From the NCBI GenBank assembly GCA_050014195.1, contig JBEKDT010000003.1, forward strand, positions 1 to 64,000: 64,000 nucleotides of DNA. Direction: 5' to 3'. Below the pieces are notes generated by a model, which was not told where the DNA came from, did no database searches, and saw only the letters and a list, made by a program, of their open reading frames with translations. Positions 1 to 64,000 of the stretch are shown in pieces (positions within the stretch are counted from its first letter, which is position 1; each line of letters opens with the position of its first letter). Made by a program: the position numbers and the translations under genes. The stretch comes from Desulfomonilia bacterium. GTDB lineage: Bacteria; Desulfobacterota; Desulfomonilia; UBA1062.

Positions 1-657
1 TCGAAGATTGATTTGGAATATCAGTGTGTTGCATGATAACCATAGCAGATATTCTCTAAATCTCCAATGAGAAAATGCTCTTTTACTCAATTATTTCAAC
101 TAACTATACTTTCCGGATGGGCACTAAATAGATAATATATGAATGATGCTAACCGGCATCTCCTTTTAACATAAAATTTCATTAGGGATTAAATACAGTA
201 ATCTTAACATATCATAATCAAAATATTAATTCAATATATGAATTGAAATATATTCCATTTATTCTATCATGTATTTCACTCACAATCTTAATGAAACGAA
301 GGTTGCTATTTGAAATTACTTCCTCCTACAAAGTTAAATATTTCTTCGATAAATATATGACTTCTATCTCGGGATTCCAACCATAGATTTCGTGCCAAAA
401 TCAATGCTTTTATATTATTGTATGTGTCTGAACAAAATCTATACTCGTCGATGAAGTAGATACGAATGAGTATCTATAATCACCTTAAGTGATAAACGTG
501 AGTGTAGATATCTGTAATGAATGAGAGCTTCACGGTGGCCTGAAAAGTTCTGATCTCCAAAGAAAACCTTCAAAACTGGCCTACTACCGATTGCCTACGC
601 TAGGTGCACTTTCTGAGAGAATCAACTTGCTGGTACTGGAGCTGAATGCCAATCAAT

Positions 658-1806
658 TTATAGCGAGTTGGAGAAATCCTCAAATACTACATCAATAGGA
701 ATTGCAAATCCTATACCTTCGGCGTGGGTTAGAATCATGGTGTTAACGCCCAAGACATTCCCCTGCTTGTCGATAAGGGGGCCACCGCTGTTGCCGGGAT
801 TGATTGCTGCGTCAATCTGTAAATATGTTTCGTCACTGTTCGCCCTCTTTCTGTATGCGGAAAAGACCCCTGAAGTCACGGTATTGCTCAACCCAAAAGG
901 ACTCCCGATAGTATATACAACTTGGCCCTGTTCAAGACGTTGCTCTTTTGTATTCCGTTTCAAAATCTGGCCGGAGATCGAATCAACTTTCAAAAGGGCC
1001 AGATCGTGGGTAGCGCTAGGTATAATAATATCAACCGAATACTCCTTGTTGTCAGCAGTAACTATCTTGAGATCCTGGGAGTACTTCTGATCCGTTAACT
1101 TCGCAACCCTTTCCTCGTTTTTTCGCTGTATAGGCAATGCTTTGTTTACTTCATCCTCCTTGCCCTGGATGATAAGTTCCAATTGACTCCTGCTAGGCCC
1201 GGCAGGAATTTGCAGTATCTTTCCTTTCCACTCATTGATTTTTTCAATTTCAAGATCAATTATCTTCCGGTTTCGCTCTACACTGTTTTTGAATGCTTCA
1301 AAGCTAGTGTCATCGAACGTGACAACATGCTTGTTTGTTATTACAGCATGCTCACCAATAAAAAATCCTGAGCCAAGGCTACCCCAGGGGGTGCGAACCA
1401 AGACTGTCCCGCTTAGAGCTCTCTGGATGGGTTCTTCATTCGACCACTTGTTATCTGAATTTTCGGCTATTTTGACCGGCAATGATTGGGACGATTTTCC
1501 CTTAACATTCTGGATCGTTTGGTCAGTTACTGGGGGATTAACCTTATTAAGGCCAGACAAAAAATGCGATCGCCCCCCAAAATATATTGCGGTTACAAAG
1601 GTCGATATGATAACCAGACTGACCATTATTACAACACGGCGGTTCCCGGAACCGGTCGCCTCTATCGTAACCTGTTCAGCCTCGGCTTTCTTTCGGGCCT
1701 CAGCCTGAAAATATTTTTCAAAAACAATCCCGCAGGTTTCACACTCAATCTCGTTGGTAATTTTACTTAAACATTTAGGGCATTGATCCAATACCTTCCC
1801 TGTCAT
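658..1806 (-). CDS. Membrane-anchored trypsin-like (S1C/HtrA-type, no PDZ) serine protease with N-terminal zinc ribbon
   Basis: CPKC..CETC ribbon, one TM helix, GSGFFI, TNKHVV (His), DLALLKV (Asp), INPGNSGGPL (Ser). ATG at 1806 follows GGAGGAG. Confidence 0.85.
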   Translation of the reverse strand: MTGKVLDQCPKCLSKITNEIECETCGIVFEKYFQAEARKKAEAEQVTIEATGSGNRRVVIMVSLVIISTFVTAIYFGGRSHFLSGLNKVNPPVTDQTIQNVKGKSSQSLPVKIAENSDNKWSNEEPIQRALSGTVLVRTPWGSLGSGFFIGEHAVITNKHVVTFDDTSFEAFKNSVERNRKIIDLEIEKINEWKGKILQIPAGPSRSQLELIIQGKEDEVNKALPIQRKNEERVAKLTDQKYSQDLKIVTADNKEYSVDIIIPSATHDLALLKVDSISGQILKRNTKEQRLEQGQVVYTIGSPFGLSNTVTSGVFSAYRKRANSDETYLQIDAAINPGNSGGPLIDKQGNVLGVNTMILTHAEGIGFAIPIDVVFEDFSNSL

Positions 1807-2332
1807 TGGTTTGTTCTCCTCCCGTGAATTAATGAAAAGAACCTTCAAGTTTTAGTGATACTAATATTCTACATGTAGAAATAATGATCGAATATCTTTT
1901 AGATTTAACCATATAACTCATTTTAATGATTATCGGCAAAATATCAGCAAAGCTGTAGCCAATTCAAAGTAGCGTAATATCGCTCATAAATCCTCTCATC
2001 AAATATATTGTGTGTAAGATATGGTGTAACCACATAATAATTGGGAGTAATAAATCTATTTAATGCATGAAACAGTCAATAGAGAAAGGTTTTCACAACA
2101 GGGAACTCATAAAGAGTGGCTCTGACCTTGCTAACATCAGGAACACTGCTTTTATAAATGAATTGATAAAAAATTATTAAGATATTTTATAGAAGAACAA
2201 GTGTAGATAACTGTAATCTATGTGGAATTTTCTGGGATACAAGAAGTTATGGTATTCAAGAAACACCTACCAACTGTATGATATTGTCAGAAATATATGT
2301 AATAAAGGTCTACAAGGAGATAGAATATATTT

Positions 2333-3313
2333 ATGAAACCAGAATTAGTTCTCAGCTTATGTATGAAATTTATGGAATCAAGGATCCTACTAACTGCTAC
2401 TGAACTTGATATATTCAGTCTCTTAACACATCCGATGTATGCCCAGGAAATTGCGGATAAAACACAGGCCACCTTGCGCGGTGTCACGATATTACTTGAT
2501 GCGCTTGTGTCTATAGGCTTACTCGAAAAGAAACAAACGAAATATTGTTGTTCACAGGAAGTATCCTCATTGTTATCGAAAGACTCACCGACTTCAATAG
2601 TACCAATGGTAATGCATGCAGTTGGATTATGGAAAAGATGGTCAGATCTAACTGAGATCGTTCGACACGGTATACAAAAAACAAAACCTTCAGGACCTGA
2701 CAGGAGTGAAATCGAACAAGAGGCATTCATTGGAGCTATGCATGCGATCGCATCCAGAATAGCTCCTGGTATCGTTGCAGCTATCAATCCTGGAGCAGCG
2801 AAAAATTTACTCGACATAGGTGGTGCATCAGGATCGTATACGCAAGCTTTTCTTGAGGTCTCCCCTGAAATGAGAGCGACAATATATGACTTACCTTCAG
2901 TTATTAACATAGCTCAAAAGCGTCTTGCTGCCACTGATTTTCATAATCGGATTACATACATTGCCGGCGATTTTTATTTAGATGAATTACCTGCAGGTTA
3001 TGACCTTGTTCTCGTATCAGCTATCATTCACCAGAATAGTAATGAACAGAATATTGAACTGTACCGCAAGATTTATCGTTCTCTACTGTCAGGTGGAAGG
3101 CTTGTTATACGAGACCATGTCATGAGTCCTGATCATACCCATCCTACAACGGGAGCCATTTTTGCTGTGAATATGCTGGTTGGGACCCTTGGTGGTTCCA
3201 CCTACAGTTTTAAAGAAATCGATGAAGGACTTAAAACAGCTGGGTTTACTAAAATCAGGCTTATTCAACCCGATAAACACATGGATGGATTGGTGGAGGC
3301 ATTTAAGATTTGA
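2333..3313 (+). CDS. SAM-dependent O-methyltransferase with N-terminal dimerisation domain
   Basis: LLDIGGASG motif I, IAGDFY, IIHQ; AGGAG RBS. Confidence 0.85.
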   Translation: MKPELVLSLCMKFMESRILLTATELDIFSLLTHPMYAQEIADKTQATLRGVTILLDALVSIGLLEKKQTKYCCSQEVSSLLSKDSPTSIVPMVMHAVGLWKRWSDLTEIVRHGIQKTKPSGPDRSEIEQEAFIGAMHAIASRIAPGIVAAINPGAAKNLLDIGGASGSYTQAFLEVSPEMRATIYDLPSVINIAQKRLAATDFHNRITYIAGDFYLDELPAGYDLVLVSAIIHQNSNEQNIELYRKIYRSLLSGGRLVIRDHVMSPDHTHPTTGAIFAVNMLVGTLGGSTYSFKEIDEGLKTAGFTKIRLIQPDKHMDGLVEAFKI

Positions 3314-3438
3314 TTTACAAGATCATATCTCAGAGGTCTCTCATATAGGGAGATGAATGTCCTCAAAGTTCTCAACCTACCTCGCTGTTATTTATTTCTG
3401 ATTTCATTATAATAAGTGAAAAACTCCAGGAGGTAGAT

Positions 3439-4107
3439 ATGGACGTCATTGATGCTATGAAGTCGCGATTCACATGCCGGGCTTTCACCTCTGAACCAGT
3501 GGACAATAAGACGATCCTCACGATTATGGAGGCTGCGCTGCGGGCCCCTTCATGGGGGAATACGCAGCCCTGGGAGATATTCGTCGCCAGCGGGAAGGCA
3601 GCGAACAGGTTACGGGAGGCCTATACGGAGAGGTTTGCCAGGGAAATGCCCCTTAACCCGGATATTCCCAGGCCGCTTCCGAAGGACTGGCCTCCTGCAC
3701 TCAAGGAACGGTATGAGAAATTGAGAAATGACCGTTCAGATTTTCTGGGGCTGAATCGTGATAATGAGAAGGACATGCGTGAGCTCATGGTTCGTAACTT
3801 TTGCTTTTTCGATGCGCCTACTGTCATCTTCCTCTGCATGGACCGCACCCTGACACCTTGGTCCTTATTCGACCTGGGTGCACTATCGCAGAGTATCATG
3901 CTCATCGCCTGTGAGAATGGGCTGGGCACTGCAGTGGCGGTCCAGCTGGCTTCATATCCAGACCTGGTCCGCAAAGAGTTGGGTATCCCTGAGAATCTGG
4001 CTGTGTGCATCGGGATAGCTATCGGCCACATCGACCCTTCGAACCCACAAAATATATTCAGAAGCACACGCAGGCCTATGGACGAGATCGTAAGGATTAA
4101 GGACTAG
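3439..4107 (+). CDS. Nitroreductase family protein (copy 1)
   Basis: RFTCRAF, APSWGNTQPWEIFV, FFDAP, DLGALSQSIML; AGGAGG RBS. Confidence 0.9.
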   Translation: MDVIDAMKSRFTCRAFTSEPVDNKTILTIMEAALRAPSWGNTQPWEIFVASGKAANRLREAYTERFAREMPLNPDIPRPLPKDWPPALKERYEKLRNDRSDFLGLNRDNEKDMRELMVRNFCFFDAPTVIFLCMDRTLTPWSLFDLGALSQSIMLIACENGLGTAVAVQLASYPDLVRKELGIPENLAVCIGIAIGHIDPSNPQNIFRSTRRPMDEIVRIKD

Positions 4108-4158
4108 GCAGGAGATATCCCAAGGGACACTGATGATCTTGAGAAAGGAGATTCATTC

Positions 4159-4917
4159 ATGGAAAACCATCTTGCACAAAAGACAGCCATTATCACTGGA
4201 GCAAGTTCCGGTATTGGGCGTGCAACAGCGTTAGCCCTGGCAAAGGCAGGTGCATCGGTTGTTATTTATGCCCGCCGAAAAGACAGGCTTGACGAACTGG
4301 CTTTAGAGATTGCGGCCTTGGGTGGCAAAGCCCTTGTTGTGGCAGGTGATGCAAGTAATCAATCTGAGATCGATCTGCTTCTGGATAGTACTTTGGCCTG
4401 GAATGATGGTGGAAACAAGTATGACATTGTTATCGTAAATGCAGGTCGTGGACTTGCAGGAGGAATCCTCAGCAGTGAAGAATCACAATGGGAAGATCTT
4501 TATCAGATTAATGTCCTTGGCGCTGCACATCTGATGCGCCGTGCGGGGCAATACATGGTTCAGCGAAAAAGTGGTGATATCGTGGTTCTCGGTTCGGTTG
4601 CCGGGAGGAATATCTCTCCTTTTAGTGGTTTTTACGGTTCAACCAAATTCGCTATTGGGGCCATTGCAGAAGGTTTTCGTCGTGAGGTATGTCAGCATGG
4701 TGTGCGGGTTGCCACTGTCATGCCGGGGGTGGTTCTCAGCGAATTCCAGGAAGTGGCTGGCTATAATGAAGAGAATTTTGGAAAAGGTGTAGCCCAATTC
4801 GGCACACTGCTGGAGCCCAAGGCCATTGCCGACGGAATTTGTTGGCTGCTCACATTGCCGCCGTATGTCAACGTTAACGAGATCATGATCCGACCTACAG
4901 GTCAAAGCTACCCATGA
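4159..4917 (+). CDS. SDR family oxidoreductase (intact copy)
   Basis: TGASSGIG, VNAG and YGSTK motifs. Confidence 0.9.
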   Translation: MENHLAQKTAIITGASSGIGRATALALAKAGASVVIYARRKDRLDELALEIAALGGKALVVAGDASNQSEIDLLLDSTLAWNDGGNKYDIVIVNAGRGLAGGILSSEESQWEDLYQINVLGAAHLMRRAGQYMVQRKSGDIVVLGSVAGRNISPFSGFYGSTKFAIGAIAEGFRREVCQHGVRVATVMPGVVLSEFQEVAGYNEENFGKGVAQFGTLLEPKAIADGICWLLTLPPYVNVNEIMIRPTGQSYP

Positions 4918-5131
4918 CATAAGATGCAATAAGGTTAGATTGTTATCGAAGTGGGACTGATAGTAATGTTTAAGGCATGTGTTAGTTCACATAAGATATT
5001 AGAAGCTCGCCTTCCATAAAAGTTGCGATATCTGTAATAGATGTGCTTTTACATAAGGCTGAAAAACTAAGGTCTTCAGGTGATATCTATACTTTTAAGA
5101 CAATAGACTTGGACGTTAGAGATTAGCACGC

Positions 5132-5363
5132 TCTTACCCCGGGACAATTCCACATGTGCCTTGTTTGATAATTCCCTGTTCCGCGATTCATATTCCCTGA
5201 TATGTTGAGTAGGGAATTCTTATGTAACCTGCTGGAATGAGTTATCATATCGACGCCATTTATTTAATTTCGGTCCCAGAAACGACAAAATTCCTTGTAA
5301 ATTCCCTGATAAACAGGTAATTGGGTATAGAGAGTGGTTCGCAGATGACTGTCTGCACCACCA
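5132..5363 (+). repeat. 232-bp att-like element, copy 1 (direct repeat of 52614-52845)
   Basis: Same length as copy 2 and highly similar by eye; several ATTCCCTG/CAGGGAAT motifs; ends GGTTCGCAGATGACTGTCTGCACCACCA. Confidence 0.9.
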
Positions 5364-5499
5364 GTATTTCCTCCGCAGAAGAGATCCCACGGTATATGTG
5401 CTCAGAGGGGCGCTGTTGGCGTAATTCGGTTGGCGATGTTGACTGGAGAGGCCAGCAAGAAGCAGGTTTAGGCCACGATATCGGTTATTTTCTCTGTCT

Positions 5500-6183
5500 G
5501 GACATCGAGATCCAAAGGCTCTGGCCCAGATGGCAAAGGGGATTCTCAAGCGGAAGATACCTCAGCTCGAAGCGGCTCTCGAAGGGAGCTTTCCTGAGCA
5601 TTATGCCTTTCTGGTCCAGGTCTCTCTTTCTGTCATAGACCTATTGGACAAGCAGATAGCAGAGCTGGATAAGCACGTTGAATCCATGGTGATCCCCCTG
5701 CGCAAAGAAGTGGATGTAATAAGCAGCATCCCGGGTGTCAGCGAAACCTCTGCTCGAGCAATCATATCGGAGATAGGCATCGACATGAACCGTTTCGTCA
5801 CTGACACTCGCCTTGTTGCCTGGGCATGCATGTGCCCTGGCAACAACGAAAGTGCCGGCAAACGGAAAAGAGGAAAGACTCGCAAGGGCAATCGTTATCT
5901 GAGAAGAATGCTCGTCGAATGCGCCTGGGCAGCAGGCAAAACGGACTCTTTCCTCGGCCGCACTTTCCGGAGACTCCAGGCTCGCATTGGGGGAAAGAAG
6001 GCTGCCGTGGCTGTCGGCCACAAAATCCTGGTGATTATCTTCCATCTGTTGAACGAGGGCGTTTTATATGACGAGGGAAGATATAATCACCTCTCACCCA
6101 GAGAGGAGGAAAAACAGAAAAAGCGAGCTGTCGAAACCTTGCATCGTCTCGGCTTCAACGTTACGATCTCGCTCGCAGCTTAG
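5500..6183 (+). pseudogene. IS110-family transposase, C-terminal half only
   Basis: SIPGVS, IISEIGIDMNRF, WACMCPGNNESAGK, KGNRYLRRMLVECA, KKAAVAVGHKIL; the N-terminal DEDD domain is absent. Confidence 0.85.
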
Positions 6184-6512
6184 AAAATTATCCTATCGTT
6201 CAAACCCTTCTTCGTCCTGGGATACAGTACTCGTGTGCCTTATTCGCATATTCTTGTTTCATAGGAATATTCAGTTTGACGGAGTATCCCTCAATATGTT
6301 GAGGTTCCGCCAAATAGTGAGGCTAAACGAATCATTTCATACTTTTCTGCTGCTCTCTTCTATTCATCTAACCAGATGTTATTAATGGATGAATCTAAAC
6401 TTATGATCTTCCTTCGGCTCTTGGCCGACCATTTGCTCTTATAGTGAATAACATGATGACTATCTAGTTGTTATTTTCCTTGATCACCTGAAAAGAGGGA
6501 TGAGGTAACAAA

Positions 6513-6722
6513 ATGCAAATGAACGCAGACCTATTAAATATTCTTGCTGTGATCAAAACCGAACTCCTGAATCCACACTGGGGACAGTATCGCAGTAATG
6601 TCATAAATCCCTATGAAGATGTATCGCCTCGTATCGTTGCAGAAAAAATTGCTCAAGCCCTTCAGTCAACCGTCTCCAGCAACCCTGCAGTTCTGCAGAA
6701 TTCGCTGGCTTTACGAGGATGA
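6513..6722 (+). CDS. Small hypothetical protein (69 aa) directly upstream of the RpoH-like gene
   Basis: GAGG RBS before the ATG; stop lies 4 nt before the next ATG. Confidence 0.45.
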   Translation: MQMNADLLNILAVIKTELLNPHWGQYRSNVINPYEDVSPRIVAEKIAQALQSTVSSNPAVLQNSLALRG

Positions 6723-6726
6723 GTTC

Positions 6727-7590
6727 ATGATGCATTATCCGGTCAAATACAATCATGCTGTTGGTAAACTCATATATCAGTTCAAACAGGTGCTCCCTCT
6801 CACCAAAGAGGAAGAATATGAACTCGCAGTCCGCCTGAAGGATCAAGGTGATCTTGAGGCTGCGGACAGTCTCATAACTTCCAATTTGAAAAATGTAGTG
6901 TGGATCGCCATGGATTATGCCGGATATGGTCTGCCCCTGGAAGATACTGTTCAGGAAGGGATCATAGGGCTGATGATCGCAGTGAAGAAATTCGACCCGA
7001 ACAAAGGGTGTCGGCTCATGACCTATGCAATATGGTGGATTAAGGCAATGATCCATGAGTATATAATAGGGTTCTTCTCTCAGGTCAAGCTGGGCACGAC
7101 CAAGCTGCAGAAACGGCTGTTCTATGGACTCAACCGTATAATGGCTGAAGAGGAAGTCATGGATGAACATATCAGCGAGCAGTCCCATGCCCTCTCCTTG
7201 CGCCTTGATGCCGACCCCCGACAGATCGAGGAGATCATATTGAGGCTGACAAACAGGGACCAGTCCCTGGACACCCCCATAGCTGATGGGAGTAACATCA
7301 GCTTCCTGGATTATCTTGCTGATACGACGTTGAGCCCCGAAGACCATATCATAGAATTGCAGCGGACATCCTTGGTGAAAAAGCAGATCGACTCGGCCAT
7401 GGACAATCTCACATCAAGAGAGCGTTATATCACGCAGCACCGCATCATGGCCGAAAATCCCGCCACATTGGAAGACCTTGGGAGGCAGTATGCCATATCC
7501 AGGGAGCGGGTACGGCAGATCGAGAATAAGTCAAAGGTCAAACTGAAGAAGGCCCTCATTTCTTCCATTGACCTCATGCTGCCTTCTTAA
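6727..7590 (+). CDS. rpoH: RNA polymerase sigma-32-like factor
   Basis: Region 2 DTVQEGIIGLMIAVKKFDP..TYAIWWIKA, RpoH-box-like QKRLFYGL, region 4 SRERVRQIE. Start moved to ATG 6727 after GAGG. Confidence 0.75.
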   Translation: MMHYPVKYNHAVGKLIYQFKQVLPLTKEEEYELAVRLKDQGDLEAADSLITSNLKNVVWIAMDYAGYGLPLEDTVQEGIIGLMIAVKKFDPNKGCRLMTYAIWWIKAMIHEYIIGFFSQVKLGTTKLQKRLFYGLNRIMAEEEVMDEHISEQSHALSLRLDADPRQIEEIILRLTNRDQSLDTPIADGSNISFLDYLADTTLSPEDHIIELQRTSLVKKQIDSAMDNLTSRERYITQHRIMAENPATLEDLGRQYAISRERVRQIENKSKVKLKKALISSIDLMLPS

Positions 7591-7698
7591 GGGAGAAGTC
7601 AACTCCATGGCAAGGCATACAAAAGACATAATAAACGAACTCATGATCCTGCAGAATAGAATGAATACTATTAGATCTGTGGTAAATGAGGTGGTTCC

Positions 7699-8697
7699 AT
7701 GAAAAAGGCGATGATTCTTACTGCTTTACTTTTCCTGGTTTTTCCAAGCGTGTCCAAAGGGGATTACCATGAAGCTTTAAAAAATGGGGACTACAAAGCC
7801 GCACTAAATGAATTGATGCCACTAGCAGAAAAAGGGGGTGCCAGTGCCCAGTACAAACTTGGGTGGATGTATTTTAATGGCCAAGGTGTACTGCAGGACT
7901 ATGCCGAATCGGCAAGGTGGTATAGGAAGGCGGCCGATCAGGGGCATGCCGATGCCCAAAACAACCTTGGGGCTATGTATGAACATGGCCTAGGTGTTAC
8001 ACAGGACTATGCCGAGGCGGTCAAGTGGTACACGAAGGCGGCTGATCAGGGGCGTGTCGAGGCCCAGTACAACCTTGGGGCTATGTATGAACATGGCCTA
8101 GGCGTTACACAGGACTATTCCGAAGTGTTGAAGTGGTACAGGAAGGCAGCTGACCAGGGTGATGCCGATGCCCAGTACAGCCTTGGGGCTATGTATTCAA
8201 ATAGCCAAGGTGTACCACAGGACTATGCCGAGGCGGCGAGTTGGTGCAAGAAGGCGGCTGATCAGGGCGATGCCGGTGCCCAGTACAACCTTGGTGTTAT
8301 GTATGCAGATGGCCAAGGCGTACAACAGGACTATGTCGAGGCGGCGAGATGGTACAGGAAGGCGGCTGATCAGGGGCATGCAAGTGCTCAGTACAACCTT
8401 GGGGCTATGTATGCAAATGGCCAAGGCGTTACACAGGACTATGCTAAGGCAGTGGGGTGGTGTAAGAAGGCGGCCGATCAGGGCGTTGCCAGTGCCCAAT
8501 ACCAACTTGGGGTTATGTATGCACAAGGCCAAGTTGTTCCTCGAGATTATGTTCAGGCGCACATATGGACCAACCTTGCTGCCGCACAAGGAGATGAAGA
8601 AGCTGCTAAGATAAGGGATATGGTTGCTCAAAAGATGACATCTGCACAAATAGCAACAGCGCAGAAACTAGCAAGAAAATGGAAACCAAAAAAATGA
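7699..8697 (+). CDS. Secreted Sel1-repeat protein (7 repeats)
   Basis: Signal peptide, then 36-aa units AQYNLGxMYxxGxGVxQDYxEAxxWYxKAADQG (108-bp DNA repeats). Confidence 0.95.
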   Translation: MKKAMILTALLFLVFPSVSKGDYHEALKNGDYKAALNELMPLAEKGGASAQYKLGWMYFNGQGVLQDYAESARWYRKAADQGHADAQNNLGAMYEHGLGVTQDYAEAVKWYTKAADQGRVEAQYNLGAMYEHGLGVTQDYSEVLKWYRKAADQGDADAQYSLGAMYSNSQGVPQDYAEAASWCKKAADQGDAGAQYNLGVMYADGQGVQQDYVEAARWYRKAADQGHASAQYNLGAMYANGQGVTQDYAKAVGWCKKAADQGVASAQYQLGVMYAQGQVVPRDYVQAHIWTNLAAAQGDEEAAKIRDMVAQKMTSAQIATAQKLARKWKPKK

Positions 8698-8921
8698 TAA
8701 GTCTTTTGTATAGATCGCTTACCATCATCCCCTCTCTAAATTGAAGTGACCTTTTACATAGGTTCATCAAAAGATGTTCAGTTTTCAGCCCTCTCAAAAC
8801 CGATATGAAATCGAAGAGATCTACACTTTATAAACTTCCTGGGATTTTATTATGGTTTGTTAAATGGTAGAAGACTTATTCACCACTCCATAATGTAAGC
8901 TACAGTATACCCAACTTTCAG

Positions 8922-11474
8922 CTACTTTCTATATGATTTGTTATATGAATTGTGAGAACTACCACTGTTTTCCTTACTGCTAGAACCCTCTGACTGACGG
9001 TGCTCTCGGAAGGTCCCTGAAGGACCCCCGCTGTTTTCCTTACTACTGGAACCCTCTGACAGGTGGTGCGCCTGGAAGGTTTCTGCACGTTGTTGCCCTA
9101 TGCTGCGGGCTGAACGCTCCTGTTCCAGTTGCGGCATCACCCGGCCCGGTTCCCGCCCCTGCATCGCTCTTGGGGCTGTAATGCGCTGCCAAGCTCCAGT
9201 CTGGCTTTGATGGAGGTAGACATTTCCTTCGGGTGTTGCATAGGCATTGTTTCTCTCTGTTTCAGTCGGGTTTCTCCTGGGGTTTATGATGATCTGGGTA
9301 GATGGGAACTTCCCCTCGGTTAGAGTACCTTCAATATTTTTTTCAACCTTCCCTCGAGATGGTGCGGTAAGAGTGACGGTTGTACCTGAAGAATTTTTTA
9401 TTGTGTACACGTTTCTTTCAGCATTACGGTGCCCTGTGATAAGCGTTCCGGTTGTGGAATTATAGGCCATGCCATATCTCATGGATGAGCCACTGCCGGT
9501 GAGGGGTTGATATGCGGTAGCAGGCCTTATCACCCGAGCCTCTTTCTCCCACAGGCGGTATACATTGCTTGATGTGCTTGCCCATCCGTTGGGGCCCCAT
9601 GGCCTGACGTCGGGATGAGGGTGATGAGGGTGATGTCGCCAACCACAGAAAGGCCCCCACCATGGCGCAGGCGGATAATACCAGTATGGTCCTGAACCAC
9701 AGAACCACCCGAAGCCAAAGCCGAAACTCCAGCCACCCCACGGGGTCCAGCAAATATCAGCCCCGTTGCAATATGTAACAGGCGGGCCATACCAATCACT
9801 ACCGATCCAGGGACGATAATTATAACCCGTACCATAGACCACAACATAATCAGGGCTTACCATACATCCGTAGTAGCCAGGGGTGTAGCCGCAGTACACA
9901 TTATCAAGATCGGCATTGTAAATCCGCACATACGTAACGAAGTGAATGGGGGAGCTTGGCGGGATGGAATATATTATTGGTGGCACATTATCCGCCACCA
10001 CCCAAGGACCGCCCAGAGAGTTTGCAAAAAACCAGACACCGTCCTCGCATGCATACCATGACCTATCATTCACCTTGATGATGGGGGTAAAGCTGTTAAC
10101 TACATAAAAAAGTGGAGTTCCCTCAATAGGTGAAATTTGTGCCATACCATCTATCTGGGGTATGAAGGCAGCCTCTTTTCGGTCGATCTTTGCGGTCTGT
10201 GGCATGGAATTAGCGATAAGGGCCTCTTCCGCCTGTTTCGTTCCGGGTATTGACGCCTTAACGTTCTCCTGTGGGCTCTCATCAGGAATACGAGCAAAGT
10301 CTGCTGGCATGTGTTTCCCTGAAATGTATTCCCATGGACCATTTAATGAGACAGCCCTAAACCAACGTCCGGAGAGAAGGACATAGGTCTTCTGATCACC
10401 CAGATACTTGAACACATGTGCGCTCGTATTCTCCACATAAAGGAGTTTTGTCCCTTGTATGGGCACATAATTCGGTATCCCGTCGGTCACGATGAGCTCT
10501 GCTGGCGTTGTAGAGATAAATACAAGAGGTTGTACCTCTTCAAGGGTCGGGTACTTGTTGGTTTGAGGATCAGCTTGACCTTCGAGCAGGTCTACCTGTT
10601 GCAGCCTGCGGGCCTCATTCATGGCTACAGAAATGTCCTTGGGTAGTGCTCTTGCAATAGTCCATGGTCCATTCAGGCTCTGAGCTTCCATGAAGCCATT
10701 GAAAAGGTGAAAATAGTATTTCCACGCCTTATCCCTTAGGATGAGCACACGGGTATTTATGAGGCGCATGAGGGAACTGCCCTTGACAGGCACATAGCGG
10801 GGTGCGCCATCGATGTACGCCAAAACAGAAGGCCGCTGGGAGAAGATGATGCGAGGAGGGTTGTTATTAAGGGGTTGGGTTTTAACCTTTTTCAGTTCCT
10901 TGGTGATAGCTAGGCTCGCTTCCAACCGGTCGAGAGACACGTTTTTCATCTGTGGTGGCCATGCCTGGCGCAATTCGGCAAGTATGGATGATTCTCTTTC
11001 CGGTGCGGATGGAAACTGTACATTAGTAATGGCAAGGTCATTGAAATAAACCATACGGTCGTTCTTATCCACAATAGTGTGTGCGGTGAGATAGGCTACT
11101 CCATAAAGGGATTGCTGCTCGCCGGGCTTTCTCACCGCAAAGGCTGCATATGTCTTGAGGGTGAATCCGTCCCAGGAGTCGAGTTGTGGCTGATAAACCG
11201 TGTTCATGGTGCCATCTGAGGCCTGAAACACCCTTGGCCAACCATGATCCATTGGTTTTCCATCCTGTGCGAAAGACCTGGTTGATGGCAGGATGAGAGT
11301 AAGGATCATGACAGCCATGGTGATTGCTCGTCTTGTATATCTACTAACCCCCATGATGCTTACAATCGCTACAGATGTTACACGGATCCTGTACACAAGA
11401 TCTAATACCTTCTGAAAATTTTTAATTTCATCAATGACTTTTATGAAATGAGCAACAACTTTGATCGGCTTCAC
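8922..11474 (-). CDS. Large exported hypothetical protein with Trp/Gly/Pro/Tyr-rich and low-complexity C-terminus (true start probably downstream of 11474)
   Basis: 850-codon ORF; signal-like LTLILPSTRSFA; repeated W(F/Y)xAxSLxGPW motifs; WGGWSFGFGFGW region. Confidence 0.7.
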   Translation of the reverse strand: MKPIKVVAHFIKVIDEIKNFQKVLDLVYRIRVTSVAIVSIMGVSRYTRRAITMAVMILTLILPSTRSFAQDGKPMDHGWPRVFQASDGTMNTVYQPQLDSWDGFTLKTYAAFAVRKPGEQQSLYGVAYLTAHTIVDKNDRMVYFNDLAITNVQFPSAPERESSILAELRQAWPPQMKNVSLDRLEASLAITKELKKVKTQPLNNNPPRIIFSQRPSVLAYIDGAPRYVPVKGSSLMRLINTRVLILRDKAWKYYFHLFNGFMEAQSLNGPWTIARALPKDISVAMNEARRLQQVDLLEGQADPQTNKYPTLEEVQPLVFISTTPAELIVTDGIPNYVPIQGTKLLYVENTSAHVFKYLGDQKTYVLLSGRWFRAVSLNGPWEYISGKHMPADFARIPDESPQENVKASIPGTKQAEEALIANSMPQTAKIDRKEAAFIPQIDGMAQISPIEGTPLFYVVNSFTPIIKVNDRSWYACEDGVWFFANSLGGPWVVADNVPPIIYSIPPSSPIHFVTYVRIYNADLDNVYCGYTPGYYGCMVSPDYVVVYGTGYNYRPWIGSDWYGPPVTYCNGADICWTPWGGWSFGFGFGWFCGSGPYWYYPPAPWWGPFCGWRHHPHHPHPDVRPWGPNGWASTSSNVYRLWEKEARVIRPATAYQPLTGSGSSMRYGMAYNSTTGTLITGHRNAERNVYTIKNSSGTTVTLTAPSRGKVEKNIEGTLTEGKFPSTQIIINPRRNPTETERNNAYATPEGNVYLHQSQTGAWQRITAPRAMQGREPGRVMPQLEQERSARSIGQQRAETFQAHHLSEGSSSKENSGGPSGTFREHRQSEGSSSKENSGSSHNSYNKSYRK

Positions 11475-11793
11475 CTTTTCACCTTCAAATTATTCTGAAC
11501 TATAAGACGTCTGAAGCACAGCGTTTGTTTACAATGGAAAAGCGATGATTACATACCAAATGTCACGCTCTGATATGAAGTGATAGGCTTCGTATGTTTT
11601 AATCCAAGACCTTCAATTTTCTCTCATCTCAAAACCGAGAAGAAATCGCGAGTATGTTGGAAAGTGCAGCAGCCGTATGCTACGAATCCTGACAAGAGCA
11701 TAGGACGGAAGGCGGTTTGGCAGCACCTTTTTTCGATGCGTTTGGGTTCCTTCCTCCAGCCGGTGGACTAGCCATGGATATGCGCGGTCATGC

Positions 11794-12816
11794 TCATGTT
11801 TTTTCCATCGAGGCCTTGTATTCTCCACGGCGCGCAGCCTGGTTGCACTTGGCTCGATGAAACAGAGCTTGCTGTGCCGCCAGCACGTGGGCCTCTTCGC
11901 CGTGCCAAATCTCCAAAGCCGGTTGCTGAATGGCGCGGGCAAACGAAAACGCCAACTCCCAAGGTAGTCGCGACTTGAATCTAACATTCATGGCATTCAA
12001 GCGGGCCGAGGCCAGCTCACTGGACTGGCCGCCCGACAAGAACGCAATCCCCGGAACGGCAGCGGGGACGGTTTGCAAGAGGCACCTCACCGTGGCGTCG
12101 GCCACCTCGTTCACCGTTTCTTGCTTAGGGCAGGTCAATCCCGGAAGCACCATATTGGGCTTCAGGATCAGACCTTCCAGAATGACCCGTTGGGTGTAGA
12201 ATTGGTTGAAAACCATCCGCAGGACTTCCGCCGTTACTTCAAAACACCTCTCCAAGGGGTGCTCTCCGTCCATGAGCACTTCCGGCTCGACGATGGGAAC
12301 CAGACTGGCTTCCTGACACAAGGCAGCATAGCGAGCCAACACATGCGCATTGGCCTCGATACAACCCCGACTGGGAATGCCATCAGCAATGGCAATCACC
12401 GCGCGCCACTTGGCAAAACGGGCACCCATTTGAGAGTATTCAGCCAGGCGGTCGCGCAATCCATCCAGTCCTTCTGTTATTTTCTCACCTGGATGACCCG
12501 CCATATCTTTCGCGCCGGTGTCAACCTTGATGCCCGGAATGATGCCCGCGTCGGTTATGACTTTAACAAAAGGAGTACCATCTTTCCTGGACTGACGGAT
12601 GGTCTCATCATATAGGATGATGCCACTGATACACTCACCTAAACCAGGAGTGGTCACAATCAATTCCCGGTAGGAACAACGGGTTTCTTCAGTTTGAGGA
12701 ATCCCCACTTTTTCAAAACGCTTGTTACAGGTGGGTGTACTTTCATCTATGGCCAGAAGACCTTTGCCCTCAGCGACCATCGCCTTGGCAGTGGCTATAA
12801 GCTCTTGTGAACCCAT
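11794..12816 (-). CDS. Class I fructose-bisphosphate aldolase
   Basis: GKGLLAIDES, GIKVDTG, FAKWRAV, PIVEPEVL, LKPNMV, FLSGGQ, FSFARA; GGAGG RBS before ATG 12816. Confidence 0.92.
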   Translation of the reverse strand: MGSQELIATAKAMVAEGKGLLAIDESTPTCNKRFEKVGIPQTEETRCSYRELIVTTPGLGECISGIILYDETIRQSRKDGTPFVKVITDAGIIPGIKVDTGAKDMAGHPGEKITEGLDGLRDRLAEYSQMGARFAKWRAVIAIADGIPSRGCIEANAHVLARYAALCQEASLVPIVEPEVLMDGEHPLERCFEVTAEVLRMVFNQFYTQRVILEGLILKPNMVLPGLTCPKQETVNEVADATVRCLLQTVPAAVPGIAFLSGGQSSELASARLNAMNVRFKSRLPWELAFSFARAIQQPALEIWHGEEAHVLAAQQALFHRAKCNQAARRGEYKASMEKT

Positions 12817-13110
12817 CTCTGATACCTCCGTAGTTTTATCAATTATTAATCGATCATGCTCAGGCCATTTCATGCTTCACGCTAAGTGAGACCCACAACC
12901 AGTTCATGGAAATAGAGATGTTTGAGGTCACACCGCGCCCAAGTGAGGCCCTGGTCTCAAAACTTATGATTCTTTCGTAAATAAAATTGAAGGTTGATAT
13001 TGAATATTAATAGCTTAAGCTCAGGCAAGGTCAAGGGTCTTACAATTCCTTTGTCATGGAAGAAAAAATTACGCAAGCATAGCCATAGAGAGAAATTGTA
13101 GATCATGTGC

Positions 13111-14949
13111 GAGATTGTTGAAAAAGTACTAACTGCTTTTAAAGCAAGAAGTCGATAAAATATCATCAGAAAAACAATATTAATCTATATTAACAATTGG
13201 TTATGTGATATAGTTGGATTGTCTTCAAGGGGTAGGATTCTCTCTCTCCTCACCCGACTCCTGAAGCGAAAGGATACCATGGCCAAGTATAAACCATACA
13301 CCTATGCACAGGATATGCTGATACCGGTATCGCTCAGGGAACAGCTCATGCCCGGGACCCTGGAATTCGCGATCCATACACTTGTAGATGAGCGTATGGA
13401 TGTGAGCATATTCGATGAGAAGTACCGCAACGATGAGACCGGACGGCGGGCATACGATCCCCGGATTCTGCTGAAGGTAGTATTGCTGGGATATTCACGG
13501 GGTCTGATATCGTCCAGGAAGATCGAGCAGGCATGCAAGGAGAACGTGGTGTTCATGGCACTTTCGTGCGGGCAGTATCCTGACCACAGCACGATAGCCC
13601 CATTTGTTGCATCCATGAAAGATGAGATCCTGCCGTTGTTCAGGGATGTACTGCTGGTATGCGAGGAGATGAATCTGCTCGGAGGGACGTTCTTCGCATT
13701 GGACGGGTGCAAGCTTAAATGCAATGCCTCCCCGCAGTGGAGCAGGACGGTATCCGAGCTTCGGGCGAAACGGGAGAAGCTTGGGGAGAAGGTGAAGGAA
13801 CTGCTGACAGAGCAGGAGAAGGAAGACCGGAAAGAAGATGATGATTCGCCTTCTCCTGATAATCGTTCCCACCGGGGAAAACAGATTGATAAACTGAAGA
13901 AGGAGGCTGATCGGATCGAAGCATGGCTGAAGGAGAACGGGGAACGACTCGGGGTAAGCGGCAAGGAGATCAAGAGCAACATGACGGACAACGAGTCATC
14001 GAAGATGGTCACCTCCAACGGGACGGTTCAGGGATACAACGGCCAGGCGCTTGTGGACTCGAAGAGACAGGTGATCGTTCATGCGGAGGTGTTTGGTACT
14101 GGCCATGACCATGGCCTTGTTCCACCGATGCTGGATGGGGCCATGGAGAACCTGGAGAAGATAGGTCTATCCCGAGATTATTTTAAAGGGACAACGTTCG
14201 CTGCGGACAGCGGGTACCACAGTAAGAGCAATATCCAGAAGTGTGAAGACGAGAAGCTGGATGCATACATTCCTGATAAGCGATTACGCACGAGGGACCC
14301 GCTGTATGGTGAATGGAGACGGCAAGGTCGTATGACCAGGACCCACTATGCTCTTGGGGACTTCCTCTATAATGAGGAAGAGGATCATTATGTCTGTCCC
14401 AATGGGAAGATACTGCGTCTTAGGGTGAAGCAAAGTGCATATACGGGGAACGTATATCGCACATATAGAGCACAAGAACACGATTGCAGCGGTTGTGGGC
14501 TGAGAGAGAAATGTCTTTATGGAAAAGCCCGAGGGCCAAAGAACCTGATGGTCCCTATCGGTCCTGATGGGATCAACCTCACCAAGCTCATGATAGAGAA
14601 GATCGAGAGTGAGAAAGGGCGTAAGATTTACCCCCAACGTATGGCAATCGTAGAGCCGGTATTCGGCAATATCCGCACCAACAAACGACTGGATCGGTTT
14701 ACCCTGAGAGGAAAGATCAAGGTCAACATTCAATGGCTCTTGTATTGTATGGTTCACAATATAGAGAAGATCGCAAACTATGGCTTTGCATGAAATAAAA
14801 AAAGGGGGGGTGATTCTTTTAACAAAGGTTCATTGCCATGATCGTATGACCTGAAGAAAGCAGAAATCTAAAAAAACGTAATGATGATTTGAAAAAGTAT
14901 CAGTTAGATGGAAAAAATCTTCTGCCTAAAAGGGTTTTTCGACTGCCTC
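13111..14949 (+). mobile_element. IS1182-family insertion sequence
   Basis: Imperfect terminal inverted repeats GAGATTGTTGAAAAA / TTTTTCGACTGCCTC around the transposase. Confidence 0.7.
13279..14793 (+). CDS. IS1182-family transposase
   Basis: GRRAYDPRILLKVVL, PDHSTI, ALDGCK, GYNGQ, ADSGY, VEPVFGNI motifs. Confidence 0.92.
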   Translation: MAKYKPYTYAQDMLIPVSLREQLMPGTLEFAIHTLVDERMDVSIFDEKYRNDETGRRAYDPRILLKVVLLGYSRGLISSRKIEQACKENVVFMALSCGQYPDHSTIAPFVASMKDEILPLFRDVLLVCEEMNLLGGTFFALDGCKLKCNASPQWSRTVSELRAKREKLGEKVKELLTEQEKEDRKEDDDSPSPDNRSHRGKQIDKLKKEADRIEAWLKENGERLGVSGKEIKSNMTDNESSKMVTSNGTVQGYNGQALVDSKRQVIVHAEVFGTGHDHGLVPPMLDGAMENLEKIGLSRDYFKGTTFAADSGYHSKSNIQKCEDEKLDAYIPDKRLRTRDPLYGEWRRQGRMTRTHYALGDFLYNEEEDHYVCPNGKILRLRVKQSAYTGNVYRTYRAQEHDCSGCGLREKCLYGKARGPKNLMVPIGPDGINLTKLMIEKIESEKGRKIYPQRMAIVEPVFGNIRTNKRLDRFTLRGKIKVNIQWLLYCMVHNIEKIANYGFA

Positions 14950-15191
14950 TATAGAAATCTATACTACGGTGCTTTACTACTCCAGTAGAGATCTTCTTAC
15001 GAAACCCTCGATCAAGGTTGGCAAAGCATTGCGAATAAAACATAATCTCTAGTCATCCCAATGATTATAGAGTCATTGCAAAATGGAATAATTCATGTAT
15101 ATATGATATTTAAATCTTAGTGTCATGACATCTCATCAATGATTCCCTTTAAGACACCAGATAAACTAAAAAAGGAAGATGAATTACAACC

Positions 15192-16091
15192 ATGTTTAAG
15201 ACATTTTTTGGAGATCCAGTGGGTATTATCACGGAGGCAGCAAAAAGTCCGCTAGGGATATTTGCCTTAGCAATTCTGGTTCTCGCTTTTTTAGCATTTT
15301 ATTTTTTCAGCACAGAGTCATGGCCCGTACGTTTGATAGTTTTTGGAGCTATGTTTATAATAGTGATACTTTCTTTTACTCTTGCCATCTATCCAGTGAT
15401 CCATCCAATATCTCCTCAACGAACTCAAACAGAGCAGCCCAAACCATATGCAGCATATGGTATTAAATATGATAAAATTATCTGGAAGCATTTTTATTTT
15501 AAAGATTTCAGTTTTAAGGGTGAGATTGACAGCATTATAATAAACGTTTCAAATACAAATTTATCAATTTTACCCCCACAACAAGGCTACTGGTTTGGAT
15601 GGAACATAAAATCATTCGAACTCCGCCCCATAGCTTATGGTAATGATGAAGGCAAATATAATTTGCAGAGAGTCTTCTGTGCGGAAGACAAGATTATCAG
15701 AAGAGACATCGATGGTACCGAAAAAAAAGTCACTTTATTTACTTGGCAATTTAAAATAGAACCTGCAATTGTCCCAGGGAAGTCATTTCATTTTGGACAA
15801 GTATTCGAAACAAAGGATACAGAAAGAGACGCTTTCACTGAACAGGGTTCTTTTGCTGGCATGTCGTCCCCTTTTCCTGTCGAGACTCTAACATCTGAGG
15901 TTAATGCGCCCGAAGGATATCGTTTTATTAATAAGGGTTATTTGGTAAGAGATAGTATGGGAATAGACGTAGAGGCAAAAATTGACGAACCCGAGTTTTC
16001 CTCAGATGGAAGCAGGATAAATTGGACAATAAAAGACCCTGTTCCATCCCTTAAATATTATATGAGGATAGTCATTGTTAAACGAAATTAA
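15192..16091 (+). CDS. Hypothetical protein with two N-terminal TM helices
   Basis: 299-aa ORF; hydrophobic segments at about residues 22-39 and 47-70; overlaps the next gene. Confidence 0.75.
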   Translation: MFKTFFGDPVGIITEAAKSPLGIFALAILVLAFLAFYFFSTESWPVRLIVFGAMFIIVILSFTLAIYPVIHPISPQRTQTEQPKPYAAYGIKYDKIIWKHFYFKDFSFKGEIDSIIINVSNTNLSILPPQQGYWFGWNIKSFELRPIAYGNDEGKYNLQRVFCAEDKIIRRDIDGTEKKVTLFTWQFKIEPAIVPGKSFHFGQVFETKDTERDAFTEQGSFAGMSSPFPVETLTSEVNAPEGYRFINKGYLVRDSMGIDVEAKIDEPEFSSDGSRINWTIKDPVPSLKYYMRIVIVKRN

Positions 16092-16620
16092 AGATAAACT
16101 TTTTCCCTTTAAATTTTGCTGTGTTCGATGTGGCAGATGTTGTACTCAAATGCCTAGAGGCGTCCCGTTGTATTATAGTGATGTCGAAAATATAGCTCAC
16201 ATGAAAGGGTGTGCACCGAAGGATTTTATTAAATGCTTTTGTGAGTTAAAATTGCACAAGATTATTAATGATGGTGAAACGATGGATATTCCGGTTTTAT
16301 ACTTAAAGGTATCCAAAAAAAGATGCATTTTTTACGAAGAAAACAGCTGTATGATACATAAGGTAAAGCCATACATTTGTGAAGCTGCACCATTTGTCTC
16401 ACTGCTGTTTCAAGATGACAACACAGTAGATTTTTTTAAGCAAAAGTGCAAGGGATTTGGTCACGGCACCTACTATAGTAGGAGAAGAATTAGAGATATA
16501 ATTAAACAAGAAGTTAAACTCGAAGAAGCAGAATGGAAGTTATTTAGTACTGGGTTTTACGATAATATTGTAAAACCAACCAGATACGAAAGGAGGGAAA
16601 ATGATTCCCCAGCATCCTGA
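16075..16620 (+). CDS. YkgJ/FliB-like cysteine-cluster (CxxCxxCC) protein
   Basis: CVRCGRCC, CIFYEENSCMIHKVKPYICEAAPF, late CKG. Confidence 0.85.
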   Translation: MLNEIKDKLFPFKFCCVRCGRCCTQMPRGVPLYYSDVENIAHMKGCAPKDFIKCFCELKLHKIINDGETMDIPVLYLKVSKKRCIFYEENSCMIHKVKPYICEAAPFVSLLFQDDNTVDFFKQKCKGFGHGTYYSRRRIRDIIKQEVKLEEAEWKLFSTGFYDNIVKPTRYERRENDSPAS

Positions 16621-16738
16621 TAATTCAAGAAATGTTGTACCTGCTCCTGTTCCAGATACAAACTCAACGAATCTTTCGGTGATTAAGGTTACAACATGGA
16701 CGACACGTTGCCCTAAAGGAAAAGAGACAAAAAAGTAA
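16601..16738 (+). CDS. Unannotated 45-aa peptide MIPQHPDNSRNVVPAPVPDTNSTNLSVIKVTTWTTRCPKGKETKK
   Basis: AGGAGG just upstream of the ATG; overlaps the end of the YkgJ gene by 20 nt. Below the ORF-track size cutoff. Confidence 0.55.
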   Translation: MIPQHPDNSRNVVPAPVPDTNSTNLSVIKVTTWTTRCPKGKETKK

Positions 16739-16787
16739 ACAGCAACAGTAAACTGAGATAGAGGGAGCTTGGGGTCAGATCTTTGCG

Positions 16788-16916
16788 GGCTGTTGCTTAA
16801 ATCCTGGTTGCGAATTTTATTGTTGCTAAATATCATATGCATTATCAATATGTTGAAAATTGATATGCTTGTAAATGGCCACTATTTCATGGCATATTGC
16901 TTTTTGGGCAACAACC
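16788..16916. mobile_element. MITE-like element (about 130 bp)
   Basis: Imperfect terminal inverted repeats GGCTGTTGCTTAAA / TTTGGGCAACAACC around an AT-rich non-coding core. Confidence 0.4.
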
Positions 16917-17413
16917 GATTTGATATTGACAAATAAGTCGCTGCAGGAGGCCGTGGTTTAGCCTTTAGTCTTACGCAGGGTGGCGGTTTTATCCCGGCAT
17001 TAACCCACTCACTGACGTAGCTTGGTTTTGAATGAACGGGTGAAAGGATGAGACATGACCGTTCTATGGGAAAGCTGATGATCTCATGTTGATATCTACA
17101 AATAGATCCGGATTATTCAAAAGTCCACATATAACGATCGGTATCATTTAGACCATGAAGTTCTTATAGTAATCGTTACTTCATCTCGTTCATCGACGAG
17201 TAAAGATTATGTTTCAATATCTGTACTCTTTATGCCCTATTCCTAGGAGTAGAGATCCAGGCAGAGGCAAAAAGTGGTATGTATAAAGGTTCTTGTATCC
17301 CGAAGGTATATAACCACTCCATTGCAGTATGAAACGGATAGAGCTATCGGCAAATTACAGCTGATTTTATTTTTTATCTCATTATAATAAATGAAAAGCT
17401 TCGGGAGGGATAT

Positions 17414-18082
17414 ATGAACGTAATAGATGCCATGAAATCGCGCTTTACATGCCGTGCTTTTACCTCTGAGCCTGTGGACAAAGATACAATACTTACGATC
17501 ATGGAGGCTGCGCTTAAGGCCCCTTCTTGGGGGAACACACAGCCCTGGGAGATATTCGTGGCCAGCGGCAAGTCAGCTGATAGGCTGCGAAAAGCCTATT
17601 CTGAGAGATTCGCTCATGATGTGCCAGTAAACCCTGACATCTCCAGGCCGCTTCCGAAGGACTGGCCTCCGGCTCTCAAGGAACGATACGAAAAATTGAG
17701 GAATGACCGCTCAGATTTCCTGGGGCTTGATCGTGATGACCAGAAGGACATGCGCTCCCTTATGGTGCGCAACTTTTCCTTTTTCGATGCGCCTTCAGTC
17801 ATCTTCCTCTGCATGGACCGTTCCTTGACTCCCTGGTCCCTTTTCGACCTGGGCTCAATATCGCAGAGCATCATGCTCATCGCCTGCGAGTACGGGTTGG
17901 GCACAGCAGTGGCGGTCCAGCTGGCATCGTATCCCGATTTGGTCCGCCAGGAACTTGGTGTCCCTGAGAATCTGGCCGTGTGCATCGGCATAGCAATCGG
18001 CCAGATTGATACTGCCAGCCCGCAAAACACATTCAGAACCACCCGCAGGCCCGTGGACGAGATCGTAAGGATCAAGGGCTAG
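17414..18082 (+). CDS. Nitroreductase family protein (copy 2)
   Basis: Same 222-aa length and motifs as 3439-4107; flanking sequence also conserved. Confidence 0.9.
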   Translation: MNVIDAMKSRFTCRAFTSEPVDKDTILTIMEAALKAPSWGNTQPWEIFVASGKSADRLRKAYSERFAHDVPVNPDISRPLPKDWPPALKERYEKLRNDRSDFLGLDRDDQKDMRSLMVRNFSFFDAPSVIFLCMDRSLTPWSLFDLGSISQSIMLIACEYGLGTAVAVQLASYPDLVRQELGVPENLAVCIGIAIGQIDTASPQNTFRTTRRPVDEIVRIKG

Positions 18083-18275
18083 GCTGGAGATATTCAAGGA
18101 GATACCCGTTATGTGATACTCAGGCATGCAAAGAAGGTTCCCAACAGCAACCGGATCGCTTCCCGGATGCGTTCATGCTGTATATAAAATACTGAAAGAT
18201 AGTTGCCCACCATGGAGATCGTGATACTATGCGATACAAGGTCGGGGTTATCGATGGGTCTGAGTTCACCCTTCT

Positions 18276-18833
18276 TCACGCCCCCTTGTCCTCTTTGACG
18301 AGAGCCAGCAACTCCTTGATAATTCTTCGGCGCTCTTTTGCATTGAAGGGAGACATAGACAGCACTTCCCAAAGTCTTAGTCCATTAGCTGCCAACATAA
18401 TAACCGCAGCCCGCTCAAAGCTGAGCCCATCCTTGGTGAGGTCAGCGATAATCTGATGGAAATCTTCGCGGGCCGGCGCAAGGAGTTCCGGATCATGCGC
18501 ACCTGAGGCAACAAGGGCAGCCGAAACATCCCTATCTATGCCGCGATCCTCATCGAGCACGGAGAGTATATAAATGACGGCCTCACACTCTGGACCTGCC
18601 GGAGTCTTGGCTCGCCTTTTCATTCTGCTTTCGTCTAGATGCTTCTTTCGCCTGTGCAGCATCTCACTGAGCAGAGCTTCTTTGTCATGAAAATGGTAGA
18701 GCAGACCGCCCCGACTTATGCCTGCTTTTGATGCCACGGCTTCAAGCGTCAGATGTCTGGCACCTGCTCCAATAACCACCTGTTCCGCCGCATCAATAAT
18801 TCTCTCTCTTGCATTGTCTGAATGGCTCCCCAT
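18276..18833 (-). CDS. TetR-family regulator
   Basis: HTH LTLEAVASKAGISRGGLLYHF; last gene of the efflux operon. Confidence 0.9.
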   Translation of the reverse strand: MGSHSDNARERIIDAAEQVVIGAGARHLTLEAVASKAGISRGGLLYHFHDKEALLSEMLHRRKKHLDESRMKRRAKTPAGPECEAVIYILSVLDEDRGIDRDVSAALVASGAHDPELLAPAREDFHQIIADLTKDGLSFERAAVIMLAANGLRLWEVLSMSPFNAKERRRIIKELLALVKEDKGA

Positions 18834-18873
18834 GCAAGTCCCCCTTGTCACTAAAAAATTGATTGATAGAATC

Positions 18874-19677
18874 CTATATGCCGGCTATCTCAATCTTGTT
18901 TTCCACGGATTCAACGCCTTTTACTGCTATCACAGTCCGCTCCGCGGACGATTTTTCCCAGGGAACTTGAACAACCCCTGTTAACCGGACCTTTCCCGGC
19001 GCATCAACAAAAGCGGAAATATAACTTGATGAAAAACCGACTTCCGCAAGGGCTGTCCTCACTCTTGCCGCAAGTTCCATCATGTCCAGAGAGTTTGTGA
19101 AATCACCGGAGTGGCCCTGAGCTTCTTTCGCGCGTGCTGCGCACAAGATCATATCAACTGCAACATTGACCGTAAGATTGTCCATATTGAGAACAATATC
19201 GTACAACGCAGGATTATCCCAATCCCGATGGAAGGCAAACCTGATAAAACTTTCTCTCTCGTGATCACTCTTCTCCATGACCGTAACGGCCATCTCCCTC
19301 TTATAACCCTTCTCTGCAAGATTCTGGACACGTTTTTCCTGCGATGCGATCACTCGGATATGAAGCGCATGTGGGATAGACCGGAAAAGCATATTGCCTC
19401 CCCGACCGAGAATTACTGCGTTCCCCAGGCGCGCGATTTCATAAATGACGACATACAGGCGGTCGAGGCAAATCTCAGGCCGGTATGAAAAAAACCTCTT
19501 CAACGGAGGTGGAGCCTTATCGTTTACCTCTCTGATGTCATCAAGAATTCCCATCTCTTCGGCTTTTTTCTCGATATCTTCTGTATCATAGAAGTTATAC
19601 TGCAGTTCTTTTGCCACCAACTTCGCAATTTCTGTTCCTTTTGTGCCCATCTTCCTGGAAAATGTAATAAAACACAT
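18874..19677 (-). CDS. Cytidylate-kinase-like protein with C-terminal BON domain
   Basis: ITFSRKMGTKG, VILGRGG, YDIVLN; C-terminal VRLTGVV..VKGVESVENKIEI. Confidence 0.8.
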   Translation of the reverse strand: MCFITFSRKMGTKGTEIAKLVAKELQYNFYDTEDIEKKAEEMGILDDIREVNDKAPPPLKRFFSYRPEICLDRLYVVIYEIARLGNAVILGRGGNMLFRSIPHALHIRVIASQEKRVQNLAEKGYKREMAVTVMEKSDHERESFIRFAFHRDWDNPALYDIVLNMDNLTVNVAVDMILCAARAKEAQGHSGDFTNSLDMMELAARVRTALAEVGFSSSYISAFVDAPGKVRLTGVVQVPWEKSSAERTVIAVKGVESVENKIEIAGI

Positions 19678-19698
19678 AGGATCCTCCCTGCAATCAAA

Positions 19699-21120
19699 CT
19701 ACTCCTTTGTCAGGCCCTCTGCCTTCACCACCCAACCCCCTCCCATCGACTTGTAGAGGTTCACAAGGGCCCGAAAAAGGTCGGCCTGCGTTCGCACGTA
19801 TGAGAGCTGTACGTTGAACATGCTGCGTTCAGCATCGAGCACTTCGAGATAACTCACATAACCGTTCTCATACTTAAGTCTTGCAAGCCTTACATAAGCG
19901 CGGGCCGTATCCTCCTGCTGCTTTTGAGCCTGGAGCTGTTCCCTTGTTTTGCTCTGATCGACCAGTGCGTTGTTCACTTCCTTAAAAGCCTGCTGGATCA
20001 CTTGTTGGTAGCGGATGAGTGATTGCTTCTGTATCGCCTCGGCTGCCTTCACCTGCCCGCTGATAGCGCCTGCAGTAAAAATAGGCATGTTAATGGGTAC
20101 CCCTAAGCTCCACATGTGAGCCGGGCCTTTAAAAAGATTGGACAGATCTTTACTCTCCACGCCGTATGATCCGGTCAGGGAAATGCTCGGGAAGTATGCT
20201 GCCTTGGCCACACCGATCTCTGCATTGGCCGAGATGAGGTCCTGCTCGGCCTGACGAATGTCGGGCCGTTGTGCAAGCAAATCCGAAGGAAGCCCGGAGG
20301 GCACTGTCGGGAGCACAAACTGATCGATCGCCTTTCCTCTGGCAATCGCTCCAGGGTTCCGGCCAAGCAGGACACTTATAAGATTTTCCTGTTGGATGAT
20401 CAACTTCTGAATCACGGGAACGGTTGCCAGTGCCATTTCGTATTCGAGTTGCACCTGCCGCAACTCCAGCTCCGAGATGACCCCCTTGTTGAAGCGCATC
20501 CGGAACAACTGCAGCGTATTCTCCCGACTTTTCAAAGTACCTTCTGCGATTTCAAGCTCCCGGTCAAGATCACGCAGATCGATATAGGCATCCGCAACAG
20601 CGCAAACAAGTGACATGATGACCGTCCTTCTGTCCTCTTCCGTGCTCAACAGATTTGCACGTGCCGCCTCGTTTGCCCGCCTGATCTTTCCCCAAAGGTC
20701 AATCTCCCAGCTCGCATTTCCTGTAACCAGATAATCACTATAAGGGTTGTCATAAATTGACGGCAGATACTCGTTGATGTTATCTGAAACCCGGGTACGG
20801 GAGCCGGAGGCCGCGCCCCCAACCTGGGGAAAGGCCTCTGACCGAGTTACCCTGTACCGTCCCATGAACTCCTCGATCCTCGCCGCTGCGATCAGGATGT
20901 CTTTGTTCTCCTTAAGGGCAACAAGTATCAGATCATTCAGCACCGGGTCGTCAAACTGCTCCCACCATGCGGTATTCGCCATGGTTTTCGCCTGGAGTTC
21001 TTCATATCGCCATGGGGCCGGAGTGTCTATGGACGGGCGGTGATAATCGGGGCCCACTGCACAACCCGATACAAGAACGATAAAGATGAATAGGAGGAAA
21101 AGAAGATATGTGTTACGCAT
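19699..21120 (-). CDS. RND efflux outer-membrane lipoprotein (OprM/NodT type)
   Basis: Lipobox VSGC-AVGPDY, WEIDLWG, LLAQRPDI, LYKSMGGGW. Confidence 0.92.
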   Translation of the reverse strand: MRNTYLLFLLFIFIVLVSGCAVGPDYHRPSIDTPAPWRYEELQAKTMANTAWWEQFDDPVLNDLILVALKENKDILIAAARIEEFMGRYRVTRSEAFPQVGGAASGSRTRVSDNINEYLPSIYDNPYSDYLVTGNASWEIDLWGKIRRANEAARANLLSTEEDRRTVIMSLVCAVADAYIDLRDLDRELEIAEGTLKSRENTLQLFRMRFNKGVISELELRQVQLEYEMALATVPVIQKLIIQQENLISVLLGRNPGAIARGKAIDQFVLPTVPSGLPSDLLAQRPDIRQAEQDLISANAEIGVAKAAYFPSISLTGSYGVESKDLSNLFKGPAHMWSLGVPINMPIFTAGAISGQVKAAEAIQKQSLIRYQQVIQQAFKEVNNALVDQSKTREQLQAQKQQEDTARAYVRLARLKYENGYVSYLEVLDAERSMFNVQLSYVRTQADLFRALVNLYKSMGGGWVVKAEGLTKE

Positions 21121-24100
21121 TGTCGTCCTCCAGGGCTTCGGCCCTATTTTTGCCCTCTTTCTTGCCCTTTGACAGCCTGCTGACTACATAGAATGCAGCC
21201 GGGATGAGGAATATGGCAATGACTGAAGCGGCAATCGTCCCGCCGGCAACAATCGTTCCTATAATCTGCCTGCCCCTGGCACCTGCGCCTGTTGAGATGG
21301 CGAGGGGCGCGACGCCCAGGATAAAAGCAAAGGACGTCATCAGAATGGGCCTCAACCTCAATCGTGCGCCTTCAAGGGCAGCCTCTACCAGTGGCACGCC
21401 TCGCTCATTTGCCCTCTTCGCGAATTCGACGATAAGGATGGCGTTCTTTGCGGTGAGGCCGATGAGAACAATCAGACCTATCTGGGCGTAGACATTATTT
21501 GTCTGTCCGCGTAACCAAATGGCACAGAGGGCGCCGAAGACCGCTACGGGTGTGGTGACGAGGACGCTTAACGGAAGGGACCAGCTCTCGTACTGGGCGG
21601 CAAGTAGAAGAAAGACGCAGAATAAAGAGAAGGCAAAGATCGCCCATGCGGGTACGCCTTCTTGCGCTTTCTTCTCCTGGAAGCTCATGCCTGAATAGTC
21701 GAACCCCATTTCCCGAGGCATCGTTTCATGAAACACCTCCTCAAGGGCCTTCATGGCCTGGGCGGAACTATAGCCGGGTTTCGCCATAGCATCAATCCGG
21801 GCGGAACGATACAGGTTGTAGCGCATGGTCGTCTCAGGACCGGAAGTCGGTTTGATGCTTATGAGTGAAGAGAGGGGCACCCTCTCGTGCTTGTCGTTGA
21901 GAACGGAAAACAAGCCTATGTTTTCGGCATTCCCACGATAGTCGCTGTCAGCCTGGACGTAAACCTGCCACTGCCTGCCGAAGCGGTTAAAATAGTTGAT
22001 AAAGGCACCCCCCATGAAGGCCTGCATGGTCTGATAAACCTGGCTTATATCAATGCCTTGCTTCATCACCTTGTCCCGATCCACCTTCGCGAGTATTTGA
22101 GGAACCCCGGCCTGAAAGGAGGTGGTAACGCGGGCCAGTTCAGGACGTTTTCGCGCTGCTTCAATGAATTTCCCCGTGTTGGCGGCAAGAAAACCTATAT
22201 CTTTTCCTGCCCGGTCTTCGAGAACGAAGGTGATGCCTCCGGCATTACCTATGCCGGGGATGGCCGGGGGCGGAAATGCATAGGCGATCCCTTGCGGAAG
22301 AGCAGCGAGCTTGAGGTTAAGAGAGTCCAGAATCGCATCAAACTGTTCCTCGGGCTTCTTTCTCTCACCCCAGTCTTTAAGCGAGACGAAGTAAAAACCA
22401 CTGGATGAAATCGCCGATGACTCCATCATATTGAAGCCGGCAATCGTGGTGTAGTACTGGACACCCGGTGTACGGGCAAGGAGCGATTCGATCTGCCTGC
22501 AGGTCTCATCGGTGCGCGCAAGAGAAGCCGCCCCTGGAAGAGAAACGGTGATATAGAAGTATCCATGATCCTCCTCGGGGAGAAAACCGCTGGGTATGGT
22601 CTTCCCCAGGAGGGCGACTATGAGTATGGCTGCACCGATGAACGCCAGGCTCAAAACGCTCTTCTTGATCAGATAACCGCAGAGATGGACATATCTGTTG
22701 GTAGCCTTTCCGAAGATGGTGTTGAAGCGGCGATAGAAACGGCCCAGAAAGCCCCGGCCTTCCTTTCGCGGCTTCAGAATAAGGGCCGAAAGTGCAGGGC
22801 TTAAGGTAAGGGCATTTACTGTGGAAAGAAGGACGGAAATGGCGATGGTAACGGCAAACTGCTGGTAAAGTCTGCCCGTAATGCCCGGAATAAAGATGGT
22901 GGGAACGAAGACAACCATCAGGATCAGGGTGATGGCCACAATAGGTCCCGATACCTCGTCCATGGTTTTGATGGTTGCCTCTCTTGGAGAAAGCCCTTCC
23001 TCCATATGCCTCTCCACCGCTTCCACCACGATGATAGCGTTGTCAACAACGAGTCCTATGGCCAGGACTAGCCCGAAAAGGGACAGGGTGTTGATGGAAA
23101 ACCCCAGAAGGGGGAAGAAGGCGAAGGTGCCGAGAAGAGAGACGGGAATGGCCAGGGTGGGGATGAGAGTCGCTCGCCAGCCCTGAAGAAAGACGAAGAC
23201 CACGATGATGACGAGGATCATCGCTTCCACGAGGGTTTTGACGATCTCTTTGACCCCTTCCGTAACGCTTTTTGTGGTATCGAGGGAAACGACGTAATCG
23301 AGATCGGAAGGGAACTGGGTCCTGGCATTTTTCATCACCCTCTTCACGCCTTCCGCGGCTTCGAGAGCGTTGGAGCCGGGGGTCTGGTAAAGGGCAATAT
23401 TCGCGGCGGTCTTGCCGTTCAACCTGCTTTTATAAGTATAGTCCTGAGCACCGAGTTCAATGCGGGCCACGTCCTTCAGACGGACCAGGGAACCATCCGT
23501 ATTCGCCCGAACAACGATCGAACCGAATTCTTCTTCCGAAACAAGACGCCCTTCCGTCCTGACGGTGTAGGTGAACTCCTGTCCCGGAGGCTCCGGCTCG
23601 CCCCCTATTTTGCCGGCAGGGTTGACGGCATTCTGATTCTTGATGGCGCTCACGATTTCCGATAGCGTAATACCGAGTTTGGCAAGGGTATCGGGCTTTA
23701 CCCAGATGCGAATTGCGTAGTTACCCGCTCCGAAAATATTAGCCTGAGAGACACCCGGCACCCTGAGTATCTGGTCGATAAGACTGATATTGGCGTAGTT
23801 GGCTAGGAAAACCGAATCCCGGGTTCCTTTCGGTGAATGAAGGGCAATGAGAAGAAAGGGAGCTGTGCCCCCTTTCTTTACCGTCACGCCATAGTTGCGA
23901 ACGTCTTCCGGAAGTTGGGATTGGGCCTCTCCCTGACGCAACTGGGCGAGAATTTGATCCGTATCCGGATTGCTCTTCACATCGAAGTTGACATAGAGCC
24001 TCATCATGCCGCTCGACGAGTTCATGGAGTACATGTAATTCATGTTATCGACGCCGCTCATCCGCTGCTCGATGGGATTCGCGACGGACCGCTCAAGGGT

Positions 24101-24265
24101 TTCCGCATCAGCGCCGGTATAGACAGCTTCGACCCTCATCTCAGGGGGGACGATATTCGGGAAGCGTTCAATAGGCAGGCCAAAAATGGCAATGATACCC
24201 ATGGTGACAATGATGATGGAAATGACAATGGCGACGATGGGTCTGTTAATGAAGAACTTGGCCAT
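21113..24265 (-). CDS. RND efflux permease (HAE1/AcrB-like)
   Basis: FFINRPI, GLVVDNAIIVVE, AKNAILIVEFA, RLRPILMTS. Confidence 0.95.
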   Translation of the reverse strand: MAKFFINRPIVAIVISIIIVTMGIIAIFGLPIERFPNIVPPEMRVEAVYTGADAETLERSVANPIEQRMSGVDNMNYMYSMNSSSGMMRLYVNFDVKSNPDTDQILAQLRQGEAQSQLPEDVRNYGVTVKKGGTAPFLLIALHSPKGTRDSVFLANYANISLIDQILRVPGVSQANIFGAGNYAIRIWVKPDTLAKLGITLSEIVSAIKNQNAVNPAGKIGGEPEPPGQEFTYTVRTEGRLVSEEEFGSIVVRANTDGSLVRLKDVARIELGAQDYTYKSRLNGKTAANIALYQTPGSNALEAAEGVKRVMKNARTQFPSDLDYVVSLDTTKSVTEGVKEIVKTLVEAMILVIIVVFVFLQGWRATLIPTLAIPVSLLGTFAFFPLLGFSINTLSLFGLVLAIGLVVDNAIIVVEAVERHMEEGLSPREATIKTMDEVSGPIVAITLILMVVFVPTIFIPGITGRLYQQFAVTIAISVLLSTVNALTLSPALSALILKPRKEGRGFLGRFYRRFNTIFGKATNRYVHLCGYLIKKSVLSLAFIGAAILIVALLGKTIPSGFLPEEDHGYFYITVSLPGAASLARTDETCRQIESLLARTPGVQYYTTIAGFNMMESSAISSSGFYFVSLKDWGERKKPEEQFDAILDSLNLKLAALPQGIAYAFPPPAIPGIGNAGGITFVLEDRAGKDIGFLAANTGKFIEAARKRPELARVTTSFQAGVPQILAKVDRDKVMKQGIDISQVYQTMQAFMGGAFINYFNRFGRQWQVYVQADSDYRGNAENIGLFSVLNDKHERVPLSSLISIKPTSGPETTMRYNLYRSARIDAMAKPGYSSAQAMKALEEVFHETMPREMGFDYSGMSFQEKKAQEGVPAWAIFAFSLFCVFLLLAAQYESWSLPLSVLVTTPVAVFGALCAIWLRGQTNNVYAQIGLIVLIGLTAKNAILIVEFAKRANERGVPLVEAALEGARLRLRPILMTSFAFILGVAPLAISTGAGARGRQIIGTIVAGGTIAASVIAIFLIPAAFYVVSRLSKGKKEGKNRAEALEDDNA

Positions 24266-24274
24266 GATCTCCCC

Positions 24275-25426
24275 CTAGCTGCCTTGCGCTGTCAGGCCTT
24301 GGCGAGATGTCTGAAAAGGCCGTGGCCTCACGGATGACCCCTGATGTACCTTTTGAGTTCCTTCAACAACAACCTTCTGCCCGGCTTTCAGCCCTTCCTC
24401 GACGACCCATAGATCGCCGAAGCGGGGGCCCACTTTGATGGGTGTCATTTCGATCCTGTTGCCGGGATTGACCACAGCCACCTCGCGGCTCCCCTGCACC
24501 TCTATGACCGCCCGTTGAGGAACAAGGGGAACACTTTCCATTATGGAGGTTTCTGCACGAACCCGTGCAAACTGGCCGGGTCTGAGAAAATTCCCCGGAT
24601 TGGGGAAAAGGGCGGCCACCTTAATCGTGCCGGTGCCCACATCCACCTGCCGGTCAACAAAAGCAAACCTGCCTTTATAAGGGTGAACGCTTCCGTCTGC
24701 AAGAATTAACTGGAGTGTCGCCTTACTGTTCATACCGTTCCTCATATCTCGGAGATACTCTTGCTCGGTCAGAGGTACGTTTACCTTGATGGGATCGACA
24801 GTGGAAATGGTGGTAAGCTCCTCTGTGGAGCCCGGGCCCACCAGGTTGCCCACCTGCGCCTTGGCGATACCGGCAATACCGTCGATGGGACTGACGATTC
24901 TTGTGAACTTGAGATCAAGTTCCGCCTTCTCCGCTGCCGCCGTGGCCGCCTCAAGAGAAGCCTGACAAGACCCTTCGGCGCGGACGGCTTCATCCAAATC
25001 CTTTGCGCTTACAGCCTGATACTCGGCAAGGGGTTTCACACGGGCCAGATTGGCCTTTGCATTTTCCCACTCAACCCTTGCCTGAACAACCCGACTGTTA
25101 GCCTGCTTCAGCGCAACCATGAAGGTTCTATCGTCAATCTCAAAAAGTAGCTGCCCCTTTTTCACATAGTCGCCTTCCTTATAATACTGGGCGAGTAGAT
25201 AGCCTTGTACTTGAGGGCGGATCGTTGCGTTTACCATGCCATCCGTCGAAGCGGTCCATTCCGACCACACAGGAATATCCTTCGTTATTACTTCCGCAAC
25301 CTCCACGATGGTTGCCGACGCAGCCCCTTCCGCTTGATGCCTGCTGCAACCGGCAACGAAAACAAGAACAACAAGGGTCACAAAAAAGGCAATGCGCCCA
25401 TAGGACTCTGAGTTCCATCTTTCCAT
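24275..25426 (-). CDS. RND efflux periplasmic adaptor (MFP) lipoprotein
   Basis: Lipobox VAGC, IRPQVQG, VKKGQLLFEID, IVSPIDG, FPNPGNFLRPGQF. Confidence 0.92.
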   Translation of the reverse strand: MERWNSESYGRIAFFVTLVVLVFVAGCSRHQAEGAASATIVEVAEVITKDIPVWSEWTASTDGMVNATIRPQVQGYLLAQYYKEGDYVKKGQLLFEIDDRTFMVALKQANSRVVQARVEWENAKANLARVKPLAEYQAVSAKDLDEAVRAEGSCQASLEAATAAAEKAELDLKFTRIVSPIDGIAGIAKAQVGNLVGPGSTEELTTISTVDPIKVNVPLTEQEYLRDMRNGMNSKATLQLILADGSVHPYKGRFAFVDRQVDVGTGTIKVAALFPNPGNFLRPGQFARVRAETSIMESVPLVPQRAVIEVQGSREVAVVNPGNRIEMTPIKVGPRFGDLWVVEEGLKAGQKVVVEGTQKVHQGSSVRPRPFQTSRQGLTAQGS

Positions 25427-25569
25427 GCCTATCAAGTCTCCTTTTATTTTATATAGATACCCCTTCGCGATTAGTAACGTCGATTACCATGCGTCATCTC
25501 TGACTTCACTATGAGAGTCACTGATGAAAACCACAGCGGTTTCCTGTACTGAATTAGGTCTATTACCAT

Positions 25570-25610
25570 TGGTTATTGCTATACAGGATAACCGGTATAG
25601 TCAATAACCA
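25570..25610. promoter_or_regulatory. Palindromic operator overlapping a TTGACT -35 box upstream of the efflux operon
   Basis: TGGTTATTG-CTATACAGG-ATAA-CCGGTATAG-T-CAATAACCA inverted repeat; the operon encodes a TetR. Confidence 0.6.
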
Positions 25611-25708
25611 TTTTTTATCATAGTCGTTGATGGATGGAAGGGATAAAGGGTTCCAATAATACAAGGAAAGTGCAGCTTTTTTTGAAATTGTGAGAAACAA
25701 GAAAGGAG

Positions 25709-26311
25709 CTAGGTTTTTTCTATTTTTTTGAAAAGATCTTTAAACGCTTCAATCGGTTGTGCACCTACAATTTTATAGTGGTCATTGATGAGGAAAGTCG
25801 GTACACCTGTGAGTTTAATCCGTCTGGCTTCTTCTCTTGTTTCATCAAGCCGCCCAGCATAGCGATGCTCCATCAAGGCATGCCCCATTTCATTGATGTT
25901 CAAGCCGCAGGAAAGTGCTATTTCATTGATCGTATCAATGTTGCCAATATCTTTTAATTCTGTGAAATAAATATGGAACACCTGTTCATGAAAGAGGTCA
26001 TGCTTTCCCATGTCACGGGCAAATTCACTCGCCTCTAAGGCCATGCGGGAATTGGATAGTTTCAATAGCTGAGAGAATGTGATGCCCAGTTCCTTGCCTC
26101 TATTCATGATGTTTTCATACATCCTTATCCTCTCCGTGTCAGAAAATCTTTTTGCCAGGGGTATGCCCTTAGGTGGTGTCTCAGGATGCAGTTCAAAGCT
26201 CAGCCATGTATCTTTGATGCTAAATTCCTTCTTCAAAGAGTCGACAATGCCCTTGCCGATATAACAGAACGGTCAGATGTAGTCGGAAAAGATTCTCATC
26301 TCAATGCTCAT
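25709..26311 (-). CDS. DsbA/FrnE-family thiol oxidoreductase with in-frame UGA (selenocysteine, UPFC motif)
   Basis: MSIEMRIFSDYI-TGA-PFCYIGKG is in frame with ORF 25709-26236 (FELHPETP, GVPTF, GAQP). TGA at 26273-26275. Confidence 0.85.
26241..26259 (-). promoter_or_regulatory. Candidate bacterial SECIS hairpin
   Basis: TCGGCAA-GGGCA-TTGTCGA stem-loop beginning 13 nt after the UGA. Confidence 0.6.
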
Positions 26312-26785
26312 TACCCGCATTCCCTTCAGTCTGAACTGTATTCCGATCCAAATCTGATCCCGAGAGATCTTGCCATTGCAATACTCTTTTCAATAATACG
26401 ATTCATCAGGATCACACCACTATAGGTAACTCCAATATCAGCATTTTCAATAGAAATGCTGACAGGTAAAACAGTTAATCTCTGATGGATGTGTCTTTGA
26501 TCTACCACTAAGAGAAGCTCCCTACGTTCTCACTCTCAACAGTGATCCCACTATTCCTGCACGTGGGTATAGGGGGGCATCCGCTCGACACAGCATGAGA
26601 GCACATACATATGTGATTGATTGTTTGGATGCCCCCCTGCGATCAATGACATTCAATGCAATGGGTATATGATAATGAGCAGGATGGGGGAAGTCAAAAT
26701 GGGTGATGATTATGGTTGCAGATATTTAGTGTGGACAAAGCGTAAGAGATGGCACGAAATCTATGGTTTAAGTATTTTAATCATA

Positions 26786-26871
26786 GGGTCAATTCCCCAC
26801 AGTTTGTTGCGATTGCCCTATTCTTTATAAAATGTTTTGATACCCCATAGCTTGCTGCGGGGTGATTCATT
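26786..26871 (+). mobile_element. Small palindrome-ended MITE/REP-like remnant
   Basis: Two related GC hairpin ends: GGGTCAATTCCCCACAGTTTGTTGCG and TACCCCATAGCTTGCTGCGGGGTGATTCATT. Confidence 0.4.
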
Positions 26872-26911
26872 ATTTGTTTTCCCATCGTTGGCATGGTAAT
26901 TCTTAGCCATC

Positions 26912-27133
26912 ATGCCGGAGTTCTCTTCACGCTATCGCTTTGCTGAATGGCCAAATCCAGCAGTGCCATTGATCGCTGTCGGCTGCTATGCTGTTTGGGA
27001 AGGACAGCAACTGATCTACTGCGGAATGTCTGGTCGAACGTTTTCTCCAACTAGCATTGCGGGTAAAAAGAAGTATGGACTTTACAACCGCCTCGAAAGC
27101 CATGCTTCCGGCCGTCTCAGCGGTGACCAGTAG
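26912..27133 (+). pseudogene. Truncated GIY-YIG-like nuclease
   Basis: GCYAVW..LIYCGMSG..GLYNRLESHASG, then an abrupt stop at 73 aa. Confidence 0.5.
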
Positions 27134-27453
27134 TCATCATCTGAATAGTTGTTTGTGATATTAAGATTTCTTTTTCTACACCTTTGCATCCGGTGATTAC
27201 CATCAACAGCAGTAATATGGGTATCAACAATTTTTTCATCATTATCACTTTATGGGCGAATCGTAAGGTCGCTGCGTTATCATGCAATATAACTTCACTT
27301 GGACAATCTATACCTTCGCCTTATTCGCGTAAAGCGGGTTTTGATTGCCCATACTATTCCATGTGGGTGAGGTCATGATTTAACTCTTGCACAGGACGTA
27401 TATAGACCGGTTATTTGAGATGCCAGGTATGACCCACATACTTGCTTGTTTGG

Positions 27454-28227
27454 TCATGCCTCCGATGGCTTTATCTTTACTCGTGGATATGCAAATTTCC
27501 CTGCAAAGAGGCCATCCACATAGTCGGTAAAAAGAGCGCAGAAACCATAATATGAATGAAATACCTGCGCATTCACGAATATAAGCTTTCCTTCTTCCAA
27601 GATATTTGAAGCATGGACAATCTTGTGGCGAATTTGTGCCAATTCATCTAAAAAGATAAGAGGATTTTTAAAAGTCTTTCCTTCAAATTCCATTTGAAAG
27701 CCGCCAAAATGTTTGATCATATTGGTAGCTCCATAGGACAGCCCAAATATGTCTCTTAGTTTACACAGCCTTCCATCCCAATTTTTTCTCATCATGATGT
27801 TAAGGGATACTTCTAATATTTTATCGGTTACTCCAATCTCCAGTAACGATCTTTCTATAAGCTCAAATAGAAATGTTTCTAAAGAGCCATAAAGCATTAT
27901 GAAGACCTGCCTACATAGGATATTGACTCCATTTCCGCATTGCTTCAAGAAAGTATGGGTAGGAAATATCATTGATCTACCGTCAGAGGACGCTATTTTG
28001 AGAGGTGTGTCGGGCTTGAGTTTACCCTTATTGATAAGCTGCTCGTATCTTGATTTGCTTTCTTTTAGAGAAAATTCCACAAGTGTAAGAAACCCCATTA
28101 TTTCATTAGATCTTCTGAACCACTGTCTTCTCTGGTCAGAGCACAGAGCTTCAGGAAGTATATAGGTATCTCCAGCATAGGGATCAGGTATCATTCCCAA
28201 TGGATTATGTTCATCTGCATTCATCAC
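27454..28227 (-). CDS. Hypothetical protein with HEPN-like motifs
   Basis: LYGSLETFL and C-terminal RHKIVH (Rx4H). Confidence 0.65.
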   Translation of the reverse strand: MMNADEHNPLGMIPDPYAGDTYILPEALCSDQRRQWFRRSNEIMGFLTLVEFSLKESKSRYEQLINKGKLKPDTPLKIASSDGRSMIFPTHTFLKQCGNGVNILCRQVFIMLYGSLETFLFELIERSLLEIGVTDKILEVSLNIMMRKNWDGRLCKLRDIFGLSYGATNMIKHFGGFQMEFEGKTFKNPLIFLDELAQIRHKIVHASNILEEGKLIFVNAQVFHSYYGFCALFTDYVDGLFAGKFAYPRVKIKPSEA

Positions 28228-28868
28228 TCATCCATCCTGTTTAGGATTCATTAACCATCTTGGGCATAAAAATTAATAGAAAGCAAAATCTGAATGAGTT
28301 CCTAAACAGATTCATGATGGGAAATCACAGAGGCGTAAGTGTTTTATTTCATATCATGAAATGTGTATCAAATCTATATCGGGGCACAGATTCCTGATAC
28401 CTATCACAGCATAAGGGGTATACAAAAAATCCCCTTGGTATAAGTGTCTATGACATTGAACATCGTATTCATAACTTCGCCTTATTCGCGCAGGAAGGGT
28501 TTTGATTGTTTCCTCTATCCAAGTGGGTGAGTTCATGAATGGATTCTTTCTCAGGACGTATATAGACCGGTTATTCGAGATATCAGGTATGACACACGTC
28601 CTTGAATCTCTACAAAAGCGCAGATTCCGGAGTTTTTCCCTTATCAAGCAAAGCAGATATAACTTCGATATATTCTCAGTTTTGAAATGCCTGGAACCGA
28701 TGATCTTGGGTTGAAACATACACAATAAGACACTTCATGTCAGACCGTGGCGATTGGCACGTAATCTATGATTTTCCATGCCCATCTTTTGCGATGATTA
28801 TGGAAAGTTATCTATGCTCAGGAATAACCATTGGCCTTGACAATATTACCTGGTGCTTTCTGTACAAA

Positions 28869-29430
28869 CTACAAAAAGGGGACATAATTTTCCACAAAGG
28901 CATCGATCTCGCTCATATGGAGGAAGCTGTCCCCCAAAGTCCTTGGCATGTTCGGATTTACCTCTGCTACCACATATTGGGCAATCTCGGCTGCAGTCTT
29001 GGTTATATCAACAGAGATCTCCAGGCTTACATACCCGCTGTTGTCGGGAGGGGACACGGTGATGAGGGCAACATCGATGTGCATGCTCCCTCTTTGCATA
29101 AGCAGGGGGATCTCCGAGAGGAAGATGGGTGTATAGTCCGCCCTGCCTTCCTTGATGGCGGCACGTGTGTTCGAGCCGATGAACAGTGCCTTGTGGCGGA
29201 ATTATTCAGTATACTTCTCATCCGTATATGAGGCGAGCCCGAGATCCAGAAAGTGGATGATCTCGGTGTCTGCAAGGTTCTGTGCCACATCGATGAGTGT
29301 CTTTACCAGGAGCTGGGGCTCCCCGCACGCAGAGCCGATAAATATCCGCGCCCCCCTCCTGATCCGGGAGAGTGCAGTCCTCGCATCGGTAAGCCTTTCT
29401 TTATATGTGTCATGCAAGTTAAGGATCATA
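28869..29430 (-). pseudogene. Acetyl-CoA hydrolase/transferase N-terminal remnant
   Basis: RIFIGSACGEPQ, GRADYTPIFLSEIP, VVAEVNPNMPRTLGDSF; in-frame TAA at 29202-29204; homology ends beside a repeat copy. Confidence 0.85.
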
Positions 29431-29436
29431 TGAATC

Positions 29437-30396
29437 CTATTGATGTCCGCCTGTACCTTCGGGCTGAACCACTGTGGTACTGGATTGCTTGTGTTTAATT
29501 CCTCCTTCTTCAAGTTGCTTCTGCCGATGCTGAACATAGGCATCGCGTATAGCCTCGTAGGGATCAATGGCGGCCTCTTTGAGAGACTCATAATCACCGA
29601 TACTCAGAGAAGTATCGTTTACCACCTCATATCCACTGACCCCCAGAGAGGTGTACCAGGGTTGAATATAGGAAACGGGATACAAATAATATTCACCGAC
29701 GAAATCTACCGAATCCCGGGCACTGGAGGGCCCCGCTATGGGCCAAACAATGTAGAAACCGTGCCCGACGCCATAAACTCCGAGCGTTTGTCCCAGGTCC
29801 ACGTCTTTTTTTGGTAAATTTAGTTTCTTGTCGGATGCGAGATCCAATAGTCCCCCAATACCCCAGATAGTGTTGATGGTGAAACGGCCAAGCTCTTTTG
29901 CGGAAGATGTGAGGTCTGCCTGGAGCAGGCAGCTGACAAAGCGGATCGGAAACCTGAGATTATAAAAGAAATTCTGAACGCTTACCCGTGCGAACTCAGG
30001 CACGATTTTACCATAGCCTTGCGATGCCGGTTTGAGTGCCCAGAAGTAGAACTTGTCGTTGAACTGATACATGGCGCGGTTGAACGGCTCGATAGGGTCT
30101 GAGATGGTTATTGAAGGTTCTTCTTCGCCTGAGTAATCACCGAGATTCTCATCCTTGCCCCCTGTCTGATCCTGCATGGAATCGGGCTTGCCTTTCCCCT
30201 CGACACCCACGCCTTCTGGTCTTACGGATATCTCCGGGGGGTGCAAAGGCCTTTGCTCCGGGTTGGAGTCAACCGAGGCCTGCAGGGGGGGAAGGGTTGA
30301 AAGGGAAGGGTCCGTGCTCAACGCCCTGCTAGGACTGTGGGCACAGCCCCCGGCAAAAAAAGCGAATAGTGCTATCAGATATGAGTAATGTTTCAC
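29437..30396 (-). CDS. mlaA: MlaA/VacJ-family lipoprotein
   Basis: Lipobox AGGC, DPIEPFNRAMY, RFTINT, DLGQTLG, GPSSARD, DPYEAIRDAY; start codon uncertain. Confidence 0.88.
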   Translation of the reverse strand: MKHYSYLIALFAFFAGGCAHSPSRALSTDPSLSTLPPLQASVDSNPEQRPLHPPEISVRPEGVGVEGKGKPDSMQDQTGGKDENLGDYSGEEEPSITISDPIEPFNRAMYQFNDKFYFWALKPASQGYGKIVPEFARVSVQNFFYNLRFPIRFVSCLLQADLTSSAKELGRFTINTIWGIGGLLDLASDKKLNLPKKDVDLGQTLGVYGVGHGFYIVWPIAGPSSARDSVDFVGEYYLYPVSYIQPWYTSLGVSGYEVVNDTSLSIGDYESLKEAAIDPYEAIRDAYVQHRQKQLEEGGIKHKQSSTTVVQPEGTGGHQ

Positions 30397-30536
30397 GGCA
30401 TGGATACAACCTTTTCCGCTTTCATCATGGAGAAGATGAGTATACAATGTTTGTCACCTTTTCTGGCTGCCGGCAAGAGAACGAGCCTTGCCGTTGGAGT
30501 CAACCTGGGGAGGAAAGCCTCCCGCTACTTGTGGTC

Positions 30537-31130
30537 CTATTGCTCTTTCACCTTTTTTCGCAGGATTTCCAGTAGCTGTTCAGGTGAATTTTTATCCAGG
30601 ATGTTGTTGAACTGGGTTCGATAGTTCTGAACCAGACTGACATTCTCAATAATGACATCGTACACTTTCCATGTTCCAGTGCTTAAGATAACACGATAGA
30701 AAATAGGGATTTTCTTTGATGAGGTGATGATGAGCGTCTGCACCTCGACCTGATTTTCCGTGAGCTTGGTTTCCCTCTCATAAGTAATTTTTTCGTTGGT
30801 GTAGGAAAGGATTTTATCGACATAAGCCTTTTCCAGCACCTCCTGATAGAGTTGGACGAATTCCCTGCGCTGGGCGGTATTCAGCTTGTTCCAGTTTCGC
30901 GCCAGGGTGCGTTTCGAGAGTTCGACTTCGTCGAACATGCTTTCATATATAGACCGAAGTTTTTCTTTCTTGGTATCTTTGGCCGAATCGGCCTTGAGCG
31001 CTGGATCACGCAGCACATCAAGCACTTTGTTGACATTTACCTGAATCGTGGAAAGCGGTGTATCGGCATATGCGGGAAGCAAAGAAAAAAAGATCATCAA
31101 GATTCCTAAAACCGCCGATTTTATTTTCAT
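30537..31130 (-). CDS. mlaC: MlaC/Ttg2D periplasmic phospholipid-binding protein
   Basis: WKVYDVIIENVSLVQNYRTQF; signal peptide. Confidence 0.9.
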   Translation of the reverse strand: MKIKSAVLGILMIFFSLLPAYADTPLSTIQVNVNKVLDVLRDPALKADSAKDTKKEKLRSIYESMFDEVELSKRTLARNWNKLNTAQRREFVQLYQEVLEKAYVDKILSYTNEKITYERETKLTENQVEVQTLIITSSKKIPIFYRVILSTGTWKVYDVIIENVSLVQNYRTQFNNILDKNSPEQLLEILRKKVKEQ

Positions 31131-31158
31131 AACAGACTCCTCCTTAATGTTTATGTCG

Positions 31159-31614
31159 CTATGGCTTTTTTACCTCACCGAAGACATACTTGCTGATGAG
31201 GTCCGCGATATCCAGAGGCGGTTGCGTCTCGGTAATGATACCGCCTGGTTTAAGGAGCGCACCCCCGCCTCCGGGGTCTATGCTGACATCCATATCACCG
31301 ATCAGTCCTTCCGTTTTAATGGAAGCGATGGCATTATCATAAATATTGATACCGTTACGAATCCTCATTTCCACCACGCCCTGCTGGTTTTTCTGATCAA
31401 TGGCAAGTTGTTCCACCCGTCCGACCTCAATGCCCGATATATACACGAGGCTACCTACTCTCAGGCCGGTTACCGTGGTGAACCGGGCGAAAAGAGAGTA
31501 GGAATTGTCACCGATTAAGGAAACGTGACCGAGCGTAACCGTCATGTAACCGATGCAAAGCAGACCGAAAACGAGAAAAATTCCTACTGCAGTTTCTATT
31601 GAGTACTTTTTCAT
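31159..31614 (-). CDS. mlaD: MlaD MCE-domain protein
   Basis: ETAVGIF, GLRVGSLVYISGIEVGRV, IKTEGLIGD. Confidence 0.9.
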   Translation of the reverse strand: MKKYSIETAVGIFLVFGLLCIGYMTVTLGHVSLIGDNSYSLFARFTTVTGLRVGSLVYISGIEVGRVEQLAIDQKNQQGVVEMRIRNGINIYDNAIASIKTEGLIGDMDVSIDPGGGGALLKPGGIITETQPPLDIADLISKYVFGEVKKP

Positions 31615-31618
31615 GTAC

Positions 31619-32863
31619 TTACTCCTTTGTGGAACACAGAAGCCGGCCTATTTCTTTTTGCCCTGATTTTGCAGATTTGATGACAGCATCCAGGTCGGCA
31701 TTGGGTTGTCCTTGGGCTAAACCGGCGTTGATCGGTATCTCAATACATTCCCCTGAAACCCCTCGCCTGCGGCCCTTGACGCGAATGTCACGAATTCCCT
31801 GCTCCTGGAAATCCTTGATAAAAACCTTCAGGATTTCTTCAGCCTCAGCCAGATCCGAATTGGGGAGGACCGTCACAAATTCATTGATACCGTGGCGTGT
31901 GGAAAACCCCCCAATGGCGCCGAAATGTTTATCAATGTATACCCCCATGGCATGTAACACCTGCTGTGCCTCTTCGTAGCCCAGGCCTTCTACAATGTCA
32001 TCCGGCATATACAGGGTAAAAATCACCACGGTGTATGTATCCCCTCTTGTTTTATGTTTCAGCTGAGCATGATACATGACATCGAACTGCCGCTTGGAGT
32101 GTAGGCCCGATAATTCATCCCGCAATCCTTCCAGGCTATGGATGACCTCGTCTTTGAAAGGGTGATCGAATTCATCAAGCTCTTCCGGAGTGCCCTGAAA
32201 AACGATTTTTTTATCATAGAGGGCAAGAATACGGTTTGAGATAAAATACACATCCGGAATCTCGTGGCTGACCAGGACCGCGGTAAATCCGAATCTTTTC
32301 TGGTTCTGGGCGATCATGCTCAGGATTGCATTTTTCCGGACAGGGTCCTGCGCGGAAGTGGGTTCGTCAAAGAGGACAATCTGAGGATCTATGACCAGTG
32401 CCCGTGCCAGGGCAACCCGCTTCTGCATACCGCCGGAGAGTTCTGAGGGAAACTTGTCGGCTGCATCAGCCAGTTCCGTTTGTTCGATCCTGGCAGTCAC
32501 CATAGAGTCTATTTCAGCCTCGCCCTTTTTCGTTGTTTCCTGCAGCGGCAGTGCAATATTTTCATAAACGGTCATGGAATCGAACAGGGCATTGTCTTGA
32601 AACATGTAGCTCATCTGGGCAAAGGAGGCGGTCATCTCACGCCTTTTCATTTCAGCATAGGGTTTGCCCCGGAAAAGAATGGCCCCTTCATCGGGCTTGA
32701 GCAGCCCGATGATATGCTTGAGGAGGACACTCTTGCCGCCGCCACTCAGGCCTATGATGGTCGTGACCTGCCCCTCGTATATCTTGAGGTTTACACCTTC
32801 GAGAACAGTTTTGGATCCGAATCTCTTGGTGACATCCTTGAATTCAATCAATGGCGTATCCAT
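31619..32863 (-). CDS. mlaF: MlaF ABC ATPase with a long C-terminal extension resembling a degenerate GGDEF domain
   Basis: GLSGGGKS, LSGGMQKR, LFDEP; extension with DELSGLHSKRQF, RHGINEFVTVLP, INAGLA. Confidence 0.85.
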   Translation of the reverse strand: MDTPLIEFKDVTKRFGSKTVLEGVNLKIYEGQVTTIIGLSGGGKSVLLKHIIGLLKPDEGAILFRGKPYAEMKRREMTASFAQMSYMFQDNALFDSMTVYENIALPLQETTKKGEAEIDSMVTARIEQTELADAADKFPSELSGGMQKRVALARALVIDPQIVLFDEPTSAQDPVRKNAILSMIAQNQKRFGFTAVLVSHEIPDVYFISNRILALYDKKIVFQGTPEELDEFDHPFKDEVIHSLEGLRDELSGLHSKRQFDVMYHAQLKHKTRGDTYTVVIFTLYMPDDIVEGLGYEEAQQVLHAMGVYIDKHFGAIGGFSTRHGINEFVTVLPNSDLAEAEEILKVFIKDFQEQGIRDIRVKGRRRGVSGECIEIPINAGLAQGQPNADLDAVIKSAKSGQKEIGRLLCSTKE

Positions 32864-32871
32864 AGCTCTCT

Positions 32872-33720
32872 CTACATCAGAAGGGATGTCACGACATAGT
32901 CCGACACCAAGATCAGGACACAGGAGATCACAACTGCCGAGGTGGTGGCAAGTCCGACGGCCTTGGCCCCATGGCTATCCGTGCGCATATGTGCGAAATA
33001 ACCCTGATAACAGCAGACAGTGGCGACGATGACGGCAAAAACGATGGTTTTAATGAAACCGTCGTAGATATCTTTCATGTATAGACTGGTTTGAACACGA
33101 TAATAATAGGTGCCGGCATTCGCACCCAGGAGCAGTACCCCGGAGATATACCCGCCGATTATGCCGATGAGATCAAACAGGGCGGTGAGCAGGGGAAAGC
33201 TGATGACGGCAGCGGCAATTCTTGGGCTAACAAGGTACCTGAGCGGGTCAATACGCATGGTGTAAAGTGCGTCAATCTGCTCGGAAATGCGCTGGATGCC
33301 TATCTCTGCACTAATGGCGGAACCTGCCCTGGCTGTAATCATGATGGCTGTGAGGACAGGTCCTAACTCACTGACCAGGGTCAGGGATACCAGGGTGCCG
33401 AGTGCTCCTTGAGCGCCGACTTTATTCAATGCATAATAAGTTTGGAGGCCTAAGACCATACCGGTGAACAGGCCGACGAGCATGATGATCATCATGGACC
33501 GCATCCCGATGTAATAAATTTGCTGAACAATCTTGGATAGCTGCTTGGGCCTTATGATCTTCAGCAATGCCAGAATGAGGAAAATAGCCGCAGCACCTAA
33601 ATTATCGATCCCGTTGATCGCCACCCTACCGATAGCAGCAAATGGTCGCGATATGAGCATAAATAGCCACCATCCGGTTTCGCTCTTAGGAGGGGGCAGA
33701 CTGTTTGCTTTAAGCGCCAT
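32872..33720 (-). CDS. mlaE: MlaE ABC permease
   Basis: ELGPVLTAIMITARAGSAISAEIG..EQIDAL..DPLRYLVSPR. Confidence 0.92.
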   Translation of the reverse strand: MALKANSLPPPKSETGWWLFMLISRPFAAIGRVAINGIDNLGAAAIFLILALLKIIRPKQLSKIVQQIYYIGMRSMMIIMLVGLFTGMVLGLQTYYALNKVGAQGALGTLVSLTLVSELGPVLTAIMITARAGSAISAEIGIQRISEQIDALYTMRIDPLRYLVSPRIAAAVISFPLLTALFDLIGIIGGYISGVLLLGANAGTYYYRVQTSLYMKDIYDGFIKTIVFAVIVATVCCYQGYFAHMRTDSHGAKAVGLATTSAVVISCVLILVSDYVVTSLLM

Positions 33721-34840
33721 GGTTAAGACTCCTGAAGATCATAGGAATTTAGAGACATATGCTAAATCCAGCATCGTCGATTGCCCCGGCGTAAGCCTGC
33801 ATGGGCGTGTGTTCATGATAGGCGTTGACTGCATGTTAATCCTTCACACTACACAGAGATAAATACAGTTAATGGCTAAAGGCGACGACGGACAGACAAG
33901 CAACGGCACGGTGCGCACCAGGCATAATAGGACCAGGGTACCAATCAGGCCTGATCTTCTAAGAAAGAGAGTTAAAGACACGAGAAGGGGCAGAGGATGT
34001 TGTTTGACTTGACTCAAAACAACACTATTAGGCAGAACGCTCAGGATAATAACATCCCATAAGAACGATAGCTTTCGATAAAACATCTTAATCCATGACC
34101 TCTGAAACCTCTTTTAATAGAAACCTTAAATAAGACCGGGCCTTTGTTTGTCAAGGAGGATAAAAGAGGATCAAAATTATCTTATAGTGCATATTTCAAC
34201 CGAAGATCTCTATAGGTCAAGAAGAATGGTTCAGTATAAATATCTATAGTGCGCCGGGAGACCGGCAAGAAGTAAAGGGTAAAAGACACACAGTAAAGAA
34301 ATAACAAAACATACTGTTATCAAGTCATGCACGGAGTGTTTACGAAGCGTTAACAGGGATACGTGAATTGCTAACAGCAGGGATTAGTGCTGGGGGTGTT
34401 CCGTAAGGGGCATCCCTAACGTGATATAAATTGCTGGCCCAAATCTCAGATTGAACCATTGATTCCTATGAAAGAATGTCATGCTTAAGGCAAAAAATAT
34501 TATGACCCAAATGCAGGCCCAATTGAAGGATAGCATCCACATTTATCTTAACTATTGGAACTACTCCCGCCTCAAGGGATCTCCAATAGTTTGGATAAAG
34601 GGCATCATGTATAATTGTATAATAATCTTTCATTGGTCGGGGTGGAAGACCCTTCCATGGGTGATTTTTGCGATAAATTGGTGCTTTCGAAAGGCTCTAA
34701 AATTGAAGATTTTGGTTTGAAACCTATGCTGCAAGGCGCTCCATATCAGAGCGTGTCCTATGGCACGTGATCTATGGATTAAGTATTTCAACAGTATATT
34801 GCCTTGCGCTCAATATATGGATATACTGCATCTGTGATTC

Positions 34841-34888
34841 GGCTAACAATGGTTATATATTGCAATAGTGCAGTATAATAATTAGCCC
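34841..34888 (+). other. Degenerate attC-like hairpin upstream of the cassette ORF
   Basis: GGCTAAC...TATATTGCA-ATAG-TGCAGTATA...ATTAGCCC. Confidence 0.45.
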
Positions 34889-34903
34889 CAACATATACCA
34901 ATC

Positions 34904-35524
34904 GTGCAAAAGCAGGCTCTCAAAATATTTAAGAAAAAGCTGTACGACGCTTTATGCGTTGTGGATGACGCAACCCTATCAGAGGGGAGTGCCATATTGA
35001 AGGACATAAGCCCGGCCTCATCATGCCCATTTGCCAGAGATGTCATGCGAAATATCCAGCATGTTCTCGCTCGTGGGCAGGTATTACGCGAGCAAGTCGC
35101 ATTGAAACTCATTTCAAAAACAGTAACCTCGTATGAAAATCTCATATCGCCTAAATTCATCGAGGAGTTGATGGAGGTCGTGACAAGAGCATTCCCGAGA
35201 GATCACTATGTTCAGTTCGCTAAGAACGTTCAAAGTGTGTATGAGTGGAGGGCATTCGCACAGAAGAACAAATTCGATGAGCCCACCTTCGAACATGAGC
35301 TTTCCCTTATCTCTGTGAGCGCAACCAACATGTCGAATCAAGTTATATCTAGAGTGCGCACAATTCTGGATGACGCCCTTCTAAAGAAGGTTATCAATAA
35401 ACCAAACTGGTGGGTACGCGCCTTGTCGATGTTTTGGGAGTTTCTCACCGCTCCGCTGTTCAAGTGGGTGTTCGGCATTCTGACCGCCATATTGGTGACA
35501 GCTTTAGTTGCTTACTTCGGCTGA
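34904..35524 (+). CDS. Hypothetical protein with C-terminal TM helix, cassette-like
   Basis: 206-aa ORF (GTG start) between two attC-like sites. Confidence 0.65.
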   Translation: MQKQALKIFKKKLYDALCVVDDATLSEGSAILKDISPASSCPFARDVMRNIQHVLARGQVLREQVALKLISKTVTSYENLISPKFIEELMEVVTRAFPRDHYVQFAKNVQSVYEWRAFAQKNKFDEPTFEHELSLISVSATNMSNQVISRVRTILDDALLKKVINKPNWWVRALSMFWEFLTAPLFKWVFGILTAILVTALVAYFG

Positions 35525-35545
35525 AAATAACTGAAATAACTATAT

Positions 35546-35595
35546 GGGCTAACTAGAGCATCCAGAAGGATACGGGTTAATGCTCAGCGTTATCA
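35546..35595 (+). other. attC-like site
   Basis: GGGCTAAC-TA-GAGCAT...ATGCTC-AGC-GTTA; GGGCTAA is the exact complement of TTAGCCC at 34882. Confidence 0.55.
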
Positions 35596-36074
35596 CAAAT
35601 TAATATTCCTGCAATTTCTTCTCTCTTCTGTGGTGTCTGGAAACTGTAGATCTTGAGTTGAAACATACGCAGTGAGACACTTCATACCAGAACGTTGCAC
35701 CTGGCACGTTATCTATGGTTTTGAAAATCCCAACTCAGTTCGTTGCCTTTGACACATAATCTATACTTATACTCAAAAGAATTTATGGATACATGACAAA
35801 CATAATCATCTTTTCCGTGTTAATGTTGCCATATTCCTTGTAACCGGTTTATTATGATCAATTATTTTAATTCACAGTTTGTGAAAATTAATTTTAATTT
35901 AATTGTGATTTTATATTATTAATCTTGATATTTATTTTGTTAAGTGTATTATAGCAAATAGCGGAAACCTATGCATTTGTGATTCCCTATCATCTTTGTT
36001 CCCTATCATCAGTGATTGTGGTGGTTACATCCGGAAGGAGAGATATTGTGTCAAGAGCAGAAAGAGAGGAAATC

Positions 36075-36257
36075 ATGGAACCTATTGTCGAACAAAGGGC
36101 TAATATCATGCGCACGCAGAAGAGGATCTTCAAACTACTAACTCAGTGCATTAAGGACATCAGGAAGACAGTTACAGCATCGGGTCTTACGATTAAGGAC
36201 GTGAGGTCAGAGTCGAAAAATTCTATACAGGCTTGGATTCTTGCATCAATAGCCTAA
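36075..36257 (+). CDS. Small hypothetical protein (60 aa)
   Basis: GAGG RBS before ATG 36075; hairpin shortly downstream. Confidence 0.35.
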   Translation: MEPIVEQRANIMRTQKRIFKLLTQCIKDIRKTVTASGLTIKDVRSESKNSIQAWILASIA

Positions 36258-37087
36258 CACCAAGCTTTAATAGTCTTTTTTAGTATCTGATGGGGGAGCT
36301 GCAGATAGCCCTATCAGATTGATAAGAGATATGTATTCAAGATCAATGAAGCTGATCACATAGGGTTAAAGCAGATCTGTTGGAACAAATTTTATGCTTT
36401 CATGTATACATCATCATGATCCACCATTCATGGGATCACCAATGTAAGAAGAATCCTTGAGTGTGATTATTTATTACCTACAACGTGAATATCTTGAGGT
36501 ATAAGCTCTGTTGTGAAGATGCTCTCCCAGACTGAGGAGTGTAGCACGAAATCAACGGTTTTGAAAATCTCATCTCAGTTCGTTGCCTCTGGCACAAAAT
36601 CATCAGTCGACGTCAACCAGAAATTACCTCAAAAAAATATAATTTTATGTTCCCATAGAACATCCCCTAATATGCACGGAATTGCAGTCATGGGCCGATC
36701 ATTTTGCTTTCATGTTTCTGGAAGTTGCCTATAGATACATCTTCCCCGTATAGAGAACCTTTGTCTGATTCTACGCATCCAAATATTTTGGATCTGGAAC
36801 CGTGGCAAGGCGAGTAATCGCCCGATATCTTGCCTAGGGCTTATGATCGAGAGAAATAGCCTTTACAGGGTATTTCTTAAGACATGCAGAGATACGTAAA
36901 ACGTAATCTGAAAAGGTTAGAGACATCTTACCGCCGGCCAGGTTCTAGACCCGTTTTTTACTGAACATATTGTTTTCCTATTTTAATTCACCTCTGTTCT
37001 TTGCCTCCACTCTTCGTCTTTATTTCCGTTTGGCAATCTCGGCCTGGAGCTCCTTGTTTGCTTTTGCAAGCTTCTGCGTGCGTTCCG

Positions 37088-39709
37088 CTACCGCTTCTCT
37101 CTTTCTTTTCGTACCCTGCGCAATTCCATCTCCAATGTTTTGGATTTGGTTATGTCCGTAAAGGTAATCACCACGCCGTCAATTTTGTCTTCCAGCGTGC
37201 GATAAGGCATGATGCGCGTTTCGAACCAGCGCCCGTCACCGGTAGAGACCTGCTTTTCTTTAAATACCAGGGTCTTCAGTACCTCATGAATATCATCGAA
37301 CATCTCGGGGTAGATCAGCTCTGATACGATGTCGGTGATGGACCGTCCTACATCGCCTGGAATCAGCTTGATGATCCGTTTCATATGAGGGGTGAACCGC
37401 AGCAGAAGGAGCTCTTTGTCCAGAAACATGGTGGCGATGTCCGTGCTGTTGAGCAGGTTCTTCATGTCGTTATTCGATCGCGTAAGCTCTTCCACCTTGG
37501 ATTGCATCTCGGCATTGACGGTCTGCAGCTCCTCATTCATCGACTGCATCTCTTCCTTGGACGTGGTCAGTTCTTCATTGGTGGATTGCAGCTCCTCGTT
37601 GGTGGACTGCAGCTCTTCATTGGTGGCTTTGAGCTCTTCCTGCGAGGTCTGCATCTCTTCACGGGAGTTCTGCAGCTCGTCGCGCAGCCGTTTGATCTCC
37701 TGCTCCAGTTCTGAGATATCAGCGCCTTGTGATGAGATGCGGTTTCTTGATTTTGTAACCGAAGAGGCCGCCACATCCTTAAAGACCACTGTGAACATAC
37801 CCTTGAGGGCTTCCGGTTCTTCTATCGACTGGATTGTGAGATCCACGATCTGCTCTCCGCCATTGGTCCCTACCTTTAGACCTTGTACGGTGATTATGCC
37901 TCTTTGATTCACCACCTTCTGGAAGGCTCGTGTCAACCCATGCTGAAGCCCTTCCCGGGCCATGGCGAAAATATTCAAGTTGGCCTTGCCTGCTGCAGGT
38001 TCCAGATACTTGCCTGTCCGCCCGCTGATGTAGATGATGTCTCCTTTGTTGTTGATCAGCACGGATGGAGGGGCATATCGCTCCAGTATCAGCTGATCCG
38101 CAAGCGATTGGAGATTTACCGCGGGTTTGGTCGCCGCTTCCTCCTTGGAGAAGGCTGAAGAGAAAGAGGAGAGCGAGGACGGAAAGTCCACAATCTCAGC
38201 TTGCCTGAGGGATTCTTTTCGATGATAGATCCTCCATTTGCCTTCCAGTGGCGTGAAGAGATCGATATGGCTGCCGATGGTTTCCGCGCTGCCCAGGAAC
38301 AGGATACCGCCGGGATTCAAGCTGTAGTGGAACAAGGACAGGATTTTTTTTTGTATTTCCGGAACAAGGTAGATGAGGAGATTCCTGCAGATAAGGATGT
38401 CCAGCTTGGTAAAGGGAGGGTCCATGATGACATTCTGTACAGCGAAGACTACCATCTCACGGATTTCCTTGACGACCCGGTAGTTGCCGCTCTCTTCCTT
38501 GACGAAAAACTTTTTTAAGCGCTCAGGCGGGACATCCGAGGCTATGTTGGGGGGATAGACAGCCTGACGGGCTTTATCAACGGCATCCCGGTCGAGGTCG
38601 GTGGCAAAGATCTGTAAGCTATAGTTCCCTTTGGGCTTGATAAGATCGAGTGCCTCTTTGAACACGATCGCCAGTGAATAGGCCTCCTCGCCTGTTGAAC
38701 AGCCGGGAGTCCACACGCGAAGAGTGCCGCCTTCAGGTTTACTTGCTATGAGCGCTGGTATGGCCTTTTCCTTCAGTTGTTCCCAGGCAGGCGGGTCCCG
38801 GAAAAAATTCGTTACCCCGATGAGGAGCTCTTTGAAGAGAAGATCCCGCTCCTGGAGATTTTCCTGTAAGAAACGGACATAATGGGCGATCGTGTCAATC
38901 TGGTGGATGCTCATGCGCCGCTCGATCCGGCGGTACAAGGTGCCTTTTTTATACATCGAGAAATCCTGGCCCGTGTGGGTCCGGAGCAGGATGACGATCT
39001 TTTCCAGAGCCGAGACAGCCGTGCTTGCCAGGACAGGCTCGCCACCCTTGCCCCGAGGAGGGTGGGGAAAATGGAGAAGCTCTATAAGCTTGCCGGACAG
39101 TTCTTTTGCCGGAGCCACGTAATCGACGAGCCCTGTTCCTATGGCGCTGCGGGGCATACTGTCGAATTTGGCTGAGGCTGGGTCCTGCACCAGGACCATA
39201 CCCCCATTTTCCTTGATGGCCTTGATGCCAAGTGTGCCATCTGTGCCCATACCTGAAAGGATAATGCCCACACTGTGTTCCCGCTGGTCCTCTGCCAAGG
39301 AGCGGAAAAAGAAATCAATCGGCAGACGAAGCCCCCGGGGCGATGTGGGATCGAGCAGATGAAGTACCCCATGCAGGATCGACATGTCCTTGTTCGGCGG
39401 GATCACATAGACTTGGTCCGGGTTAACCCGCATGCGGTCTTTTACCTGGGTGACCTTCATGTGTGTCATGCGTTGCAGAAGCTCGGGCATGATACCCTTG
39501 TGGGTCGGGTCCAGGTGCTGGACGATAACATACGCTATGCCCCTGCCCTCTGATACATTGCCCAAGAGCTCTTCCAGTGCCTCCAATCCACCGGCGGACG
39601 CACCAACACCGACAATATGGAGAACACCGCTCTTGGTGATCGGGGGTTTTGATGGAAGATTCTCATCAATCTTTTTCTTTGTTTTCGTCTTTTTAATTAT
39701 TTTGGCCAT
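37088..39709 (-). CDS. CheB/CheR fusion with coiled coil and PAS domain
   Basis: GASAGG, VQHLDP, LSGMGTDG; VTNFFRD, GCSTGEEAYS, CRNLLIY; repeated NEELQST. Confidence 0.92.
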   Translation of the reverse strand: MAKIIKKTKTKKKIDENLPSKPPITKSGVLHIVGVGASAGGLEALEELLGNVSEGRGIAYVIVQHLDPTHKGIMPELLQRMTHMKVTQVKDRMRVNPDQVYVIPPNKDMSILHGVLHLLDPTSPRGLRLPIDFFFRSLAEDQREHSVGIILSGMGTDGTLGIKAIKENGGMVLVQDPASAKFDSMPRSAIGTGLVDYVAPAKELSGKLIELLHFPHPPRGKGGEPVLASTAVSALEKIVILLRTHTGQDFSMYKKGTLYRRIERRMSIHQIDTIAHYVRFLQENLQERDLLFKELLIGVTNFFRDPPAWEQLKEKAIPALIASKPEGGTLRVWTPGCSTGEEAYSLAIVFKEALDLIKPKGNYSLQIFATDLDRDAVDKARQAVYPPNIASDVPPERLKKFFVKEESGNYRVVKEIREMVVFAVQNVIMDPPFTKLDILICRNLLIYLVPEIQKKILSLFHYSLNPGGILFLGSAETIGSHIDLFTPLEGKWRIYHRKESLRQAEIVDFPSSLSSFSSAFSKEEAATKPAVNLQSLADQLILERYAPPSVLINNKGDIIYISGRTGKYLEPAAGKANLNIFAMAREGLQHGLTRAFQKVVNQRGIITVQGLKVGTNGGEQIVDLTIQSIEEPEALKGMFTVVFKDVAASSVTKSRNRISSQGADISELEQEIKRLRDELQNSREEMQTSQEELKATNEELQSTNEELQSTNEELTTSKEEMQSMNEELQTVNAEMQSKVEELTRSNNDMKNLLNSTDIATMFLDKELLLLRFTPHMKRIIKLIPGDVGRSITDIVSELIYPEMFDDIHEVLKTLVFKEKQVSTGDGRWFETRIMPYRTLEDKIDGVVITFTDITKSKTLEMELRRVRKEREKR

Positions 39710-39839
39710 ATATTCATGATAAAAGGAACTTACCTGTAATACAAGAGAAGAGCGAAGGATGCGAAACATTTAACTCAACAGCAGGGCCAATGTCTCCCAT
39801 GATGGGTGCTAAGGCTGTGGTAACATCGCTTCAGAAACA

Positions 39840-41114
39840 TTATTCCACCCCTTTCAACGTAAAATAGAAGGTCGAGCCTTTGCCCGGCTTGGACTCCACC
39901 CATATCCTGCCCCCAAGCCGGGCAATGATACGTTTGCAGAGTGCAAGCCCTATGCCGGCGCCTTGGTATGTCTCCCCAGCATGAAGCCTCTCGAAAAGAA
40001 CAAATATCCGTTCGAAGTATTGGGGTTCGATGCCCATTCCGTTGTCTTTCACCGAGAAGACCCATTCATCCCCGATCTTACCGGCCGAGACATGGATGCG
40101 TAATGGGTCATCTCTGCGAAATTTTATGGCATTGCCTATGAGGTTCTGGAAAACCTGTACAAATTGGGAGTGGTCTGCCATCACTACGGGCAGGAAATCA
40201 TGGATAACTGATGCCCCTGAATCACTGATGGCCAAATGGAGGTTTGCCAGGGTCTCATCGATAACACTGTTCATATCTATCGGAACAGGCGCTCTTCCCA
40301 CGGAGATGACACGTGAATAGTTCAGCAGGTCTTGGATCATTCTCTGCATGCGGTTTGAGCCTTTTACAGCGAACTCAATGTAATCCCTGGCATTCTGGTC
40401 GAGCTTGTCCCCATATCGCCTGGCCAGGAGCTGGGTGAAGCTCGATACCATGCGGAGCGGCTCCTGCAGGTCGTGAGACGCCACGTCTGCGAACTGCTCG
40501 AGGTCCTTGTTGGAGCGTTCGAGCTCGGCAAGGAGCTTGATTCTCTCTTCCTCCGCCTTTTTGCGCTCGGTGATGTCGATCAAGGCAGTCTGGCACACAA
40601 TAGATCCACTCTCATCCTCCTGCACTGCGTTTGCCTTCAAAAATGCCCAGAATTGGGAGCCGTCTTTTTTAACGAACCGCAGCTCGTACTCCTGCGGTAA
40701 GCCCGTGTCAAAGAGTTTCTTGAGATGAAGGTAGTGAATGTCCTTATCATCCCTATAGATAAAACTAGTAATTTGCTGTTTGACCACAAAGCTTCTTCCT
40801 ACTCCGAGCAATTGTGTGGCAGTGAGATTCGCCTCCTTGATCGAACCCTCCTTGTCTATGGTGAGATACCCAACCGGGGCAAAGTCATAGAGATCAAAGT
40901 ACTTGGTACGGGAGATTTCCAGTTCCTCTTGCGCCCGATGCAGTTCTTCATTCTGCATCTCCAGCTCGATCTGGTGGACCTGCAATTCATGGAGCAGACG
41001 CCGGGCTTGTTCTGGAGAAATGTCGCTCTGATCGGTAGATTGTTTCTGCAACCGTTTCTCTGCTTGTTTACGAAGGTTGGCTAAACGTTTCTTTATCGTA
41101 TCTTCTTTAGTCAT
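39840..41114 (-). CDS. PAS-domain sensor histidine kinase
   Basis: HELQVHQIELEMQNEEL, ASHDLQEPLR, NLIGNAIKF, DNGMG, GIGLALCK. Confidence 0.92.
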   Translation of the reverse strand: MTKEDTIKKRLANLRKQAEKRLQKQSTDQSDISPEQARRLLHELQVHQIELEMQNEELHRAQEELEISRTKYFDLYDFAPVGYLTIDKEGSIKEANLTATQLLGVGRSFVVKQQITSFIYRDDKDIHYLHLKKLFDTGLPQEYELRFVKKDGSQFWAFLKANAVQEDESGSIVCQTALIDITERKKAEEERIKLLAELERSNKDLEQFADVASHDLQEPLRMVSSFTQLLARRYGDKLDQNARDYIEFAVKGSNRMQRMIQDLLNYSRVISVGRAPVPIDMNSVIDETLANLHLAISDSGASVIHDFLPVVMADHSQFVQVFQNLIGNAIKFRRDDPLRIHVSAGKIGDEWVFSVKDNGMGIEPQYFERIFVLFERLHAGETYQGAGIGLALCKRIIARLGGRIWVESKPGKGSTFYFTLKGVE

Positions 41115-41341
41115 CCTAATCTCTAAGGTAGTAGTATTTACACATACCCTGTCATAGTGAATCACAGGGTATAGGCGATGGATCTTTCAGATACTATATT
41201 TATAAGCATACAATCTTAAAATAGAAGTGCTGGACCTGATATACTGCAAATGTAAACATTTCCTACACGGTTTTTTGTGAGTTGGTGGTATACTTGTTTT
41301 ATGGCAAAAAAGGAGAGTTCTTATCATGGGAGTGCTTGTCA

Positions 41342-41938
41342 ATGAAAGCTAAGAGTGTTGCAAAAGACTTTCCTGTCGTTTGCGTGGGCGGTTCGGCTGG
41401 TGGCCTCGACGCCTATACCCGGTTACTACGGCATATGCCGGCCGATATGGGTGTTGCTATCGTCATCGTAAATCACCAGAGAACCGTAGCCACCATGCTC
41501 CACGAGATTCTTCCGTACTACACAAAGATGCCGGTTGAACTGATCACGGAAAGATTACTCATCGAGCCCAACCATGTGTTCATCATCCCGGAACAGCGTG
41601 ATTTGCACGTGCTTGATGGAGAGTTCCGTCTAAAGCCGATATCAAAGCCTAGAGGATGGCCCGATGTGATTACGGTTTTTCTACGTTCCCTAACTGAGCA
41701 CTGGGACGGCAAACTTATCGCTGTCATTGTCTCTGGCTATGATGGTGATGGTGCAGCAGCGCTGTGCGGCATAAAAGAAGTGGGGGGCATTACCATCGCG
41801 CAGAAGCTCGACACAGCCGGGCAGCAAGATATGCCTGAGAGCGCAATTGCAAGCGGATGTATAGATTTTGTTCTTTCACCTGAGGATATCGCTCAAGAAA
41901 TTGTACGAATTGTGCACGCGGTGTCAAGGGCGGAGTGA
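41342..41938 (+). CDS. Stand-alone CheB-type methylesterase domain protein
   Basis: GGSAGG, VNH, SGYDGDG (Ser-His-Asp); no receiver domain. Confidence 0.85.
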   Translation: MKAKSVAKDFPVVCVGGSAGGLDAYTRLLRHMPADMGVAIVIVNHQRTVATMLHEILPYYTKMPVELITERLLIEPNHVFIIPEQRDLHVLDGEFRLKPISKPRGWPDVITVFLRSLTEHWDGKLIAVIVSGYDGDGAAALCGIKEVGGITIAQKLDTAGQQDMPESAIASGCIDFVLSPEDIAQEIVRIVHAVSRAE

Positions 41939-42221
41939 ACCGGGACCACCGAGGAGAATCAGGGTCATCCAATTTTTTAATATTTGGATAGACCAGAGAT
42001 TCAATTTCATATCGGCTTTATTATGTCTAAAAACTGAAGATCGGTAGCACGCTAACCAAAGTACCGGGTAATCCTTCATTTCAAAAACAGCTTTTCCAAC
42101 GGTCTCGTTTAAGATCTATGGTATTTAGGCTACAGACTCACGGCGACGGTCCTGGCATAAAATCTACACTTTGCCCAAGATTATAATACCCGGGAGGTTA
42201 TTATACTCCATCAACAGGTGG

Positions 42222-44570
42222 TCAGGCGATGGCAAGATGCCGGAACAGCATGACCTTCACTATGTCCAAGCAGAAGGCCAGCATGATTGCCGCGCCGAAT
42301 ACGCATGCTACGATGGTTACCGGCAAAGGCGCCATCAGGATACCCTGGGTCGCGAGCGTGCTGAAAAGCATGATGTCGAGGATGGACGACGCGATCAGCC
42401 AGGAGCCGGGTCGGGAGCTCCACAAATGTCGGCGCTCGCGCGAGACATAGAAAATCGCTTGGCCACTGTATACCAGCGTAACGACCGTCAGCGTCCGCAA
42501 AGTATTGCTGTCGAGGTCGAGGGCAAAGCGCCCGACCGCGAGACTGGCGATACAGAAGACGAGATCGCAGAACCCCAGAATGATGCCGGCGATGGTGAGG
42601 TTACCGATCCGCCAGACATTGGGGATAGACGACGCCCGAACGTTGTCGGTTGCCGACGACAGGGCGAAGAAATCGCCGGCCACCATCATCAGCACCATCA
42701 GTAACGGTGTCAGCACGGCGGTTCCGGAGATGACCAGCCCAGCCAGCAAAAAGAGCACCTGGACGACCTTGTGGACAATGGACCGAAACGTGTAGGTCAG
42801 AATTCGCTGGAACGTCGTGCGTCCTTCCTGCACGGCAGCGACGATGCCGCCGAGACCGGGTTCGGTCAGTACGATGCCGGCCGCCGATTTCGCCACATCG
42901 GTAGCGGTGAAGACGGCGATGCCCATCTGCGCCTGCCGCAATGCCGGTGCGTCATTGGCGCCGTCGCCGCACATGCCGACCACATGGCCGCCACGCTGAA
43001 ATGCCTGGACGAGCGCGTACTTGTCCTCGGGCAATACGCCGGCGAAGACGCCAAATTCTTCAGCGCGGATATCGCGGGGCAGCGGCACGGTCGCGCAGAT
43101 CGGCCCGGTGATTCCGACTGCGTCTGCAACGACGCGGGCCGTCACTGGCGCATCACCCGTCACCATCACCGTACGCACGCCAAGGCCGTGCAATTGGGCG
43201 ATAAGCGCCGCCGAATCTTCGCGCGGCGGATCGCTCAGCGCGATCACTCCGGCAATGCGCAACGGCTCGGCCGACCCCACCGCGATGACGAGAACGCGGA
43301 AACCTTTGGCCTGAAGTTCTTCGACAATCGCAGCTGCAGGAGGAGACGACTCGGCAATCGCCGCTACAACTGCGAAAGCGCCTTTGACGATCCTCATTGG
43401 GTTGCCCTTGGCATCGATTGCCGCAGCCTCCGACATCTTTCGCGTGGGATCGAAAGGCGTGAAGGTGACGAGCTTCCAACGCGCTACATTTGCCGGATGG
43501 GAAGCTGCGCGGATGGCGGCGTCCAAGGAGTCGGTCCCCCCATCGGAACTCGCCAACGCCGCCATCGCCAGGATTTGTCCCTCGTCGAACCCCGGCAGCG
43601 CGTGACAGGCGGTGACCGCGAGTTCATTGCGTGTCAGCGTTCCGGTCTTGTCTGCGCAGAGAACATCCATCCCAGCCGCTTCATCGAGCGCCGAGAGGCG
43701 CGTAGGCAATACACCGCGCTGCGCCACGGCCCGTGCCCCGACCGTCGCCGCGAGCGTGAACATCGACGGCAGTGCCACCGGAATCGAAGCCAGGATAGCA
43801 ACCAACACCAACGGCGCGATCTGCACAAGCGGCATGGCCAAATGCACGGCATAGGCGATCAACAGGAGGGTCACGCCGCCATTGAACAATGCGAGGTTGC
43901 GCACCACGCGAAAAACCGCCTTCTGCTCGGTGCTTTCGATATGGGCGGTACGGATGAGTTCGGCGCTGCGCCCGAATTTTGTGCGCACACCCGTCGCGAT
44001 GATTTCGGCCACCGCCTCGCCCCGGCGGATAAGCGCGCCGGCATAGGTCTCGAAGCCGGGTCCGGCTTCGATCGGTACGGATTCGCCGGTGAGCATCGAT
44101 TGGTCAACGAGGACAGAGCCGTCGATCAATCGAACATCGGCGGGGACTACGGCACCGAGCGACAGCTTGACCACGTCGCCCTGAACCAGTTCGGCCGCCG
44201 ATAGCGTTTTCCAAACACCATCGCGCCGCGCGGATGCGGTCACAGCCAGGCGGGATTTCAGGGCATCGAGCGTCGCTTGGGCGCGGCCCTCCTGGAAGAA
44301 TCCCAAGCCAGTATTGAACACCAAGAGAAACGCGATGGCCGAAGCTTCGACATATTCGCCGAGCGCCAATTGTAGCAGGACCGCCACCTCGAGCATCCAC
44401 GGAACCGGTGCCCACAACTTCCTCAAGGCCCGATTGATTGGATGCTGGACCACATCCTGAACGGCATTCGTTCCGTAGGCCGCAAGGCGGAGCCGAGCCT
44501 CGTCGCTCGTCAATCCTGTCGAGAGCAGGGAATCCTTAACGGAAGATTGCGGAGTGATTGGGTCATCCAT
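42222..44570 (-). CDS. P-type ATPase, H+-exporting (P3A) type
   Basis: TGES, IPVALP, DKTGTLT, DPPR, TGD, GDGANDAPAL; locally high GC. Confidence 0.9.
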   Translation of the reverse strand: MDDPITPQSSVKDSLLSTGLTSDEARLRLAAYGTNAVQDVVQHPINRALRKLWAPVPWMLEVAVLLQLALGEYVEASAIAFLLVFNTGLGFFQEGRAQATLDALKSRLAVTASARRDGVWKTLSAAELVQGDVVKLSLGAVVPADVRLIDGSVLVDQSMLTGESVPIEAGPGFETYAGALIRRGEAVAEIIATGVRTKFGRSAELIRTAHIESTEQKAVFRVVRNLALFNGGVTLLLIAYAVHLAMPLVQIAPLVLVAILASIPVALPSMFTLAATVGARAVAQRGVLPTRLSALDEAAGMDVLCADKTGTLTRNELAVTACHALPGFDEGQILAMAALASSDGGTDSLDAAIRAASHPANVARWKLVTFTPFDPTRKMSEAAAIDAKGNPMRIVKGAFAVVAAIAESSPPAAAIVEELQAKGFRVLVIAVGSAEPLRIAGVIALSDPPREDSAALIAQLHGLGVRTVMVTGDAPVTARVVADAVGITGPICATVPLPRDIRAEEFGVFAGVLPEDKYALVQAFQRGGHVVGMCGDGANDAPALRQAQMGIAVFTATDVAKSAAGIVLTEPGLGGIVAAVQEGRTTFQRILTYTFRSIVHKVVQVLFLLAGLVISGTAVLTPLLMVLMMVAGDFFALSSATDNVRASSIPNVWRIGNLTIAGIILGFCDLVFCIASLAVGRFALDLDSNTLRTLTVVTLVYSGQAIFYVSRERRHLWSSRPGSWLIASSILDIMLFSTLATQGILMAPLPVTIVACVFGAAIMLAFCLDIVKVMLFRHLAIA

Positions 44571-44639
44571 AGGGTGCAGGCCTTTAAAATACGCCTTGGC
44601 AGAGCTCGTCAAATAAAATGCCATTATTCAAACATAACT

Positions 44640-44870
44640 TAGCTAGCAGCTTGCAGATAGATTTAAATCCCCGCTGATGTTTTGCATGGATCTTGGGATA
44701 TGCCATCTTAAGTTCATTAAACGCATCAAGGACAATTTGGGAAACAATCAATGGGGCATTCTCCTTATTATCGGCGGGAACGACGTACCAGAACGCATGG
44801 TAGATGCTTATCGTGTTGAGGCAAGTCTTATAAACCTTCATGTAATGCTTCAAGTAGTTCCTTTCGTCAG
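44640..44870 (-). pseudogene. Polyphosphate kinase 2 C-terminal remnant
   Basis: ERNYLKHYMKVY..WYVVPADNKENAPLIVSQIVLDAF..KMAYP. Confidence 0.65.
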
Positions 44871-45102
44871 TATGAGCCTTATTAATTAAGATGGTATTAG
44901 TGCCAATCAAGGGATGTGGACCTGAAATGTCTGACAGCCCCTTGACCCTATGGAAATCAAACTTATATCTATACACCTTAACTACCATTGCCAGTAGGCA
45001 GAAACTTCAACCATACCTGATAAAGGCATCGAGGGTACATTATCCTTCAACGCCAGGTATGAGGAGGAGCAATGAACAAATCTCGGGATACAAAAAGGCC
45101 GG

Positions 45103-45200
45103 CCAGGACCGGGTTGCGGTCCGAGTCATTCGCACGGACGAAGAACAGATGATCGTGCGCTCGGTATGCAGCGTACTCGGACTTGGCATGGCCAGTGGAA
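45103..45200 (+). pseudogene. ackA: Acetate kinase C-terminal remnant
   Basis: VRVIRTDEEQMIVRSV. Confidence 0.65.
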
Positions 45201-45432
45201 AAAGGAGTTCCGACTATGCGACGAAATACATCTCCCAACTAGATACGCTTTCGGCGAGCGGTGCCCACCCATAATCAAAAGTGGGGTTATATCCTATAGC
45301 GAAGCCGCCCCCTCCGGTGCAATATGATTGTTAGCACCAGTGCAGAACTCGGTGAAACCGATTTGTCAAACACGCTGTCGTCCGGACGCAAACAGCGAAC
45401 AAAAACGAAACGCGAGGAATGAGAGGACTACG

Positions 45433-46215
45433 ATGCTAAACAAAGGTAAAACCCTAAAGGGTTACACATTGGACAGCCTTGACGGGGAAATAGGTAAGGT
45501 CAATGAATTCTACTTTGATGACCAGTACTGGACGATTCGCTATCTGGTCGCCGACACAGGAAACTGGCTTACGGGCAGGCAGGTGCTGATTTCCCCATAT
45601 GCATTGGGCGCCGTGAGTAGAGACGAGCAACACATCGCCATCGATTTAACCAAAAAGCAGATTGAGGACAGCCCTTCCTTGAACAGTGACAAGCCCGTCT
45701 CGCGACAATTCGAGGAGTTCTACTACGGGTATTATGGATGGCCGATGTATTGGGACGGCCCATACGTTTGGGGATCTTATCCCTACATTGTGCGTGACCA
45801 TGAAAAGAGGAGAGACTACACGACAGCCTACACCCAAGCTCAGAAAGCGTGGGATCCCCATTTGCGCAGCACTTACGATGTGAGTGGCCATCACATCCAA
45901 GCCTCAGACGGAGAGATTGGCCACGTCGACGATTTTATCATCGATGATGAGACGTGGGCGATTCGTTATCTAATCATCGATACACGGAACTGGTGGCCGG
46001 GGAAAAAAGTTCTGGTTTCACCACAATGGATCGAGCACGTTAGTTGGGAGGAGTCAAAAGTCTTCATCAATCTTCACCGCGAGACCATCAAGCAGTCACC
46101 GGAATACACGGAGGAGTTTCAACTGACTCGGGATTACGAGACCGGACTACATCGACATTACAATCGCAAAGGATACTGGGTCGATGAACCGACTGCCAAG
46201 GATCATCCCTATTAG
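45433..46215 (+). CDS. Tandem PRC-barrel domain protein
   Basis: Two DGEIGxVxxFxxDDxxWxIRYLxxDTxNW units. Confidence 0.88.
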   Translation: MLNKGKTLKGYTLDSLDGEIGKVNEFYFDDQYWTIRYLVADTGNWLTGRQVLISPYALGAVSRDEQHIAIDLTKKQIEDSPSLNSDKPVSRQFEEFYYGYYGWPMYWDGPYVWGSYPYIVRDHEKRRDYTTAYTQAQKAWDPHLRSTYDVSGHHIQASDGEIGHVDDFIIDDETWAIRYLIIDTRNWWPGKKVLVSPQWIEHVSWEESKVFINLHRETIKQSPEYTEEFQLTRDYETGLHRHYNRKGYWVDEPTAKDHPY

Positions 46216-46510
46216 GCAGCGGTGCCAGCATGGCGGCCCTGAAAGACGGACTCCCCCCAGGACACCACCATGGGGTTCTCTGCCCTGGGCGGGCTCATGA
46301 TGGGCACGAGATGCGGTGATCTTGATCCGGGCATCCTGCTCTACCTCATGGACGAGAAAGGCTATGATGCCCGTCAGCTCGAAAGGCTGCTCAACCAGCG
46401 TTCAGGGCTCATCGGGGTCTCCGGGATCAGCTCCGATATGAAAACTCTTCTGGATCAACGCACAACACAACCGCATGCCGGAGAGGCAATAGAGCTGTTC
46501 TGCTATCCAG
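46216..46510 (+). pseudogene. ackA: Acetate kinase internal remnant
   Basis: GSGASMAA (frameshift) DTTMGFSALGGLMMGTRCGDLDPG..SGLIGVSGISSDM. Confidence 0.8.
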
Positions 46511-46566
46511 AAACAAGCAGGTGATTGTAGTCGCTTTCTTCAGCGTCTTTTCTTCCTTCGATCGGT

Positions 46567-49113
46567 TCATCGTTGCCAGAGGATTCGTGCGTTTTCCAGT
46601 GGGATCGTGGCGCCGTCATAGTGCGGTATCACTCGCGCCGTATAGTCGGCTGGTGGGCGGTCCGCAGACACAGCCGCACTGTACACGTAGTCGCCCGACG
46701 CGACGGCCAGTTGGCGAACGCGCTTCATCTCCTGCCGCACGGGAGCACTGCCCATGATGCCGTTGGCGTAGAGCTCTACCCGCACCGCCTCGGGGTCGAG
46801 GTCATCGAGATAGACCTGAATCTCAAATACGTGCTGCCCGCCGCGAGTCTCAACCTTCACTTCGCCGAAGTGCAGCGTGGCCCATTTCTGTTCCAGGCTG
46901 TGCTGCCAATCGACCATTTGTTTTCCGATTGCGCCTTTATCGGCAATGCGCACATGGTAGGCGGCAGCAGCAGGAAGGTAGTGTTGCTCGGTGTATTCGC
47001 GCACCGTGCGGCTGGCGGAGAAGCGCGGTGTCAACAGCGTCATGCTTTCCCGCATCCGCCTGACCCATGCGGTGGGAATGCCTCTCTCGTCTCGGGTATA
47101 AAACTCCGGAATCACCTCCCGCTCGAGCAGGTCGTAGAGCGCGTCGGCTTCAACAGCGTCCCAAACGGGATCGTCGCCATGCTCCCGGCCGTCCCCCAGC
47201 GCCCACCCCACCTCAGGGGTGTACGCCTCGGCCCACCAGCCGTCCAATTCCGAAAGGTTGATGCCTCCATTCACGAGCACCTTCATGCCGCTCGTGCCGC
47301 TGGCCTCCCAGAGCCGCCGTGGCGTGTTCAGCCAGACATCGACCCCCTGAACCAGGTGTTCGGTCAAATGCATGTCGTAGTCACTGAGGAAGATCACATG
47401 GGGGCGGGCCTCGGGTCGCTGAATGAAATGTGTCCATTCCTGAATCAGGGCCTGCCCAGCCTGGTCTGCCGGATGGGCCTTGCCGGCAATGATGAGTTGC
47501 ACCGGGCGCTGAGGATTGGCTAACAGGCGAAGCAGCCGCTCCGGGTTGTGGAGCAGCAGGTGCGGCCTCTTGTAGGTCGCGAATCGGCGCGCAAAGCCCA
47601 GTCTCAGTACACCAGGATCAAACAGATGCTTCGCTCTATCGACTACATCGGGCAACGCGCCGGAGACCGCCAGTTGCCGGGCCAGGCGCTCACGCGCGTA
47701 TTCAATGAGTGACGTGCGGGCATCGGTACGAAGCTGCCAGAGGCTGGTGTCGGAGGCACGGCGAATATCCTGCTCCAGGGTTTCCGTGGTTCTCAACCAA
47801 CATTCCTTTCCACAGGCCTTCGTCCAAAGATCCTCGGCTGCCTCCGAGTCCCAGCTCGGCATGTGAACTCCGTTGGTCACGTGTCCAACAGGCACTTCAT
47901 CCGCCGGCCAGCGGGGAAAAAGAGGTTCAAAGAGTTTCCGGCTGACTTTCCCATGCAAGCGGCTCACGCCATTGACTGCCCCGCTGCCTCGGATTGCCAG
48001 ATAGGCCATGTTGAAACTCTCCGACGAGTCGTTCGGGTTCTGGCGGCCCAGGGCAAGCAAGTCGTGGAGTGTCATGCAGAGCTTCTACTCGGCATAACCA
48101 CCGAGGTATTGTTCGATGAGAGCCGGAGTGAAACGATCGAAGCCGGAGTCCACAGCCGTGTGAGTGGTGAAGAGGTTGCCGGCGCGCGTGGCCGCCAGTG
48201 CTACTTCGAAGGGCTGCCCTGTCTTTTTCATGAAACTCCACGCTCGTTCCAACACAGCGAAGGCCGCATGCCCTTCATTCAGATGGCAGACTTCCGGCTG
48301 GATGCCGAGCATGGCAAGCAACCGCCATCCGCCGATCCCAAGTACCATCTCCTGCTTGAGGCGCAACTCCGGCCCACCCCCGTACAGCTCACTGGTAATG
48401 GCTCTGTGAACCGGGAGGTTCGATAGGTCATTGCTGTCGAGAAGGTAAAGCTTCACTCTGCCCACCTGAACCTGCCAGGCGCGAAGCCAGACGGGGTAAC
48501 CCGGCAAGTCAAGTTGCAGCCGCAACCAATCACCGTTCGATTCGCGCAACGGCGTGATCGGCAACTGTCCGGGGTCGTTATAAGGAAAGAGGGCCTGTTG
48601 CGCTCCGTCGTTGTCGATCACCTGGCGAAAATATCCTTGCTGGTAGAGCAGGCCCACGCCGACCACAGGAACGCCCAGATCACTGGCTGCTTTGAGCTGA
48701 TCACCGGCCACGTTGCCGAGCCCGCCTGAGTAGATTGGCAGCGCTTCGCTAAACATGAATTCCATGCTGAAATAAGCGACGCAGGTTAATGGAGATCGGG
48801 GGTATGTCTGGTGAAACCACGCATGAGCCTCCGTCGCCTGGCGTCTGGTTTGTACAAGAGCATCCACCTTCTTGCGGAAAGAAGGATCGGCTGACATGCG
48901 TTCGATCTGCTCCCGCGAGACGGTCTGCAACACGATCCACGGGTTTTGAGTAAGCTCCCACAATGCTGGATCAAGCTGTTGCCATACTTCATCGGCGTAA
49001 TGATTCCACGACCAGCGCATATCCAGGGCAAGCTCGGCAAGGGAATCGAACCCTTCGACTTCCGTGGGCAGTAAGCTGTATCTGGGGTGGATGACACGAA
49101 CTTGTTTACTCAT
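46567..49113 (-). pseudogene. glgP: Alpha-glucan phosphorylase interrupted by one in-frame TAG (48085-48087)
   Basis: YSGGLG, NEGH, FARRFATYKR, EASGTSGMK; both ORF halves share a frame across GAG-TAG-AAG. Confidence 0.85.
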
Positions 49114-49345
49114 GGAATCTCCTTAATCAGTTCAATCGATGATTGTTTCATTGGTATAGCAAGTAATATCTTGCCCCTCAAAGAAAGATCGCATGAACTA
49201 AAAACAAAATAAGATCAGGGAAAAGGGTGTCAAGTAGGCAGGGATTAGAAAATAACGCGCGCCGGTAATGTTTGACAACTAATTTTATTAAGATTAGCAT
49301 GAGTGGGCAAAGCTGTTGTACAGATTTCTACACCGTTATTGTCTA

Positions 49346-49459
49346 TCAAGGATTTCTTTGGGGCTGCTTATCAAGCTTGTTTTTTGACTTTTGTTTCTGT
49401 TTTTCAGCGTTCTGTTTCCGACCCTTTTCCTTATCTTTCTTGCCGCCCTTGTCTCCCAT
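49346..49459 (-). CDS. Small Lys-rich protein (37 aa) MGDKGGKKDKEKGRKQNAEKQKQKSKNKLDKQPQRNP
   Basis: AAGGAG RBS; clean short ORF downstream of the IHF gene. Confidence 0.55.
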   Translation of the reverse strand: MGDKGGKKDKEKGRKQNAEKQKQKSKNKLDKQPQRNP

Positions 49460-49549
49460 TATGTTTCTCCTTCATTATTAATTGTAATATTGCATACTTT
49501 TGAAAAACCGTTAATTCCGCTTTCAGGAAGTACATCAACCGGATGAACC

Positions 49550-49843
49550 TTATTTTTCATCACTGTCATCTAATTTTGCCCTCAAGGCAGTGGATAAGGA
49601 GAAGGTAATAGCACGCCTCGGGGAGACAGTTATTTCTTCGCCAGTCTTTGGATTACGACCTCTTCTCGCTCGCTTTTCTCTTACATGGAATTTCCCAAAA
49701 CCGGAGAAATTTACATCCTCGCACTTGCTCAGATTTGATTTGATAACCGCAAAGAAAGTTTCGACACCTTCAGATGCAGTTTTCTTATCCAGACCTGTTT
49801 TCGCGTAGATATCCTCGATAATCTCTTTTTTGGTCAGAGTCAT
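49550..49843 (-). CDS. Integration host factor alpha-like (HU/IHF family)
   Basis: MTLTKKEI..SGFGKFHVREKRARRGRNPKTGEEI..RRAITF. Confidence 0.9.
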   Translation of the reverse strand: MTLTKKEIIEDIYAKTGLDKKTASEGVETFFAVIKSNLSKCEDVNFSGFGKFHVREKRARRGRNPKTGEEITVSPRRAITFSLSTALRAKLDDSDEK

Positions 49844-50136
49844 ACGGTCTCCTTTTAAGAATGAAATTCTCACTGTGTCTATCAGGAATATACCATGTCT
49901 CTATATTTATGGCTATATTTTCAATATGTAAGATAACATTCCATAGGTCATCTTAAAAAAAGCACCGCTGTTCGTTTTTTTGTTATTAATCAACTAAGCA
50001 TGAAAGGCTAATTTCGGAGGGTTGTGAAGAGTCTATGTATGGTTAATGGAGGGTTGTGTTTTAAATGAAAGAACCGTTGTCTGGCCAATACCTAAACCAC
50101 CTCCGGTGACGATAGCTACTCTATCTTTAAACTATC

Positions 50137-50742
50137 TCATGGGTAGCTCTGACCTGTAGGGCGGATCATAATTTCGTTAACGTTGACATGCGGCGGCAAT
50201 GTGAGCAGCCAATGAATACCGTCGGCAATGGCCTTGGGCTCAAGTAGTTTGCCGAATTGGGCTATACCTTTCCCGAAATTCTCTTCGTTGTAGCCGGCCA
50301 CTTCCTGGAATTCACTGAGAACAATCCCGGGCATGACTATGGAAACACGCACACCATGCTGACATACTTCACGGCGAAAACCTTCTGCAATGGCTCCAAT
50401 GGCGAATTTGGTCGAACCGTAAAACCCGCTGAAGGGAGAGACATTCCTTCCAGCAACCGAACCTAAAACGACGATGTCATACTTGTGTCCACCATCATCC
50501 CAGTCCAAAGTGCTATCCAGAAGCAGATCGATTTCAGATTGATTACTTGCATCACCTGCCACAACAAGGGCCTTGCCACCCAAGGCCGCGATCTCTAAAG
50601 CCAGTTCGTCCAGTCTGTCCTGACGCCGGGCATGCATCACAACCGATGCACCTGCCTTTGCCAGAGTCAGGGCTGTTGCACGCCCAATACCGGAACTGGC
50701 CCCGGTTATGATGGCCGTCTTTTGTGCAAGAAGGTTTTCCAT
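50137..50742 (-). pseudogene. SDR oxidoreductase paralogue of 4159-4917 with a 51-codon in-frame deletion
   Basis: Near-identical protein, but YDIV jumps to VLGSVAG; the NAG region is lost. Confidence 0.8.
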
Positions 50743-51262
50743 TATTGGGTCTCCTTTCTCAAAATCATCAATTAATATAGAATTGCCGTTCGTTTTTCTG
50801 TAAGTCAACCCAACCCAATACCTCCTCACTCTATATATATTAATTCCTGAAGACCAACCATATCTTGAATTCACTCAGAGAAGAGGGACCACCATGTACA
50901 AGTATTAGTAGTGTGGGGTCACCCAATTAAAATACTTAAATCATAGCTTTTGTGCCAAGGCCAATAGATATTCCAGAGCATAGATTTATTTTGATAATCA
51001 TCGAAAAAGAGGAGCACGGAAAAGTGAAGATTACATACCATATGACACGCACTGGTATGACGTGAGGGGCTTCGTAGGTTTCAACGCAAGATCATCAGTT
51101 TTCAGGTATTTCAAAACCAAGATGAAATCGTAGAAATCACCCATGGACGGGTCTTCCAGCTCGAGCAATGAAAGATTATTATACGGTTATACATCATTCC
51201 CTTTACCTAAACTGTTGGAGATCCCTTGAGGCGGGAGTCATTCCAATAGTAGGAGAACTAAA

Positions 51263-52123
51263 ATGATTCGGTTACGGAAACACATGCAGGTTTTGGGCAT
51301 ACTGCTGGCTTTGGTATGCGCCTCAACAAGCACTTGGGCCCTTGCAGAAGTGAGCGATCTCTTCAAGGCGGCCTACGATGGTGATCTTTACCAAGTCAAG
51401 GCGTTGATCTCTGCCAAGGCCGATGTGAACGCTAAGATAGGCGACGGTGCCACCGCGTTGATGGCGGCATCGCAGAATGGCCACCTGGAGGTGGTGCAGG
51501 CGTTGATAACTGCCAAGGCCGATGTAAACGCTAAGGCTGCCAATGGCGACACTGCGTTGATACTGGCGTCGCAGCAAGGCCACCAGGAGGTGGTGCAGGC
51601 ACTTATCGATGCCAAGGCCGATGTAAACGCTAAGAAGGGCTATGGCAGTACGGCGTTAATGATGGCGTCGTTGGAGGGCCACCAAGGAGTGGTACAGGAG
51701 CTTATTTCTGCCAAGGCCGATGTGAACGCGAAGGCGGACGATGGCAGTACGGCGTTGATGGCTGCGTCGCTGGAGGGTAACCAAGGAGTGGTACAGGAGC
51801 TTATTGCTGCCAAGGCCGATGTGAACGCGAAGGCGGACGATGGCAGTACGGCGTTGATGATTGCGTCACTGGAGGGTCACCAGGTGGTGGTGCAAGCACT
51901 TATCATTGCCAAGGCCGATGTGAACGCCAAGACGGCTGAAGGTTACACGGCGTTGATAGTGGCATCTGAGAAGGGAAACCAGGGAGTGGTGAGACTGCTT
52001 ATTGCTGCCAAGGTCGATGTGAATGCCAAGACGGGCGATGGCACCACTGCGTTGATGATGGCGTCGCAGCAGGGCCACCAGGAGGTGGTGCAACTTCTCA
52101 AGAAGGCGGGCGCTGTTAAATAG
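51263..52123 (+). CDS. Secreted ankyrin-repeat protein (about 8 repeats)
   Basis: Signal peptide; 33-aa GxTALMxASxxGHxxVVQxLIxAKADVNAK units. Confidence 0.95.
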   Translation: MIRLRKHMQVLGILLALVCASTSTWALAEVSDLFKAAYDGDLYQVKALISAKADVNAKIGDGATALMAASQNGHLEVVQALITAKADVNAKAANGDTALILASQQGHQEVVQALIDAKADVNAKKGYGSTALMMASLEGHQGVVQELISAKADVNAKADDGSTALMAASLEGNQGVVQELIAAKADVNAKADDGSTALMIASLEGHQVVVQALIIAKADVNAKTAEGYTALIVASEKGNQGVVRLLIAAKVDVNAKTGDGTTALMMASQQGHQEVVQLLKKAGAVK

Positions 52124-52613
52124 CAAAGTATAGGGTCGCCCATTAAAGGTTCCTGTTTAATGCTGGCTCATCTGAAGATTTATGTGATAAATTTATGAGT
52201 GCTATCTCAGGATTCCAACCATAGATTTGATAATCATCGAAAAAGATGGGCATGGAAAAGCATAGATCACATACCATTTATTACGATTAGCCCAGATTGA
52301 AGATTTCTTCGAATGACCAATTTTGAGTATACCCAAAAACTGATGATCTCAAAACAAGATCTGCACAAATCATTATCCTTTTAGGGGAATACAAGGGCAA
52401 TTGTCAGATCTTATGTTAACTTTAGTGCTACTTCTGTATGATCAGATCTTAACTATTGCACCTAACGACTTAATAGGTATTTCCGTTTGCTGCTTGGTTT
52501 CCAGACGGTATTTCATTTTTTCAAGTATTACCGTTTGTACTCTCGCATGGTGATCGAAAGCAGTCAATCATTGACTTCAGGAAGAAACTGACCGTTGATG
52601 TTAAGGCCTACAT

Positions 52614-52845
52614 TCTTACCCCGGGACAACGCCACATGTGCCTCGTTTGATAATTCCCTGTTCCGCGATTCAAATTCCCTGATATGTTGAGTAGGGAATT
52701 CTTTTGCAACCCACTGGAATGAGTCATCATATCGATGCCACTTTTTTCATTTCGGAGCCAGAAACGACAAAATTCCTTGCAAATTCCCTGATAAACAGGG
52801 AATATGGTATAGAGAGTGGTTCGCAGTTGACTGCCAGCACCACCA
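52614..52845 (+). repeat. 232-bp att-like element, copy 2
   Basis: Direct repeat of 5132-5363; ends GGTTCGCAGTTGACTGCCAGCACCACCA. Confidence 0.9.
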
Positions 52846-52885
52846 TTTCATATTATAAATTCATATACTTATAAGTCTCATTTTT

Positions 52886-52907
52886 GATTGCCAACAGATT
52901 GCCAACA
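52886..52907 (+). repeat. Tandem 11-mer GATTGCCAACA x2 (candidate integrase arm sites); related pair at 53992-54013
   Basis: GATTGCCAACAGATTGCCAACA versus TTTTCCAACAAATTGCCAACA, each about 40-50 bp inside an att-like core. Confidence 0.6.
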
Positions 52908-53019
52908 CTTTTGCCTAGAAACCAGGTTACACTGTCGACTTTCTGAGTAGGGTATTTAACCTTTTGTCTGAGGATACCCCAGAGACTTTAAGACCTCCCT
53001 ATATTATCCCACATAACAC

Positions 53020-53046
53020 TTGACGTTTAACGCTAAGCGTTATACA
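53020..53046 (+). promoter_or_regulatory. higBA promoter with palindromic operator
   Basis: TTGACG followed by TAACGC-TAA-GCGTTA. Confidence 0.6.
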
Positions 53047-53054
53047 CATCTTAT

Positions 53055-53309
53055 ATGATAAAGACGTTTCGTTGCAAGGATACGCAAGCCCTATTCGAAG
53101 GTCGTACCCCTCGACGATTCAAGGCTTTTTGTGCAATAGCCGAACGTAAATTACAAATGTTAGACTCCGCCATATCCTTAGAGGATCTGAAAAGTCCACC
53201 CGGGAACCGTAGGGGACAATGGAGCATCAGAATAAACGACCAATGGCGGGTGTGCTTCAGGTTTGAAGAGGGAGAAGTATTGGATGTGGAAATAGTCGAT
53301 TACCACTAA
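53055..53309 (+). CDS. higB: HigB (RelE/ParE family) toxin, apparently with a short internal deletion
   Basis: MIKTFRCKDTQALF..PPGN..SIRINDQWRVCF..VEIVDYH. Confidence 0.85.
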   Translation: MIKTFRCKDTQALFEGRTPRRFKAFCAIAERKLQMLDSAISLEDLKSPPGNRRGQWSIRINDQWRVCFRFEEGEVLDVEIVDYH

Positions 53310-53319
53310 GGAGCGAGAG

Positions 53320-53625
53320 ATGAATATTAAAAATAACATGCGCCCCATTCATCCGGGAGAAATTCTCCGAGAGGAATTTCTTGTGCCTCTTGGAATAAGT
53401 GCACATGCCTTGGCGCTTGAGCTTAAAGTGCCAGCGCCTCGTATTTATGCTATCATGAACGAGCGCCGTGCAATTACCCCGGACACGGCTTTACGCCTTG
53501 CCAACTATTTTGGGACCACACCTGAATTCTGGCTCAACCTACAGACAGCCTATGATTTGAAAGTCGCTCAACGAAAGTTAGGACCTCTGATCAATAAAGA
53601 AGTGCATTCACGGAATGCAGCATAA
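53320..53625 (+). CDS. higA: HigA antitoxin
   Basis: IHPGEILREEFL, ITPDTALRLANYFGTTPEFWLNLQTAYDL. Confidence 0.93.
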   Translation: MNIKNNMRPIHPGEILREEFLVPLGISAHALALELKVPAPRIYAIMNERRAITPDTALRLANYFGTTPEFWLNLQTAYDLKVAQRKLGPLINKEVHSRNAA

Positions 53626-53663
53626 AGCTTGATGCTGAAAAAGAAGCTCGCTTAAAAAATATA

Positions 53664-53840
53664 ATGGGGTATGTTCTTAGTAATAAAGGCGACCTTCCAG
53701 GAGCGTTAACTTATAGCCAGCAGGCACTTGGGATAGATACTAAGGTCTTTGGCTCAGATCGTCCCATCGTTGCATCTGATTTGAAAAACATCAAACAGAT
53801 CCTTCAAGAAGAATCTCAAAAAATAACTGAACTCATGTGA
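53664..53840 (+). pseudogene. TPR-protein C-terminal remnant
   Basis: GYVLSNKGDLPGALTYSQQALGIDTKVFGSDRPIVASDLKNI fits a 42-aa kinesin-light-chain-type TPR. Confidence 0.6.
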
Positions 53841-54063
53841 ATAAATCTAAAAATGAACTAATAACACATGATCAAAGTCTAAGTGCACTTACCCTTGGTA
53901 TTATAGTTGGTGTTGGATTATTATGCTTTTTATTATTTTCTGGATACCAATACTACAGATCTCGTGGTTAGTTTTCAGTTGTTTAGATCCGATTTTCCAA
54001 CAAATTGCCAACAACATCAACTTATTAATAATATTGAATAATGATCTAAAAAAGGCCCAAAAC

Positions 54064-54091
54064 GAGGGTCCAAATCCCTCCACCTCCACCA
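54064..54091 (+). other. Displaced tmRNA (ssrA)-type 3' fragment, probable att core
   Basis: T-arm GAGGG-TCCAAAT-CCCTC then CACCTCC-A-CCA, which pairs with a GGGGGTG 5' end including the G3:U70 alanine determinant; no full gene directly upstream. Confidence 0.7.
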
Positions 54092-54382
54092 ATTAAATCA
54101 AGCAACGCGCCGGCTGGCGGATCGACGGCACGACCTGCTGCCCTTGAGGCCTGCGCGATTTTGCGCCAGATTCAGCCCGAAACCAAAATATGAAGTTCAA
54201 ATAATTAACACAAATTTGTTCAGAATAGACCCTGCTGAACAATATTGGCCTGCGTAAAAAAAGCATAATCCAGCAAAAAAAATCGAAATTTGGTTCCACC
54301 ACTGGTGAAGAGATGTTTATCCCATTGATATGAAGGGTTTTTTATCATAAAGCATTCAAGGTATGCTTAAGACAACGATTCA

Positions 54383-54398
54383 TGGCATGGTTCTGGCT
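54383..54398 (+). promoter_or_regulatory. Candidate sigma-54 (-24/-12) promoter
   Basis: TGGCATGGTTCTGGCT has GG-N10-GC spacing, about 110 bp before the operon. Confidence 0.5.
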
Positions 54399-54505
54399 GT
54401 ACATAAGGGGCAGATGATGATACAAAAGAAAATTGTTGCGCCGGTGAAAAGTGTGAACGGCCCGACTGGCTTGATTGATTTTTTACACCAAAGGAAACAA
54501 GATTT

Positions 54506-54946
54506 ATGAACAATCGGGCTTTGAAAACATATATTTTTTATTGCTCAAACAATCTTGAAGCAAGCCAGTTTTCTGGTTTATGTCACGGAAACGATGGGGA
54601 TGCGATCAAGACCATCAGTCTGCCCTGTTCGGGGAAAGTGGATATTCCTTACTTGATCAAGGCATTTGAAAACGGGGCGGACGGTGTGGCGATTGTGACC
54701 TGCAAAAAGAACGAGTGTCGCCACTTCGAGGGCAATCTGCGGGCGCGAAGACGCGCCGAGGCAGTCGAAGCGCTGCTGGAGGAAATCGGCGTGACCGCGG
54801 GCCGGATGGCTGTTTTTGAGTGCGGGAAACAGGACGCCGAATCGGTCCTCGGCGAAATCAAGCAGTTCATTGAACGCTTGAGAAATCTGCCCCCGACGTA
54901 TGCTCGAAGCGGCACCGCCAACAAACAGGAGAGCACGGTAGCATGA
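54506..54946 (+). CDS. MvhD/FlpD-like [2Fe-2S] subunit
   Basis: FYC, LPCSGKVD, AFENGADGV, CKKNECRHFEGN. Confidence 0.88.
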   Translation: MNNRALKTYIFYCSNNLEASQFSGLCHGNDGDAIKTISLPCSGKVDIPYLIKAFENGADGVAIVTCKKNECRHFEGNLRARRRAEAVEALLEEIGVTAGRMAVFECGKQDAESVLGEIKQFIERLRNLPPTYARSGTANKQESTVA

Positions 54947-55842
54947 AAGTTGACAGCAAACTCGCAAAAAAAATCGAGACGGGAGACTTTATCGTCACCG
55001 CCGAGTGTGCGCCCGGCGCCACTGCGTCAGGTGCAACCGCTGAGGCAGCTTTGAAAGCCCTGGGCAGCAAACCAGTGGCCGTCAATGTGGCTGACAATTC
55101 ACATGGGGTGGCGCTGTCGTCAATGGCCGCATCCGTGGCAGCGATGAAATTGGGTATTGAACCGGTCCTCCAAATGGTCACTCGCGACCGGAACCGCATC
55201 GCGTTACAGTCCGATTTGCTGGGAGCCGCCAGCTTGGGAATCAAGAATGTGCTCTGCATGTCCGGTTATCATCAGACACTGATCGGACGACCGGAATCAG
55301 TTAATGTATTTGATATCGATTCCATTCAGTTTATCGAGTTGACCAACCGGATGTCCGAAAATGGCGTGCTGGCCGACGGAACCAGCATAGACGGTCCGTT
55401 TCCAATGCTGGTGGGTGCTGCGGCAAATCCATTCCTGAAACCGCTCGAGCTGAACCTGCTCAGGCTGGGCCAAAAAGTCGAAGCCGGTGCCAGGTTTGTT
55501 CAAACTCACGCGGTATTTGACATTCAGGCCTTTGGCCAATGGCTTGACGCCGCCCGCAAAGAAGGCTTCACCAAAAAGACTGCCATTCTGGCCAGCGTTT
55601 ATCCCTTGGAAAGCGTGGCGGAAGCCCAAAAGCTCCGCGATACCTATGCCGAATTCTGCATTCCGGACGAAGTCATTGAACGGCTGAAAAAAGCAGGCGA
55701 TGCCGGTAAGAAAGAGGGCTTGGCCATTTGCGTTGAAACCATCAAGCAGCTTAAAGCGCTTACGGGTTTGCGCGGAATCCATATTCTTTCGGGTGGCAAG
55801 GAAGCAGTTGTGCCCGACTTGGTTGCCGCTTCCGGACTGTAG
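54943..55842 (+). CDS. metF: Methylenetetrahydrofolate reductase family protein
   Basis: VTAECAPG, QMVTRDRNRIALQSDLLGA, KVEAGARFVQT, GIHI. Confidence 0.82.
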   Translation: MKVDSKLAKKIETGDFIVTAECAPGATASGATAEAALKALGSKPVAVNVADNSHGVALSSMAASVAAMKLGIEPVLQMVTRDRNRIALQSDLLGAASLGIKNVLCMSGYHQTLIGRPESVNVFDIDSIQFIELTNRMSENGVLADGTSIDGPFPMLVGAAANPFLKPLELNLLRLGQKVEAGARFVQTHAVFDIQAFGQWLDAARKEGFTKKTAILASVYPLESVAEAQKLRDTYAEFCIPDEVIERLKKAGDAGKKEGLAICVETIKQLKALTGLRGIHILSGGKEAVVPDLVAASGL

Positions 55843-55857
55843 TAGCGTGGAGAGGTT

Positions 55858-57252
55858 ATGCCGGAAAAATATCACATCAAAACCCAGCCGGTTCCGCCGC
55901 GGCGGCCGCGCATAGGCAAACATGGCGTAGTAGACTGGCGTGAAGACTGCGCCCGGTGTCATAACTGCGTTAAAAAAGCCTGTGTCTATGACCGCTACCG
56001 GCAGGAGGCGGAATACATTCGCAACTTAAATGAAGTCGAGGCATTGTTTTTTGACTGCATGGGCTGTTTTTCCTGCGTGCAGGACTGCACCAAGGGCTTA
56101 TTACGCCTGTCAATAAACCCGGAGTATGAAAAACTCGGGAACAGTTACTGGAAACCCGACATCATAAAAACGACGTGGCTTCAGGCCGAAACCGCGAAAA
56201 TCCCGGTTTCCGGAGCTGGCTACCGGGGGCCGTTTTCCGGCAAGGGCTTCGATTCCATGTGGACGGACATGTCGGAGATTGTCCGCCCGACCCGCGACGG
56301 CATTCACGGACGGGAATACATCAGCACTTCGGTTGACATCGGCCGCAAGCCGCCGTTTCTGGCAATGAATGGAAACAAATCCACGGCCCTGCCACCGCTG
56401 GTCTCGATTCCGATGCCTTTGATCTTTGATTTGAGCTCTCCCGCGCACACGCTGCCTAAGCTTGATCCAATCATCGAACAGACCGCCGTCGACACCGGCC
56501 TGATCGCCCTCATGGACTCGCGTTACCGGCCGGCAAGCGACGCCCACCTGGAGAACATCGCATTTTATCTTGGCCCGGACAGTCCGAGCGTGCCGGATAC
56601 GATGCTGAAAAAAACCCGCCTGGTGGAAATCGCAGACAGCCAGGACGTGGCGAAGCGCATCAAGGCGATCAAAAAAATCCACCCGGAAATTGTCGTCACC
56701 ATCCGGGTGGAACTGACCGATGCGGGAATCGGACGCGCCATAGAGCTGGCGGGCTTAAAAGAGATTGAAGTGATCCACATCGTCTCCGATGCCAACGGCA
56801 ATGAGCTCACGGCGCAAAGCCCAAGGTTCATCAAGGACATGATCCGTCAGATTCATACCACGCTCATCGATAAGGGCATCCGGGATGAAATAACACTCAT
56901 GGCCGGCGGCGGCATCGCGCTGCCCGAGCACCTGGCCAAGGCCATTATCTGCGGCGCCGACCTGGTGACCATCAACCTGCCGCTCCTCGTCGCGCTGGAA
57001 TGTCATCTGTGCGACAGTTGTGAGCCCGAAACGACGTGCCCGGCCAAGCTGGAGAACATTGATTTCAACTACGGCGTGGGCCGGATGACGAACCTGATCG
57101 CGGCATGGCACGACCAGTTGATCGAGCTGATGGGTGCCATGGGCATGCGCGAGGTCCGCCGCCTGCGGGGCGACGTCGGCCGCGCCATGTTTTTCGAGAA
57201 CCTCGAGGAGGAAACATTTGGCAAGCTCTATGGAAAAAGAAAGACAGACTGA
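55858..57252 (+). CDS. Ferredoxin plus divergent glutamate-synthase FMN-barrel-like protein
   Basis: CARCHNCVKKAC, CMGCFSCVQDC, AGGGI..AKAIICGAD, CHLCDSC..CP. Confidence 0.8.
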   Translation: MPEKYHIKTQPVPPRRPRIGKHGVVDWREDCARCHNCVKKACVYDRYRQEAEYIRNLNEVEALFFDCMGCFSCVQDCTKGLLRLSINPEYEKLGNSYWKPDIIKTTWLQAETAKIPVSGAGYRGPFSGKGFDSMWTDMSEIVRPTRDGIHGREYISTSVDIGRKPPFLAMNGNKSTALPPLVSIPMPLIFDLSSPAHTLPKLDPIIEQTAVDTGLIALMDSRYRPASDAHLENIAFYLGPDSPSVPDTMLKKTRLVEIADSQDVAKRIKAIKKIHPEIVVTIRVELTDAGIGRAIELAGLKEIEVIHIVSDANGNELTAQSPRFIKDMIRQIHTTLIDKGIRDEITLMAGGGIALPEHLAKAIICGADLVTINLPLLVALECHLCDSCEPETTCPAKLENIDFNYGVGRMTNLIAAWHDQLIELMGAMGMREVRRLRGDVGRAMFFENLEEETFGKLYGKRKTD

Positions 57253-58798
57253 GGACATTCTGCCTGAGAACACGCGCAAGACGCTCGTGCCGCAGGAGCA
57301 AGTGCAGCGCCTCGTCAAACCCGCGCCGTCCCGCTATCGCAACGAAATTGCCAAGTATATCGTGCACCGCAGCCCAGACTGCAAACGCTGCGGCAAGTGC
57401 GTGGAGGTCTGCTCCTATGGCGTCCACGTCCACGAACCCGGGTTCAAATATTTCGGCGAGCCCGAGCATCACTTGTGCATCGGGCCTTCCTGCGAAAATA
57501 CGGATAAGTATTGCGTGGCCCATTGCCCTCAAGGGGCTTTGTCGATCCGGGAAAATCCCACGTTCACAACGCTCGGCGATTATCGCTGGACCGCGGATTT
57601 GATTCTGGCGACATGGAAGATGGCCGAGACCGGAGATGTACCGCCCGAGGCCTACGATTTCAACTACGAATGCGGCAATTCCGGCGGCGGCTTTGACCGG
57701 CTCCGGTTCAAATTCCCGGACAAGCCTCCCGTCGAGCTCGACGAAAGCGAGATCGACACGAGCATCTCGCTGAATAAGCGCGGCGACGGCCGGCCCGAAA
57801 TCAAGATTGATGTTCCCTGGTACGGCGGCGGCATGTCGTTCGGCTCGGTCAGCAACGTAACCCAGCTTTCAAAGGCCCGGGCGGCAGTTGCGTTCAACAC
57901 GTTCACCTGCACCGGTGAGGGTGGTTACATGGAGCGCATGCGGCCGTATGACGACCACGTCATCACACAGGTCGCCACAGGCCTGTTCGGCGTGCGTGAG
58001 GAAACCATCCAGCGCGTGCCCATCGTGGAATTCAAGTATGCCCAGGGCGCCAAGCCAGGCCTCGGCGGTCATCTGCTCGGCGACAAAAACACCATCGCCG
58101 TCGCCCGCATGCGCGAGGCGGTGCTCGGCATCTCCCTGTTCTCCCCGTTCCCATTCCACAGTGTCTATTCCATCGAAGACCACGCCAAGCACATTGAATG
58201 GATCAAGCACGTGAACCGGAGCGCCTTGATCTCGACGAAGGTTTCAACCCCGACGGACGTGGACATGGTGGCGGTGGGCAGTTATTCCGCCGGCACGCAC
58301 ATCGTCCACATTGACGGCGGCTACGGCGGGACCGGCGCGGCGCCGGACATCGCCAAGAAGAACATCGCCATGCCCATTGAATACGCCATCGGCAAGGTAC
58401 ACAATTTCCTCGAAGCCGAGGGCGTCCGCGATAAGGTGACGCTGATCGCCAGCGGCGGAATCCGCACGGCCCACGACATCGCCAAGGCCATCGCACTGGG
58501 CGCGGACGGGGTGGTCATCGGTACCTCGGAAATGGTGGCGCTGGGCTGTGTTCGGTGCAGCCGCTGCGAGAGCGGGCGGGGCTGTCCGCGGGGCATCGCC
58601 ACGACCGACCCCGAGCTTGCCGCCAAAATGAAAGTTGAATGGGGCACCCAGCGACTCATCAACCTTTACAGCGCCTGGCAGAAAACGCTGGTCAAAATTC
58701 TGCAGCGCCTCGGCCTCAAAAGCGTCAGCGAACTGCGCGGACGCACCGACCTCATGATGCATCTGGATTACACCAACGAGGTAATGACAGACAAATGA
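57230..58798 (+). CDS. Ferredoxin plus glutamate-synthase FMN-binding domain protein
   Basis: CKRCGKCVEVC, GGMSFGS, TGEGG, KYAQGAKPGLGGHL, SGGIRT..KAIALGAD, CVRCSRC..CPRGIAT; start moved to ATG 57230. Confidence 0.9.
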   Translation: MEKERQTEDILPENTRKTLVPQEQVQRLVKPAPSRYRNEIAKYIVHRSPDCKRCGKCVEVCSYGVHVHEPGFKYFGEPEHHLCIGPSCENTDKYCVAHCPQGALSIRENPTFTTLGDYRWTADLILATWKMAETGDVPPEAYDFNYECGNSGGGFDRLRFKFPDKPPVELDESEIDTSISLNKRGDGRPEIKIDVPWYGGGMSFGSVSNVTQLSKARAAVAFNTFTCTGEGGYMERMRPYDDHVITQVATGLFGVREETIQRVPIVEFKYAQGAKPGLGGHLLGDKNTIAVARMREAVLGISLFSPFPFHSVYSIEDHAKHIEWIKHVNRSALISTKVSTPTDVDMVAVGSYSAGTHIVHIDGGYGGTGAAPDIAKKNIAMPIEYAIGKVHNFLEAEGVRDKVTLIASGGIRTAHDIAKAIALGADGVVIGTSEMVALGCVRCSRCESGRGCPRGIATTDPELAAKMKVEWGTQRLINLYSAWQKTLVKILQRLGLKSVSELRGRTDLMMHLDYTNEVMTDK

Positions 58799-61461
58799 AC
58801 ACTGAATTGATCAATAAGCTGACCGGTTCAAGAAAACGACTCGCTGAGAGTCTTAAGTTATCCCCGATCCTTCGGAAGGAAGCAGAGGAAGGCGGCTGCG
58901 GCGTGGTCGGTTTCTGCTGCAGCGAGCCGGTTGCGGGCCGGCACATTTACGAACCGTCGCGCCAGATGCACAACCGCGGGAACGGCAAGGGCGGCGGCAT
59001 CGCCGCGGTGGGGTTCGTCCCGGAGCAGCTTGGGGTCAGCCGCGAGGTGCTGGGCACCCATTACCTGCTGAACGTGGCCTTCATCGACACTTCTTTGCGT
59101 CCGGAAATCGAAGAGGAGTTTATCAAGCCGTTCTTTGACGTCGCCGCCTCTGCGCAGTTCGACAAGGTGGACGACTGGAAATCCGTGCCGGGCCTTGAGG
59201 TGCTCCCGCCGGATGTCTGCCGTTACTTTGTACGCGTCAAGCCGCAGGTGCTCTTCGAGTTCATCGAGAAGAACGGCCTGCAGGCGCTCGACCGCGGCGA
59301 GGCGGAGGACGAATTCGTCAACCAGAACAGCTTCAGCCTCAATCAGAAGTATTACGCGTCCCTGGGCGAAAAACGCGCCTTCGTGCTCTCGCACGGCCGG
59401 GATATCATGATCCTTAAAGTTGTCGGCTATGCCGAAGCCATCGTGAAGTATTACAAAATCGAGGATCTGTGCGCCCACATATGGATCGCCCACCAGCGAT
59501 TCCCCACCAAGGGCCGCGTCTGGCACCCCGGCGGCGCCCATCCGTTCGCGGCCATTGACATGGCACTGGTGCACAACGGCGACTTTGCCAACTACCATTC
59601 GGTGACCGAATATCTCAAGCAGCGCCACATCTATCCCCAGTTTCTCACCGATACGGAAGTGTCCGCACAGCTCTTCGACCTGCTCAGCAGGACCTACCAT
59701 TACCCGCTGGAATACATCATCGAAGCCCTGGCGCCGACCACGGAGCTGGACTTCGACCGGCTCGACCCTGAGAAGCAGAAGATTTACCGGGCCATCCAGG
59801 CCACCCACATGCACGGCTCGCCCGACGGCCCCTGGTTCTTCATCATTGCCCGCAACCTCGCCCGCGTCAAACAGTTCCAGTTAATGGGCATCACCGACAC
59901 CGCGATGCTGCGGCCCCAGGTGTTCGCCTTCTGCGACGGCGAAGTCCAGGTGGGGCTGATCGCCTCGGAAAAGCAGGCCATTGACGCCACGCTCATGAGC
60001 CTGTCGAAGGATGACAAGCGGATCTGTCCCGTGGCGGACCGCTACTGGAATGCGCGCGGCGGCAGCTATGACGATGGCGGGGCGTTCATTTTCAACCTGA
60101 AGAAAGATCCGGCCGGCAAAATCCGGATCACCTGCACGGACAAATTCGGCACGCAGGTCGCTATGCCGGGCGGTACCGAGTCGTGCGATTTTTCCAAGGA
60201 ATTTTCATTATCCTCCGAATCGAGGGAGACTATACAGACAATAATCAGCGAGAGATTTATACCCGGCAACAGCGTCGCGATTTTTGAAATGATCCGCGGC
60301 CTCATACCGAACTCGACGTTTGACGAGATCGATCTGGCGTGCCGGCAGATCATCAACCAGGCCAGGGACTCTTCCAAGACGGCCACGGCGATAGAAGTCC
60401 TGACGCTGCTCAACGACCGGCGCTACTCGACCGGCTCGAAGAGACGCAGCCACGTGCTCCACATCGTGCGCACCGAGCTGAACGCTCTGTTCTCAAGCCT
60501 CCCCAAAATCAGCGACAAGGATGCCGCAAAGGGCGCGTATCGCCTGGTTGATTTTACGTCGCGCGGACACCTGCGGGGGCCGCAAGGCATGGAAAACACG
60601 CTGGTGATCGACGCCGCCGGATTTCCACCCGAAGGATACGACTGCGACGCCGCGCTGCTGGTTGACGCTTTTATGTTAGGCTGGCGCCGTTTCATCTGCT
60701 TCAACTGCATCGGCCAGCGGTACACCGGCTGCGGCCTCGGTCCGGAAACCGGGGATGTTACCATCGACGTGTACGGCAGCAGCGGCGATTATCTCGGTTC
60801 GGGCATTGACGGGCTGACGATCACGGTGCACGGCAACGCCCAGGACCAACTGGGGCAGATCGTCAAGCTGGGGAAAATGGTCATCCACGGCGACGTGGGC
60901 CAGACCTTCATGTACGGTGCCAAGGGCGGCGAGGTCTATGTGCTCGGCAACGCGGCGGGAAGGCCGCTCATCAACTCCGTGGGCCGGCCCAAGGTGGTCA
61001 TCAACGGCACCTGCCTCGACTTCCTCGGCGAGTCCTTCATGGCCGGCGACCCGCTCAATGGCGGCGGCTTCGTGATCTTAAACGGCGTCAAGCTCGATGA
61101 CGAAGGGAAACCGGTTCCGCTTCTTGATCCTTACCCGGGCAGCAACCTATTTTCGCTGGCTTCGGGCGGCGCCATTTTTGTCCGCGACCCGGGAAAGACC
61201 CTGGTGGACCAGCAGCTGAACGGCGGCCGGTTCGCCAAGGTGACCGACGCCGACTGGGAGCTGATCCTGCCGTTCCTGGAGGAGAACCAGAAACATTTCG
61301 GGATAACCGTCAGTGCGCTTTTGACCGTGGATGGCAAGCAGCTCGAGCCGTGCCGGGTGTATCGCAAGGTTGTTCCCGGCAATGTAAAGGACATTGTCCT
61401 GGAGGACACCGACGATGTCTGGGCTGAAGAACCGATTGAAGAACTGGCCGTGAATAAATAA
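58795..61461 (+). CDS. Glutamate-synthase-like class II amidotransferase plus GXGXG-domain protein
   Basis: EEGG-CGVVG, AHQRFPT, AHPF, VHNG, TDTE; C-terminal GSSGDYLG/GNAQD/GDVG/GNAAG repeats; ATGA overlap with the previous gene. Confidence 0.88.
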   Translation: MNTELINKLTGSRKRLAESLKLSPILRKEAEEGGCGVVGFCCSEPVAGRHIYEPSRQMHNRGNGKGGGIAAVGFVPEQLGVSREVLGTHYLLNVAFIDTSLRPEIEEEFIKPFFDVAASAQFDKVDDWKSVPGLEVLPPDVCRYFVRVKPQVLFEFIEKNGLQALDRGEAEDEFVNQNSFSLNQKYYASLGEKRAFVLSHGRDIMILKVVGYAEAIVKYYKIEDLCAHIWIAHQRFPTKGRVWHPGGAHPFAAIDMALVHNGDFANYHSVTEYLKQRHIYPQFLTDTEVSAQLFDLLSRTYHYPLEYIIEALAPTTELDFDRLDPEKQKIYRAIQATHMHGSPDGPWFFIIARNLARVKQFQLMGITDTAMLRPQVFAFCDGEVQVGLIASEKQAIDATLMSLSKDDKRICPVADRYWNARGGSYDDGGAFIFNLKKDPAGKIRITCTDKFGTQVAMPGGTESCDFSKEFSLSSESRETIQTIISERFIPGNSVAIFEMIRGLIPNSTFDEIDLACRQIINQARDSSKTATAIEVLTLLNDRRYSTGSKRRSHVLHIVRTELNALFSSLPKISDKDAAKGAYRLVDFTSRGHLRGPQGMENTLVIDAAGFPPEGYDCDAALLVDAFMLGWRRFICFNCIGQRYTGCGLGPETGDVTIDVYGSSGDYLGSGIDGLTITVHGNAQDQLGQIVKLGKMVIHGDVGQTFMYGAKGGEVYVLGNAAGRPLINSVGRPKVVINGTCLDFLGESFMAGDPLNGGGFVILNGVKLDDEGKPVPLLDPYPGSNLFSLASGGAIFVRDPGKTLVDQQLNGGRFAKVTDADWELILPFLEENQKHFGITVSALLTVDGKQLEPCRVYRKVVPGNVKDIVLEDTDDVWAEEPIEELAVNK

Positions 61462-61476
61462 CCGGAGATTACTATC

Positions 61477-62043
61477 GTGATAACCATCAAGAAAAACAGG
61501 ATCGGCTATGGGCTGAAGAGCGCCGTCGAGGAGCTGACCGGCGTTGACGGAAACGTCTGCCTGCAGTGCAAGAAATGCTCGAGCGGATGCCCGGTGGCAA
61601 AGCTCGCCAGAACCCGGCCATCGGAAATCATGCGTCTGCTGCACCTCGGCGCCGGGGAGGAACTGCTCGAGCGCGACCTCGTCTGGCTGTGCGTCTCGTG
61701 CGAAACCTGCTCGTCGCGCTGCCCCATGCGCATTGATGTGGCCGCTGTCATGGACTCGCTCCGCCGACTTGCCTTAGAGCGGGGCGCGCCGAAACCTCAA
61801 GGCGACATGCCGCTGTTCAACCGCGCATTCTTGAAGACGGTCGAGATCTTCGGCCGCCCCTACGATATCGCCATGATCACCGCCTACAAGATCGGCACGG
61901 GCAAATTGATGGACGACACGGAAAAATTCCCGGCCATGCTGAAGAAGGGAAAAATCGCGCTGCTGCCGCCGCTTAATGGCGACAGGAAAACCGTGAAACG
62001 TATTTTCAAAAAAACAAAACAAAACCGAGGAACCCGAGCATGA
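61477..62043 (+). CDS. hdrC: HdrC-like Fe-S subunit
   Basis: CLQCKKCSSGCP and WLCVSCETCSSRCP. Confidence 0.88.
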   Translation: MITIKKNRIGYGLKSAVEELTGVDGNVCLQCKKCSSGCPVAKLARTRPSEIMRLLHLGAGEELLERDLVWLCVSCETCSSRCPMRIDVAAVMDSLRRLALERGAPKPQGDMPLFNRAFLKTVEIFGRPYDIAMITAYKIGTGKLMDDTEKFPAMLKKGKIALLPPLNGDRKTVKRIFKKTKQNRGTRA

Positions 62044-62918
62044 AATACGCCTACTATCCCGGATGCTCGACTGAATCCACAGCCCGCGACATGAACCAGT
62101 CCACGTATGCGGTCGCCCGGGCTCTTAAGCTCGATTTCGAGGAACCCAAAGGCTGGACCTGCTGCGGCGCCACCGCGGGTCACCAGACCGATCGAGAGCT
62201 CGCCGTTGCATTGTCCGCCGCCAACCTGGCCAAGGTCCAGGACATGAAGTTGGACATGGTCGTCAATTGCGCCGCCTGCTACAACCGGATGAAGGTAGCC
62301 AACCACGAAATTTCCACCCACGCCGCTGTCCGCCGGAACGTCCGTGACGCGCTCGAGAGGGATTACGACGGGACGGTCAAGGTCCGCCACCTCCTCGAGG
62401 TGCTCCTGGAGGATATCGGCCTGCCAACCCTCACCAAGTCCCTCAAACGAACGCTGAACGGCCTCAAGGTGGCCTGCTACTACGGCTGCCTGCTGGTCCG
62501 TCCGCCGGAGATTTTACAGTTCGACGACCCTGAGAATCCGAAGTCTCTCGACCGCCTGGTGACTGCGATGGGTGGCGTTAGCCTCGACTGGCCCTGCAAG
62601 GTCGATTGCTGCGGCGGCAGCCTGTCGCTGTCGCGGACCGACGTGGTAGTCCAGCTCACCGAGTCCATTCTCGATATGGCGGTCCAGTCGGGCGCCGAGT
62701 GCATCGCGGTCAGCTGTCCCATGTGCCAGATTAACCTCGATGTGCGGCAGCAGGACATCAACAAGCTCTCGGGCAGGAACTACCGCATGCCGGTGATTTA
62801 CATCACCCAGCTCCTCGGGCTTTGCCTGGGCCTTGACGCGAGCGAGCTCGGATTTGAAAAGCTGATGGTCCCCGCTGAAAACGTCTTAAAAAAAATGGAA
62901 GTAAACTCTCATGAGTAA
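62040..62918 (+). CDS. hdrB: HdrB-like CCG-domain subunit
   Basis: YYPGC, WTCCG, CAAC, YYGC, CCGG, CPMC. Confidence 0.9.
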   Translation: MKYAYYPGCSTESTARDMNQSTYAVARALKLDFEEPKGWTCCGATAGHQTDRELAVALSAANLAKVQDMKLDMVVNCAACYNRMKVANHEISTHAAVRRNVRDALERDYDGTVKVRHLLEVLLEDIGLPTLTKSLKRTLNGLKVACYYGCLLVRPPEILQFDDPENPKSLDRLVTAMGGVSLDWPCKVDCCGGSLSLSRTDVVVQLTESILDMAVQSGAECIAVSCPMCQINLDVRQQDINKLSGRNYRMPVIYITQLLGLCLGLDASELGFEKLMVPAENVLKKMEVNSHE

Positions 62919-64000
62919 ATCAGACGACAAGAAAATCGGCGCGGTGCTGGTGCAGGGCGGCGGTATTGCCGGCGTCCAGGCGGCGCTCGATCTGGCAAAC
63001 AGCGGCTTCAAGGTTTATCTCATCGAGCGCGACGCAGCCATCGGCGGCATGATGGCGCACCTCGACAAGACCTTCCCGACCGGCGACTGTGCCACCTGCA
63101 TCGTCTCGCCCAAGCTCGTCGAATGCGCGCGGAACCTGAACATCGAGATCCTGACTCTTTCCGAGCTGGTGGGACTGGAAGGCGTACCCGGCCGGTTCAG
63201 GGCTACCGTCCTGCGGCATCCGCGGTATGTGGACGAGAACAAATGTACCGGGTGCAGCGAATGCACTTTAGTCTGTCCTGTGGACATTCCGGACGAGTTC
63301 AACCGCTGCCTGGGGACACGCAAGGGCATTGCCAAGCTTTACGCTCAGGCCACCCCGAACATTTTCGGCATCCTGAAAAACGGCCACTCGCCCTGCAAAA
63401 TGAAGTGCCCGGCCAGGGTGAACGTCCAGGGCTACGTGCAGCTCATCAAGCAGAAGGAATATGTCAAGGCGGTGGAGCTCATCAGAGAGCGGAACCCGCT
63501 TTCGGCCATCTGCGGCCGCATCTGCACCCACCCTTGCGAGTCCGAATGCACGAGGATGGGTGTCGACGCCCCTATCGCCATCCGGCTGCTGAAGCGGTTC
63601 GCATCGGACAAAGAAATGGAGATGCTCGCAGCTGGCGAGCTGGCCCTTCCGGAGGAAAAAGTAACCGCACCGGATGCCAAGAAGGTCGCGATCATCGGCG
63701 GCGGCCCGGCCGGTCTTACAGCAGCCAATGATCTGGCTGACGCCGGTTTCAGCGCCACGGTGTTCGAAGCCATGCCTGAAGCCGGCGGTATGCTCCGCTA
63801 CGGGATCCCAGAGTATCGCCTGCCCAAGAAGGTGCTCGACCACGAGATCGAGATCATTCGCCGCAAGGGCGTGACATTTGTATACAACTGCCGTATAGGA
63901 GGGGACGTCACTTTCGAGTCCCTCCGCAAGGATTATGCCGCTATCTTCATCTCTGCCGGCGCACAGAAAAGCCGCAAGCTCGGCGTTCAAGGCGAGGACA
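62911..64000 (+). CDS. hdrA: HdrA-like flavoprotein with GltD-like NAD(P)H module (HdrL type), runs off the window
   Basis: GGGIAG, LDKTFPTGDCATCI, CTGCSECTLVCP, then PCKMKCP..CGRICTHPCESEC, GGGPAG, GGMLRYGIPEYRLP. Absent from the ORF track because no stop falls in the window. Confidence 0.9.
   Translation, partial: MSKSDDKKIGAVLVQGGGIAGVQAALDLANSGFKVYLIERDAAIGGMMAHLDKTFPTGDCATCIVSPKLVECARNLNIEILTLSELVGLEGVPGRFRATVLRHPRYVDENKCTGCSECTLVCPVDIPDEFNRCLGTRKGIAKLYAQATPNIFGILKNGHSPCKMKCPARVNVQGYVQLIKQKEYVKAVELIRERNPLSAICGRICTHPCESECTRMGVDAPIAIRLLKRFASDKEMEMLAAGELALPEEKVTAPDAKKVAIIGGGPAGLTAANDLADAGFSATVFEAMPEAGGMLRYGIPEYRLPKKVLDHEIEIIRRKGVTFVYNCRIGGDVTFESLRKDYAAIFISAGAQKSRKLGVQGED

Follow-up and report, generated by a model that had tools for sequence, protein, structure and literature searches.

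Several described systems share features with the intergenic repeat family analyzed here. IS26, which is 820 bp long, carries the gene for its own transposase. The Neisseria intergenic mosaic elements (NIMEs; dRS3/RS) and 'minimal mobile elements' are modular intergenic repeats located at strain-variable whole-gene sites and targeted by insertion elements; we know of no description of co-oriented one-gene arrays for NIMEs. REP/BIME palindromes are specific targets of insertion sequences, e.g., IS1397. Integron attC/cassette arrays, including CALINs, resemble the present family as genus-specific repeats of ~120 nt that are co-oriented, often one gene apart, and carried on accessory DNA. IS26-type translocatable units and pseudo-compound arrays (PMC4196232), as well as pairs of MITEs that flank and mobilize genes (PMC3934969; PMC3184786), are further systems of this kind. 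IS26 arrays comprise copies in direct orientation interleaved with unrelated cargo, one copy being common to neighboring segments, the unit consists of one copy and adjacent DNA, and internal copies are not surrounded by target duplications, while MITEs are small, non-coding, multi-copy, intergenic elements with short inverted end motifs, pairs of which bracket genes. Both descriptions resemble the family reported below.

The window, i.e., the whole stretch of 64,000 nucleotides from a Desulfomonilia bacterium in which the repeats were noticed, had been predicted to carry one non-coding element shared by at least ten intergenic spacers. We named this non-coding intergenic repeat family F1 and built a profile from 11 window copies. 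The prediction proved correct: the profile gave 94 matches at E<0.01 in the 4.2-Mb genome, 65 of them at E<1e-5, whereas the reversed genome gave 0. All 11 copies predicted originally were found again, ten of them with a second profile (E-values from 5e-40 to 4e-4) and the copy at 348-397 with the first one. The copies and the features surrounding them in the window are as follows.

337..480, plus strand: degenerate F1 copy comprising a 5' module and a partial core (first profile 373-480, E 1.3e-11)
337-390, plus strand: part of this first copy belonging to repeat family D13 (85% to 52175-52228)
8670..8829, plus strand: F1 copy (E 2.5e-23), at whose 5' TAGAT motif the homology with congener G007, having run through the sigma70+Sel1 module, ends
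8922-11474, minus strand: 850-aa ORF with no Pfam family
11514..11655, plus strand: F1 copy (E 1.1e-33), which brackets the 850-aa ORF together with the copy at 8670
13130..14900, plus strand: IS1182-family insertion sequence (NF033551, 311.7 bits, cut-off 270), with F1-like sequence on its left flank only
26704..26815, minus strand: partial F1 copy (model positions 4-126; E 2.1e-8)
28650..28821, minus strand: full-length F1 copy with 5' 'module A' (E 5e-40), abutting the acetyl-CoA hydrolase remnant
28830..29433, minus strand: acetyl-CoA hydrolase/transferase remnant, a fragment of the N-terminal domain only (28869-29099 matches AcetylCoA_hydro positions 121-189)
34551-34660: shared module 3' of the next F1 copy (pair I3); the same module precedes the ankyrin gene
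34660..34796, minus strand: F1 copy (E 2.6e-28) with that further shared module on its 3' side
35598..35776, minus strand: F1 copy with duplicated 5' module (35598-35731, E 2.2e-32; 35723-35776, first profile; family D12)
36486..36630, minus strand: diverged F1 copy (E 1.1e-10)
42000..42178, minus strand: F1 copy split by an insertion of ~60 nt (42000-42042, second profile; 42103-42178, first profile, E 8e-8)
50926..51141, plus strand: full-length F1 copy preceded by two TAGAT-type modules (50973-51141, E 2.2e-39; pair I6)
51263-52123: ankyrin gene, between the F1 copies at 50973 and 52215
52215..52344, plus strand: F1 copy of a variant subfamily (E 4.7e-7), which brackets the ankyrin gene with the copy at 50973

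F1 is restricted to one genus of peat-dwelling Desulfomonilia: profile searches detected it in 8 of 14 congeners, whereas 0 of 16 genomes of other genera had it; among the 15 genomes of the genus, including the present one, 7 are F1-rich, 2 contain a single match, and 6 contain none. F1 was not found in viral contigs, plasmids, or phages of the public collections searched, and a literature search confined to Desulfomonilia repeats yielded unrelated papers. The 24 matches listed among sequencing runs were all contigs of DNA from peat or wetland samples, with no RNA data set among them. Since several F1 copies are spanned by contigs of independent runs, from peat and from wetland, exactly as in the window, the arrangement is not an assembly artifact. 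Repeats are common in this genome, where shared repeats connect 402 of 2021 intergenic regions; other examples are a 184-nt TIR element (~100 copies) and a 56-nt palindrome (~128 copies).

F1 is AT-rich, 125-175 nt long overall, and devoid of ORFs, with a conserved core of ~125 nt that has sharp edges and is extended at its 5' side by a mosaic of variable add-on modules. A short inverted AGAT-type motif (consensus ~AAAG-N3-AGATWAC) is present at each end of the core. The TAGAT/ATCTA sub-motif, reported originally to recur inside the element, marks the 5' edge of the core, appears again ~47 nt upstream in many copies, and is inverted at the 3' edge. The terminal windows of the profile form the top inverted pair among 5886 (z 4.4), two internal window pairs scoring almost equally, and no within-copy covariation was found between the two ends. 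Compared with MITEs, F1 has a terminal repeat that is weak in individual copies (local score 5.3 vs. 4.7 for shuffled ends), no target-site duplication in the flanks of 34 copies judged by eye, and no autonomous partner that could be found. In contrast to IS26, it is ~125 bp long and encodes nothing, with no IS6-family DDE transposase within the element, a cognate transposase was not found, and its copies are old and diverged instead of identical (mean pairwise identity 65%, median nearest-neighbor identity 75%).

With ORFs of 110 aa or more as the reference, 42 of the 45 strong F1 copies are intergenic, a single one falls within an ORF, and the other 2 are found at contig edges, in a genome of which such ORFs cover 84%. 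The GC content of F1 flanks is 0.457 compared to 0.501 across all intergenic regions (p 1.6e-16) and to 0.50-0.53 for five other repeat families checked. F1 is confined to low-GC accessory DNA of foreign appearance. Neighboring copies are co-oriented: adjacent copies within 6 kb comprise 23 pairs of the same and 0 of different orientation, and all pairs within 6 kb comprise 30 and 0, respectively, compared to 14 and 19 at 6-20 kb. In the loci of two congeners, a hand count of F1 neighbors gave 12 pairs of the same and 3 of different orientation. Most neighboring copies bracket single genes, 19 of 32 inter-copy intervals containing one and only one ORF of 110 aa or more; in the window, as predicted, same-orientation pairs enclose the 850-aa ORF, the ORFs at 34904-35524 and 35979-36257, and the ankyrin gene. 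Low-GC location, local co-orientation, and one-gene spacing set F1 apart from the other repeat families of the genome. Co-orientation with a single copy between cargo segments is shared with IS26-like arrays; it is not a MITE property when strict and local, and the genome's own TIR repeat family R0, used as a control, comprises 5 pairs of the same and 13 of different orientation. The cargo of F1 arrays lies on both strands, retains its own upstream regions, and sometimes includes whole operons; array genes are enriched for paralogues (11 of 40 vs. 50 of 400; p 0.015). Array-neighbor copies (identity 0.66) are no more alike than other pairs (0.65), so the arrays are not local duplications. F1 orientation is associated with neither GC skew nor gene-strand majority at 25-50 kb, and a replication-linked orientation is unsupported, since co-orientation is gone beyond 6 kb and GC skew shows no association at that scale.

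Comparison with congeners revealed reshuffling around F1. A block in which an F1 core is combined with an NTP_transf_8 gene and a further 165 nt recurs in G007 at 88% identity but in another context, and the homology begins at the 5' TAGAT motif. The sigma70+Sel1 module is common to the window and G007 up to and including the 5' TAGAT motif, and one F1 copy of G003 has on its left the left flank of G000 C12:92289-92930 and on its right the right flank of C21:54589-58957. Synteny breakpoints do fall at or near F1 edges, as expected from the original prediction, but not at one nucleotide: some coincide with the motif, some are displaced outward from it by 12-16 nt, and some are close to the F1 3' end. 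Cargo modules were re-associated beside F1 between species, but some were found in other species without F1, the DsbA and ORF-92 modules having no evident F1 adjoining them in alignments inspected by eye without the profile. F1 copies on shared modules were less conserved than adjacent non-coding DNA (79% vs. 86-90% and 71% vs. 89%). The truncation of the acetyl-CoA hydrolase gene was also confirmed to abut an F1 copy: the fragment stops ~10 nt from the repeat, and the G007 gene is intact, encoding Pfam domains AcetylCoA_hydro and AcetylCoA_hyd_C. Only two contig joints connecting F1 copies were found, one leading from 28749 to 35702 (skipping 6952 bases) and the other from 35667 back to 28764 (6904 bases). 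Both lie inside the repeat, with sides of 55 and 33 letters at 92% likeness, for which other copies or strains are a possible source, and one of them contains loop sequence of neither parent; their geometry, which is that expected of a deletion product and a circle junction, is at most a hint, speaks neither for nor against such events, and does not amount to a demonstrated excision product.

F1 is also a target of an IS1182-family insertion sequence. G003 contains three near-identical IS1182-family copies, each of which has entered a separate F1 copy, always at one and the same position and with duplication of TAC, and all three IS1182-family copies in G007 lie beside F1 pieces (one seen directly, two deduced from coordinates). 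The insertion point adjoins a 6-4-6 palindrome of the GTGCCA type (~16 bp) contained in F1, and the IS1182-family transposase recognizes one fixed F1 position. No recombinase or transposase family is associated with the arrays. F1 resembles NIMEs as a mosaic of short modules at module-variable sites that is targeted by insertion elements, but differs in sequence, host, and architecture. It resembles REP/BIME elements in that an insertion sequence enters a dispersed repeat at one fixed position; however, it is long and AT-rich, with a palindrome of only ~16 bp, in contrast to the GC-rich REP/BIME palindromes of 20-40 nt.

Starting from what is observed, namely the family and its edges, low-GC confinement, co-orientation, one-gene spacing, re-association of flanks, and insertion-sequence targeting, F1 probably marks sites where gene-sized modules are swapped. 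We tentatively regard it as a decayed non-autonomous mobile element, copies of which may well act as portable insertion or recombination sites. One F1 copy together with the neighboring gene or genes would leave as a circle, which would re-enter at another F1 copy, similarly to the single-copy 'translocatable units' of IS26 or to Campbell-type insertion; such exit and re-entry would automatically yield directly repeated copies interleaved with cargo. The events could be catalyzed by a transposase acting in trans, either not assembled or now lost, or by host recombination, and their direction is deduced. Ends or remnants of an unrecognized mobile element, marking and probably promoting module exchange, agree better with these data than the new cassette system proposed originally; a dedicated new cassette system is a hypothesis.

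It is possible, although on the whole somewhat unlikely, that F1 belongs to the ordinary selfish repeats of MITE or REP type and, with no role in gene movement, merely inserted into AT-rich dispensable intergenic DNA. Arrays would then result from strand-biased insertion followed by inheritance in small blocks and frequent larger inversions. This explanation suits a genome full of other intergenic repeat families, as the linked intergenic regions attest, and it suits the movement of some modules without F1 and the failure to find an enzyme for it. It also agrees with the age of F1 copies; given their divergence (mean identity of 65%), plain homologous recombination between them would be inefficient and activity in recent times is doubtful, which counts against the reading favored here. 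However, neither confinement to low-GC DNA nor co-orientation is seen in the other families, the co-orientation of F1 drops abruptly beyond 6 kb and follows neither GC skew nor gene-strand majority at 25-50 kb, and several cross-species breakpoints lie at F1 edges.

An unlikely possibility is that F1 is the recombination site of an undescribed gene-capture system that lacks an integron integrase and is served in trans: like an IS26 translocatable unit or an attC, one copy and one gene would be excised as a circle, cut at the AGAT-type end motif, and inserted at another copy. In this way, one-gene arrays would come to be scattered over the accessory genome of an anaerobe living in the environment. 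Rather improbable is a dedicated site-specific, integron-like system in which F1 would be the attachment site for an unrecognized recombinase cutting the TAGAT-type motif. Such a system could account for co-oriented copies about one gene apart, for two junctions lying exactly at the 5' motif, for the fixed position recognized by the insertion sequence, and for column conservation that is strongly uneven (33 columns at least 90% conserved vs. 2.6 expected) and suggests constrained positions. In contrast, the remaining junctions fall at different points within or close to F1, the cargo occupies both strands with its own upstream regions and in whole operons, and no recombinase co-occurs with F1. 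The best match to the integron integrase model TIGR02249 in the whole genome scored 82.7 bits (cut-off 265), and array-adjacent integrases scored below all NCBIfam cut-offs. Integrases located beside two F1 arrays are missing from 14 of 14 and 12 of 14 congeners, including F1-rich G003 and G007, and array-adjacent tyrosine recombinases were rejected as the F1 catalyst for this reason. The recombinase association anticipated originally was not supported, none tracking F1 among congeners. The 58 ORFs scanned in congener F1 loci contain no Pfam recombinase domain and one unrelated DDE transposase. Two Y1 transposase genes of the genome lie far from F1, next to repeats of another kind, and no match was obtained to PF07282, a Pfam family of TnpB type; an IS200/IS605-type element was consequently rejected as the source of F1. 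We found no multi-copy transposase with F1-like ends and no high-copy transposase in the genome, and no transposase gene between pairs of F1 end motifs, which is weak evidence because MAGs often lack IS copies. The F1 end 14-mer with up to 2 mismatches was equally common in the genome and the reversed genome (168 against 185), so pairs of end motifs are uninformative about an autonomous partner.

Identity with integron attC sites was also rejected. The R'' (RYYYAAC) and R' (GTTRRRY) end boxes of attC are not present in F1, whose ends are of the AGAT type and whose only GTT-RRR-like string, as judged by reading, sits in the middle of the element. Unlike attC, which forms a long imperfect hairpin, F1 contains no hairpin-forming imperfect palindrome. 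RNAalifold predicted 0 pairs on both strands. In 12 DNA folds, covering each strand of 6 F1 copies, z ranged from +1.5 to -3.2 and no stem was shared; F1 has no conserved fold on either strand. Unlike integrons, F1 is accompanied by neither an integrase nor attI and forms many short dispersed arrays instead of one platform. Fold, end boxes, and the missing integrase exclude attC, the absence of a GC-rich hairpin of 20-40 nt speaks against REP, and the original statement that the element is not CRISPR, REP, attC, or dif is supported.

Very improbable is a cis-acting protein-binding or regulatory element (operator, nucleoid-protein site, mobile promoter, or insulator) selected in accessory regions. 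Uneven column conservation and the GTGCCA-type palindrome would agree with it, as would a weak correlation of the F1 strand with gene-strand majority within 10 kb (p 0.007, with non-independent copies). However, F1 occupies convergent (14), divergent (12), tandem antisense (11), and tandem sense (5) spacers, in either orientation relative to genes, and these mixed arrangements indicate a position that is not regulatory; moreover, F1 on shared modules evolves faster than neighboring non-coding DNA, and sigma-54 promoters have a -12 GC element that, from reading of the sequence, is missing from its TGGCAC part. That F1 encodes a small structured RNA, or is what remains of a decayed protein-coding gene, is scarcely credible: some of the copies, taken singly, fold a little better than their shuffled versions (z down to -3.2), a weak effect, but structured RNA was rejected given no consensus structure on either strand and no Rfam match (0 at the gathering threshold in the window; 0 at E up to 1 in six F1 copies), and a decayed ORF given variation without three-base periodicity (0.253, 0.258, 0.225), stops closing all six frames of the consensus by reading without computation (the longest, of ~33 codons on the reverse strand, ends with TAA).

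F1 provides a clear case of sequence-specific targeting of a dispersed repeat by an IS1182-family element, and, even on a conservative view, its profile is a marker of accessory, rearranged regions in the genus. If F1 copies truly are entry and exit points for single genes, they would constitute a second, integrase-free route to cassette-like arrays and would help to account for the assembly of a mosaic accessory genome in a peat lineage that is abundant but uncultured.

The dispersed non-coding intergenic repeat F1 is a genuine family, as shown by a repeat finder and by an alignment of the 11 copies that the original prediction had claimed in the window, all of which (11/11) were recovered by profile search. 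In the genome under study (4.2 Mb, 29 contigs, ~50% GC), a first profile built from these 11 copies gave 110 matches at E<0.01, and a second, built from 38 genomic copies, gave 94 at E<0.01 (E<1e-5 for 65 of them, E<1e-10 for 45), with 0 matches when the same profile was run against the reversed genome. Contigs of several peat/wetland runs span the window copies at 28.7 kb (28650-28821, minus strand) and 34.7-35.7 kb (34660-34796 and 35598-35776, minus strand) with exactly the arrangement of the window.

Information content climbs steeply into a core of about 125 nt and falls steeply at its 3' end. The TAGAT-type sub-motif reported earlier is real: it marks the 5' edge of the core, and in many copies it occurs again about 47 nt upstream, the upstream repeat being either an incomplete second core start or "module A", which lies 5' of the core in 9/65 copies. 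The same motif is present inverted at the 3' edge, and the profile ends form the top-scoring inverted pair of 5886 window pairs (z 4.4), with two internal pairs scoring nearly as high. End-to-end matching within single copies reached 5.3, versus 4.7 in shuffled controls; no within-copy covariation of the ends was found, and inspection of the flanks revealed no target-site duplication. A short GTGCCA-type palindrome lies 3' of the 5' motif. Conservation along F1 is very uneven, with 33 columns conserved at ≥90% and 15 at ≤50%, compared with 2.6 and 0.13, respectively, expected under a uniform rate.

RNAalifold gave no consensus structure for either strand, six copies folded as single-stranded DNA in both directions had no stem in common (z +1.5 to -3.2), Rfam returned no match even at E up to 1, and F1 variation had no three-base periodicity. 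Plasmid, phage, and viral-contig collections contained no match, and the whole genome encodes no integron integrase above the cut-off. In membership tests, F1 differed from both attC and IS26 and resembled MITEs in part only.

Forty-two of the 45 strong copies lie between ORFs of ≥110 aa, one is inside such an ORF, and two are at contig edges, in a genome of which these ORFs cover 84%. Every spacer type is represented (14 convergent, 12 divergent, 11 tandem antisense, 5 tandem sense), which argues against F1 being a promoter, leader, or terminator. When checked for confinement, F1 proved to occupy a low-GC setting (flanking GC 0.457 versus 0.501 for all intergenic regions, p 1.6e-16), unlike five other repeat families of this genome (0.50-0.53).

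Intergenic repeats are unusually abundant in this genome, where 402/2021 intergenic regions are connected by repeats that they have in common and F1 is outnumbered by two families. A 184-nt element bounded by clear terminal inverted repeats has about 100 copies (e.g., C2:108652-108835), and a 56-nt GC-rich palindrome about 128 (e.g., C18:68180-68235). Another repeat of about 170 nt, "family 2", is unrelated to F1 and has seven copies here and at least 11 in the F1-rich congener G007:
window 6270-6480, plus strand: family 2, directly upstream of the sigma-70 gene
C12:73477-73670: family 2
C12:76329-76486: family 2
C12:78532-78688: family 2
C2:92836-92993: family 2
C2:390200-390356: family 2
G007, C1:622-633 kb: family 2
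In 6/7 cases, an unrelated gene of the same orientation lies directly downstream of it, and in G007 six copies 1-3 kb apart form a co-oriented array containing the sigma70+Sel1 module of the window. The genome under study also has two to three copies of a large segment (C1:92-121 kb, C1:300-324 kb, C7:101-111 kb; protein identity ≥80%), which may be a repeated mobile element or reflect co-assembled strains.

The claim that same-orientation pairs of F1 enclose single genes was mostly borne out genome-wide. Neighboring copies ≤6 kb apart have the same orientation in 23 cases and different orientations in 0; counting all pairs within 6 kb, co-orientation is 30/30, and at 6-20 kb it is lost (14 same, 19 different). 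A control TIR family showed 5 same versus 13 different. Exactly one ORF of ≥110 aa is held by 19/32 of the inter-F1 intervals of ≤6 kb. Pairs in the fetched loci of G007 and of G003, another F1-rich congener, were 12 same and 3 different (counted by hand, excluding IS-split halves and one overlapping pair). At 25-50 kb, orientation was associated with neither GC skew nor the gene-strand majority. The copies are old (mean pairwise identity 65%, median nearest-neighbor identity 75%), and array neighbors are as unlike each other as distant copies (0.66 versus 0.65), so that the arrays are not local duplications.

Array cargo is diverse, comprising ankyrin, Sel1, PEP-CTERM, PilZ, HEPN, STAND, AbiEii-like, and Schlafen-like proteins, histidine kinases, second copies of the Mla operon and of class I aldolase, nitroreductase, and SDR genes, and also ordinary-looking genes such as those for Hsp33 and citrate synthase. 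Paralogs are commoner among array genes (11/40) than in the background (50/400, p 0.015). Within the window, three pieces are duplicated: SDR genes (4131-4921 and 50133-50770, inverted, 88-89%), nitroreductase genes (3391-3690 and 17366-17665, direct, 80%), and a 232-nt non-coding piece (5132-5363 and 52614-52845, direct, 91%). The window also encodes, all on the minus strand, an 850-aa ORF of no Pfam family with internal 66-nt repeats (8922-11474), an unusual MlaF fusion in which the Mla-operon ABC ATPase has a C-terminal GGDEF match (31619-32863, Pfam E 7e-7), a CheB-CheR-PAS fusion (37088-39769) with a 21-nt periodic coiled-coil region (37513-37680), and a glycogen/alpha-glucan phosphorylase divided between neighboring ORFs of 342 and 502 aa (46567-49113), a split that may reflect a frameshift or in-frame stop.

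Of 14 other species in the genus, eight had F1, four of them in many copies, and it was not found in 16 genomes of 12 other genera of the same family and class. When one genome from each of 185,579 species was scanned for an exact pattern, 37 loci resulted, 25 of them true F1 by profile; these came from three "delta proteobacterium" MAGs, one Desulfomonilia MAG, one Bacteriovoracaceae-labeled MAG, whose F1 loci have further sequence in common with the genome under study, and one 2.3 kb Micrarchaeota-labeled contig. Each of the remaining 12/37 was a lone match in an unrelated taxon, and by our calculation about as many would be expected by chance.

Comparison between species located several module breakpoints at or near F1. 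The acetyl-CoA hydrolase is intact and adjoins the Mla operon in G007; in the window, as predicted, it is truncated beside F1, with only an N-terminal fragment left, whose cut end and the outer end of the 28.7 kb copy are ~10 nt apart. On the corresponding side of a paralogous Mla operon, G003 has a chimeric F1 copy. Its left flank, together with the greater part of the repeat, corresponds to C12:92289-92930 of the genome under study (91%), and from the start of the core to the right it corresponds to C21:54589-58957 of that genome (94.6%), the change-over being near the 3' end of the core. G007 has the C7:67812-69213 block (F1 core, NTP_transf_8 gene, and 165 nt) at 88% identity, in another context with one F1 only, and homology begins at the 5' motif. 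The sigma70+Sel1 module (6283-8715) is common to G007 through the 5' motif inclusive, beyond which F1 follows in the genome under study and a different repeat in G007. Contig joints between the 28.7 kb and 35.7 kb copies have the geometry of reciprocal products, but they fall within the repeat and may stem from other copies or strains. Other boundaries are scattered: those of the ORF-92 (35781-36250) and DsbA (25709-26450) modules, which have no F1 evident by eye alongside them in G003 and the congener G002, lie 16 nt and ~200 nt from the nearest F1 edge, and those of a replaced segment on contig C4 ~150 nt off its F1 pieces. Where F1 copies are attached to shared modules, their conservation is below that of adjoining non-coding DNA (79% versus 86-90%; 71% versus 89%), which fits exchange within F1 but argues against simple purifying selection. 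A 390-nt piece of locus L055 (7446-7835; C7:69446-69835), overlapping a 150-aa ORF without a Pfam family, shows 85-90% conservation both in five congeners and at C8:106213-106591, more than its surroundings.

An IS1182-family element (NF033551, 311.7 bits) targets F1 sequence-specifically. In G003 (loci L074 and L075), it lies inside three different F1 copies at an identical position, directly past the 5' motif and next to the palindrome; it has 17-bp inverted repeats of its own and is accompanied by a TAC duplication. Three copies in G007 adjoin F1 pieces (one seen in locus L071, two from coordinates), and one is in the window:
window 13130-14900: IS1182-family copy, left flank F1-like
Its ends differ from those of F1, and it is therefore not the parent of F1.

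The predicted association with a recombinase or transposase family yielded no catalyst in domain scans or in the distribution among 14 congeners. Two tyrosine recombinases adjoining arrays are generic, below all NCBIfam cut-offs, and were rejected since their distribution does not follow F1: one is absent from 14/14 congeners, and the other has relatives (43-48%) in 2/14 only, neither being G003 or G007. The 58 ORFs of the congener loci included no Pfam recombinase domain and one unrelated DDE transposase ORF; Y1 transposases showed no linkage to F1, the TnpB-type family PF07282 gave no match, and the assembly contained no multi-copy transposase. MAGs often lose IS copies, and of 65 F1 copies, 15 are no more than 8 kb from a contig end, versus 11% expected. 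A 1.2 kb unit duplicated at 97% identity (C7:69927-71142 and C7:130613-131839), made up of the gene for a 364-aa tyrosine recombinase plus the 120 nt upstream of it, is absent from 14/14 congeners.

Insertion of a circle at a resident site is known from integron cassettes and Campbell-type insertion. The pattern expected from these and from IS26 translocatable units resembles that of F1 arrays. For IS26 translocatable units, a circle of one copy plus cargo is known to enter at a resident copy (PMC4196232). By analogy, a circle carrying one F1 copy and cargo would insert at a resident F1 copy, a model suggested by the strictly local direct orientation, the single copy shared between unrelated single-gene segments, neighbors no more alike than distant copies, and flanks re-associated at the repeat. 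The proposed cassette or recombination system is partly supported, by the co-oriented arrays and re-associated flanks. Confidence in circle insertion is low to moderate, because the copies are old, breakpoints are scattered, modules move without F1, and the enzyme is missing; the main rival is that F1 is an ordinary fossil repeat merely marking accessory DNA. F1 adds to the dispersed repeats a new, lineage-specific type whose arrays behave unusually.

What the first reader, a model, noticed from the sequence alone, without database searches (positions are those of the whole stretch)
54506..64000. Operon joining split glutamate-synthase subunits with MetF, MvhD and HdrABC: candidate electron-bifurcating glutamate synthase or C1-nitrogen complex
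Seen: eight tightly packed or overlapping genes, mvhD-like, metF, FeS-FMN(1), FeS-FMN(2), GATase+GXGXG, hdrC, hdrB, hdrA. The HdrA contains a GltD-like module, and no separate gltD or metV is present in the visible part. Established: GltB needs GltD or ferredoxin as electron donor; HdrABC-MvhD-MetFV complexes are proposed to bifurcate electrons in acetogens; split GltB-like subunits also form N-methylglutamate synthase. Inference: either glutamate synthesis is wired to flavin-based bifurcation and methylene-THF/disulfide redox, or this is an anaerobic methylamine/N-methylglutamate-type route feeding THF. I know of no biochemical characterisation of this combination.
Basis: partly seen in the sequence, partly recalled or inferred. 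Interest (0 to 1): 0.75.

Follow-up and report, generated by a model that had tools for sequence, protein, structure and literature searches.

The report
Glutamate synthase built into Hdr–MetF operon
A ten-gene operon, passed by gene transfer among many kinds of anaerobic bacteria, joins a glutamate-making enzyme to an electron-splitting redox complex and a folate reductase; I found no study of this combination, and it may save energy when cells take up nitrogen.

Summary
The eight genes are real, tightly packed and of the stated families. The window cuts the operon. HdrA runs on to 1499 aa, and a second mvhD and metV follow, so "no metV" is an edge effect.

All ten genes recur in the same order in 33 of 73 related loci, from MAGs carrying about nine phylum labels. 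Eight more loci hold them in a circular permutation. In this genome the operon is a high-GC island.

The three Glt proteins look like a working glutamine-dependent glutamate synthase:
- the amidotransferase and FMN-site motifs are conserved;
- in other genomes amtB-glnB-glnA, glnA or nrpR lie beside the cluster.

The constant core across relatives is MvhD-Glt1-Glt2-Glt3. MetVF is a frequent add-on, and HdrCBA with an NAD(P)H module a rarer one.

Best reading: a GOGAT with no reductase subunit of its own, sharing an NAD(P)H-fed Hdr core with a Moorella-type methylene-THF reductase. Ferredoxin reduction by bifurcation is plausible but not shown. The methylamine/N-methylglutamate reading is not supported.

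My literature searches found no description of this linkage. I judge it a new variant of known kinds, of high interest.

The parts
54383..54398 (+). sigma-54-like -24/-12 element TGGCATGGTTCTGGCT, 108 nt upstream of mvhD1 (weak evidence)
   Evidence: It is the only match in the 64-kb window, but 0.8 matches are expected by chance. It is kept in two congeners, G003 and G006, and not in G002. A looser pattern occurs upstream of the cluster in 7 of 49 other loci, against about 0.4 expected. The strict pattern occurs in 0 of 49.
54506..54946 (+). mvhD1: MvhD-like [2Fe-2S] electron-connector subunit (146 aa)
   Evidence: PF02662, E 2.5e-26. C13, C41, C66 and C71 are invariant in 19 sequences. An MvhD gene precedes glt1 or metV in 18 of 20 loci from 20 families of the own phylum.
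54943..55842 (+). metF: MetV-dependent (acetogen-type) methylene-THF reductase catalytic subunit (299 aa)
   Evidence: PF02219, 93.9 bits. It aligns with human and Thermus MTHFR chains. Longer relatives are fused to MetV, to the CdhD/AcsD family or to FolD. A second, canonical metF (306 bits) lies at contig C4:99887.
55858..57252 (+). glt1: non-catalytic iron-sulfur paralogue of the GltB FMN domain (464 aa)
   Evidence: It matches only positions 181-368 of PF01645. It lacks the GGMSFG...KYAQGAKPG...DGxxGGTGAA loops of Glt2. It keeps 8 N-terminal Cys plus C382/C385/C388/C394 invariant. Some relatives are fused to Glt2 or to a GlcD-like dehydrogenase.
57230..58798 (+). glt2: FMN/2-oxoglutarate (synthase) subunit with N-terminal two-cluster ferredoxin domain (522 aa)
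   Evidence: PF01645, E 2.5e-91. E 2.3e-52 to the Azospirillum GltB chain 2vdc_A over chain residues 857-1171, with the AQGAKPG and GGTGA motifs and the Cys cluster aligned. 43% of positions are at least 95% conserved in 66 sequences.
58795..61461 (+). glt3: fusion of class-II (Ntn) glutamine amidotransferase and GXGXG beta-helix domain (888 aa)
   Evidence: PF13522 and PF01493. It aligns to GlmS and FwdC chains. EGGCGVxGF (Cys35), MHNRGNGKGGG, HQRxPT, HNG and TDTEV are at least 95% conserved in 75 sequences.
61477..62043 (+). hdrC: two-[4Fe-4S] subunit (188 aa)
   Evidence: Fer4_17 and Fer4_8; TIGR03290, E 7.9e-17.
62040..62918 (+). hdrB: CCG-domain subunit (292 aa)
   Evidence: PF02754, two stretches; TIGR03288, E 1.4e-58. 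The CCG and CxxC motifs are conserved in 63 sequences.
62911..64000 (+). hdrA (large form), cut by the window end. The full protein has 1499 aa and ends at contig position 67410. It is followed by mvhD2 (67422-67868) and metV (67856-68533), both outside the window.
   Evidence: Residues 1-160 are the start of HdrA; 160-641 are a complete NfnB/GltD-like module (4ylf_B, E 1.8e-76) with GGGNVA at its nucleotide fold; 632-902 are the rest of the first HdrA unit; 924-1499 are a second HdrA unit with a C-terminal ferredoxin domain. mvhD2: PF02662, E 5.7e-49. metV: PF12225, E 1.5e-36.

Best explanation
The window holds the first eight genes of a ten-gene, horizontally acquired operon for one iron-sulfur flavoenzyme system.

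The parts:
- Core: a glutamine-dependent glutamate synthase of the split 'archaeal' kind. Glt3 hydrolyses glutamine. Glt2 reduces 2-iminoglutarate at FMN. Glt1 is a non-catalytic three-cluster electron wire. MvhD1 is a [2Fe-2S] connector.
- This unit has no reductase subunit of its own.
- In this operon it is joined in cis to a Moorella-type (type IV) methylene-THF reductase, MetVF-HdrCBA-MvhD. That enzyme's tandem HdrA carries an inserted GltD/NfnB-like NAD(P)H module.

Proposed working (inference):
1. NAD(P)H is oxidised at the inserted module.
2. Electrons pass through the HdrA flavins and the two MvhD proteins to two exergonic acceptor sites: 2-oxoglutarate plus glutamine at Glt2, and methylene-THF at MetF.
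3. The surplus free energy is probably used to reduce ferredoxin by flavin-based bifurcation. That would recover part of the cost of GS-GOGAT nitrogen assimilation.

Shown here: gene content, conserved linkage, intact catalytic motifs, and nitrogen-gene context in relatives.
Inferred only: physical association, the donor, the direction of electron flow, and bifurcation.
For: Linkage:
- Domain content is as stated. The genes overlap or lie at most 15 nt apart.
- Of 73 related loci, 33 hold all ten genes in the window's order. Five more do so with the first MvhD scoring as MvhD2. Eight hold the same genes circularly permuted, with the tenth gene beyond the fetched stretch. Most of the remaining loci are cut by contig ends.
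- The subunits' identities to the window co-vary across loci, Spearman 0.81-0.94.
- In the own genus, MetV occurs only in the four cluster-bearing genomes (G000 among them) plus two fragmentary ones. In G007 the cluster is riddled with stop codons.
- The operon has GC 0.594 against 0.502 for the genome. None of 559 14-kb windows reaches that value.

The Glt unit as a GOGAT:
- The GATase nucleophile, oxyanion and glutamine-binding motifs are at least 95% conserved in 75 sequences. The Glt2 FMN/2-OG motifs are conserved.
- The operon has no gltD. The only NAD(P)H module is the one inside HdrA.
- In two lineages that insert is replaced by NuoE/NuoF-like genes while the rest of the cluster is kept.
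- Glt1-Glt2 fusions and GlcD-like-Fer4-Glt1 fusions exist.

Nitrogen context:
- amtB-glnB-glnA lies directly upstream on the same strand in L094.
- GS lies within 10 kb in 3 of 73 loci and in 6 of 20 loci from 20 families. The three GS that I scanned pass the GlnA equivalog cut-off.
- nrpR is adjacent in 5 of 73 and 2 of 20 loci.
- One Chloroflexia MAG (G044) has no other strong PF01645 hit.
Against: - There are no experimental data. No RNA run was listed.
- The links are facultative. In 20 loci from 20 families, 7 have no MetVF nearby and 16 have no Hdr. In 14 of 15 loci analysed from family f2 the cluster is mvhD-metV-metF-glt1-glt2-glt3 with no Hdr. The Glt unit can therefore work without Hdr in cis, perhaps with ferredoxin, and might do so here too.
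- Both acceptors have a higher potential than NAD(P)H (recalled values). The model therefore does not explain why MetVF is attached, nor what HdrBC reduces.
- The own genome also holds a housekeeping GOGAT and a canonical MetF, so no function is forced on this operon.
- Two positions next to the 2-OG site differ from Azospirillum GltB: PGLGGH in place of PGEGGQ. The housekeeping copy differs there as well.
- The sigma-54-like site is weak evidence.
Confidence: 0.5

Rival explanations
1. There are two independent enzymes that are merely co-regulated: a ferredoxin-dependent archaeal-type GOGAT (MvhD1-Glt1-Glt2-Glt3) and a type IV MTHFR (MetVF-HdrCBA-MvhD2). They share neither electrons nor a complex.
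For: - The minimal form MvhD-Glt1-Glt2-Glt3, without MetVF or Hdr, is common: 7 of 20 loci.
- MetVF alone is a ferredoxin-dependent enzyme in Clostridium ljungdahlii (abstract of PMC8760232).
- Glt1 and Glt2 carry ferredoxin-like domains.
Against: - The genes are interleaved. metF and metV are separated by eight genes, and the glt genes lie between metF and hdrC. This arrangement, or a circular permutation of it, is kept across about nine phylum labels.
- The genes overlap as if translationally coupled.
- The ten genes are gained, lost and decay as one unit.
- The only GltD-like module lies inside HdrA.
Confidence: 0.2
2. Methyl-THF is the electron donor. MetVF oxidises methyl-THF (about -200 mV). 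The electrons go to the GOGAT site, either directly (as in the six-gene form without Hdr) or by bifurcation to GOGAT as the high-potential acceptor and NAD(P)+ as the low-potential one. Glutamine plus 2-oxoglutarate would then be the missing second redox partner of this subfamily of type IV MTHFR.
For: - MetVF lies directly next to glt1 in 13 of 20 loci from 20 families. In 14 of 15 analysed f2 loci it does so with no NAD(P)H module present.
- Glt1 is fused to an electron-donating GlcD-like dehydrogenase in P0145 and P0156, which suggests Glt1 is an entry point for donor modules.
- The potentials (recalled) allow it.
Against: - Nitrogen assimilation is a small sink compared with catabolic C1 flux.
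- Three of five cluster-bearing genomes from other phyla showed no acetyl-CoA synthase, so a large methyl-THF supply is not evident there.
- No assay exists.
Confidence: 0.13
3. It is an anaerobic methylamine route. The Glt trio acts as an N-methylglutamate/gamma-glutamylmethylamide-type synthase, and the methyl group ends on THF via MetF.
For: - MgsABC has the same three parts: GATase-like, GXGXG and FMN domain (recalled).
- Conserved glutaminase motifs would fit it as well.
- A C1 enzyme is attached.
Against: - The adjacent GS genes I scanned are bona fide GlnA: TIGR00653 at 529-673 bits against a cut-off of 429. They fall below the type III cut-off.
- amtB, glnB and nrpR are neighbours.
- No conserved flanking dehydrogenase was found.
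- The nearest named clusters to Glt2 are all labelled glutamate synthase.
- It is the only strong GOGAT candidate in G044.
Confidence: 0.05
4. The Glt proteins are non-catalytic scaffold or electron-transfer subunits of the MTHFR-Hdr complex, as FwdC is a structural GXGXG subunit.
For: - Glt1 has lost the substrate loops.
- The best solved-structure match of the GXGXG part is FwdC.
Against: - The catalytic motifs of Glt2 and Glt3 are at least 95% conserved over sequences only 55-60% identical overall.
- The trio occurs without MetVF or Hdr, next to glnA.
Confidence: 0.03

Closest known systems
Type IV methylene-THF reductase MetVF-HdrCBA-MvhD of Moorella thermoacetica (Mock et al. 2014, seen only as described in PMC8760232, and PMC9012536)
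   Same: metF, metV, hdrC, hdrB, hdrA and mvhD lie in one cluster. HdrA is a tandem form and the presumed site of NAD(P)H oxidation. The sub-order hdrC-hdrB-hdrA-mvhD-metV is kept.
   Different: Three glutamate-synthase genes and a second mvhD are inserted. HdrA carries a full NfnB/GltD-like insert. metF is separated from metV. The cluster also occurs in genomes where no acetyl-CoA synthase was found (3 of 5).
Split 'archaeal-type' glutamate synthase. The example here is the own genome's housekeeping locus at contig C7:2222-7348, next to glnA. The methanogen examples are recalled.
   Same: A roughly 520-aa subunit with a ferredoxin domain and the FMN domain, plus separate GATase and GXGXG parts. 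The nearest named clusters to Glt2 are of this kind.
   Different: GATase and GXGXG are fused in one 888-aa protein. An extra degenerate paralogue (Glt1) and an MvhD belong to the unit. There is no GltD fusion on the GXGXG protein, which the housekeeping copy has.
NADPH-GOGAT GltBD (Azospirillum, PDB 2vdc/1ea0)
   Same: FMN-domain motifs, the Cys cluster at the position of the 3Fe-4S site, the Ntn amidotransferase chemistry, and a GltD-like NAD(P)H module in the system.
   Different: The large subunit is split into three genes. No PF04898 central domain reaches Pfam's cut-off: the weak Glt2 hit at 31 bits overlaps its FMN domain. The GltD-like module is an insert in HdrA and not a separate small subunit.
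NfnAB transhydrogenase, and HdrA forms with a GltD insert ('type III HdrA', PMC12054007, passage seen; HdrL of Desulfobacterium autotrophicum, PMC2702500, passages seen)
   Same: The NfnB/GltD-like module has two clusters, FAD and a nucleotide fold (4ylf_B, E 1.8e-76). An HdrA-GltD fusion followed by mvhD matches the description of HdrL.
   Different: There is no NfnA (PyrK-like) partner in the operon. Here the fusion is embedded in a cluster with MetVF and a GOGAT.
N-methylglutamate synthase MgsABC (recalled; no reference sequence was on hand)
   Same: The three-part make-up: GATase-like, GXGXG and FMN domain.
   Different: There is no gmaS or N-methylglutamate dehydrogenase context. The neighbours are ammonium-assimilation genes.
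Methanogen Hdr supercomplexes that feed a catalytic module directly. The PDB 7bkb HdrA chain matched and the FwdC chain 5t5i_C; the biology is recalled.
   Same: An Hdr core with MvhD-type connectors beside a module that contains a GXGXG protein.
   Different: The donors, the acceptors and all catalytic subunits are different. This is an analogy only.

Membership tests
Glutamate synthase (GOGAT) catalytic unit | Class-II (Ntn) glutamine amidotransferase domain with nucleophile Cys, Asn-Gly oxyanion hole and Asp for the glutamine amino group | tested here: met
   Cys35 in EGGCGVxGF, plus HNG and TDTEV, are at least 95% conserved in 75 sequences. The domain aligns to GlmS chains. A 34-residue leader would have to be removed; this is inferred.
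Glutamate synthase (GOGAT) catalytic unit | FMN/2-oxoglutarate domain (PF01645) with an iron-sulfur cluster site | tested here: met
   Glt2 matches PF01645 at E 2.5e-91 and 2vdc_A at E 2.3e-52. The motifs are conserved. The C-x2-C-x2-C-x5-C site is invariant.
Glutamate synthase (GOGAT) catalytic unit | C-terminal GXGXG beta-helix domain | tested here: met
   PF01493, E 2.9e-15, in Glt3 residues 638-809.
Glutamate synthase (GOGAT) catalytic unit | Central domain (PF04898) between the amidotransferase and FMN domains | tested here: inconclusive
   There is no separate central domain. Glt1 is a degenerate FMN-domain paralogue that might take this place.
Glutamate synthase (GOGAT) catalytic unit | A defined reductant: GltD small subunit with NAD(P)H, or ferredoxin | tested here: inconclusive
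   The operon has no gltD gene. A GltD-like module lies inside HdrA. Ferredoxin-like domains sit on Glt1 and Glt2. The donor cannot be told from sequence.
Glutamate synthase (GOGAT) catalytic unit | Genomic association with ammonium-assimilation genes | tested here: met
   This does not hold in the window itself. In relatives: amtB-glnB-glnA directly upstream in L094; GS nearby in 3 of 73 and 6 of 20 loci; nrpR adjacent in 5 of 73 and 2 of 20 loci. The three GS scanned pass TIGR00653.
Glutamate synthase (GOGAT) catalytic unit | Glutamine plus 2-oxoglutarate gives 2 glutamate (enzyme activity) | not testable with these tools
   Needs an anaerobic enzyme assay.
Type IV MTHFR (MetVF-HdrCBA-MvhD) | metF, metV, hdrC, hdrB, hdrA and mvhD co-located | tested here: met
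   metV and mvhD2 lie outside the window, at contig positions 67422-68533.
Type IV MTHFR (MetVF-HdrCBA-MvhD) | [quoted passage not shown] | not testable with these tools
   Only the domains are seen: an NAD(P)-binding fold GGGNVA in the insert and the MTHFR barrel.
N-methylglutamate synthase MgsABC | Co-location with gamma-glutamylmethylamide synthetase (GS-like) and N-methylglutamate dehydrogenase | tested here: not met
   The adjacent GS genes scanned pass the GlnA equivalog model and fall below the type III GS cut-off. Clustering of flanking ORFs from the 73 loci found only regulators shared by 5 or more loci. The dehydrogenase family itself was not searched for.
N-methylglutamate synthase MgsABC | Phylogenetic placement with MgsA and MgsC | not tested
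   No Mgs reference sequences could be obtained with the tools. The NCBIfam scan listed no such model.
NfnAB transhydrogenase | NfnB (GltD-like) together with an NfnA (PyrK-like) partner | tested here: not met
   An NfnB-like module is present in HdrA. No NfnA-like gene is in the operon.
Methanogen HdrABC-MvhAGD | MvhA/MvhG hydrogenase subunits next to MvhD and HdrABC | tested here: not met
   None of the ten genes is a hydrogenase subunit.

The most novel reading that the evidence does not exclude
Glutamine plus 2-oxoglutarate is the long-sought second redox partner of this branch of type IV (Hdr-linked) methylene-THF reductases. One particle would couple the methyl-/methylene-THF couple, NAD(P)H and the strongly exergonic GOGAT reaction by flavin-based bifurcation. 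One possible form is methyl-THF electrons split between GOGAT and NAD(P)+. Another is NAD(P)H electrons split between GOGAT or MetF and ferredoxin. Either way, nitrogen assimilation would pay for an otherwise uphill redox step, and C1 metabolism and nitrogen metabolism would be mechanically linked in many anaerobes.
Probability: 0.15. Interest if true: 0.9.

Novelty: new variant of a known kind. Interest (0 to 1): 0.72.

Why it matters
GOGAT with NAD(P)H releases far more free energy than it needs (recalled thermodynamics). An Hdr-coupled form that saves part of it as reduced ferredoxin would change energy budgets for nitrogen assimilation in energy-starved anaerobes.

The system is common:
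- Glt3 relatives gave 7652 hits at E <= 1e-20 among the 8000 candidates scored.
- Glt1 is found in 91 of 301 sampled genomes of the own phylum.
- The full ten-gene form occurs in MAGs with about nine phylum labels.
- The window sequence is held in many peat and wetland metagenomes.

It also offers a concrete, testable candidate for the unknown second partner of type IV MTHFR (PMC8760232). And it defines a GOGAT subunit set, MvhD-Glt1-Glt2-Glt3, whose electron donor is unknown.

Tried and rejected
Tools that gave nothing:
- Complex prediction (MvhD1 with Glt1, alignments A4 and A3) was not available; nothing was folded.
So there is no fold search and no test of whether Glt1 stands in for the GltB central domain.
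- The look-up of sequencing runs listed 24 DNA holders (peat and wetland metagenomes) and no RNA holder. I did not use read laying, because contigs cannot show expression.
- Rfam found nothing in 52000-64000.

Leads that weakened or failed:
- Strict sigma-54 pattern upstream of other loci: 0 of 49. The looser pattern gives 7 of 49, so I keep it as weak evidence only.
- Conserved flanking genes: none beyond regulators.
- The 134-aa ORF after metV is AT-rich, has no Pfam match, and was found in only one relative. I do not count it as part of the operon.
- P0272, an apparent MetF-Glt1 fusion, comes from a single contig and has a frameshift-like tail. I do not use it.
- The shared N-terminal domain of the regulators gave only atlas leads at 0.90 or below.

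Literature:
- Searches found no paper describing MetF or Hdr linked to glutamate-synthase genes.
- The legend term 'MetF-ABC' in PMC2702500 could not be tied to these genes.
- Mock et al. 2014 is not held.
- Supplements were not consulted.

Full report
**Observation**

The ORF list and the Pfam and NCBIfam scans confirm eight co-directional genes at 54506-64000.
- mvhD1 (146 aa, PF02662).
- metF (299 aa, PF02219).
- glt1 (464 aa): a ferredoxin-like N-terminus and only the C-terminal half of the glutamate-synthase FMN domain.
- glt2 (522 aa): a ferredoxin-like N-terminus and a full PF01645 domain, E 2.5e-91.
- glt3 (888 aa): a class-II amidotransferase fused to a GXGXG domain.
- hdrC, hdrB, and the start of hdrA.

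I placed the starts of glt2 (57230) and glt3 (58795) at internal ATGs. Related loci align from residue 1 of these models. Neighbouring genes overlap by 4-23 nt or are 11-15 nt apart. Terminator-like sites are not enriched. No Rfam family matches.

**The operon runs past the window**

The window is the first 64 kb of a 270-kb contig, so the operon is cut.
- hdrA continues to contig position 67410 and encodes 1499 aa.
- A second mvhD (148 aa) and metV (225 aa, PF12225) follow it.
- The next ORF (134 aa) is AT-rich and has no family match. A convergent chemotaxis-receptor gene ends the unit.

The large HdrA is built as follows:
- residues 1-160: the start of an HdrA unit;
- residues 160-641: a complete NfnB/GltD-like module, with two clusters, FAD and a nucleotide fold reading GGGNVA;
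- residues 632-902: the rest of the first HdrA unit;
- residues 924-1499: a second full HdrA unit with a C-terminal ferredoxin domain.

This is a tandem HdrA, as Chadwick et al. describe for Moorella (PMC9012536, passage seen). It also carries a GltD-like insert, as in "type III HdrA" (PMC12054007) and HdrL (PMC2702500).

**Conservation of the linkage**

In 41 related genomes a full-length Glt3 (E = 0) occurs as follows:
- G000 and 3 of its 14 congeners;
- one other genus of the family;
- all 16 genomes of a second family, f2.

In G007 the gene is broken by seven stop codons.

The three congeners carry all ten genes in the same order at 74-97% identity. In f2, 14 of the 15 loci I fetched show mvhD-metV-metF-glt1-glt2-glt3 with no hdr genes; the fifteenth is cut by a contig end. 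HdrL-like genes lie elsewhere in those genomes.

The 73 loci kept carry these labels:

| Label | Loci |
|---|---|
| Verrucomicrobiota | 16 |
| Planctomycetota, all groups | 23 |
| Thermodesulfobacteriota and 'delta' groups | 14 |
| Chloroflexota | 6 |
| Bacteroidota/Ignavibacteriota | 5 |
| Leptospiraceae, Pseudomonadota, Latescibacterota, Desantisbacteria | 1 each |
| Unlabelled | 5 |

Gene order in those 73 loci:
- 33 hold all ten genes in the window's order.
- 5 more do so with the first MvhD scoring as MvhD2.
- 8 hold a circular permutation (glt3-hdrCBA-mvhD2-metV-mvhD1-metF-glt1), with glt2 beyond the fetched stretch.
- Most of the others are cut by contig ends.
- L061 has 10 kb downstream without hdr.

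Other signs that the genes travel as one unit:
- Subunit identities to the window co-vary across loci, Spearman 0.81-0.94. The loci are related to one another, so this is not an independent test.
- In the own genus, MetV is found only in the cluster-bearing genomes and two fragmentary ones.
- The operon has GC 0.594 against 0.502 for the genome. None of 559 14-kb windows reaches that value. The flanks are at 0.41 and 0.33, and a HigB/HTH pair lies upstream.
- The nearest relatives outside the genus (up to 85-90% per protein) carry Verrucomicrobiota labels, whereas f2, of the own class, is only about 57% identical.

The ten genes therefore behave as one transferable unit.

**What the Glt proteins are**

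Glt3:
- It keeps the Ntn-amidotransferase signature. EGGCGVxGF (nucleophile Cys35), MHNRGNGKGGG, HQRxPT, HNG and TDTEV are at least 95% conserved in 75 sequences that are otherwise only 55-60% identical.
- A 34-residue leader would have to be removed. This is inferred by analogy with bacterial GltB, which I recall.

Glt2:
- It aligns with Azospirillum GltB residues 857-1171 and keeps the AQGAKPG, GGTGAAP and GGI motifs and a four-Cys site.
- Two positions differ from GltB (PGLGGH in place of PGEGGQ). The housekeeping copy in the same genome also differs there.

Glt1:
- It lacks the substrate and FMN loops.
- It keeps twelve invariant cluster cysteines and a strongly conserved segment, GFDSMWTDMSEIVRPTRDGIHGREYIST.
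- I read it as a non-catalytic electron wire.
- Glt1-Glt2 fusions exist, as do fusions of a GlcD-like FAD dehydrogenase plus a ferredoxin domain to Glt1. This fits a role as the port through which donor modules feed Glt2.

**Nitrogen context**

The own genome has a separate split GOGAT. Its genes are a GAF-sigma-54 activator, a 376-aa protein, a 544-aa Fer4+FMN subunit and a 778-aa GXGXG+GltD-like fusion, directly followed by glnA. It also has a canonical metF. The operon is thus an accessory second system.

In other genomes the cluster sits among ammonium-assimilation genes.
- In L094, amtB, glnB and glnA lie directly upstream on the same strand.
- GS genes lie upstream in L043 and L100.
- nrpR is adjacent on the same strand in five loci, 22-23 nt from mvhD1 in two of them.
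- GAF-sigma-54 activators lie upstream in five Pirellulales-labelled loci.

In a sample of the own phylum, Glt1 was found in 91 of 301 genomes and 57 of 200 genera. In 20 loci from 20 families:
- all 20 hold a Glt1 gene. It is contiguous with glt2-glt3 wherever the fetched stretch reaches them (L121 is cut by its contig end just after glt1; the two permuted loci, L129 and L137, place glt3 at the far end of the cluster);
- 18 have an MvhD gene in front of glt1 or metV;
- 13 include MetV and/or MetF;
- 4 include Hdr;
- 6 have GS within 10 kb;
- 2 have nrpR.

The three GS proteins I scanned pass the GlnA equivalog model and fall below the type III model. One Chloroflexia MAG has no other strong PF01645 hit, while four other carriers have a canonical long GltB as well.

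These results support a real GOGAT. They argue against the N-methylglutamate route.

**The supply module**

- In L043 the GltD-like insert of HdrA is replaced by separate NuoE-like and NuoF-like genes and a NuoG-HdrA fusion, while both MvhD, Glt1-3, HdrB and MetV stay.
- L056 shows a NuoF-like gene at the same place in an otherwise window-like cluster.

Swapping one NAD(P)H-oxidising module for another suggests that NAD(P)H is the donor of the Hdr-containing forms. Acetyl-CoA synthase is present in the own genome. It was found in only 2 of 5 carriers from other phyla, so the cluster is not tied to the Wood-Ljungdahl pathway.

**How it probably works**

Shown:
- a constant core MvhD-Glt1-Glt2-Glt3 with intact catalytic motifs;
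- frequent attachment of MetVF, and rarer attachment of HdrCBA with an NAD(P)H module;
- inheritance as one unit.

Inferred:
- In the window's form NAD(P)H enters at the HdrA insert.
- The tandem HdrA offers two MvhD docking sites, which would explain the two mvhD genes.
- MvhD2 leads to MetV and MetF, since the mvhD2-metV adjacency is kept in all forms.
- MvhD1 leads to Glt1 and Glt2, since mvhD directly precedes glt1 where MetVF is absent.

With recalled potentials (NAD(P)H about -320 mV, methylene-THF about -200 mV, 2-oxoglutarate plus glutamine about -60 mV), both acceptor reactions are exergonic. The GOGAT reaction is exergonic enough to drive ferredoxin reduction by bifurcation. This is attractive but untested.

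The model does not explain what HdrBC reduces, or why MetVF is attached. A bolder alternative treats methyl-THF as the donor and GOGAT as the pulling acceptor. That would give type IV MTHFRs the "second, still unknown electron acceptor" named in PMC8760232.

**Novelty and limits**

Eight full-text searches found no description of glutamate-synthase genes linked to MetF, MvhD or Hdr. Subscription journals and supplements were not covered.

Not available or not found:
- physical association and folds could not be tested;
- no RNA data were listed;
- MAG taxon labels may be imprecise;
- no Mgs reference sequences were available for a tree.

I rate this a new variant of known kinds: a GOGAT of new subunit make-up, embedded in a type IV MTHFR-Hdr operon. 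It is real, widespread and worth biochemical work.

Noticed in passing
window 53055-53625: A HigB-like toxin gene (84 aa, PF05015) and an HTH_3 antitoxin-like gene (101 aa) lie about 880 nt upstream of the operon, in AT-rich DNA. This fits an island border.
   Followed up: no
window 51263-52123: A 286-aa protein made almost wholly of ankyrin repeats (PF12796, E 4.5e-65), which is unusual for a bacterium.
   Followed up: no
window 46567-49113 (minus strand): Two adjacent ORFs (502 aa and 342 aa) match different parts of the glycogen-phosphorylase family, the second also DUF3417. This may be a split or frameshifted alpha-glucan phosphorylase gene.
   Followed up: no
contig C3:68590-68994 (L004:8590-8994), just outside the window: An AT-rich 134-aa ORF after metV has no Pfam match. 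It was found again only in congener G003, at 98% identity.
   Followed up: partly
own genome, contig C7:321-8737 (L113): The housekeeping nitrogen locus holds a GAF-sigma-54 activator, a 376-aa protein with no Pfam hit (probably the amidotransferase subunit), a Fer4+FMN subunit, a 778-aa fusion of GXGXG with a GltD-like reductase and a ferredoxin domain, and then glnA and carA. The GXGXG-GltD fusion is itself an unusual GOGAT architecture.
   Followed up: partly
L058:8262-9596 (minus), L052:833-3154 and related regulators: HTH-cupin regulators (Desulfobacterales-labelled loci) and GAF-sigma-54 activators (Pirellulales-labelled loci) next to the cluster share an N-terminal domain of about 260 aa, 31-34% identical, with no Pfam match. 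The atlas gives only weak KaiC/RAD55-like leads. It may be a sensor specific to this cluster.
   Followed up: partly
proteins P0145 and P0156 (representative library): Proteins of about 1200 aa fuse a GlcD-like FAD dehydrogenase (PF01565, PF02913), a two-cluster ferredoxin domain and a Glt1 domain. This hints at GOGAT variants fed by oxidation of a 2-hydroxy acid.
   Followed up: no
G007:C7:195994-198567 (L034): A congener carries a decayed copy of the cluster. glt3 holds 7 stop codons, glt1 and glt2 are in fragments, and no MetV was found in that genome.
   Followed up: partly
L016 (G003:C1): In this congener the hdrA and glt2 matches are each split into two adjacent pieces. These may be frameshifts or assembly errors.
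   Followed up: no
f2 genomes G028-G036: These genomes give 19-23 HdrA-like matches each. Several have single in-frame TGA codons near the N-terminus, which may encode selenocysteine. They also hold 3-4 MetV copies each.
   Followed up: no
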